A stretch of 44,104 nt of DNA from Asterionella formosa (GCA_002256025.1 NKIB01014374.1:1-44104); one strand, 5' to 3'; positions 1 through 44,104 are shown, counted from the stretch's first letter. The notes: generated by a model not told the origin, from the letters alone. A program made the numbers and translations.

Positions 1-35
1 AAGAAATTTACTTAAGTCCATTATAAGGGAAATCT

Positions 36-118
36 CTTCATTGTCCTGGGCCCCCCTTAAGTAAAATCAGTCAAATTCAGTCACGGCAGTGTACATTGGG
101 GGGTCCAGGACAATGAAG
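36..118. repeat. 21-bp inverted repeat with 41-bp spacer (hairpin / MITE-like remnant)
   Basis: 36-56 cttcattgtcctgggcccccc versus reverse complement of 98-118 (cttcattgtcctggacccccc): 20/21 identical. Confidence 0.8.
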
Positions 119-247
119 TATACGGTAATCGACAACAATATATGTTGTATCCGGCGCAACGTCAGGAACAACTTTGTCGTACTGAAAATAGTCATAACTG
201 GAAAATTAGAAAAAAATCTATGTATACACAGTCAATATTACATCCTT

Positions 248-285
248 AAGTGACTCAAAGCCATTCGAAGTGGCTCAAAGCCATT
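248..285. repeat. Short tandem duplication, period 20 bp
   Basis: aagtgactcaaagccatt (248-265) and aagtggctcaaagccatt (268-285), 17/18 identical. Confidence 0.75.
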
Positions 286-841
286 TTGGACTGGTACCAT
301 GGTACAAGGTTTACAAGTAAATGACGGTATGTAACAAGGTATAGTACCGGTATATGTAGAAGAAAATTAACTATGATAGAATTCCTGGGCGTATACCGAT
401 ATTAGTCTACCGGTAGCGGTATATTCTATGAACCCTTGTATAACCAAAGCTAATTTGGAGAATACGAGTAGCAAGCCATTCGACTGTTTATCAAGCTTCG
501 ACCTAGAACTCTGGTTCAATACTGGTCGAATCGACTGTGTGCAATGTGGAATAATTCAACTCACATCTCTAAAGCTTCCAATTGGAAGTCTGAAAGATAT
601 GAAAGGACAGCAGGATAGTATACAATTGATTGCGATGAACCATAGGAGTCTGGGGTTTGTTCCGACGAGGGCCGGCGCCTGAACTTTTGTGTAATAGTTC
701 TACATCATTCATCCCATGGAATCACAACTGTTTTATGGACTGCTTTGTGAGGTTCAATTCAAAGTGAACCGGAACAGATGCTCCCAATTGAAGTAAGGCG
801 CTTCAATGATTCCGTGCTCCTACCCAGGTCTAGATTTTTAA

Positions 842-922
842 ATCTATTTTGAACAACGTGATCCCATATAGTCGTGTATATTGATGTATTCATCTATTTT
901 GAACAATGTAATCCCATATAGT
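842..922. repeat. 31-bp imperfect direct repeat, period 50 bp
   Basis: atctattttgaacaacgtgatcccatatagt (842-872) and atctattttgaacaatgtaatcccatatagt (892-922), 29/31 identical. Confidence 0.8.
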
Positions 923-981
923 GGTTTGTTTTCATTTATTATAGCTACATGTACATGCAATAGCTAAGGAGCACATCTCGT

Positions 982-1368
982 TTACATGGCGACAAGCCGA
1001 TGACGCTGCTCGTGTCGCTTGTAGATAGTTGACTGCGTGGCCAACTGGCTTAGAGTTGGGCTGGTGCTGGCACTTTTGCAGGAGTCAGATATTTCAGGCT
1101 TGCTTCTAAGTTGTGTATTGACGACAAATCCGTGACGTTGCTCGTGAAGTTTGTACACGGTCGATTTCATGCTCATTTGTCTCATCGTATCCATTATGCT
1201 CTTGTCGAGAGATGACCTTACTGTTACCAATGCAGGTTGAGGCGCAGGCGATGCAGTGTCATTCGTCATATGTCTCATCTCGTGTGTCTTGAAAATGCTG
1301 GAATGATTAGTCATGTCAGTGAAGGCATGAGCAAAGGCACTGACATCAAATTGGTTCGGGGCATACAT
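982..1368 (-). CDS. Small hypothetical protein (128 aa) with three copies of an S[ST][IV][FY]KxHExRH motif
   Basis: ATG-to-TAA ORF. Three amino-acid-level repeats (FTDMTNHSSIFKTHEMRH, MRQMSMKSTVYKLHEQRH, LSQLATQSTIYKRHEQRH) are spaced 46 and 44 aa apart with diverged codons, which argues for real coding sequence. Confidence 0.7.
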   Translation of the reverse strand: MYAPNQFDVSAFAHAFTDMTNHSSIFKTHEMRHMTNDTASPAPQPALVTVRSSLDKSIMDTMRQMSMKSTVYKLHEQRHGFVVNTQLRSKPEISDSCKSASTSPTLSQLATQSTIYKRHEQRHRLVAM

Positions 1369-2467
1369 TCTGGTGCTGATGTTTTGTTTGTCGGACTTTG
1401 AGATTTTCGTTTTTGAAATTTAATGAGAAGAGTGTGAACCGAGTCGAGAGAAAGCAGGTCCCGATTTCCATGACATCGAAAACGTCACATGTTCTTTGAA
1501 GCTTCTTTCTTATTATGATGTGCCGAAGGATTTGCAGTCTTGTTTCTGAAAATGCAATGTGTTGCATTTTCAAGACTTGCCCTGCCTGACTGAAAATAAA
1601 TAGCTCACCTTGATAGGAGCACGACCGGTATGGTACCCTGGTTCCTGGACCTGGTAACCTGATACTGTTGCGGCATAGCTGGCGGGTGCATCATCAAACT
1701 CCGGTACATTGGGTAGCCATCGTAGCTACCAGTACAACATAATTTTATCTTAAGTATAATGTTCTATATTAATAACATCCATATGACTAAATTGTATGTA
1801 CACTTGTGTCCGCGATCTTGTTGTTGTTGTTGCGTACATCCATGACGAACATGAATTCGAAGTCCAGTGCTGTGGGTGTGAAACCGTTGTTGTATCTTGT
1901 TTGCAACTACAATATAACCTTATCTGAGACATTACTATACAGTTTCAGCTCCAGCTTGCCAACTATCAAGCTCAAGAGCTTTTCCACATGAAACCATTGG
2001 TCATGTAGGCGTAGATCTGTGTGCCCAACACAAAATAGTTCATATATAAAGTAAATCGTGTCGTCCTGTGCCGCTTCCTGTGTTTACTAGTAGCACTAGT
2101 CATGGCAGAAATAAGGCTATTTAAAGCGGCACGGGAGGATGTTCTATTGTTGAGTAAAGCAACATAATAATGACAACATGGTGGATGTCATTTTACATGC
2201 CAATCAAGGAGAAAAATATTATATACCATAGGTTTAGGGTTTTTGCTAATAGCAGGCCTACTACAGGGTCTTCTCAGCCAGTGTAAATTTGTGCACTCAT
2301 GCAAAGCATCAACCATTTTACTCTACCTTCCTGATGAACAAAACCTGCTGGTTTTGCTCTGTTGTTGATTCATTAGCATTATTTTTATATAGTGACTGCA
2401 ATGCTTTTTACTGTAGCAGTTGAAAATAAGATGAATGCTTGTAATTTAGATTAGCTATATTCTTCTC

Positions 2468-4908
2468 TTACATGTTTTGCAATGATTCCATTTTTTCGAG
2501 AATCTGAACTCTGCGAATCCTCAATGTTGCTTTTGACTTTTTCCATTGAGAAACATGTGTATTTGATCTGTCAGCATCTGCGCCATCACTATTATTGAAC
2601 TGTTGACCACATTTCCATGGGTGTTTTAACTGATTTTGCTTGGTTTTTTCTTTCGCCTGCTGATGCCGAGTAGCGCGTTCCATAGAAGCGATTTGATCCC
2701 TTGTTGAATGGAAACATTAACCCTCACTTTGAATTCAGAATTTGACATTGTACAAAGTTCTGAAATATTTTGATCAGCTATCAACTTGTGAAATGAACAG
2801 TCATCATGGATCATTCTTGAAGCCTCCATTTTCTCTTTTGCCTGTTGCTTTCGCTTCCTGAGCTCCTTGTTATTTTGGACTCCCACCACGGATGCAAGCT
2901 CAATAGTTCTGAAGGTCTCAGTATTGTTATACTTGATGCAATGACTTTGCATCATCGTTCTCAACAAAAGAGAATGTACCCCCAGTAACTCAAGGTCTTG
3001 AAGAGGGGATACAAGTTGAACTGATGATTTGGCCATGGTATTGACAAAACGTGCAGAGTACTGCCAGAGGATCACTTGTAGGAGCTGAATTTCTAACACC
3101 ATAGTACTATCATTGCATTGTTGGTTACCCATCAAGGGGCGGCGAAGCCAATTGAGACGGCCCTCTGTTTGACGATATGCTCTGTATTGCTTTACAGAAA
3201 TTGCCATGCCTTGCTGATTGTTCTGGTCATAGTCACGGTCCTTGTCCCAATAGTTGGACATATTCTTGCATGAATATGCCAAACACTCATAACCAAGTCC
3301 ACCACACTCCCAGCAAAAATAGTATTGACATTGGGAACAACACACATGGTTGCATCCATGGCCGAGAATTTTCAACCTCCATTTCACAGTTGCAAGCTCA
3401 TCATCCAATCTACCTGAATCAATCTCCTTTCGAAGCTTGGAAAAGGTTGCGCATGGTATTCCTGGGTGAGACATTTCACTACAGTCACCACAGCAACTAA
3501 TGCCACATGATTTGCAGATCATCAGGTTGAACCCATCATTTTGTCTAGTGTTGGTACATCTTTTCAGTACATGATCACAGGAGGGAGTTGGAAAAAACCG
3601 AACGAATGTATCATGTAACAAATGGACTCCATTTTTTGTCCGGTTGTATTCATTGAGTTTTTCAAATATGTGCTGACTGTGTTTGTCCTCTCCTTGAGAA
3701 AATAGGACATGTGCACTTTCTGTTATGCCAAGTTTAGTATTGCACTTAAAAGCAGGGCACTTAATGGATGATTCTCCTGAATGAACTGCCGAAGAAAAAT
3801 ATGCTGTCAAACAGCCATTGCACGTGAAGTGCCCACATGGCAATAGCTGATTGATTTTGCAATTATCATCTTGAATTTCTTCAAAGCATACCAAGCAGAC
3901 TTGTGCAACACAAGAAAGTTCTGAATCTACAGAAGCTTTTTCATGAGATTGGAAAATTTTAGGTTTTGTATTGTTGACTGCTTCCAAAACTTGAAAGAGA
4001 TCAAATTGGTCATATGTTATGCCAGTAGAAATCCCGCTCTTGGCACAAGCAACAAGAAGTTGTTTCCATTTTGACTTCTTTGATTCCTTTGCCACAATTC
4101 TTGCCTCCAACAGACCAGTCCACTGGTAAAGGTTTGATGCAAGATGTTGACTAATTATGAGGTAGAATGAAACTGGGTTTTGTATACTGCATGGCAAATC
4201 CAAAGTGACCCAGATGTCTTGCTCCATTGCATATGCTACTTCCCAATCACAACCCACCAGTGGCACGACCTTTGGTAGAGCGCCCATAGTCCACAGAATA
4301 AGTACTGCCGCCCTCCTTTGTTTCGAGATGACAGTCAAGGATGCTCTGGGCTGCGGACCCAAGATGGAGGGCCGAACAGAATCAGGAAGGAGTTGTTGGA
4401 TAAAAAACGAAGCATTAGAGCGCCATGATGGTTTTGTATTCCAAAAAGTCTCAGTGCAAGAGTTGGAGCGAGACCTTTTCCACGACGCATCATGATCCTC
4501 ACAAAATAGGGAAGGAGTCCTCAGACCTTGAGTCCATGATTTGGAACGGATCAGACATGGCGGTTGATCCAAAATGAAGTTCTCGAGGTCCAAGTTTTGA
4601 TTCCCATCTGACTTCTTGTCAGCCTTTTTGTCAATGCATGATTCAGTGGCTACTACATCATTTTGATTTCGAGAAATGTTGTTCTTGTGTTTCTTGGTTC
4701 TCCTCACCTTCTTGCACTTGGTTTGAAGAATTAACAGATCGACTTGCAATGGTGATTGTGAAAGCATGAAGCAATACTCCTCACTGTCATCGTCCATTTG
4801 GATACCATCATCATCCCCATAGTAGTAGTCTTCTTCTCCAACAAAGCCAGTTTAGTATTCCTGAGCTTGAAACTGCATCTCGTCAGCTAGTTGTGCACGC
4901 CGATTCAT
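2468..4908 (-). pseudogene. RBR (RING-IBR-RING, Ariadne-like) E3 ubiquitin ligase, probably decaying
   Basis: The 723-aa ORF (2626-4797) has RING1 (CLVC..PCGHFTCNGC..CPAFKC), IBR and RING2 (GCNHVCCSQCQYYFCWEC). Lesions: in-frame TAA at 4852-4854 in an upstream coding-like extension; IBR RFCP replaced by RFFP; first CxxC of RING2 missing; possible C-terminal frameshift into ORF 2468-2683. Confidence 0.7.
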
Positions 4909-5266
4909 TGCAAGTAGGTTTTTCACAGGTTCCTTCGATACGATGGATAGCAGTGGTTTGAACTGCTGTGATCTTGGGTATGATTACTCCTTTTATGAGC
5001 ACCATATTGAATCAGTTGATGTGAAAGTGATGAATGACTGAGATGATGCAAAGGGTGATTGCAATGCAGGAGTTCCATGTTTCATGAATCGTGCAATCAT
5101 GTCAAACAAGGGAAATGATTATAAATCATACGTTTGGAAAGAATGTTTCAAATTCAAGAACTCATATGCATGGAGAAAAAAGAAAGACCAGCAGCAAGGT
5201 AGACGACGAACAAAATTTTTTATTGCTATGAAATGATACACCCCCGGTAATAGTTCTCCAAGTACG

Positions 5267-5286
5267 GTACCCTGGTACCAGGGTAC
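5267..5286. repeat. Perfect 20-bp palindrome of the GGTACC/TACC(W)GGTA family
   Basis: gtaccctggtaccagggtac is its own reverse complement. Confidence 0.85.
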
Positions 5287-5395
5287 ATACGGTACTACAA
5301 CACTGGCTGTTTGCTTTCCTTATATTTTACCTCAGTATTACCAGTTCTGTTTCATATTTGGAGCCATTATTCACCATTTCATAGTTCTTGCTACT

Positions 5396-7408
5396 ATGCT
5401 GCAAGCTGCTAACCGCTTAGCATGTCGAATACCAATTGTTCCAAGTCGACTGCGTCACCATCGGCTTGCCATTAGTTGCCACCATCATGGAAGGAACAGT
5501 TATATGATCCTTCCGCCGCCGCGGCGAGGATATGCCACCGACAGCGTCGACAACAAAGCGAGCAGCCCGGAACCACGTCATGATAGTCGATCGCGTCAAC
5601 TGCACATTAGAATAGCCAAAACTCTTTTTCAACACGTTTGGCCTTTGCACTCGACGCAAGACGCAGACAAAAAGAACAAGCAACGCGTCCTGGCGTCGTT
5701 GGGTTTGATGGTGGCAGGCAAGGTTGTGAATATTCAGGTTCCATTCTTATTCAAGCACTTGGTTGACAGCTTGCCCATGATGGACGCACTTTCAGACCCT
5801 GCAATAGCTACATCGACTGTTCCAATCGCATGTCTCCTTGGATATGGAATTTCCCGAGCTGCTACGATCGGCCTGCAAGAGTACCGCAACGCAATCTTTG
5901 CTCACGTGGCTCAAGATGCTATTCGAAAGGTTGGTCGCAGTGTTTTCGATCATGTGCACAAACTTGATCTGCAGTTCCACTTGTCGAGGAATACAGGACA
6001 ACTTTCAAGGGTGTTGGATAGAGGGAATAGAAGTATTTCATTCACTTTGAATGCCATGGTCTTCAACATTGTACCCACCATCTTAGAAGTTACCGTCGTC
6101 ACGGGACTACTGGGTTACCATTTTGGAGCGCCTCATGCGGGGGTGGTGTTTGGAACTATTGTGGCGTATACAGCCTATACTGTTGCAATTACGCAATGGA
6201 GAACAAGGTTTCGCAGAGATATGAACAGGCTAGAGAACGAAGCCTCCGGAAGGGTCGTTGACAGTTTGTTGAACTTCGAAACAGTGCAGTATTTCAACAA
6301 TGCCTCGCACGAAGGACAACGATACGAAGAGTCCGTCAGTGGTTTTCAGCATGCTTCGTTGCAAGCTCAGCAGTCACTGTCACTGCTTAATTTTGGACAA
6401 GCTGCGATCTTCAGTGTGGGACTCACAAGTATCATGTATTTGACGACTGCGCAGATTTTAGAAGGGACAGCGACTGTGGGTGACTTAGTGTTAGTGAATG
6501 GCCTGCTATTTCAGTTGAGTATACCACTCAACTTTATTGGTAGCGTCTACCGCGAAGTTCGACAGTCAATGGTTGATATGGAAGCCATGTTTAAACTGAG
6601 TGATACAAAACCAGCCATTGTCGACAAGGAAACAGCAGTGACCTACTTCCCTTCTGAGATGGGCACAAACATGGTATTTTCAGACCTGAAATTTTCGTAT
6701 CCAAGTAGTAAAGAACGATCGATTTTGAATGGCTTGAGCTTCACCGTACCAGAGGGGAAAACTGTGGCCTTGGTGGGATCCTCAGGCTGTGGGAAAAGTA
6801 CGCTCTTGCGACTTCTTTATAGGTTTTACGAACCGCAAGATGGAACAATTACAATAGGTGGGCGAAATGTCAATGAGTTGACAATGGACTCGTTAAGAAG
6901 ATCAATAGCCGTTGTACCACAGGACACTGTTCTTTTTCACGATACTATTGGTTACAACATCAATTACGGGGATCTCAACGCAACTTGGGATGATGTTGTT
7001 GAAGCCGCCAAGAAAGCCCGTATTCATGATACAATTATGACTTTTCCGAGCGGCTACGATACGGTTGTGGGGGAACGTGGCCTCAAATTGTCTGGTGGTG
7101 AAAAGCAGCGAGTTGCCATTGCCAGGGCTATCTTGAAGAAGGCTCCTATCTTGCTTTGCGATGAACCGACCTCATCGTTGGACAGCGAGACGGAGCAAAG
7201 TATCATGGGCAACATCAAGGAAATCGGAAAGAGTACAACTACTATCATAATTGCTCATCGCTTGAGCACAATCCAAGATTGTGACGAGATCATCGTCTTA
7301 CATGAAGGACAAGTAGTTGAACGGGGAACTCATGACGAACTCTTGGCAAAACGAGGACGATATAATGACTTGTTAAGAATGCAAGACACCAATTCAGACA
7401 CAGAATAA
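5396..7408 (+). CDS. ATM1: Mitochondrial ABC half-transporter ATM1/ABCB7 (Fe-S cluster export)
   Basis: Arg-rich presequence; ABCB7-type TMD ([54 protein letters not shown]); Walker [10 protein letters not shown]; signature LSGGEKQR; Walker [11 protein letters not shown]-loop AHRLST. Confidence 0.93.
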
Positions 7409-7447
7409 GTCATAGCATATTTCTTGGTTGATCCCATGAACCGCCGA

Positions 7448-9664
7448 TTATAGTAGCGATTGGAAGATATTCAAGGCTTTGTTCATCTCTTCCAACTCCT
7501 CACTCAGTTCCTTGTGCTTCTTTTCAAATTCCGATGTGTCTTGCAGTGACTCGTTCAGTTCATTCTCTGTAACTTCCCACAGTGATTCCTGGACTGTGTT
7601 ACTCAGAGACCGAAAGATTTCCCAGCAGATCATAGGGGTTCGATCGATGACACGTTTTGTTGCCACTTTTCCGTAAGATTCGAGAACTATCTCCATATCT
7701 TCAGCCATATGCTGTTCAACTGACTTTCGTCGATTTCGTTCAAAGACACCATCGACAATCGACTTGATTGCTCCAGTATCGAAAACTCCTCCTTCTTGGT
7801 CAAGTTTCAATGAAACTTCCAATTCTCGCTTTAAAGCGCAATGTCGAGCAGCAGCTATACTCTCAAAAAGAATTTGGTCTTGAGTATAGGGGTGCTTTTC
7901 TATCTGTAAGTGTGATGTGACTTGTTGTCTGGCACTATGAAGCAACGACTTGGCAGCTTTTTCACTCAAATTTTTGACCAACACCTTAAGTTTTGGAAAG
8001 CGCTCCATAGAATCTGTGCAGGTTTTCTCTAGGGATTCTGACACAGCAGTCATAACAATGCCCGACGTTTGTTCTACCAAAAGAGCACAATGAGGTTTCC
8101 AATCTCGATCCACAAAGTCTGCCACAATACGTTTGAATATCTCAACGTTGAGAAAACAGGCCAAATCGTCAGTGCGGTTGTCGGCGATCTTTTCAATCAG
8201 CCATGACGGATCGGTGCGAATTCTGTTCAAATTTATATTCTTCAACAGGTCGAATGTGCTTTCCGTCCTAGCAATGTAAACTTTTGATCCGTCACTCCAG
8301 ACGTCATCTACTTCCAGATTCGCTTTAGCAAGATAGCCAACGTAATCGAACAAGGCGTCAGTAGTTCGATCTTTGTCATCTATGAAATCCACGCAGGCAA
8401 ATCCTTTGCCAACATGGACGACTTCGCCTCTCACATCACCCTTGGCAGTTGTCACTATAACTTGAGCACCATCCACAATGCTCTTTATGGTCCCAAGACT
8501 GCCTTCTCGAATAGCCTCCATAAACTTGGTGCATTCGTCGTGGAGGTGAGCAGCCGCGGATCGACTACCTGATCTTCCCTTACCACTCAATGAAGCTTTT
8601 AGATTTAACATGTAGGACTGGCAAAATTCGTGAAAATATCGTCTTTTGTCTGCTGTCGTCAGGCAAAGCTTACCCATGCTGGAAACAATCTCAGATGCAA
8701 GCTGTTGCCTTTGCCGAATCTCATCGAGAATACCAGGAATGGTTTCTCTAATCATTTTCATCTGCAAGTCACCGAGTTTCATTCGAAGATTGGCAGTCCC
8801 CAAGATGGACCTATCTGTAATGGATTTCCAAGGTTCAATGTCTTCAAAGTATAACATTTCCTCTTGCAAACTTTCCTCAATCGATTGCTTCCGATCCTGA
8901 GCCGCTTGTCCACGGCCTTTGCACATGTGAAAACCAAAATCAAACGTCATTTTTTGTCCCATCAGCAAGTCCACAACATCAGACTCAGCTCCTTCGTCAA
9001 TCAAATCGGGCTTGGTAATGACAGGGATGGTTCGCCTCGTTTCGGGGTCAACGGTTTGCGCTTTTTGCAAAATTTGAGAATTGTGAAAGTCAACGTTCGC
9101 TGGAACGACAGCCAAAATGATACATCGCGAATTGTGCAGATATGTTTCCATCAAGTGTTCAACATCTTCCATCAATGTTGGAGATTCGTCGACACCATGA
9201 GATCGTACAATGCCAGGCAAATCGATCAATGTAAGGTCATGACAAGAAGGGCCAAACACATGGACGTGGACAACGTCGCAAGCAACTTCCTTGGCAGATT
9301 GGGCCAAAATATGCAGTTGCGCTTCTGAAATAATGTCAGAAAGGGTACCCCAGTCTTGTTCTGATACAGTCTTTTCCTCAAACACCTTTCTGAACTCATT
9401 CTCGTGTCGCCACTGAACGTTGACCGTTGCTTCCTTCTCGTCTGCTTTTGTCATTTGCAAAAGTATTGGACATCTCGTGGTGAGTTGGTGAGAGGAGGGG
9501 AGCTCAATGCCTGAAATTTGGCTCAGTAGCGAGGATTTCCCTGAGCTAGTGTCGCCCATAACAGCGATCATCGGCAGCTCGATGTACTGACTAATGTTGG
9601 TGAACGATGTGAGCTGATCCAGGAATTGACGGATCTCGTCGTTACCGGCAAGTGATTCATCCAT
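7448..9664 (-). CDS. Dynamin-superfamily GTPase, Mx-like/DRP type
   Basis: G1 GDTSSGKSS, G2 TTRCP, G3 DLPG, G4 TKPD, followed by a helical stalk and GED (KRVIDRTPMI). The start is set at the first ATG (9664), not the TTG given in the ORF track. Confidence 0.88.
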   Translation of the reverse strand: MDESLAGNDEIRQFLDQLTSFTNISQYIELPMIAVMGDTSSGKSSLLSQISGIELPSSHQLTTRCPILLQMTKADEKEATVNVQWRHENEFRKVFEEKTVSEQDWGTLSDIISEAQLHILAQSAKEVACDVVHVHVFGPSCHDLTLIDLPGIVRSHGVDESPTLMEDVEHLMETYLHNSRCIILAVVPANVDFHNSQILQKAQTVDPETRRTIPVITKPDLIDEGAESDVVDLLMGQKMTFDFGFHMCKGRGQAAQDRKQSIEESLQEEMLYFEDIEPWKSITDRSILGTANLRMKLGDLQMKMIRETIPGILDEIRQRQQLASEIVSSMGKLCLTTADKRRYFHEFCQSYMLNLKASLSGKGRSGSRSAAAHLHDECTKFMEAIREGSLGTIKSIVDGAQVIVTTAKGDVRGEVVHVGKGFACVDFIDDKDRTTDALFDYVGYLAKANLEVDDVWSDGSKVYIARTESTFDLLKNINLNRIRTDPSWLIEKIADNRTDDLACFLNVEIFKRIVADFVDRDWKPHCALLVEQTSGIVMTAVSESLEKTCTDSMERFPKLKVLVKNLSEKAAKSLLHSARQQVTSHLQIEKHPYTQDQILFESIAAARHCALKRELEVSLKLDQEGGVFDTGAIKSIVDGVFERNRRKSVEQHMAEDMEIVLESYGKVATKRVIDRTPMICWEIFRSLSNTVQESLWEVTENELNESLQDTSEFEKKHKELSEELEEMNKALNIFQSLL

Positions 9665-9859
9665 TCTATCAGCATCACCACGCGTTGAAGGAACGAAGGA
9701 AATGGACAAGAGCAATTGAATGCCTGCGACTTGACACCCTTAGCTATGATTCAAAGGAAGTTTGCAAAGGCGGTCCAACGAATTGGTAGTGTGTTTTGCT
9801 GATTGTCTTAGCAGTACCGCTAAACTTTTATCTACGACCGGTACTGTATAAACTCTACC

Positions 9860-9879
9860 GGTACCAGGTACCTGGTACC
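9860..9879. repeat. Perfect 20-bp palindrome of the GGTACC/TACC(W)GGTA family
   Basis: ggtaccaggtacctggtacc is its own reverse complement. Confidence 0.85.
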
Positions 9880-10794
9880 AGGGGTGCCCAGCACCTCAAA
9901 GTATCTCTCACGTCGCACCATGGTAGGTAGCAGGTACTCCGTACCAGGTACCTCACCTATTGAAGAGTAAACCGTAAAAGAATTCGTGTGTGCGCACAGT
10001 TCATTCGTATGTACAGTTTCACATACGACTGCTGCTATACTAACTATAGAACTAGTAATTCATTATTTCGAGGAAATCAAACCTTCGAAAATAATAGCTA
10101 AAGCCTTTACCAGTGTGTATGTAATAAGTATGATATATACGGCCAATAAGTTATTTAGTCCACGGCTGCACAGATAAACCAGTAATCATCATCAAAGTTT
10201 TTATGCATATTCCGCTATTAAGAAAAAAAAGTCGCGCCAATTATGATGATACACCTTTTCCAGGTTGCTGTTCTCTTTCTTACTATGAAGAAGAATCGAC
10301 TCACTCTGTAGAAACTACGATTATATTACCGGTTTGTACCGACATGCTGCTGGATGCGATCCGGTATACTGTATACCCGCCCAGTGTAACTGAGCAAAGC
10401 AAGCCAAGAATGAGTTCTTTGATACTACCGGTTTTTGGCTTGGTTTATTAATCGTTGTGATGTCCTGTACCAGTCCAGGTTCCTTGTACTCCTACCAGGA
10501 ACCAGGTACCATGTACTCAGTATTAAAAAATTGATTACCAAGTACAGGCATGCGATTTATTCGCATACCTTCGATCATCATCCTGCTGCTTGTTTTATAT
10601 TTAATTCAGTCTTTTAGTACTACTTTATTCTTCGTGGTTTTAATCCCATCATACCGGTACCAGGTAGTTACTTCGACGTTGCTGAGTTGCTTGCTTGACA
10701 CTTGAGTTCTCGGGAAGAATAGGAATCTGACAGCGAAACTGACATACCTGAGTAACATAATAGCTTCTTTCGCATCATAATCAGTCATTCAACA

Positions 10795-11598
10795 ATGGCG
10801 GAAGAGGCGAGCAAGATGACTTTCTTTGGCTGGGAAGTCCAAAACAAGATCCACAATTCGACCGATTCGTTCTGGGGGGAGGTGGATACAACGCATGCCT
10901 TTTGCGAACCCCACTACGCTCAATCTAGATACTTCGCGGAGTTTTTCAACTCCATCTCAAGCCTGGTTTATTGTCTTGTCGCATTCTATTTGCTAAACAA
11001 GTTTCCCAATGATCGTATGATTCAAGCTGCCAATCTCTGGTTAGGTGTGTTGGGCCTCGGTAGCGCCCTCTTTCATGGCACTATGAAGTATTCGATGCAA
11101 CTGATGGATGAAGGCCCCATGGTGGGTTGGATGACTACTCTTATCTTGGCACAGCTTTCCTGTGGCCGTCCCTGGCTGAATGGGAAAGTTGGAATCCTTC
11201 AGACTATTGTTGTGTGCGCAGCGCTAGGCCTCTTTACTGTGTATGCCATTACAGATGAGTACGAAATATTTGTCCATGGCTTTTCGATGCTGTCCCTCTT
11301 TAGTGTATTCCTGGGCATGCTGATCGTGCCAGGAAAAGACAGCAAGGTGGCCAAGCTCCAACGACGCGCCATGATCGTTTGTGTCGTTGCTATCCTTATC
11401 GGAAAGCTTTGCTGGGAATTGGAAAATAGAATGTGTGACAAGTACCCTGCGATATGGCCACTGCATCCTGTGTGGCATTTTTTATCCTGTCTATCGGTCT
11501 ATGCTGCGATGATCAACGGCTACTTATGTCGGATGGACGAGAACGCCATCATGCCAAAATGGATTGGTTTCAGGCAAGAAAAGGTCAAGACTGTTTGA
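10795..11598 (+). CDS. Alkaline ceramidase (ACER / CREST family), 7-TM
   Basis: FCEPHY..FAEFFNSISS N-terminal motif, GLGSALFHGT, QLMDEGPM and HPVWH zinc-ligand motifs. Confidence 0.88.
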   Translation: MAEEASKMTFFGWEVQNKIHNSTDSFWGEVDTTHAFCEPHYAQSRYFAEFFNSISSLVYCLVAFYLLNKFPNDRMIQAANLWLGVLGLGSALFHGTMKYSMQLMDEGPMVGWMTTLILAQLSCGRPWLNGKVGILQTIVVCAALGLFTVYAITDEYEIFVHGFSMLSLFSVFLGMLIVPGKDSKVAKLQRRAMIVCVVAILIGKLCWELENRMCDKYPAIWPLHPVWHFLSCLSVYAAMINGYLCRMDENAIMPKWIGFRQEKVKTV

Positions 11599-12378
11599 CC
11601 AAATGACTGAATTGAATACCTATACTACCAGTGACAATTATATTATGGGGATCAAGGAGTAAGGTCAAATTAAAAACCCAATAGTTCCAAACCATTCCTG
11701 TTATATTCAAGAAAAAAATCTTGCCAGTTTTGCCCAAGAAGTACTTTCATCAACACGGTGAAGATGTCTAAAATAATTGTAGGCTATATGTAGTAGCTGA
11801 TGTTGATGGTGCCCGCAAGGAAATGAAACATCAGTGTTTGAACTTTCTTCTGCAGTCGGACTGAGATAATAGCTCGTTCTCGACAAATTCAGTGTACTGA
11901 ATCGTCCCGTCCAATGTCCCACCTTACTGTGAGCTTATTTTATTCTATCTACTTCTGGTGGTCAGTCAAAAGATGAACTCTTAAGGTTCTCTTCCCAAAT
12001 GTATGTATGCAGAAATTCATCGGTTGAGTTTGGTTTTCATCTCTCACTTATCCATTACATATTTTATAGCACCGGTATAGCAACCTTTAATATCAAATAT
12101 TTTTCAGGGAATTATCGAAGAGGTTTTCGATTATAGTATGTGTACCATGTACTCCTTCCGACCTTTCATGCTTTCTGGTTATATGTAGTTGTGTCTTGAC
12201 AAATCACAACCCCAATCAAAATTGTCTTCCCGACAGGGTGTGAAAATAATAAGGATGAAGCTTGAAACAGCCCTATCCACTCGACTGCTGGACTGAAGGT
12301 GTCAACACCCTGTATGAAACTGTGCGAAGTTCTTCGAGGCATTTTATACTTGGTGAAGTGAACCTTTTAGCAACATGA

Positions 12379-15175
12379 TTAAGAAATCGTTTTCTTGAAG
12401 AACCAGCTCGAAAGTTTTGTTTGCTTCCCAGATGCTTGTTGCTTCCTACTTCCGGCCATTTGCTCATCCCTTGATTCCGGTAATGAGGAATTGAGCTCGC
12501 CCTTGTCTCCTTCTGGTGTGACCGTCTTTGCCCTCTTGGTCGGTCGTGGAACGGGGACACCAGTAACCGCCACTTTCCTTGAAGTGCCTTCCCTGTCACT
12601 GAGAGAGTAAGACGACGATGATGAGCTTCGCTCAACAGTGAATCCTCCTGTGTTGTCTACATTGCCTCTAGCGGTGACTGTGCTTGTCCCAAATGTAGAA
12701 ATACTCTCAATCTCGTCAGTGAACTGGGAAAATATCTCATCCTCGGATAGCTCTGCAGCCTTTAATTCCAACATGTACCTATTTTCTTCAGCTCGAGATC
12801 TTTTGCCATAGACCTTGGTATGTCGTGCCTTCCCCCCCTTGATGACAGGAGTAACGGCTCGACTTCTCACTTCATTCTTGGACAACTGTTCGTTCGAATC
12901 TTGTTCGTCACCACTATTGTTCGGATCATGAAGGCGCACTACCTTACCTTTGTCAGTTTTCTTGTTCTTTGGTGTTGTGGCTTCCTTCTCAGAAGTCTTT
13001 GCGATTATCTCACGGAAGTGGTTGCTTCGCTGATTCAAATCAATGGGACCAAGGGGCGTTCGCTTCTCTCCCTCGGGGGTTGCTTGGTCGTTGACGACGA
13101 AATTATCGCAAGGCTTGTTCTCCAGCGTTGGCTCTTCCTTGTGAGATGTTTCTTGTTCCACTAAACCCTTATTCCAGCGCACCGGCGAAACTTTCTGGGA
13201 CTCCTTTACCTGCATGTCATCTCCTGTCCGTGTGCTCAAACAAGTGAAACCGTCATCTGAACTATCTTTTGAAATATTATTGTCCACTTCCTTAAATGAC
13301 GACCTACTCTTCTCATTGTCAAATAATATGATCTTGATACTTTGGTTTGAGCTTTCATCGTCGTTCAAAGACCGAATGACTGGATCGTCCAACGGATGCG
13401 TGTGGGTATCGCCATCCGACATTAAGATCCACTCGTGTACACAAGCATCGCTCACAGAGATGCGCTTTGTTGGATCAGCAAGTAATAACTTCTTAACTAA
13501 ATCCTCCGCTTCCTTCGAGATGCCATGCCACCGATTATGAGGGAACTTAATCTTGGCTTCGGCTACTTCATCAAAACCTTGACTGACATCGAAGGGAGGA
13601 GCTCCACTCAGCAAAATATACAGAATTACACCAATAGACCACATATCGGCTTGCTTGCCTGACGAGAAAAGTGAGTACATTATTGGATAAAGGGAGGAGG
13701 GGAGCTCAACATATTATCACACTGCACGCACCGTAGCGACCTTGTCCTGCAACTGTATTTTGTCGTCGAAGTACTTCCGGGGCAAAGTATTGAGGGGTTC
13801 CACAAAATGTTTTGAGACCGTCTTCTGTCATTGACTTTGCCAAACCAAAGTCCGTCAACTTGATGTCAATGTCCGACTGGCGGTTCACTACCAAAATATT
13901 TTCCGGTTTTAAATCACGATGGACCACATTTTGTTCTTCGTGTAGGTAGTAAACAGCACTAAGTAGCCGGCGCATCACTTTCCGACTTTCTAATTCTGTG
14001 TATTTTCCTTTTTCCACAATTCTATCAAAGAGATCTCCACCGTGCAATAGCTCCATGACCAAGTAAATGGCAACACCAGGCGCCACAAAAACGTCATGTA
14101 GTTTGACAATGTAGGGATGATCTAGGGCTTGTAAAATCGACGCTTCCGCTTCTAGAGTGGCACTGGCTTCATCTGTCAGTCTGACGCCCCTATTGCGACC
14201 AACAAGAGAAATAACCTTGACTGCGCGTTCTTCTCCGGTGCGTCGATGAATGGCTCTGCGGACTTCTCCAACAGTTCCTGCTCCCAATATGTCCCGAATA
14301 TCATAAAACTGTTCGACTCTCCGGGGTGGTGTGGTTTTTGTAGGCGATATTCTCGACCTGGCGTTGCCTTGATGCATGAAGAAAGGTTGCGGATGAGCAT
14401 ATCGATCAAGAGAGTGATTGACCATGGCTTTTGGGTCCACCAAGCCTTTTTTGCGAGCTGACGCGGATAAAGGGGGAGGCATCATTGGTCGTTTTTGGCG
14501 CAAACAACTCATGAGGGAGGACTGATGACCTTGCTGTTGCTGAAATATATTGACAAAAATAAATGCATGCTTTCTGTGGAGCGATTGGAGCATGTCTGTA
14601 GCACTAATTTTCTTTTGCAGGGTTTGAGGGTTAACCAGACTTATTTCGTCCCCGGTGTGCAAAAGTCGTTTCTCACCCCTTCGCAGCAGGGTGCTTCCGT
14701 TAATAAGCGTTCCATTCCCAGAAGTGTCTTCAATGTAAACTTCCATTTCTAATGATGGCCCAGGTGACTTGAGCATACAATATATTTTGCAGTGAGTGTT
14801 GCTAATCATGGCATGAACCCAGTCGTGCAACGCAAGCAACTTTTTGTTGTCTATGTTTTTAGGCGGTGGCTTTGCCTGTACATCACATTTGGAGCTTCTC
14901 CCCAGCGTGTGTAAGTTGAATATATCCACAGGTCGCAATCTTTCCAATCCCATGAAATGAATTCCACCGATTCGCTTTTCATCGGGAGGTTCACGGGGTA
15001 ACAAGTCAAGTCCTCCGCTCCGCTTGTCGCCTGAACATGGAACAAGTCGTCCCCAAGGTTGTTGCTTCGGATGGATAGCAGCATGGGGAGGGAGGGGTGA
15101 AAACAGATTGCTGTCTTCATCAACGGCGAGCTGTGTCAATTCATTTTGAGTCATGGGCTCTGGTTGTGTCATCAT
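12379..15175 (-). CDS. CHK2: Chk2-like checkpoint kinase (TQ cluster + FHA + Ser/Thr kinase + long disordered tail); exons 15175-13732 and 13658-12379
   Basis: N-terminal TQ repeats (MTQPEPMTQNELTQ); FHA motifs GR..SNTH..DTSGNGT; kinase motifs HRDLKPEN, DFG and TFCGTPQYFAPE. Splicing out one GT-AG intron gives a continuous GRYG-KQADMWSIG (kinase subdomain IX). Confidence 0.85.
13659..13731 (-). other. Spliceosomal intron (73 bp, GT..AG) in the Chk2-like gene
   Basis: Donor G|GTGCGT and pyrimidine-rich acceptor ttttctcgtcAG|GC. Removal joins the two kinase ORFs in frame. Confidence 0.85.
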
Positions 15176-16783
15176 CTGATGTGTCGTCAAGCAAAAAGTG
15201 GGTTATGCATCAATCGAACAATAAAGGGAAGAAATTTAGTTAACAATAGAGGCACGCAGAAGTGTTGAGCGAAATGAAAATTCGTCGGAATTCAATCACA
15301 CAAGGAAGGATCCACAACAGCGTGCCTTGCGTATAGGAGGGTAACGGTGTTATTTGAAGATCAATGCCCTTCCATGGAAGGATTTGATCACACATAAAAA
15401 GAAACACTTTTTCCTTACCTCGGAAAATTGGGAATTGTACTCGTCCTTCTGTTGCAAATGATGCGAGCTTACTTTGGGGAGTGGGGGTTCCATGCCGTTG
15501 TCTCGTTCTATGAAAGGCGCTTTGTTTGTCTCAACCATAAAACAAGTGTTGAGTGTATGCAATAGCTACCGGTACAACGTAATAAATTCTCTTTAGACAT
15601 ATGATACATCTATCTGGTAAATTATGTAGAAACGAAGGTGATCAGTATCAAGCTTGCGGATCATTCATGTAGGAAACAGATGCATCAAGATGAGATCGTT
15701 TGATTATTATATATCATTGCTTTCTTCGATTCAAAAATTTGGCGCGCATTTTTTAATGGTGAAAGGAAATCAAACTGACGGGGTGTATGTCCGTCCATAC
15801 GTAGGGATGCTGATTATAGGACACGTTTCAGTACGACATGCTGCCTTTGCTTTCACATACTGTGCAAGTCGCGGTAATGTTGCTGAAGCTAAAGTTTAGC
15901 TATCTTTATCCCATATTAAATTGTTAGTTTAAGCATAATTACTGCAACTTGCTGGCACCTGGTACCATCAGTCGAGCGCTAGTACCCCAAAACACGTTTT
16001 GCACAGAAGTCATCATTTATGTACCGGTATGTCTGTGTTCTTTTTATTCATATACCTGTACCTCTATTCAATCAACAAGCAATGCAGTCATGCTTAGCTA
16101 ATCAATCCCCAACCCACAAAAATGACAGCATATCGGTATTCCACATATCTGGAAAAAATTAAATAAATTAATTTTTCACAGCATATCAAATCTAGTACCG
16201 TGATGTAGCAGCTTTTTTCGACAAGTTACATTCATTATCACGATGGTATACATGCTTGATAGTACGGTTGTTGTCGCTCTGCCGCTCCTCAAAAGCAACA
16301 TTTCATCATAAAAATGTTCACTCCGCATGTAGTAGGATGAGCATGAAGAATGACGAGACAAATTGTTTGCTTTCGCGTCATGATGACATCAAAACAATCG
16401 TCGATTCTTGACACCATCATCATTCTGATGTTTGCATACCGGTACTTGCTGTGACGACGAAGATTCGCGATCTTTTTCTGCGTATAGGTAGCTCTGTGTA
16501 TAATATGCATCGAAGATATGTGGTTGTACCTGGGACCCTGTTTCTACCGGTAGACCGGTATACCGGTACCTGGAATCGAATTACCGGTATTTCTTGTTGA
16601 GGATGATGTTCCAAGGATCAATAGGCTATTGCGTGCCCGCATGACGGAGTATCGTGTTCCCATCATGACAGGCTTCCCAACTTGACTTTTACTTGGATCC
16701 TCATCGGCAATATTCACTCTTAATCAACAAAGTGCTCGACGATCAGGCCATCAGGCAACATAACACATATCACCTGAAACAAG

Positions 16784-17494
16784 ATGAAGCTCCTTCTACT
16801 ACTCTCCCTCGCTCTGGCACCAGCAGTCACTGCCTTTGTACCAACCCGTACAGCTCTCGTTCGCAAGCCACTCACAATGCGAGCAGACATGTCCAACGAG
16901 AAACCAAATTCAGCTCCTGAAAAAGCCCTGCCCAAGCAATTTTTGGATAAATTGTCTACTATAAAATTAGATTTCAACGCTGACGCCGTTCGTGGAAACA
17001 TGAGCAATGGAGCGGTGGGGCAACGTGGCGAACTATACTTCGTCGCTCAATCTGCGATTGTCCTTTGCATCTTGATTGGAGGAATTCCCTTCATTGGAGA
17101 CATTCTCTTTTTGCTATTGGGTCCTGCTTTTCTTATCGTAGGGGGAGGTACGCTTGTTTTGGGTCTCAGCGATCTTGGGGATTCCTTGACTCCCTGGCCT
17201 GTTCCACCAGAGGGCGATACCGGTCTCAAAACGGGGGGACTTTATGCACAAGTCCGTCACCCCATTTATGCTGGCTTACTGGCAGCGATGACTGGCCTTA
17301 GTTTGATCACGGGGTCTGTCAATCGTCTTCTTTTGACGGCTCTTTTGTTGTATTGCCTTGATATCAAGGCTGACTATGAAGAGGGAAAATTGATGGAGAA
17401 GTTCCCAGATTATGCAGCCTACAAGGATACTGTGACTGGAAGATTCGTCCCGTCGGCGCTTACAAATGCATTCCCATGGAGCAAAAAGGAGTAA
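16784..17494 (+). CDS. Isoprenylcysteine carboxyl methyltransferase / PEMT-family membrane protein, probably plastid-targeted
   Basis: Signal peptide + AVTA-FVP presequence; family motifs GGLYAQVRHPIYAG and EEGKLMEKFPDYAAYK..RFVP. Confidence 0.8.
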   Translation: MKLLLLLSLALAPAVTAFVPTRTALVRKPLTMRADMSNEKPNSAPEKALPKQFLDKLSTIKLDFNADAVRGNMSNGAVGQRGELYFVAQSAIVLCILIGGIPFIGDILFLLLGPAFLIVGGGTLVLGLSDLGDSLTPWPVPPEGDTGLKTGGLYAQVRHPIYAGLLAAMTGLSLITGSVNRLLLTALLLYCLDIKADYEEGKLMEKFPDYAAYKDTVTGRFVPSALTNAFPWSKKE

Positions 17495-17804
17495 AATTGA
17501 TGGACTTTAAGTTTGTTGGTTGATTCTGACGATTCTTCAAAGAGTCTGTAATGTTCTATCCTTTCATATGATGAAGCATCGATGATCAACAAACATATAA
17601 CTCTTCGAATATGATCAATTCAATCAAAGCCATACTGACCATGAGAGCACAAGACTAAAAACAATATTCATATCGATAGCTACCTGAAGTAGCAAGTAAA
17701 GTGCTCTATCAATCTATAACATATAAAAGGTCTATGGAATATCAATGTTGTAAAAAGTGTGCCCAATTCCGGGTATCACTGAATCAATGTTGTACAAGCT
17801 GAGG

Positions 17805-19682
17805 CTAGATGTCAATTGACAAGTTTGTGAGGAAGAAGCGTCGACAGGTGTCCATCTTTTGAAGCTCCATCCACTTTAAAGGCAGCATTGAGGTCGGGAT
17901 GCCCAATGCAACACAGATTCGTTCAACCAAGGAGGGCTCGGAAGGGATGACTTCAACTTTGTTACATAGTGCGACGGACATGGCCATTTCGAGGATAAAG
18001 TCTTTCTGTATATCGTCCAAGTCGGATGCATTTTGCTTAATGAGGGTCACAAGATCATCCATCACGTCCATAACAGATGGTTCAGTTTCATGATCAAACA
18101 AGCCACCGATTGTATCAGCAAAGGCGGTCAGTTCATCTCTTTCAACTCGAGACCGTGTCACTGAGTAATATGCATCTTGGATCCCTTTGTATACATCTAC
18201 ATTGTCCATGTTTTCCCAACTAACGTATACGCCTACCCACTTGAGTAAATTTGCAAACTTTTGTGCCCTCTTATCACCCACTTTGATTGCCCAACGCAAA
18301 CGATTTATGGCTTTCTCTTGAGATTGATCAGATGACTGACGGGGGTCCAATTTGCTGCAGTGGGTGCCAACAGCATCAAATGCATGAAAATTGAATGTTG
18401 ATGTCAGAGCCTCTGCAAAGGCGACGCCTCTCACTGAGTGGCCGAATTGATCCAACCTGGGAGAAAATACACAATATCCACCAACGCGAGGGATAACCAC
18501 CATAACGCATCCTGACACCCCCGACTTTGCTGGTGCTCCAATTTTGACAAAGAACTCTCCGGCTGCGTCGTACATACCAGACATGACCAATGACGAGAGG
18601 ACTTGTCGGACAGTTTCAGAAGATAATACTTGTTTACCCGAAACTGGATTCAATCCGCCATTTGCAAGAGTGGCTGCCACGACAGACATGGCAGCAGCTG
18701 TCATTTCTATGGAACAAGAACGAAAGTAAAAGTCTAGCATAGTCTCCAAGGTGACTGGTTTGGGTAACCCAGTCTTGCCTCTCATCAGATAGGCGAGGGC
18801 AAAGTTGTTATCGCTTGTTGAACGCTCGCCAAGGAAGGCTACCTCATCAAATCCAACTTCACCAACGATGCCATCGCCACTCAATGCTTTCCATACGGGG
18901 AAAAGAATGTCTTCCAATAGTTCCTTGGAACGTTCCTTGTGATCTCCAACAGGTATATCAGCGAATCCGCAAAGAGCAGGGTATGCCGATGCCACAACAG
19001 CACACGTCATTAAGGCACCAGAATTCACCATGGGGTTGAATGGCCGACCGTCGGGGAGGAGCGTAGCGTCGTTGAATGCTCGTCCAGATGGAGCCACTCC
19101 CACCCATTCGTTGAGTTTCTCTTTTCCGAGTTTTTCAATAGCGATCGCCATCATGGTTGGCTTGGATGTCGACTGAATTGTGAAAGGCGCTCGAGAATCT
19201 CCAGACTCAAAGAGCTGACCATGAATGCTGCAAAACCCTAATCCAAGTTGATCAGGATTGGCATCGCGGAGTGAAGGGATATACTGAGCCGTTTCTCCCT
19301 CTGTGTTTTCCCGTACACTATCTAATAGGTACTGAAGCTCCTCCGAAAAACGAGCGAAATCGCTAATGATCCAGTCACCCTCTGCAATGCGTTTGAGAAA
19401 GCTAACGTTGATAAGGGCAGCCCTTCGAAAGTCGACATACGAAATTTCTTTCTGGGTTTGAGAAAGCTTCTTCATTTCTCTACAAAATTCCTTCACACGA
19501 CTGTCCTCCTCTAAAATGCCGTTGTGCTGTAGTTTGGCCTGCACTGTCCGCCAGTCAATGATTGCTGATCCCTCGCCATTTATTGTCCCTCCTAACTGGA
19601 GCATGAGTTCGACGATTGACTCATCTTCAATTGTGATATTGAGTGGATCGGGTGAGGGTGTCCTTACGTTGTAAGGAGCCAT
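17805..19682 (-). CDS. GLS: Glutaminase (serine-dependent) with N-terminal helical/EF-hand-like region and unusual C-terminal domain
   Basis: AQYIPSL, FTIQSTSKP (SxxK), NPMVNSGAL, GMYDAAG, PAKSGVSG and FSPRLDQFGHSVRG. The start is set at the first ATG (19682). Confidence 0.9.
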   Translation of the reverse strand: MAPYNVRTPSPDPLNITIEDESIVELMLQLGGTINGEGSAIIDWRTVQAKLQHNGILEEDSRVKEFCREMKKLSQTQKEISYVDFRRAALINVSFLKRIAEGDWIISDFARFSEELQYLLDSVRENTEGETAQYIPSLRDANPDQLGLGFCSIHGQLFESGDSRAPFTIQSTSKPTMMAIAIEKLGKEKLNEWVGVAPSGRAFNDATLLPDGRPFNPMVNSGALMTCAVVASAYPALCGFADIPVGDHKERSKELLEDILFPVWKALSGDGIVGEVGFDEVAFLGERSTSDNNFALAYLMRGKTGLPKPVTLETMLDFYFRSCSIEMTAAAMSVVAATLANGGLNPVSGKQVLSSETVRQVLSSLVMSGMYDAAGEFFVKIGAPAKSGVSGCVMVVIPRVGGYCVFSPRLDQFGHSVRGVAFAEALTSTFNFHAFDAVGTHCSKLDPRQSSDQSQEKAINRLRWAIKVGDKRAQKFANLLKWVGVYVSWENMDNVDVYKGIQDAYYSVTRSRVERDELTAFADTIGGLFDHETEPSVMDVMDDLVTLIKQNASDLDDIQKDFILEMAMSVALCNKVEVIPSEPSLVERICVALGIPTSMLPLKWMELQKMDTCRRFFLTNLSIDI

Positions 19683-20122
19683 GCTGTTCAGGTGGATGTC
19701 ACCCTTCAACTTTTGGTTGGCAACAATTTCAAGAACGGATTTGATCTGTGTTTTCGATTTTGATTTCTATGTGATGAATTTGTGAATCAGCCCCTTTCGG
19801 GTTTATCAATCGTTTCTTTCCTCATTGACGTGGTTGGGAATGTCACGATTGGCGTCAAATCATTACCGGTAGTTGGTTGGAATATAACACATCAGGCATG
19901 TGATAAGTGAAACGGATCAGAATCGAATTCGAACGGAAAAGAATATTGCTTTGATCCTGCATATCATCATCTGAAGAATCTTGGGAGAAATGCATGAAAA
20001 TGCAATTGAGCTACCGGGTACCAGATGTCAAAAATGTTCATTCAAAGAGTGATAGCTATATGGTCAAGACATAAGGACCGGTAACTGTATACCGGTACCG
20101 GTATGTATCTGCTAGGTAACTG

Positions 20123-20152
20123 GTACCAGGTACCATTTTTGGTACCTGGTAC
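20123..20152. repeat. 13-bp perfect stem with 4-nt loop built from the same motif family
   Basis: gtaccaggtacca-tttt-tggtacctggtac. Confidence 0.85.
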
Positions 20153-20750
20153 TATTAAATTTTGTATGCATGGGATGAGGGCCAAAGTGACATACCGGTA
20201 ATCGACTTTGAGAGGAGAAACACAACTCTTTCTTTGTAACTCCACTGCCTTTTCATTCGTGCATGTCAATCGTCATGTGGTTGCATACCGGTATGCCGGT
20301 ATATATACCTGTATGTATTGTATGCATGAACGAAACAAAATCTGTGCAATGTACGACTACCTATATATGATACATACTGTGCACATACAACCGGTACCAG
20401 GAACCGAAATGAGCGCTGGAAGTACCGGGACATCACTTGTACAAACCGGTGCTGCACGAGGTGAGCGATCCCGCTTAACACATGCAGCTATAGGGATAGG
20501 GTTACAGAGATTATATCACAACTGTATGGAATTATTCCTATCATTCCATGCAGTAATATAGGCAATGGCTGTGTCCATCAAACACTAAAGTAAACAAGGC
20601 CTTATTCAATACCATGGGACCTAGTCGAATAATGCTAATCCTGGGATGGGTAGACTATACACCATACCAGGTTATGTATACCAGCATAAATATAATAGAT
20701 AGACTCCATGATTATTCCCCAGTACATAATTGATACTACCATACTCATTA

Positions 20751-21836
20751 TTATTCAGTATAAAATCCAAAGAACGAGACATCCTTCCCTAGCCAATAAA
20801 GTGCACATGCACATGGGAAGATGGTCAATACAAAACAAACACCAGCAAATGCAGGGCAAATGTCTTGAAATGGTGCAACACCAGCCTTTCCAGCTCGATG
20901 CGCCACCATGCTGGCTTGTGTGGAATAGACAGCAAAGAGGGCTGTGGAGGATTCCAACACCATTTGGCTGGGATGCAAGATCCCAACCCGATGCCACCAT
21001 TCTTGACCACGAAGGGCCAAGGTCCCTACCTCAGGAGCAAAGACGCAACCAATGAAACCAATGGCCAACAAGGACCGGGCGCGGAGTAGTTCAGTAGGAG
21101 TGAGAAGTGGAAGAGATTCCTCGGAATTTGGTGTAATGTTGTCGAGTCGTGCAATTCCAACAAGACGACGTAAGGGGCCTGGTATATTTTGAAAGGAATG
21201 ATGCACCAAGGTTAATACAGGACATACTAGGCTAAAGACAAAGGTGCAGAATGCCAGAGGGCAAGCAATTAGGTCAATTTGAGTCAACAAGGAAGGACAC
21301 AGTGGGCTTGTCCGCCATGCCAGCCATGTTGCACTTGCTGTGTATGCTGCAGCATACAAGTGGACCACAGCGTCATCAACAGCTCCAGTGCGTATATTGG
21401 GACTGACTTGCTTCGTAGGGTCATTGTTGGCATAAGGTGGTGTAGATGCTAGATAGTCTGCTCCAGCATTCCAGAAAGCCAAGACAATGCTAGCTTGTTC
21501 CAGCTGTAGATAGGAGTCACCGTAGTTGCCAAGGACATTCGAGATGGATACTGCGGTAGCCACCATTATGAGTGTCATAGATGGTGCATTTCGTGGCGCA
21601 GATAAAAAATCGATTAATGTTGGTCGATCCAGTTTTCCGATCGAGTCTGAAATGAGATAATCTGGTTCAATCCATGCATCATATGATGATGGTTGTAGAT
21701 CAGTCCGCCATACATTCGTAGGCCGACTCCTTTTTGATTGGAGTTTTTTGGTTGGCTTGTAAACTGTGAGTCCATCGCTTTTTGTCACCCGAATTGTGCA
21801 ACCGAGGACAGCCAAGAGCTCTCTGATTTTCGCCAT
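20751..21836 (-). CDS. Hypothetical multi-pass membrane protein (361 aa)
   Basis: Long ATG-initiated ORF with several hydrophobic segments; no family recognised. Confidence 0.7.
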   Translation of the reverse strand: MAKIRELLAVLGCTIRVTKSDGLTVYKPTKKLQSKRSRPTNVWRTDLQPSSYDAWIEPDYLISDSIGKLDRPTLIDFLSAPRNAPSMTLIMVATAVSISNVLGNYGDSYLQLEQASIVLAFWNAGADYLASTPPYANNDPTKQVSPNIRTGAVDDAVVHLYAAAYTASATWLAWRTSPLCPSLLTQIDLIACPLAFCTFVFSLVCPVLTLVHHSFQNIPGPLRRLVGIARLDNITPNSEESLPLLTPTELLRARSLLAIGFIGCVFAPEVGTLALRGQEWWHRVGILHPSQMVLESSTALFAVYSTQASMVAHRAGKAGVAPFQDICPAFAGVCFVLTIFPCACALYWLGKDVSFFGFYTE

Positions 21837-22318
21837 GATGAAGGCGATGATAAACTCGAGAACGCCGTCGAATTAATTAATTGATTAATTAATTGTAGGT
21901 TGTTATTGAGAGCGATATGTAGCAACGACGAAGAAATGCTGGAAGCAATCGGAAATATGTGCGTGCATGTCGCAGCCCCTCATACTGCTACTAATGTAAT
22001 GAATGATCATACTATATACGGTACGGTACCAGGGTATGTGTGTACATAAACAAACAAATCAAATAACAGGTATATGATACCGGTATAATTCTTATTTACA
22101 AAAAATGAAATCTTGTGGAAAATTCGAAGCAACAAAGTACCGGTAACAAAAGTGCATACCGGTACCACAGATATATATATACCGGTAGTAGCATCACCTT
22201 TCTCAGTCTCGTCTCGCACTGTATATAGCATTGATGAGAAGCCGATCACCTCGTTGCATGCTCACAGGACTGACAAAGACTAGAGCAAAGCCACAACAAA
22301 CATAAACACAAATAAATT

Positions 22319-24172
22319 ATGGCTGGCGTTCCAAACTTCGCCTTGCGCCAAGTCTTCGACTGGCCAAGCTTTTGCGCCTCTCAGCAACTAGAAGACGCCG
22401 ACAGTAAGAGAAGCCTTGCGGGAGCTTCGAGGCAATTCCTCCTTGATCTTGCGCTATCCAAGATTCATCCGACTTGCACTTCGGGAAATTTCGCATCCGA
22501 CGCTCCTCCCATGGGACCCTTGACGAATCATGACTACCATGAAGGCTTCTTCGATCTGCTCGTTACAATGTGGCTACAATCGACAGCCACCTTCTTTGCC
22601 ATGGCCGAACTTTGGTTTCGCCTCTTTTGCATGGTCATTGCTCCTTTAGGATGTGCGTATTTGATTCAAGATCTATTCACACCGGTCGACAGCAAACAGA
22701 ACAAGAACAGGACTACGTGGGTGACGGTAGGGTGCATAGCGTCCATAACGGCATCGCTTGTTTTGACCACGGATTCACTCTATGTCTATCAGCTTGGAGA
22801 ACGCTACGGAACTTCCCATTTGGCCGCCACGTCCATCCTGGCGACCACGGCATGCTTGCGGCACAAACTATCCAAAGTATTCCTCGTTGTGGTCTTGCTG
22901 TGGGGCCTCACATTTCGTTTGGCATGGGACCAAGAATCACACAGCATTCTCCTTGGTGGTCAAGACATGCCTCGAACAGTCGATGAAGGAATTTACTTCC
23001 ATGCAGAGAATACCCTCGTTCGAACTATACTGCAACATTGGGACGTACCCACCTATTCCGTAAAGACTGGAGCATGCCCGTGGATGCCCACAGGAGACTC
23101 TCGCACTGGGATTCCATTTCTGATTCATAGCGCCAACGACTTGAACTTGGAACGACTATGGCTGCCCACCGTGGACGGCGAAGCTGTGCGACTCGAGGTG
23201 AGCTTTCCCAAACAAGGACACTCCACCACGAAACCTATCTATCTAGTTTTGCATGGCTTGTCAGGTGGTAGTCAAGAAAGTTTCGTCAAGGATTTTGCAC
23301 ATCGGCGGAACGATGAAGGAAGTACTGTCGTAATTATGATTGCTCGTGGACTTATGGATACGCCGGTCAAGTCATTTGACGTCTTTCATGGAGCTAGAAT
23401 AGATGATGTATCCGAAGCCGCCAAGGCCTTGAGACGAACCCTCAAGGGTGATCAAACACTTGCTGGAGTTGGATTTAGTATGGGTGCAATTATTCTCACC
23501 AACTACGTTGCTCGATCGGGTCCAGATTGTGCCTTGGATGTTGGAATGGCCATATCCGGTGGATTGGATATGCGATATCAACTTTATCATCATAGGGCCA
23601 AGCGATTGTGGGAACCAATGTTGGCACTCACGCTCCGAGACCAGTTCATTATTGGCAAGCTTGGCGACAGGTACAGCGCTCGCTTAACGAGACAACAAAT
23701 GCTAGAACTCATGAGAGCGACGGATGTATCAACGGTGGATGAACACGCAGTGGTGACCTATAATGGATACGATAATATTCTTCATTATTACTCGGAAATG
23801 AGTGCCATGGGAGATCTACCAATGGGTGAAATAATTTCTGGTGATATGGGACGGATCAATAATGTTTCTATTCCATTTTGCTTATTGAACGCACTGGATG
23901 ATCCGCTGGTCACATGGAAGACAGTCGCAGAAAATAAAGGCCCCAGGCACCCTTCAAATCTTGTCAAGACTGGTACTGGGAACTTGATCATGCTATTGAC
24001 AAAAGGGGGCGGTCATGTGGGGTGGCCACTTGGTTGGAATCCTGCCAATGAAGGATGGCGATGGATGAACGATGCAGCTGGATCTTTTGTCACTGCGTAC
24101 GTTAACGCTAAAACAGAGATGCTTGCCGGTCTAGGGGATGTCACGAATCAATCTGGTATTACTTCATTGTGA
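22319..24172 (+). CDS. Alpha/beta hydrolase, ABHD1-3/YheT-like, with N-terminal TM segments
   Basis: LVLHGLSGGSQE, nucleophile GFSMG, acid NALDDP and His GGHVGW. Confidence 0.85.
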   Translation: MAGVPNFALRQVFDWPSFCASQQLEDADSKRSLAGASRQFLLDLALSKIHPTCTSGNFASDAPPMGPLTNHDYHEGFFDLLVTMWLQSTATFFAMAELWFRLFCMVIAPLGCAYLIQDLFTPVDSKQNKNRTTWVTVGCIASITASLVLTTDSLYVYQLGERYGTSHLAATSILATTACLRHKLSKVFLVVVLLWGLTFRLAWDQESHSILLGGQDMPRTVDEGIYFHAENTLVRTILQHWDVPTYSVKTGACPWMPTGDSRTGIPFLIHSANDLNLERLWLPTVDGEAVRLEVSFPKQGHSTTKPIYLVLHGLSGGSQESFVKDFAHRRNDEGSTVVIMIARGLMDTPVKSFDVFHGARIDDVSEAAKALRRTLKGDQTLAGVGFSMGAIILTNYVARSGPDCALDVGMAISGGLDMRYQLYHHRAKRLWEPMLALTLRDQFIIGKLGDRYSARLTRQQMLELMRATDVSTVDEHAVVTYNGYDNILHYYSEMSAMGDLPMGEIISGDMGRINNVSIPFCLLNALDDPLVTWKTVAENKGPRHPSNLVKTGTGNLIMLLTKGGGHVGWPLGWNPANEGWRWMNDAAGSFVTAYVNAKTEMLAGLGDVTNQSGITSL

Positions 24173-24497
24173 AATGATTAAAGCCTCTAACGACGACGAC
24201 ACGTATCCATCTGATGTTGCTTCACTTGTCAAATCGGTAAAGTAGCCTTCGTCGTCCGAATCCTGCAAATATCGGAACGAACACTGTAAAACTTGCAGTG
24301 GAATCATGATTTCCGTGGATGTAATAAATAACCTGCGAACCCTTGTCGATTTATGAAGATGCTAAAAATGAGAAGGTTGGCATATCCGTGACCTGACATG
24401 CACTTTCCTGATGGTCAATGGCTTTTCCGATTGGGATGCATGTTGCGAGAAAAAGGTGACTTGATACGGAAAATCATTGCACATCAAGAATTTACGG

Positions 24498-26705
24498 TTA
24501 GAGCCCGTCTCCTTCCCACGATTCCTCGTTGCCGTTATGTCCATCGGCGACATCATTTTCCTCGTCATCGTATTCTCTATAGTTAGCATCGTCCCAATTG
24601 TTGTTCACGTAGCCATGCAATAGCTCGCCAGTGGTTCGAAGAGCTAACAGGGTCAAACCAAGCACCGACAGTCTGTGCCTAGGTCTCGCGCACAACACGG
24701 CTGATACCAAGCCCATGACGACAATTGGTTGAGGAAGGGCACCCTTGACACTTGCCCATCGGCAAGTGTAGCTTGAGAACGTGAGTATCCCCTTGAAAAA
24801 AGTGCGAAAGAAATTGACCAACAAAAATTTCGAACTGAGCTCTTGGTCCATGAATCTTTCAAACGAAAGCTGCCCACCACTGGGACGACGTCCAAACAGA
24901 AGCGAGATCAAGTTTCCTTCTTCCTCCCAAACCGGAACATCTCCGTTGTTGCGTTGATTGCCTGACTGTTTAGCCCATCGCTTTGACCCTGGTTGCTTCG
25001 TTCCTTGCTTCCCCTCCTTCAACTCGACTTCCCACCTATTGTAATACTTGCCGTCGTCATGTAAGCCTAATGCGTAGTCAAACTGCTCTGCCAATCGATC
25101 TTTCCAGTACCTTGCTTTGCTAGACTTTTTTGGTCCCTTCTGTTTTTGATCATCTCCTCCCTTTGTACTATCTGGCCCCCAAAGGACTTCTTCTGCCTTA
25201 TCAGCTACAAAGTCACCAAAACGATCAATCATATCCTTTCCGTCGTCATCAAAGGCTGGTGACTTTACTTCACCATATGGAGAGTAGATGCGTCGTCGTG
25301 TGGAACGAGGATTCCTAGCTTGGTGGGATGAAGCCCTTGGTGGCTCCCTTGTATTCTGGCGATAAGCATGAGTTCCCGAGAATGGAACATTGACAACGGA
25401 TTGCGTTGGAAGCTGATACATGGATTGCCTTGATTTCCGCGAAATGGGTTTAACTTGTTCCCTTGTTGGTTCTCGTGCTCGTTCTGGACCACTAGGGCCA
25501 TTTCGACGAGTTTGTTCATTCTTATGATGTTCTCGATTTTCTGATATCTCCACAACATCCGTCGCTGAATAATACCATATAGGCTCTCGAATTCCATCTT
25601 CATCTTCTGCCACTAACATGTCATTTACTTTTCGGCCAACACGTTTAACTTGCCTAGTCACCGTCTGAGATATTCTACCAGGAATGGCCGTAGTTACTGG
25701 TTTGAGTCTCGAAATTCGTCGAGGAAATTCTTTGGCGGTCTCAGCAGCACGCCTCACAATAGTGGATTGAGAAAACAGAGTACCAATCCTATGTGTAGGA
25801 TGATCTTGTTGTCGTCGATGTCGTCGTCGACTCCTTCGGCGTTCTGCTTCTTGGACACTTCGTGGTGACATTATTTCCGTGTTGTATAGTAAGGCTTCTA
25901 AATCTATACGACTGGCGTCGGTTGGATAGCGAATGCGTCGTCGATCAAGCTCGTTCATGAGTTTGACCATGGGAATGTGTGCTTTTGGTGCAGTCACACG
26001 AATTCTTCCCTTTTTGTCAAGTAAGGCTTCCAATTCGGCTCTAGTGGAACAAGGAGGATACCTAATACCACGTGAATCAAGCTCTTCCAGTAAACTGGTT
26101 AATGATTGAGGCTTTGATTGAGTTTGAGTTCCAACCCTTTTGTTGTTAAAAGTTGTTGAATCGGCACTTGCCTTTCTAGTTGATTCAACTGACGATACTG
26201 TGTCGTCGGTTGTTACAGTATCAGCACAACTCAGTTTTAACATTGCTTCCAATTCTTCTCTGTTATTGTTCGGTTTGTATCGTACGTTTCTACGATCGAG
26301 CTCTGCCAGAAGCTCTTGTAGTGAAGTAATAGGGGCAGCAGGGGCAGCGATGGTTTGATTTGTTTTGTTGCGATATTCTTCACAAGTGGCTGCGTGTCGC
26401 CCCAGGAGATCTTCTAGCTCTCGTCTTGTCGACGTTGGCAAATATCTTATTCCTTTTTCATCTAGAGCCTCAATTAGAGCAGTGAGATTCCAATCCTGGT
26501 GGTTTGTTGGTTGTTGTTGTTGCTGTTGTTCCATCCGTAATAGCCACGTGGGCCCACAAGGTGAGATTTGTGTCCTGCTGAGGATTTGAAGCAATGGCCT
26601 CCTCCATCGCGATGTCGAGGGTACTACAAATGCATCTGACACAGATTTACTGAATGGATCTAAAAGGAGGAGTGATGCAAGCAGTGTCATCCATTTGGTC
26701 GCCAT
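24498..26705 (-). CDS. Probable plastid-targeted protein with four HeH/LEM-like repeats and C-terminal hydrophobic helices
   Basis: Signal peptide + SDA-FVVP. Four repeats of LxxLLxELDxRGIRYxPxxTRxELExLL. C-terminal hydrophobic segments PIVVMGLVSAVLCA and LSVLGLTLLAL. Confidence 0.8.
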   Translation of the reverse strand: MATKWMTLLASLLLLDPFSKSVSDAFVVPSTSRWRRPLLQILSRTQISPCGPTWLLRMEQQQQQQPTNHQDWNLTALIEALDEKGIRYLPTSTRRELEDLLGRHAATCEEYRNKTNQTIAAPAAPITSLQELLAELDRRNVRYKPNNNREELEAMLKLSCADTVTTDDTVSSVESTRKASADSTTFNNKRVGTQTQSKPQSLTSLLEELDSRGIRYPPCSTRAELEALLDKKGRIRVTAPKAHIPMVKLMNELDRRRIRYPTDASRIDLEALLYNTEIMSPRSVQEAERRRSRRRHRRQQDHPTHRIGTLFSQSTIVRRAAETAKEFPRRISRLKPVTTAIPGRISQTVTRQVKRVGRKVNDMLVAEDEDGIREPIWYYSATDVVEISENREHHKNEQTRRNGPSGPERAREPTREQVKPISRKSRQSMYQLPTQSVVNVPFSGTHAYRQNTREPPRASSHQARNPRSTRRRIYSPYGEVKSPAFDDDGKDMIDRFGDFVADKAEEVLWGPDSTKGGDDQKQKGPKKSSKARYWKDRLAEQFDYALGLHDDGKYYNRWEVELKEGKQGTKQPGSKRWAKQSGNQRNNGDVPVWEEEGNLISLLFGRRPSGGQLSFERFMDQELSSKFLLVNFFRTFFKGILTFSSYTCRWASVKGALPQPIVVMGLVSAVLCARPRHRLSVLGLTLLALRTTGELLHGYVNNNWDDANYREYDDEENDVADGHNGNEESWEGDGL

Positions 26706-27436
26706 GATGGTGTGGTTGTTGTTGTCGTCGTCGATTTAGTTGTCCACAAAAACTTGACAACGATGTACAGTGGCACTACCGGTAGTACTGCGGTGATACC
26801 TGGCACTCGGAGTACCTGGTACACCCTGGTGGTAGCAGTAGCTGGTACCCGGTAGTCTACCATACCTGGTTCTCCCAGGGATCTGTACCAGGTACCAGGA
26901 GGTACTCTACATGGAAGGTCCGGTAAATGACGGTTTCTAAAATAATTACTATGGAAAAATTCAGTCAGTAAGCAAACACCGGTATCTCAATTCCCAGAAT
27001 TTCCGTGATGCCAGGTTACCACCAGGTAGACCGATCTGTTGCATACAAGAGTACCAGGTTCAAACCTCCTATTGCACAACTATGTAGGAGTACCTGTATG
27101 TATCTGTGCGGCGAGGACGACTCATCATTAACCCTCGTCTGCCTTTCATCAGCTGATCTCGTCGTAGAGGAGGAACCAACAAAAACAAATTGTTAAATTT
27201 ATATCTTTGAAATACCGGTAGCACCTCCATACCGTAGATATTTGTAATACGACGGGACTAATAAAACCCAAACGAGAAACGTGTAGTATGTACTATTATT
27301 GTATCATACAAAATTAAAAATGTCTACCAATAATAAACTGACATATTGGTACTGTTGATTTGTTCTGCCGACAACAGTTCATCACTTCGACTTTACCACC
27401 ATCAACGAACGTATTGTATTAATTGGTCAATTAAGA

Positions 27437-29758
27437 ATGAGGCAAGCCATCACACGGGGGAGAAAGACTGATGGATCCTTGCTTGGGACTTGTTGTTGTC
27501 TCCGATCTTGTTTATATGGAGGAGTTCAATTATTGTTAGTGCTGTCCCCTTGTTCTGCATTTTCACCAAACCTGCAAGCACATCAGACAAGGACACTATC
27601 GGAAGACATTGCAGTGTTCTCAACTCCTGTTCAAGACTTTGAAAGCATGACTGTGAAGGAACTCAAGCAAGTTCTTCTTGAGGCCGACTTGAACGAACCT
27701 GGACTCTCCAGTAAACTCAAGAGAAAACAAGATTTCATTGACTATCTTCAAGAAAACTTGCGATCATCGACTGATCATACTGACTTGACACTCAATGAGA
27801 ATGCCAATCAAGGAACCAGCCCAAAAACTGGGGATATTATCGATGGCTTTCACCAACTTGGTGAAGATGGTGACGAAGCAGACGACACAATTGACGATTC
27901 TAATTCCTATGCAAATGATGTTGGTGCACCGATGTCGGCCTTGTCAGAAGAGGTTGCTGCCTTTCCTTTGCCTTTGAAAGAAACTATGGCCCGGAGAAAA
28001 ATTACTTCCCTATTACCGATCCAATCTGCTTCTTACAAGCACATTCTCGAGGGGAATGATGCGGTCATTCATGCACCTACAGGGTCAGGGAAAACACTTG
28101 CGTTTGTGCTTCCACTCGCAGCAAGGATGATGACATCCAAGATAATGACTCCATTCGCAAAAGGCAAGCACTCAACAGAACGGTATGTGGCAGTATCGCC
28201 GAGAATAATCACTCTTGTCCCGTCCCGGGAATTGGCGAAACAAGTGGGCAAAGAATGGGCCAAATACTCGAGTGCACCAGTGGCAACTGTTTTTGGTGGA
28301 GTCCCAATCGAAAGACACATGTCCTTGATTAGAAAGTCTGGTGGAGCGCACGTCATTGTTAGTACTCCGGGACGTTTGCGAGAATTAGTTCGTGAAGGAT
28401 ATGTGGATTACAAACATATTCATGTGCTGGTCCTGGATGAAGCAGATGCTATGTTGGATGCCGCTGACTCACCAGATGTGCGGTCTATTATGGATGATAT
28501 TAATGATGCGGTGGGAGACAGAGTGACCTACGAAGAAATGGAGTACCAACTAGTACTTGTTTCGGCAACTATCAACGATAATGTCAGAAAATTTGCCATG
28601 GAAGTGATGGAGATCTCGCCCAAGTCGAAGTCATTCATAAGTGTACAAGGGGAAACTAGCAGGATTGCATTATCTGACGGAAGCAGCACAAAATCTTTGG
28701 GAAATTACGCTCCTACAGTCCAGCACTGGCACACAACTGCAAAGTCTAGTGTCCGACAATCTGTTGCAGCTGACTTGATTTCGACCTATTCGCCCCGGTT
28801 AACCATCATCTTTGTCAACACGAAACTGGAAACGGAAACAGTGGGCACTTATTTGTCCAATAAATTGTCCGGGAGTGCCATTGATGTCCGCGTGTTACAC
28901 GGTGACATGGCTCAAGCTCAGAGGTCTCGTACCATTTCGTCGCTGCGCGAAGGAAGTAATAACGAACAGGGTGGCATGCAGGTATTGGTAGCTACTGATG
29001 TTGCCTCGCGTGGATTGGACTTGAGAAATGTTGATTTAGTCATTCAGTTTGGCATTCCAAGAACAGCAGGAAAAGAAGGGACGTATAGCGTTGAACTTTA
29101 CACCCATAGGACTGGTCGAGCTGGTCGGGCAGGCAGGAACGTAAAGTTGGCAGCAGCGAATGCTGTAATGCTTTATGATCCCGCAGAGGGGGAGAGTAAA
29201 CTCGTTAATGATTTAGTACGTGATGTTCAAAAGACTCTTGGAACTCAAGTTCGACCAATGGCAGCACCATCTTCTTCGGATATTGTCGAGGCTGCCTACG
29301 CGAGAGTATCAAACCAATGCCTAATGGAAGGCTCTGGTAACACCAACTTGGTTTCCTATTTTCGGTCGAAGTTAGCAGCGGACAAGCGCGTGGACGCCTC
29401 AAACCCTGAGCAACTGCTCCAACAGCTTGCCACAGTTATGGCTGCCTTGACGAACCTGGACCCTTCCATATCACCCGATAACCAGCGTGCCTCTCTAGTT
29501 TCCGGTGATACACGCGATCGCACATTGCGTGTCTATCGAGAGGATGGAGTTTCAGTATCACCGCCAGAGGTGACGAAATTCTGCAAAACGTTTGGTTCTG
29601 GCAAGTTAGGCCGTGTGACAATTTGTGATGACGGTTCTGCCGTCTTTGATTTGGTCGCTTCCCGGGCCGAGGCGCTTTTGGAAACAATATGTTCTCGTCG
29701 CGAGGAGACTCATGGCTGGTGTATGGAAATGCCCGCAACCTTACCTATCGTACAATAG
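27437..29758 (+). CDS. DEAD-box RNA helicase, probably plastid-targeted, with N-terminal SAP/Rho-N-like module
   Basis: Presequence CSA-FSP; motifs TGSGKT, PSRELA, TPGRL, DEAD, SAT, LHGDM, TDVASRGLD and HRTGRAGR; C-terminal DbpA/GUCT-like region. Confidence 0.9.
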   Translation: MRQAITRGRKTDGSLLGTCCCLRSCLYGGVQLLLVLSPCSAFSPNLQAHQTRTLSEDIAVFSTPVQDFESMTVKELKQVLLEADLNEPGLSSKLKRKQDFIDYLQENLRSSTDHTDLTLNENANQGTSPKTGDIIDGFHQLGEDGDEADDTIDDSNSYANDVGAPMSALSEEVAAFPLPLKETMARRKITSLLPIQSASYKHILEGNDAVIHAPTGSGKTLAFVLPLAARMMTSKIMTPFAKGKHSTERYVAVSPRIITLVPSRELAKQVGKEWAKYSSAPVATVFGGVPIERHMSLIRKSGGAHVIVSTPGRLRELVREGYVDYKHIHVLVLDEADAMLDAADSPDVRSIMDDINDAVGDRVTYEEMEYQLVLVSATINDNVRKFAMEVMEISPKSKSFISVQGETSRIALSDGSSTKSLGNYAPTVQHWHTTAKSSVRQSVAADLISTYSPRLTIIFVNTKLETETVGTYLSNKLSGSAIDVRVLHGDMAQAQRSRTISSLREGSNNEQGGMQVLVATDVASRGLDLRNVDLVIQFGIPRTAGKEGTYSVELYTHRTGRAGRAGRNVKLAAANAVMLYDPAEGESKLVNDLVRDVQKTLGTQVRPMAAPSSSDIVEAAYARVSNQCLMEGSGNTNLVSYFRSKLAADKRVDASNPEQLLQQLATVMAALTNLDPSISPDNQRASLVSGDTRDRTLRVYREDGVSVSPPEVTKFCKTFGSGKLGRVTICDDGSAVFDLVASRAEALLETICSRREETHGWCMEMPATLPIVQ

Positions 29759-30223
29759 CTCAAGTAACTAACAGGAGATTTTCTTTTCCATCTTGGTTGT
29801 TGTTCGGCCCCGAAAAATTTCGAATGATTCATGATTTGGGTTTGTTTCTGTACTCGTCGATCTGGAAATGTTGAAGCCTTTTGAAAATCTTCATTCATAC
29901 ATGAGCCACTTTGGCACGCTATTATCACAACTACATTGTTGTGTGTGCAAACCAAATTTCATGACAAAATTGCGATTAGTCGACCTTGGCGGTCCTCTGT
30001 AGTGGCATAGAAAACTTCGCTATGAAATTAACATGCCATGTAGTTTCATTAGATAATAACTGAAACCTGATTTTTGAACGAAATATTCCCTTTCATTCTC
30101 ATTTACTTCGATGATGTAATGATGGTGAAATTGAGTACACGTGTGATTCCTTTCCGCAATAATCCAGTTTCGTTATAATAATTATAATGTAATTACATGC
30201 ACATTGGACAGTGTTTCTTCATC

Positions 30224-31187
30224 TTACTTATTCCTAAAGAATCCCCGTAGCATGCGAACAGGATTCTGAGGAGCTTCACTACCACCAGTCAGACTTCCTC
30301 CTTTCACAACAACATAAACCACAACACCGACAAGAAGCATTACATTGACAAAAGCAAAGCACTGAATGAACCGATCCGAAGCCATGCGCTTAGAAAACTG
30401 TTTAATCAACTTTTCAGCTACATCCAAAGCTCCTTCAATTCGATCCGCTTGCTGATCGATTCTAGTCAGCGTCTCCCGTTGACGTCTGAGTTCTTCCAAG
30501 GTTGACATTCCCACTTCCTTGGACTCCGCCACCAACTGCTTCGTGACGTGCAAGGACTCCTGAGTTTGATTTTGTATTCGCCCTGCTTCTCCCAACATGT
30601 TGTCTCCTGCCTTGAGGGCGTCTTCTTCGACGAACTCATCAGAATCCCCATTGCCCCGTCCATGAAACAACCTCCCGCGCTCAACATCTTGCTTCAATGC
30701 CTGCAAGTCAGCATTCAGATGCGACAAATCTTCGTCCAATCGCTGCAATCGATGTTCATACTGCCGTCTCTGCCTGATATCCGTCACGAGACGTGTTTCC
30801 ATTTTGAGTGATTTCTTGGTGCCGTTGGCTCCCTTGAGCTTCCGTTCGACTTCCATGAGTGCATCAGCCTTTTCGTCCTCGTCGGACATGCTCGGAATGG
30901 CGTCCATGATGGATTGGATTTGGTCAATCTCGGTAGAGAGGACATCGTCCCAGTATTGAATGTCCGCCTGATGTGTGTGTGAGAGAGAAAGAGGTGACTC
31001 ACGATGAGCGGACAGTGAGGCAGATCGAGCAACACTCCAGGAGCCGACGGCCTTGCCAGGGTCGTGTGTAGAATCTAGTACTAAATGTACACGAACATAG
31101 TTTTTACAGTGCGAGGTTTTCGATTTGCATCATGGCTTCCTTCTAATTGTCCTTTATTGCCAATTCCTCATCAAAAGGACTCACCAT
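30224..31187 (-). CDS. Qb-type SNARE (Vti1/NPSN-like), 248 aa; coding exon 1 is ATG only (31187-31185), exon 2 is 30967-30224
   Basis: Helical N-terminal region, SNARE coiled coil (ESKEVGMSTLEELRRQRETLTRIDQQ) and C-terminal TM. An ATG|GTGAGT donor and CAG|GCG acceptor give MADIQYWDDVL in frame. Confidence 0.8.
30968..31184 (-). other. Spliceosomal intron (217 bp) directly after the start codon of the SNARE gene
   Basis: Consensus GTGAGT donor, CT-rich tract and CAG acceptor; frame is preserved. Confidence 0.7.
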
Positions 31188-32267
31188 GGATGCAATAAGG
31201 CTATGATCTGAAACGACGAATGAGTGTAAGAAAGAACAAGCGAATTATAGTTAATAGCAGTAGTCACCCACGCTGATGTAAATAATGATACCAAACGAGG
31301 CGACCGCAATCAGTACCAGGAACCAGGTACCATGATACCTTGTGTGCCGGGTATGCCGTTGAGACCCTTTGACTCGACATGCATTATAAAATATATCATA
31401 CATGTACAAAGAGCAGCCAAGACGAGAATATTCAACCCCGGCGCGTTGTGCAATGATGCATCGAGCAAGACGAAGCCAATTTTTCGTTTCGTGTGGAGCG
31501 AGATAAAAAGGAGGCAAGAACTATAATAATAGAAATCTGCTAGACTACAGAAATCTAAATGTTAGTCTAGATTTATACATGTTTTTAGAGAAAAATAATT
31601 GATTCGTGAATTGGATAAATAAATTCGACCTCGCGATGGCTATGTTGCATTGCTAGGAGGAGTACTGGTACCAGGTATCATACTACGGTACCGGTATATG
31701 GCCTATGTGCAACCACATTGTAAATTATTCCGGTTCCCTGACAATCCCTCTGTCTGAAAACAATTGCTGCGTATGAGATGGAGTAATAATTGCAAACTAT
31801 CATAGCTGCCTCATATAAAATTTATGAGACAGGAGAGGAGATCAAGCTACAATAGTATCATATTCCATGGGATTGTTCACGTTCTTGACGTAGGTTAGTT
31901 AGTAGCTCAGGCTGGCATACTGGACCTTGAGGAGAATGATCGAGGAATCCATCAAAGAAATGCATTCGCAGAGTATCAAAACTAACCTGGCTTTGGCAAA
32001 CCAAAAAATCCATGCAAACGAATGCCTGTCATGGAATCAACGTTCGTCGTCCATCAAATCTGTTAGCCGCCCTGCCAGAGATTATACAACTCTAACTGTG
32101 AACCTGGTTATGAGGGTAAATGGAATGTGGGCGATTGGCCAACTGGCAGGAGGAGAAAATGAATTTTCAGGGGCTGTGAAAGTACAGAAGAATTTCAGAG
32201 CTTGAATTCAGATAGCTGAGCATTTCTATGCCACGATATAGTTATGCCTGTTCCACATCAAACCACT

Positions 32268-33491
32268 TTAGTCAAAGTCTAACATACGCATAGGATCCCT
32301 TACCCAGCACAGCCTTCCAGCATTTCCAGGTTGATTCAAGTCGCTGATTTTCTTCATTTCACTTAAGCTCAACGAAAATTGAAACACACTAGCGTTCTCT
32401 TCCATTCTCATCTGCGAAGTAGTCTTTGGGGTTACAGCACACCCTCGCTGTAACGCCCATCGAAGCAAAACTTGTGCAGGAGTCACACCCAATTCCTTTG
32501 CAATCTCGACAACAACATCACATGCGATCAACCGTTGGCCATTCAAAATCTCTTTCCACTTTTTCTTGCTACAATCTTGGCCCCCCAATGCAGCATATGC
32601 TTGAAGGACAATCCCTTCCTTCTCACAGTATTCTATGAGTTCTTTTTGTGGGTACAGAGGATGGCATTCAACTTGATTTACACTTGGCGGCCAGTACCTG
32701 GCAGTTTCTTTCAGTGTCTCAAGGTGCTGGACTGAAAAGTTCGATACGCCAATGGCCCGGGCCTTGCCTTGCTCGAGCAAGTCTTCCATGGCCCGCCACG
32801 TTTCCGCTCTTACCTTGGCCATGTCCTCTTTTAGGGTTGTAGCATAGTACCAAGGTCCTTCCTTTTCTAAAACATCGCTTCGTCGATTCATCGTCTTGTA
32901 CGCTGGCCCTGGCCAGTGCATCAACCATAGATCAACATGGTCCACCTAGAGGCGACTTAAACTCAAGCGAAGGCATTCCAATGTACCATCGTAGCCATGA
33001 TACTTGCGCCAATGCTTAGTAATAAGGAACACATCTTCTCGTTTGCTGAGGATGTTGTCTCGCAACGCTTGTTGAATGGCATTACCAACTTCGCGCTCTG
33101 TCGTTTCTCCTGAGTAAATGAACGCCGTGTCAATGCACCTGTACCCACACTTGAGAGCACCGAGAGTTGGCGCGTAGGCGTTTCCTTTCCCCAGCTTGTA
33201 GGTACCGTAGCCAATCCATGGTAAAATGACATTGTCGAAGAGTAGAACGCCGTCTGTCAGAGACTTGGCTTCGTCCGCTGCAGTGGCGCGAAATGAAAAA
33301 GGACGAATGTGATTGTTCATGATGGTGGCTGGGTGTTTTCGTTTGATGGGCAGCATTTTCTTCCCATCAAGCTGGGCGTAATAATAGGCAAACGACGATG
33401 CTCTAGACAATAGCAATGAAGAAACAATCAGGAAAATTCTAATGTTAGATAGTGAACTTGCTCGTGAAAAGCAGAGCAGCAGTGGAGGCAT
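32268..33491 (-). pseudogene. Aldo/keto reductase interrupted by one in-frame TAG (32946-32948); otherwise intact
   Basis: Two abutting same-frame ORFs read RLSLSRL*VDHVDLWLMHWP. The catalytic tetrad motifs (IDTA, FIYS, ITKHW, LMHWP) plus IGVSNF and NQVECHP are present. A signal-peptide-like N-terminus starts at ATG 33491. Confidence 0.75.
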
Positions 33492-33659
33492 CAGGATCAG
33501 ACTTCGAAAAATACCATACACAGATATGCAACCTTTGTGCTTCAAATGTTTACATGTACCGGTAGACGAAAAGGGCAATAGAAAATCCTAATCAGTCTTG
33601 TGTTTTATAAGCTAAATAATATTTTTCATGATGCCAATTGAGCAATGCAGTCGTTTTTT

Positions 33660-33774
33660 CAATTTTCAACTTTTCATCTCTTGGCAAATATTGGCAGCAT
33701 TCCAGATTTGAGCTACTATTCTCATTTTTGGAATGCTGCCAAGATCCGCTGAGAGACGAACAACTCGAAAATTG
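33660..33774. repeat. Long imperfect palindrome (about 54-bp arms, 8-bp loop), MITE/foldback-like
   Basis: Perfect core ttggcagcattcca (33691-33704) / tggaatgctgccaa (33729-33742), extending with mismatches to caattttc...gaaaattg. Confidence 0.75.
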
Positions 33775-34189
33775 CTAATCGTGAATTGCGGCTATTTCGT
33801 AATTTCGGAGACTGATCACTAATATTTTTTCATTATGTAGAAACCTTTTGAGGCTTTGTTTCCTAGTGGTAACAACAGAGTAATGCTTATACAGTGTCAA
33901 TAAAGCAAAAATGTGATTGTATTGACAAACTTTACCTGAATCATCATTCTTGTTAGCATAACATTTCATTTGCATTGATGGTGTTGCACAAGAACATCAC
34001 AGATGTTGATTGTAGGGTTATATGGTGGTCGTAGCTTGGAGTTTAGTGAATTATACACATTGATGTTGTCAATGATGTATTAGCTGTGGTGAAAAGAATT
34101 TTAATGATACACTCAACCATCAGAATCTATGAACCACAACTGCAAGTGGTTGGGACAAACACAAAATCTGCTAGTCCCACCTGATCATA

Positions 34190-34830
34190 TTGGTCCATTC
34201 TGGATGACTCCTGGTGAGCGAAGTTCATGCCAACATGATTTCCCTTTTAGTGCAATAATAACACACCTCGAGATAGGTCGGAATTGATTGCTGATGTTCC
34301 TTCAAGTGGAGCTAACACCAAAGGTAAGAAGAAATGAGAGCTTCAGAATATTTCTTCTTCCTTGTATGAAATTGAAACTACAAGACAAGGAACAATATAA
34401 GTCAAGGATGGCTCCTGGGAAGGCGAGGCAAGGCAAAGGGGTTAACGCAAGTCATGTAGAGAAGAGAGTTGACTGATGGGCATGACCTTAGTACCTTACT
34501 ATACAACATTAACTGGATGGCAAGATGCACATAAAATCGTCAACCTTGATTCAAGTTTGAGGCACATCATGTCAATGTGTACTGACTTCTACTCAGAAGA
34601 GAACACTGGAATGATGAGCACATGATTGGCTGGGACCAAGGTTGGAATTCTTAGTTGCCTTTAGGTCATCATGTTCACACCAACGTGTTCTCATGCATAT
34701 ATGTGTGCTGCCTGTGCCACAGGGGCATGCTGAGCAAGTGAAACCTGTCACTGAAGGAGAAATGAAGGGGGCAAGGGGTGGGAAGCATTTGATTATGTCT
34801 ATCAGAGGAATGAAATTTTTCTAGACAAGC
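34190..34830 (+). mobile_element. Heavily degraded DDE (IS630/Tc1-mariner-like) transposase relic
   Basis: Frameshifted peptide fragments in order: GPFWMTPGER (34192), GKAKGLTQVM*RRELTDG (34427) and LTG..SSLRHIMSMCTDF (about 34510-34589). These resemble, from memory, the 'KGLxQVLWERGL..SLRHIM..C.DF' transposase-like family of diatoms and fungi. Confidence 0.55.
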
Positions 34831-35452
34831 TCATCAGTACATGTTGGCTTACCATGATCATGTCATGCAATTGTTGACTCTGGCCAATTCAATCCAGCAC
34901 TACAGCAGCAGTACTATCAACATGTTCCAGTGGCAATAGAAGGCCTTGTCAAAGAGATGAAGATTCATGTGCATTGATGTGCCTTGGACTTCGATCACAA
35001 GCTTGTAATGAATGTAAATTGACTGAGCAATTGCTGATTGTTGTAGTGTGCTGGAAAACATAAAATACATCAATACTTGTATCTTTATATTTATACTTAA
35101 CAATATTCTCTGACAATTATTATTATACATATATTAGATGATTTATCGAAATTGTATGATTGAGGTGCTATCCAGTGGTTTATAGAATCCTCTGTGGCTC
35201 AAGTTTACAACATTTTCTTTCCGGACCTTGAGTTCTTTAGTAATGTGAGCTTGATTCAGAATGAAGTCAGTATCCCTACTGGTATTGCGGGAAAGTCTGA
35301 TGAACATGCAACCATTGATGGAATAGTACATGTTACCCGGATTCTTACTCACCACGCATGTTACTACCAGTATAGGGAAAGGTACGGACATTCATTCGTG
35401 TATCACATGGTTCGCAGTAGGATAAATGGTACCATAGTTGCAACTATATATC

Positions 35453-36664
35453 TTATAACCACTCAATAGATGATGGTAACACCAACCCCACTCGCTTCAA
35501 AACTGCCTTGGCGACTTTTTTATTGGCCAATGATGTCAAAATTCCTTTTAACCGCAAACAGTTGAGTTCGTGTCCATCTAAATCTCCTGGCCGCAGCGGT
35601 CCTCCCTCCTTCACACTCGCTGCTGACAAGTGTGCCAGTGTTATCGCCGTTGCGACACTCAAATTGAAGGATTCTGCAAAGCCACTCATGGGCAAGACAA
35701 ATGTTTCGTCCGCAAGGTCCCTCATTTCGTCAGATATCCCAGTCAATTCATTGCCCATGACGATGCAGATTTTATCTTCTGGCCAACTAATGTCTCGAAT
35801 GTCCTTAGCGTTCGGATTTAAGTCACTGGCATATAGTCGGTATCCCTTAGCTTTAAGTTTCTTGACTGCGTCTCTGGTGGTCAAGTGATTTCTGATTGTC
35901 AACCACTGCGCCGACCCCATGGCCGATCGCATGCCTTGTTTCTGTGCCAGTTTTGTCTTTCCGACGTATTTTTGTGACTCCACCACCATGTCCACGTGTT
36001 GCAGTCCAAAGGAGTCCATTGTTCGAAGACAGGCCCATACATTGGAGGGGTTGGACGGATTTTCAAATAGAAACCGGCAGTGTTGTGTGCGTTGCTGTAG
36101 AACTTGGTTCATTCGATCCATCCGTGCTGGCTGTAAATAAGGAGTCAGGGCAGCAGTTGCATCCACCACTAGTTGTGGGTCTAGTTGTTCCAGTGCTTCC
36201 CACTGTCGATCCAAACGAGCTGCCGCGATTTTGTCTTGCTTCGTTTCGTGGTCAATGATCTCGTCAAGTTGCTCTTGTGTCTCTGCAACCACGGCACGTA
36301 ATGCATTCGGATCAAAGCGAGTGTCCCATTTAGGGTTTTCGCCAAAGTCAAAGTTATCCCATTCTAGTGTTGGTAGTAGCATGGTACCTTGCGACAAGGG
36401 CTCGTCAGACGAACAACCATCATGATCACTGCTGGAGGATAATGTACTACCGGTACTTCCATTAGTGCCATGGCGCGAAGTAGACGTCGTCGTGGTCGTC
36501 GTGCCGATTGTAGTTCTGGTAGCTCGGTCCCATCGGGTCGTGTGCAATGATCTTGTTGTCCATGCAACTCGTGTCTGGAAGGAGAAGGCTCTCGTTATTG
36601 TTGCTAATAACAGCAGCATGTTTGATGTACTAAGGAACAACAGAGGAACCCAACGTGAGCTCAT
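35453..36664 (-). CDS. SpoU/TrmH-family (SPOUT) tRNA/rRNA 2'-O-methyltransferase, probably plastid-targeted
   Basis: Signal peptide + TRA-FSF and an S/T-rich transit region; SPOUT motifs ENPSNPSNVWACLRT, IVMGNELTGIS and LPMSGFAESFNLSVA. Confidence 0.9.
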   Translation of the reverse strand: MSSRWVPLLFLSTSNMLLLLATITRAFSFQTRVAWTTRSLHTTRWDRATRTTIGTTTTTTSTSRHGTNGSTGSTLSSSSDHDGCSSDEPLSQGTMLLPTLEWDNFDFGENPKWDTRFDPNALRAVVAETQEQLDEIIDHETKQDKIAAARLDRQWEALEQLDPQLVVDATAALTPYLQPARMDRMNQVLQQRTQHCRFLFENPSNPSNVWACLRTMDSFGLQHVDMVVESQKYVGKTKLAQKQGMRSAMGSAQWLTIRNHLTTRDAVKKLKAKGYRLYASDLNPNAKDIRDISWPEDKICIVMGNELTGISDEMRDLADETFVLPMSGFAESFNLSVATAITLAHLSAASVKEGGPLRPGDLDGHELNCLRLKGILTSLANKKVAKAVLKRVGLVLPSSIEWL

Positions 36665-36841
36665 TCTTGGTCGTTAAATATTTATATTAAAAATGTCAGC
36701 ACAGGATTTCGCTGTTATTTTCTGGACCGGTAGTCAAGTACTTTCTCCTTTTGGCACGAGAAAATGTGATAATCTATACTGGCTGGGGTACGGGATGCTT
36801 CTTGGAGTTATTATTTTAGCGGACGATGCGACATTGATGAT

Positions 36842-36875
36842 GATGGATGGATGGATGGATGGATGGATGGATGGA
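36842..36875. repeat. (GATG)8 microsatellite
   Basis: Direct reading. Confidence 0.9.
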
Positions 36876-37284
36876 CATGGTCCAACACGAGATCATGATA
36901 TACCAGCACAGTAACCTGTAGAATGCAGGTGTCTTGCAAAATATCTAATAGAAACGTTCGTTTACCAGGTAATCATTATTTGACTGTTTCTGTAATATTT
37001 ATTTATTGGCTATTGCTGAGAAGAACTTTCCTACTGTGTCTTCAAATTTTTTTTGACTTTTTATTTATAGATGGGATGTAAAGAAAGCACCGTACTAGGT
37101 AGGTACCAGGCTAGGTTTAACCAGGTATCTACCGTACCGGGTAGTTTCATTATATAGTGGTCCAGACATGAATTTATATGTAGTGCAATAAATGATAAAA
37201 TATTTAAACATTTTTTCAAAAGATACAACAAAATCGACCTTTCCTTCCATCATGAAACCCCATACTGGCATATTTTTAATAAAA

Positions 37285-37432
37285 ATGGCGGGACCTCCTG
37301 CAACTCCACCCCCCGAGGCCGTCGTCTCTGATCACGAACAGCATCAGCAACAGCAGCAGCAGCAACAGCAGCAACAACAGCATCAGCATCGGCAGCAACA
37401 GCAGCAGCAGCATGTCTCACAGCAGCAGCAGC

Positions 37433-37484
<52 letters not shown>

Positions 37485-39891
37485 ACAACAACAACAAGAC
37501 ATGCATCATCACGAGCAAACATCAGATAATGTTGCATTGTTGTTGTATTCTCAGACTCAAAAACAACAACATGCCGTTGCTTTGGCACATTATTACGAAG
37601 CCAGAATGAGAGATCATGCTGCTGCCTATGCAACTGCTGCAGCAGGGGCAGCATGGGCAACTGCACAGATTATTTCAAGTTATAATGATGAACGACCAGG
37701 AAAACGACATCAGGGAGTGACGGTCCCAAAACAACAACAACAGTACCAAGCACAACTGGCTCCACCTGCATGGAGACCAGACGAAGGTGCGCAAGGAGAA
37801 CGACGAGGACGACGAAGGCAGCGAGATGCCACAGATTGGTCGGCACGGAGATATCATAGAACCAACTACAGTACAGCGTCAACGAGTAGTGACGACTCGA
37901 AGCGCAAGACGAGCAGCAGCAAGCGAGGAAAGAAAGATACGAATTTATTAGGCAAAACGGGTGTATCGGCGCTGCATGAATGGTGCGACAAACGACGCAA
38001 GGTTCCAAAATTTCACTCAACTGAAGTGGACTCCGACTTTGAATTTTCTGTCACGGTGGAAGGAAAAGAATGGGGACAAGGAAGAGGTACCACCAAAGGA
38101 GCAGCCAAGCAGGACGCAGCACGAAAGGCCTTGCAAGCATTGTTACCAGGGGTACTCTTTGATACCAATGGCATCGTCGTGGAAATTCCTTCACGCGGGG
38201 AAGCTGAGCTTGAAGAATTGGCCCCCAATTTGGCTAGACGCCTTGCCATTGGTACACCAGAAAACAACACAACCTCCGAAGACGATACCAAACGACGTCG
38301 CAAGCAATATGAAATTTATTCAACCACCACGTCTGAAGACGACGATGACAATGAATACTATGCCAGTAGAGGCGCATCAGTATGCTCCGCGCTCCTCCAT
38401 GCCATGTGGCAGATAAATGATCGTATTTCAGAGCCACCCGCATTTGACTTTGAGCTGTCACCAAACCCAGTTCAGCTAAAGAGAAAGGATACAGTGGGAT
38501 CCACAATTCCGGTGCATCGAACTAGTTTTAAATGCACGGCGAAACTGCGCCTGAGAAATAGGCTATTGGGTGAAAGTGAAGACGACGGTGCGACCGAAAC
38601 CTTGATAGCCGTTGGAACCGGAGCCACGAAGCGCGAAGCGCGTCACGTGGCGTCTGCCAAATTACTAGCCTTGTTGTTTCCAGACTGCAATGGTATGGTA
38701 GAAGTCAAGGCAGCGGCAGAAGCGGCGAGAGAAGCACATGCAGCTCAAAAGGCCATGAAGCAGCAAACTAAACGACAAGCCAGTTTTACTCACTTTCGCC
38801 GGGGCCGACGGAGGTTGGAAGATTCAGAATCTCCAACGTTGAAATCGACGTTGCTAGGCATGCCCAAGTCATGGGATCCGCCATTACCAAATTCACTGTC
38901 AAGCTATCTATGTAGTACTCTGGGATTCAATAGTGATGCCCCCCTTGTGGAAGAAGACTTGCTTGGTGTAAGCGTGGAAGCCTTGTCAATATCCGAAAAG
39001 CCCGCAGGACCTCCCAAAGAATCGGTTGCGGCATTGCGAATCCATCCTCGTGTGTCATCCGGACAACCCAACACGAGACAAAAGCAACTCCAAGACGTCG
39101 TAACGTCAGCATTGCATTTGCAAACGGTAGGAGACGATGACGTCAACGAAGATGTGGGACGCATTGTCTTGAGGTTGGGAGAAGCAAGTGATTTAAAATG
39201 GATATACAGGCTGCTTAGAAATTCTGATGCCAATAAGAGTTATGTTGTGGGACGACCCGGAGTCAAGCAAAACGCCAGATTTGTGGGGTTGCCTGGTCCA
39301 TTCTCCTTACTGCAGCTCAAACCATCGCACCTCATTTCTTACAAGGACGATGGAGTCACTTCATCAAATGTCGCGTCACGACTATGGGGTCCTGTCACGA
39401 TTATTCTACTCTTGTGTCGAGCGATTGCACCTTTGGATGAACCCCCTCTTGGCTGCAGCATTTTGACCTTGGGCTTTTCGATGAAACGTGGCAAAACCCT
39501 ACGCATAGCCGAAATTGGATTTGAGCCGCACTTACCAAGAGAACGATTCATTGAATGTTTGGAGCATTTCGCTGCAAATATGAAGTGCACATTGGAAGTT
39601 AACAATGAAGTGAAATCCGGCAAAACTCAACTGAAGTGTGACTACTCCACAGAAGTGTGTTGGACCTTCGATGAGCTCCTCGAGATTGTCGAACATCACA
39701 TCAAGGGACCACCTAGAAAATTCAACGGTGGTGGCGATACCACCGAAGAAGATGATGTTGCTAAACTTAACACAGGTGCCCCGCTGCAGTCGGTGAAAGA
39801 AGAGACTGAACTTGAGGAAGAAAAAGAAAAGCTAGACGATCTCTCTCAGAAACAGTCTGTCAAGCCTAGTAAACGGTCTCGTGTAAGTTAA
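37285..39891 (+). CDS. PolyQ protein with two double-stranded RNA-binding domains and a possible degenerate GNAT-like C-terminal domain
   Basis: dsRBD1 VSALHEWCDKRR..GQGRGTTKGAAKQDAARKAL; dsRBD2 SALLHAMWQ..AVGTGATKREARHVASAKLL. The start is uncertain (37192, 37252 or 37285). Confidence 0.8.
37339..37497 (+). repeat. CAG/CAA repeat encoding a roughly 50-residue Q-rich tract
   Basis: Direct reading. Confidence 0.9.
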
Positions 39892-39906
39892 GCTTTGTAA
39901 TTAAAC

Positions 39907-42900
39907 TTAAAAGTTTCGTGTTGTGCCATTTTCAACTTCAGTACGCACTCGGTGATGCATGTCGACAAGGAAATTGGTATAATTGCCGCACCCACTAATC
40001 GTATCGTCCACCATTAGCTTCATTACCATGTCGTCAAAGGGATCTTTGTGAGATGGATGTTGAAGGACTACAATACAAGGTGGGTAGGAAGGGCGTAGAC
40101 TGGATTCGCTGCCACCTCCAACTGATACGTGAGTACGCATCTGCCACAATAATCGATATACTTTTAGCCCAACATCGGATGAAGTCGAAACTCTGCAACC
40201 CTTGTCACTGTCGCTCTCGATAATCTCGGCCTTGATATCCTTTGGTGCATCATGTCCCACAAAAATAAAAAGGTTGATACCGTCATCGATGAGATAAATG
40301 TTTTCATCCTCCATGGAAGCAATACTAGGATGAATGGAATTCGGTAGCTGAACAAAGGCATGGTATGCAGCTTGTTCAAGATCGGATCTAGCATTCGATA
40401 TTAGCGGGATCTGCCAATCTCCAGCTCCATCGAACAAGTTCGTAAGCGGGAATATGTTTGGGTGTACCAGCAACATGGCGCAAGCTGGTGTCACCGACGC
40501 TGCGTGAAACAATGCATATGCTCTGTCGTCGGCATTGGGACTAGCTCGGTTCACTCGAACTTCAGAATTCCGTGGTGGCAATGCTGATCGAAGGATTGCG
40601 CTCTTCATCAAACTCATGACATACAATGGCAACAGCTGAAACTTTGTTGGGAGTAAAAGCTGTCCTGTTGGCGAAGGCGAAGTTTGAGCATGTAATCGGT
40701 ACTTAGCCAAGAGGTGAGTGCACTTCTTCATTAGATCTTGCCGCGCTGCGTCGAGCGTGCTGAGCCTGTCATCATTAGCAGTCCATAAATGATTGACTGC
40801 TTGACGAGAGAGCAAAGCAGTGTACGCGCCGAAGTCGGAACATCGAAAGATATCAAGTGGATCAGACGATACTCGAAGCGCCAATGTTGACACTCGGACC
40901 CGTCGTCGACCATTGATCGCTGTGTACAACGTCGCCACTTGAATGTAGACCAATCTTTGCTTCTTGTTAATTCCACCTACTCTATGCTCTAATTCAACGG
41001 CGATGCAAGTGTTTGGCAACACTGCAGATAATTCTAATTCTGGAGAACCAACAATGCCACCATCGACTGTGGTTCCTGGTGCTGTAGACGAAAGGTATGA
41101 TTTCACTTCAATTCCTTCCGAAGATCGTACTTTGAATATCACATCGGTACCGACAAAGGAGAGGATTGGTCGACATAATTCTTCTCTGAATTGCTCCTTC
41201 CAATCAGGAGCCCTAATCCATTTCAGCGTCCCGGACGATTTTCTACAAAGCTCACCGAGAGTTCCAAAATCCAAAAATGCCATGGGTTTTGGCAGTGTAT
41301 GCATGATGATATCCACACATATTCTATTCCTGGAGCAATCTTGTCCCAGCTTCTTATAGAAATCAGCCGTCGTTTGCTCCGGGCTTTGTAGTTTCCGTTG
41401 AAGTTGCAACGGACAATACAACGGTCGTTCGCTTGATTCATTGGTATAGAATTGCAGGTTGTTGAGTTCTCTATCCCGAATGAGTCCCACTCCAAAATTA
41501 GGGCGTCTCCATGAGATCCATGTGGCTCGCCCTCCACAGTCTTTGAGAGCATCAGCCATGAACGCCAATGCCGCACCACCGCAAGACGAAGCATATCCCT
41601 TGGCTCCTTGTGCAATTTCTTTCAACGAATGCTGCCACAGGATCAATACTTTGGACATGCACAATTTCCATGCTTCTACACCTTCGTCTGTCGACACATC
41701 ATATGTCCATTGTTCCAGGGGCAAGTGACAAAATGGATCCTCTGTCACATCCGACATGACGGAATATGCAAGTTCACCGCTCGAATCAGTAAAATAAGAA
41801 ATTCCTACTCCAAAACTAGATACAAGAACACATCCGATCCTAGGCTTCGCCATGAAGGGTCCTTGTTGTCTTTGATAGTGCTCACCCATTTGAATTCCAA
41901 CGAGAGTGATAATTTCCACATAGGTTCGTAAATGTGGACACGTTGCATCTAAGGCATATATCGACGTTGCCCCCACGGGATTTTCTCTTGTGACGTATGG
42001 TCCATTGACTTGATAGTCAACTGTCCCATATTGAGTTGGCTGTATATCATTGTTTTTGCTTCCACAAAAATTGCAAGTTCCATCTTGGCCCCAATATGCA
42101 TTGGCGTAAGCATGGCAATTTCTGCATCTTGAAGGAGTCATGGAGGTTAACGGTATTCTCTGTGGGTCAAAACCACCATCATCATCACCATCTGCATAAC
42201 TTCCATCCGGATATATTCTTGGGCGCGGCACAAAATCATGACTTGGCAGTGCCAATGGTGTACATAATATTGCAAAATCAATACCAAGCTTATTTGCCAT
42301 ATTTCTGTCCCGGGGAATGGCATACATTGTGGATCGCAATAAGTGTGGAGAGGCATTTCCATCATCTTGGCAAAGAGTGCGTGAATCAGCAGGTGGCGGT
42401 ACTTGGATTTCATCCAACTCCATGGCACGGCGTGGAAAATAGATTGGAATGGGCTGAGATGTTGTTTGAGGCCGTGTAAAGAGAGGTGGTCGTGGAATTT
42501 GAGATGGATCAATTTTACGGTGGTCATTTGGTGGTTGTTTTTGCTGCTGCATTGGAGGTGGTTGTTGTAGTTGCTGCATTGGTGGTGACGGAAGGCCGCG
42601 GTCAATTGGAGCAGGCGGATGGCTTCCAAAAATGGGAGGTCCAGGAGGTGGTGGATAAGGGCGAGTAGATCCAGGATGATCCAATGCATGGGCATTTCCT
42701 GACGGTTGTTGTATCGTTGTGAACGAAGGAGGAGGGGGAGTTGGCATCATTATAGGAGCAGAATGCATCATTCTCGGTGGCGGTGGTGGATAATGTGGTG
42801 GTGGCAGCAAGTTCTGTGCCTGCACATAGGATGCTGATGGAACGTGGGGAGGATTCGAATAATATTGCGGCGGTGTATGATGCATTCCATTCATTGCTGG

Positions 42901-43113
42901 TGGAGGAGCTTGCTGTTGATAAATATTCCTTGGCAGACTCGAGGTAGTATTAAACGTGGGCGGCGGCGGCTGCTGCTGCAGCTGCTGCTGCTGTTGCTGC
43001 ATTGACACTTGATGATCTACTTGTCTTTGCTGACTTGTGTATTTGAAAAGAGCAGGGGGAGTAGGAAAGTGACCTCCTGGAGGAGGGGGAGGAGGAGGGG
43101 GAGGGAACGACAT
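39907..43113 (-). CDS. SEC24: COPII coat subunit Sec24
   Basis: Pro/Gln-rich N-terminus; KIDPSQIPRP; DDGNASPHLLRSTMY; zinc finger CRNC..CNFC; trunk, beta-sandwich (QVATLYTAINGRRRVRVST), helical (LLPLYVMSLMKS) and gelsolin regions. The start is set at MSFPPPP (43113). Confidence 0.9.
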   Translation of the reverse strand: MSFPPPPPPPPPGGHFPTPPALFKYTSQQRQVDHQVSMQQQQQQLQQQPPPPTFNTTSSLPRNIYQQQAPPPAMNGMHHTPPQYYSNPPHVPSASYVQAQNLLPPPHYPPPPPRMMHSAPIMMPTPPPPSFTTIQQPSGNAHALDHPGSTRPYPPPPGPPIFGSHPPAPIDRGLPSPPMQQLQQPPPMQQQKQPPNDHRKIDPSQIPRPPLFTRPQTTSQPIPIYFPRRAMELDEIQVPPPADSRTLCQDDGNASPHLLRSTMYAIPRDRNMANKLGIDFAILCTPLALPSHDFVPRPRIYPDGSYADGDDDGGFDPQRIPLTSMTPSRCRNCHAYANAYWGQDGTCNFCGSKNNDIQPTQYGTVDYQVNGPYVTRENPVGATSIYALDATCPHLRTYVEIITLVGIQMGEHYQRQQGPFMAKPRIGCVLVSSFGVGISYFTDSSGELAYSVMSDVTEDPFCHLPLEQWTYDVSTDEGVEAWKLCMSKVLILWQHSLKEIAQGAKGYASSCGGAALAFMADALKDCGGRATWISWRRPNFGVGLIRDRELNNLQFYTNESSERPLYCPLQLQRKLQSPEQTTADFYKKLGQDCSRNRICVDIIMHTLPKPMAFLDFGTLGELCRKSSGTLKWIRAPDWKEQFREELCRPILSFVGTDVIFKVRSSEGIEVKSYLSSTAPGTTVDGGIVGSPELELSAVLPNTCIAVELEHRVGGINKKQRLVYIQVATLYTAINGRRRVRVSTLALRVSSDPLDIFRCSDFGAYTALLSRQAVNHLWTANDDRLSTLDAARQDLMKKCTHLLAKYRLHAQTSPSPTGQLLLPTKFQLLPLYVMSLMKSAILRSALPPRNSEVRVNRASPNADDRAYALFHAASVTPACAMLLVHPNIFPLTNLFDGAGDWQIPLISNARSDLEQAAYHAFVQLPNSIHPSIASMEDENIYLIDDGINLFIFVGHDAPKDIKAEIIESDSDKGCRVSTSSDVGLKVYRLLWQMRTHVSVGGGSESSLRPSYPPCIVVLQHPSHKDPFDDMVMKLMVDDTISGCGNYTNFLVDMHHRVRTEVENGTTRNF

Positions 43114-43388
43114 GACAATTAGGAAGAAATGTAATGAAGTCGATCCGGAGGCTATTTTCGTGTTGGTTCCAAATGCTGAGTACCATAATAATACGTAGTA
43201 GAGCATGGGCTGATTTGGATGCATATGATATATTTATACCGGAATGCGTACTAAAATTTATGCTGGTGCTTCTTCCCAGAGCGCTCCAGAGGAACTGACT
43301 GCCCTGGAATGGACCGGTCCGCAAGATCTTTCTCGCGCCGCTCGTTTGCATATTATTCTGCTACCGGTATGTAAATACCGGTAGTGTC

Positions 43389-43555
43389 TGTTGAGGGGAA
43401 CCTTATCGTGAATAAAGGTGAACTACAATATTATGACTATTCTATTGCTGTTCCAAGTACATCGTTGTCAGCACTCACGCATGTACCTAATCTGGTGGCT
43501 GCGCCGGTATGGTTCGTACGGCGCATGTATGGAGCATCATATGCAGATATTAACA
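43389..43555 (-). repeat. Putative 167-bp 3' LTR (TGTTAA...TCAACA)
   Basis: Starts immediately after the PPT with TGTT and ends in AACA, forming short inverted termini. The partner 5' LTR is outside the window. Confidence 0.65.
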
Positions 43556-43565
43556 CACCCTCACC
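43556..43565 (-). other. Polypurine tract GGTGAGGGTG
   Basis: Purine-rich run abutting the LTR 'TG', downstream of the RNase H domain. Confidence 0.65.
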
Positions 43566-44104
43566 AACAGATGCAGGCAGAAGAACAGGAGCGGGGAGGG
43601 AGATGCTATCAGCATCGGAAGCCAAGCACGCATAATAGTTAGGAGGACTAGGGAGGGATGGAGGGCAATGGAGATAGTGCGGGCGCATCAACATATGATG
43701 GGAAGCGGGATGATGTTTAGTGAAATAATCAGCACGATTCAAACTACCTTTTTTCCAGTATACAAGAAATTGGCCTTGGCGAACCCGATCGCGTACCCAG
43801 TAATAACGCATATCCATAGCTTTGGAACGTTTTTGTCGGACAGTATCATTGGCGATGCCACTGGCAGTGCTATTATCGGTGACAATACGGGTAGAAGGTT
43901 GGGGATGACCAAGCTCAGCAAGAATGGTGCGAATAGCATATGCCTCTTTGCCATTGTGGAATAAAGCAGCTAATTCGGCCTCAGCAGCACTTGATACAAC
44001 CTCCTTAAGAATTTGACAGTGGACGTAAATAGCACCGTTAAGAGGAGGGATGGATGTAGTGAGGCTAGGTGGAGACACGGGTTTACAGCTGAGAAAGTGA
44101 ATGC

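Follow-up and report, generated by a model that had tools for sequence, protein, structure and literature searches.

Why should a single eight-letter palindrome recur so often in one stretch of diatom DNA, and what keeps it beside genes rather than within them? The window, i.e., the whole 44,104-nt stretch of Asterionella formosa sequence analysed here, comes from the nuclear genome of a freshwater diatom, with 68% of its length (about 30 kb) occupied by ORFs. A sequence-only reading had called it eukaryotic, had reported about 26 exact copies of TACCGGTA, and had offered three explanations: a HIP1-like process linked to methylation or repair, insertion from a template, or a DNA-binding factor present in abundance. 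On recount, the number and all 26 coordinates came out identical, and both the eukaryotic origin and the transit-peptide call are consistent with the gene and presequence evidence.

Chance is a poor explanation for such a number. Indeed, dinucleotide-preserving shuffles of the window yielded a mean of 0.19 copies and a maximum of 2, with 26 reached in 0 of 100, in agreement with the earlier expectation of less than one octamer in 44 kb. At about 1 per 1.7 kb, TACCGGTA is the top-ranked 8-mer of the window, ahead of CAACAACA (n = 20), and the most frequent 8-mers after it overlap it. Markov expectations at orders 0, 1, 2 and 3 are 0.64, 0.19, 0.29 and 1.17, so the excess survives the low-order correction that the earlier reading had named as a possible refutation; those at orders 4, 5 and 6 (6.0, 19 and 24.7) are circular, as TACCGGTA itself supplies most ACCGG and CCGGT words. 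With a second-order model trained on non-coding DNA only, 0.52 TA-CCGG-TA strings are expected in that DNA and 24 are seen. The exact palindrome dominates, each pair of one-mismatch variants having at most 6 occurrences. It is accompanied, as had been claimed, by one-base-spaced TACC-N-GGTA variants (n = 13; centre base A in 7, T in 3, G in 2 and C in 1) in the same intergenic places; the related words GGTACC (27 of 32 outside the ORF mask) and ACCGGT (4 in ORFs vs. 36 outside) follow suit. The exact and spaced sites, 39 in all, are listed below, with the strand where one applies.

345–352 and 408–415: two exact copies of TACCGGTA at the window's left end.
9856–9950: array upstream of a dynamin-like gene, exact at 9856 and spaced at 9862, 9869 and 9942; positions 9860–9879 form a perfect 20-bp palindrome.
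10652–10666: exact site overlapped by a spaced one; the RNA contig of a ceramidase-like gene starts 27 nt farther on.
15567–15574: exact site within the first exon (15419–15607) of an FHA-kinase transcript contig.
16022–16029: lone exact site in the kinase/PEMT divergent spacer.
16437–16589: exact sites at 16437, 16545, 16561 and 16582, 195–340 bp upstream of the PEMT-like ATG, all within one metatranscriptome contig.
19864–19871: exact site 155 bp upstream of the glutaminase ATG.
20012–20293: cluster, exact at 20090 and 20096 (overlapping), 20193 and 20286, spaced at 20012, 20124 and 20143.
22078–22187: divergent promoter of 482 bp with four exact sites; the RNA contig of the plus-strand gene starts 53–59 nt past them.
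26777–26894: exact at 26777 and spaced at 26813, 26846 and 26886, in a stretch rich in CCWGG and GTACC words; the RNA contig of the minus-strand gene ends 50–64 nt short of 26777.
27213–27220: exact site; the RNA contig of a DEAD-box helicase gene starts 102 nt farther on.
31669–31696: spaced site at 31669 and exact site at 31689, 766–786 bp upstream of a SNARE-like ORF.
33557–33564: exact site covered by an ORF call that starts at TTG, not in real CDS; the first ATG of this aldo/keto-reductase gene follows 66 bp downstream.
36448–36455, minus strand: the only exact site in CDS, coding for S-T-G-S in the Ser/Thr-rich, low-complexity N-terminal presequence of a SpoU-type methylase.
36963–37143: two spaced sites (36963 and 37135) in the SpoU/dsRBD divergent promoter.
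43362–43383: two exact sites 14 bp apart, 138–152 bp upstream of the Sec24-like ATG.

Sites are clustered: neighbour spacings of 14–23 bp number 7 where 1.5 are expected (reached in 0 of 5000 permutations), and overlapping sites 6–7 bp apart number 4 for an expected 0.34 (3 of 5000). A repeat search of the window found no homology among the copies of TACCGGTA beyond the motif; the direct-repeat families that join sites are merely 18–21 nt of the arrays themselves, so that the claim of unrelated flanks largely holds. On the same observations, the copies lack the wider homology expected of fragments of one transposon or MITE family.

The distribution of the sites relative to genes is strongly one-sided. 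Promoter-bearing intergenic regions hold 35 of the 39 sites, the remaining ones being the 2 at the window's left end and 2 inside the ORF mask (33557, which precedes the first ATG, and 36448); real CDS, thus, holds 1 of 39, and the earlier statement that all octamers but one lie outside coding sequence is correct. Eight of the 10 promoter-bearing regions have at least one site; those without are 4798–5395 and, except for a site at its edge, 33579–35452. For 13 of the 16 genes, the 600 bp ahead of the ATG include at least one site. None of the 39 falls in the six convergent 3'-3' spacers, which total 1,934 bp and for which simple proportion predicts about 5.

RNA contigs place several sites close to the 5' side of transcripts, keeping in mind that RNA contig ends do not define transcript starts. 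For four genes (contig ends at 10693, 22240/22246, 26713/26727 and 27322), sites lie 27–102 nt outside the 5' end; for a fifth (21866), the nearest one is 212 nt outside. The distance is variable, with 15567 within a 5' exon and the clusters 9856–9950 and 16437–16589 inside metatranscriptome contigs.

An assembly artefact, which the sequence-only reading had considered, does not account for the motif, since sites are spanned, with few differences, by contigs from three other runs, DNA contigs in two of them and an RNA contig in the third. These differences are informative: strains differ at TA by unit-length indels of 6, 14 and 2 bp. A contig of one run (X7) has an extra TACCGG exactly at TA 22064–22065, which creates a new site, and lacks the 6-bp unit at 22180, with the TA left behind; the RNA contig of another run has a 14-bp (two-unit) insertion behind 9946; a TA-only indel is seen at 20088; and the 20012–20293 cluster is an indel hot spot (−2, −12, −6 and others). 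Among the 12 of 25 indels listed, at least nine fall in motif arrays, and among the 40 of 108 substitutions listed, none is directed toward the motif. The idea of templated insertion gains some support from these unit-length indels at TA, each of which may be a gain or a loss. As strains only about 0.4% apart show 6-bp presence/absence at two sites of one 482-bp promoter, individual sites are not strongly conserved. In another run, loose ends at 9860 and 20135 are joined by 8 and 6 contigs, respectively, which suggests that TACCGGTA also recurs elsewhere in the genome. A metagenome scan gave mostly bacterial homologues, at 40–54% identity, and only three short loci at 52–64%.

What, then, could the motif be? 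Of the options raised earlier, the DNA-binding factor fits best, given promoter-only sites near RNA contig ends and a match to published promoter motifs of oomycetes, and we would give about even credence to TACCGGTA being a promoter cis-element to which a putative dimeric factor would bind. TACCGGTA is already published as a predicted promoter motif in oomycetes, distant relatives of diatoms. Motif M94 of Phytophthora infestans is the same octamer, a computational prediction outside the six motifs tested in that study (PMC3597505); motif-9, GTACCGGTA, is an inverted repeat that precedes 1,284 Phytophthora genes, its authors having suggested a homodimeric factor (PMC3520976); and streme-5 of Plasmopara halstedii, ATACCGGTAT, matches TACCGGTA (PMC10031896).

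In the diatom, the putative binding site would be two-fold symmetric, with half-sites TACC and GGTA abutting or one base apart (usually A/T) and occupied by a dimeric sequence-specific DNA-binding protein. The sites stand singly or in small clusters between the gene start and its neighbour. Most are 50–400 bp ahead of the ATG, and relative to the 5' ends of RNA contigs they lie a few tens of bases outside or slightly within. The site-bearing genes are housekeeping genes of unrelated function (dynamin, ceramidase, kinase, glutaminase, helicase, Sec24 and others), which argues for a factor that would act at promoters or boundaries in general and not for a regulator of one pathway. Individual sites probably turn over fast: with the TA direct repeats that are part of the motif, 6–7-bp units may be gained and lost through slippage, and this would produce both the overlapping arrays and the presence/absence differences between strains. 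Overlapping sites 6–7 bp apart could not all be bound simultaneously and look like a mutational product. Protein binding to TACCGGTA, as well as any transcriptional effect, is something we infer.

The main rival is a mutational origin, in which the motif would be the scar of a TA-targeted cut-and-paste process with the shape of a Tc1/mariner footprint: a duplicated TA target would surround the terminal bases left behind, four for CCGG and five for CCWGG, landing would be harmless in open promoter DNA, re-insertion at new TAs would build TA-sharing arrays, and the sites would arise as neutral by-products that may have been co-opted afterwards. We consider this unlikely, although several observations agree with it. 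CCGG (24 vs. 0.52) and CCAGG/CCTGG (10 vs. 0.3) are the most enriched TA-bounded strings of the non-coding DNA, which bears on form only; arrays parse as TA-unit-TA-unit with shared TAs (e.g., 9856–9882 and 20090–20103); the strain indels at 22064–22065, 22180, 20088 and 9946, together with those concentrated in the arrays, may be of the expected kind, although losses could also stem from slippage between TAs; and a palindromic 4-nt overhang would presumably re-ligate without heterogeneity. The element itself is what the window fails to provide: ends of the type TA|CC...GG|TA with matching inverted repeats were not found in the 44 kb, the best inverted-repeat candidate (13 of 16 bases at 20019–20151) is borderline by chance, and none of the 19 ORFs scanned has a transposase domain. 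Partial scars are not enriched either (TA-CC-TA/TA-GG-TA, 7 vs. 10.5; TA-CCA-TA/TA-TGG-TA, 5 vs. 5.1), the sole raised class being TA-CCG-TA/TA-CGG-TA, and mildly so (8 vs. 2.6). The 3'-3' spacers, where insertion should be tolerated, are empty, and the octamer in oomycete promoters would require a like-ended element in both lineages. The published Tc1 footprint is taCATGta, and a footprint origin is discussed for a sister oomycete motif; the authors rejected that reading for their motif-1 on the grounds of conservation and abundance (PMC3520976).

A self-propagating simple sequence would dispense with any dedicated protein: a 6–7-bp unit with its own TA repeats would expand and contract via slippage and template switching, units would be “corrected” to perfect palindromes, and promoters would retain them as the least constrained DNA. 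The excess of adjacent overlapping units, the 20-bp palindrome at 9860–9879 and the unit-length strain indels concentrated in arrays all point that way; even so, we find this reading decidedly improbable. The majority of sites stand alone as 1.33-unit copies amid unrelated flanks, a form in which slippage does not occur; nor does slippage account for the same octamer seeding independent loci, and probably others in the genome to judge from the multi-contig loose ends, for its absence from 3' spacers, or for the enrichment of the same word in oomycete promoters.

Least credible, and to our mind very improbable, is the HIP1-like drive raised at the outset, in which a methyltransferase recognising CCGG/CCWGG or ACCGGT and biased mismatch repair would ratchet near-matches to the full palindrome genome-wide: HIP1 is common inside genes, and a mutational ratchet would be expected at synonymous and 3' sites too, whereas here about 30 kb of ORF sequence holds a single presequence site (1 of the 26 exact copies), ACCGGT avoids ORFs, the six 3'-3' spacers are empty, and the strain differences listed are unit indels and not base substitutions toward the motif; the near-absence from ORFs and 3'-3' spacers, thus, leaves the analogy unsupported as a mechanism. 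The resemblance that prompted it is real, a most over-represented, perfectly palindromic octamer with overlapping 8-mers next in rank being the pattern of HIP1 genomes, and in one cyanobacterium a highly iterated sequence is built on RCCGGY and linked to an RCCGGY methyltransferase (PMC4390886).

Returning to the promoter element, how does it compare with known systems? HIP1 is likewise an octameric perfect palindrome and its genome's top 8-mer, one variant having an RCCGGY core (PMC4390886); the diatom motif differs in belonging to eukaryotic nuclear DNA and in being confined to promoter spacers rather than spread through genes. Tc1/mariner footprints share the TA-NNNN-TA architecture, the 6-bp presence/absence at TA and the TA-sharing arrays, and differ by the promoter-only distribution, the partial footprints that are not enriched and the matching element not found in the window. 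To our knowledge, the density of TACCGGTA far exceeds any described for excision footprints. Yeast Reb1/Abf1-type sites and the apicomplexan TGCATGCA octamer are short specified words close to transcription starts that are, likewise, common to the promoters of many unrelated genes in compact genomes; they differ in sequence and probably also in the factor that binds them, and we know of no rapid unit-length indel turnover as a feature of either.

The oomycete motifs come closest. They are tied to infection-stage expression and effector genes, whereas the diatom genes are housekeeping ones; density in the diatom is far higher (the 13 of 16 genes, often with several copies each), and there the octamer is accompanied by a one-base-spaced form and overlapping arrays. 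On the other hand, the palindromic core of M94, motif-9 and streme-5 is identical to the diatom's; the inverted repeat of TACCGGTA and the upstream location that characterise motif-9 and M94 are both found in A. formosa; in each case the motif is abundant and lies within 0.5–1 kb of start codons; the hosts are both stramenopiles; and, for motif-9 as for the diatom palindrome, the site is read as that of a homodimeric factor, predicted in both.

All 26 exact copies of TACCGGTA that the sequence-only reading had claimed were recovered by an exact search of the window, at identical positions, and this octamer palindrome is the top 8-mer of the window. Dinucleotide-preserving shuffles of the window contained a mean of 0.19 copies and a maximum of 2. 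The counts expected under Markov models of orders 0, 1, 2 and 3 are 0.64, 0.19, 0.29 and 1.17; the excess is robust to low-order correction (26 observed versus 0.19–1.17 expected). At orders 4, 5 and 6, the expectation climbs to 6.0, 19 and 24.7, but only because the 5- to 7-mers contained in TACCGGTA come mostly from TACCGGTA itself. The second most frequent 8-mer, CAACAACA (n = 20), comes from coding CAA/CAG runs, and the remaining high-ranking 8-mers either overlap TACCGGTA or are part of a second word, GGTACCAGG. A poly-Gln CAG/CAA run at 37315–37540, in an ORF containing a dsRBD, is the source of the window's other frequent 8-mers.

The exact palindrome is dominant, its one-mismatch variants occurring at most 6 times per pair; one-base-spaced forms (TACC-N-GGTA) number 13, with A (7), T (3), G (2) or C (1) as the center base, and counts fall off steeply for spacers longer than one base. 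Among the strings found between consecutive TAs in non-coding DNA, CCGG (24 versus 0.52 expected under a second-order model trained on non-coding DNA only) and CCAGG/CCTGG (10 versus 0.3) stand far above all others, while CC/GG and CCA/TGG show no enrichment. Other words of the family are over-represented in non-coding DNA as well, namely CCGGTA/TACCGG (70 versus 7.9 expected), ACCGGT (37 versus 4.4), GGTACC (27 versus 5.8) and ACCAGG/CCTGGT (32 versus 7.0). By a hand count only, a T seldom stands immediately 5' of TACCGGTA, or an A immediately 3' (some 4 flanks in 50). Two words unrelated to TACCGGTA are also over-represented in non-coding DNA: CGACGA/TCGTCG (16 versus 2.4) and TA-GC-TA, i.e., TAGCTA (11 versus 2.8).

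Long ORFs cover 68% of the window, and their Pfam matches include domains of eukaryotic trafficking, signaling and metabolism, among them dynamin, Sec23/24, SNARE and FHA-kinase, together with a ceramidase, an ABCB7-type transporter and a DEAD-box helicase. The top named relatives of the ABCB7-like protein are diatoms (Fragilaria crotonensis, 70%; a Thalass- MMETSP entry, 75%; then Seminavis, Nitzschia, Fistulifera and Ditylum), with additional relatives at 81–84%. One relative shares synteny with the window, its proteins (80–84% identity) being encoded together on a single contig of 39,947 bp. The public runs containing this stretch carry the labels algae, freshwater or lake-water metagenomes. 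On these sequence and label grounds (diatom-like ABCB7 relatives, eukaryotic domains and run labels), we identify the window as nuclear DNA of a freshwater diatom. The kinase gene, on the minus strand, has two GT..AG introns that are spliced in RNA contigs: ORFs 12379–13680 and 13706–15190 (−) form a single FHA-kinase gene with introns at 13658–13730 (73 nt) and 15176–15418 (243 nt) and a first exon at 15419–15607, as seen in RNA contigs from two runs. Two other genes deserve a mention. The 735-aa ORF at 24498–26705 (−) has as its sole family match 26 residues of the T4 endonuclease VII dimerization domain (E 1.6e-8), in which no individual stretch passes. The top named relatives of the glutaminase at 17805–19709 (−) are red algae and cyanobacteria (37–43% identity), not diatoms, other relatives reaching up to 80% and 99%; this gene may have an unusual history.

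We pooled the exact sites (26) with the spaced ones (13) and sorted the spacers by the orientation of their flanking ORFs.

Location of the 39 pooled sites
Spacers necessarily holding at least one promoter: 10 spacers, 8 of 10 occupied, 35 sites
Convergent 3'-3' spacers: 6 spacers, 1,934 bp in total, 0 sites
Left end of the window, gene context unassigned: 2 sites
ORF mask: 2 sites

If sites were simply proportional to length, the convergent spacers should hold about 5 of them, versus 0 seen. Of the two sites in the ORF mask, 33557 precedes the first ATG of an ORF call that starts with TTG, and 36448 codes for S-T-G-S within a Ser/Thr-rich presequence; the earlier statement that a single exact site is coding is, indeed, correct. 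In 13 of the 16 genes, a site falls within the 600 bp that precede the ATG, the exceptions being the ABCB7-like gene, its divergent neighbor and the SNARE-like gene (sites 766–786 bp off). Relative to the ends of RNA contigs, which approximate transcript starts only roughly, the sites are placed as follows.

Sites lying outside the ends of RNA contigs
Ceramidase-like gene: nearest site 27 nt outside
Gene at 22319: sites 53–59 nt outside
Gene ending at 26705: sites 50–64 nt outside
Helicase gene: site 102 nt outside
Gene ending at 21836: nearest site 212 nt outside

Site 15567 lies within the first exon of the kinase RNA contig, and the clusters at 9856–9950 and 16437–16589 are contained in metatranscriptome contigs. 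An AT-rich TTAATTAATTGATTAATTAATTG stretch (21867–21900), passed over as a repeat in the contig comparison, adjoins the point (21866) where RNA contigs from two runs stop.

The sites are clustered: 7 pairs of neighbors are 14–23 bp apart versus 1.5 expected, a number reached in 0 of 5000 permutations, and 4 pairs overlap at a distance of 6–7 bp versus 0.34 expected (reached in 3 of 5000). The 14–23 bp excess is real, but 7 pairs are too few to claim helical phasing (about two turns) as a spacing rule. The array at 9856–9882 reads TA-CCGG-TA-CCAGG-TA-CCTGG-TA-CCAGG and includes a perfect 20-bp palindrome. Beyond such arrays, the flanks of the sites are unrelated, in agreement with the lack of homology noted at first sight. 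An identical 21-mer, TACCAGGAACCAGGTACCATG, is found at 10493–10513 and 31314–31334, in two unlinked promoters with unrelated flanks. A 17-nt string from an array was found at 45 loci in prokaryote genomes and at 3 in viral contigs, none with a window-like motif density, and we consider these matches as chance. Metagenomes scanned with 13 aligned ABCB7 sequences gave mainly homologues of prokaryote type (40–54% identity), plus just three short loci at 52–64%, and yielded no orthologous promoters.

Contigs assembled from public sequencing runs of other studies (X7, X9 and X14) span the sites with few differences, which is at odds with the assembly artefact that the sequence-only reading had envisaged.

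Contigs from other studies spanning sites
21576–22553: X7 record 13, 4 letters differ
15163–15593: X14 record 4, 1 letter differs
16273–19576: X9 record 25 (RNA library), 7 letters differ

Individual sites are gained or lost as whole units, at a rate comparable to that of point substitution. One X7 contig, which apart from 4 letters matches the window over about 1 kb, shows two such changes: it carries an additional TACCGG at precisely the TA of 22064–22065, creating a new TACCGGTA, and it lacks the 6-bp unit at 22180, with the TA remaining; both forms of 22180 coexist in X7 (depth 4.94 of 9.15). Compared with the window, the arrays also have 2 letters fewer (a TA) at 20088, 12 fewer at 20136 and, in X9, 14 more behind 9946 (CCTGGTA twice over); several small gaps around 20174–20193 are not separable into single events. 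Motif arrays hold 9 of the 12 indels among those listed (12 of 25), and exact sites are hit by 0 of the 40 substitutions listed (40 of 108), too few of which fall in promoters to be informative. Many contigs match an array only and then continue into unrelated sequence (in X7, for example, 8 at 9860 and 6 at 20135), and some link one array to another, bearing in mind that such joints can stem from repeats or other organisms. Array strings probably recur, judging from these contigs, at other genomic loci. We do not retain the joints (9879–9882 to 20113–20115, and others), or the parts without RNA coverage, as rearrangements; we attribute them to short words held in common or to different loci.

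With moderate confidence, we infer that TACCGGTA would act as a cis-element of promoters and would be recognized by a dimeric protein, which would contact the half-sites TACC and GGTA either abutting or one base apart; some dimeric factors, such as bZIP proteins, tolerate a one-base shift in half-site spacing. In favor of this explanation, the sites are strictly confined to promoters, lie near RNA 5' ends, cluster homotypically and are spread over unrelated housekeeping genes and, above all, the word is identical to an abundant oomycete promoter motif. As the motif contains its own TA direct repeats, overlapping arrays and unit-length losses need no extra agent; the origin of new solitary sites is not accounted for by a cis-element.

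Alternatively, the motif could be written rather than selected: a TA-specific cut-and-paste activity (mariner/Tc1-type, or a domesticated relative) would repeatedly visit open promoter DNA and leave behind TA-CCGG-TA or TA-CCWGG-TA, the palindromic overhangs being cleanly re-ligated and protein binding being a secondary co-option. The TA-NNNN-TA form, the arrays with shared TAs and the strain polymorphisms fit this scenario well, but neither a matching element nor a transposase is seen in the 44 kb, partial scars are not enriched and the 3'-3' spacers are empty, so that we regard it as unlikely. A search of the window for TA-CC...GG-TA pairs with inverted repeats gave 12 pairs matching at 12 of 16 bases or more, none of them convincing. 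Were the scars real, the promoters of this diatom would carry tens of thousands of identical ones, continually gained and lost between strains, and the oomycete words TACATGTA and TACCGGTA would be scars of the same kind (both are TA-NNNN-TA, and both are enriched near effector genes in repeat-rich DNA); TA-targeted insertion would be an unusual promoter-shaping mutational signature, and the published oomycete motifs would merit re-examination.

Two stretches of the window resemble mobile DNA. The first, at 20019–20151, is 133 bp long and bounded by TA, with inner ends CCAGATGTCAAAAATG and CCAGGTACCAAAAATG in inverted match at 13 of 16 positions; it encloses the array at 20090, and its ends may be those of a small TA-inserting element or may match by chance. 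The second, at 15865–15952, is an 88-bp hairpin-like element with imperfect inverted arms of about 29 nt that looks like a MITE. DNA runs contain it in many copies (in X7, the word depth summed over contigs is 212, versus about 5 in neighboring bins), and its part 15891–15952 is the branch point of many contigs, another copy continuing directly into a TACCGGTACCAGG array. Its fold z-score is just −1.6, and Rfam gave 0 matches over the whole window, this element included.

A self-propagating simple sequence would account for the arrays, but it leaves the many solitary copies and the promoter restriction unexplained, and we consider it quite improbable. Other sequence-specific roles, for instance as a chromatin boundary or a site of recombination, have in our opinion a slim chance. 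A methylation- or repair-driven process like that of HIP1, the highly iterated cyanobacterial palindrome, seems very improbable: the likeness is one of form only, PMC4390886 even describing an iterated sequence with an RCCGGY core in cyanobacteria, but synonymous and 3' positions ought to be filled as well by a drive acting on the whole genome, and in the window they are not. From the mechanism first proposed, we thus keep a sequence-specific agent at work, most likely a promoter DNA-binding factor, and drop HIP1 as a mechanistic analogy. Chance or artefact is excluded by the shuffles, the Markov models, the contigs of other studies and the non-coding TA-string counts.

The same word is known from oomycetes. 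M94, a predicted promoter motif of Phytophthora infestans, is TACCGGTA, and M93, listed next to it, is TACATGTA, with 4,150 occurrences in P. infestans promoters; the same paper tests six motifs with reporters, M94 not being one of them (PMC3597505). Motif-9, GTACCGGTA, likewise has the form of an inverted repeat and precedes 1,284 Phytophthora genes; its authors read inverted repeats as a hint of a homodimeric factor, and they explicitly weighed taCATGta as a Tc1 footprint before setting it aside (PMC3520976). In Plasmopara halstedii, streme-5 has a core identical to TACCGGTA (PMC10031896). In the open-access literature text that was searched (which leaves aside motif logos drawn in figures), we found no report of TACCGGTA in diatoms; a search on palindromic promoter motifs of diatoms led back to the Phytophthora paper only, and one on the word in oomycetes added nothing to the two oomycete papers; queries for diatoms with ACCGGT returned cloning primers only, those linking TACCGGTA to transposition primer sequences only, and those for mariner-like elements or excision footprints in diatoms nothing relevant.

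To our knowledge, very little is known about the promoter grammar of diatoms. In the window, about four in five of the sampled promoters are marked by a single, fully specified 8-bp word that is shared with oomycetes; it would give direct access to a promoter factor of stramenopiles that may be ancient, and would supply a compact element usable in synthetic promoters. The oomycete motifs M94, motif-9 and streme-5 share their TACCGGTA core with this diatom, both hosts being stramenopiles, whereas the diatom differs from the known stramenopile motif by its unusual density, its spaced variant and the fast turnover of whole units.
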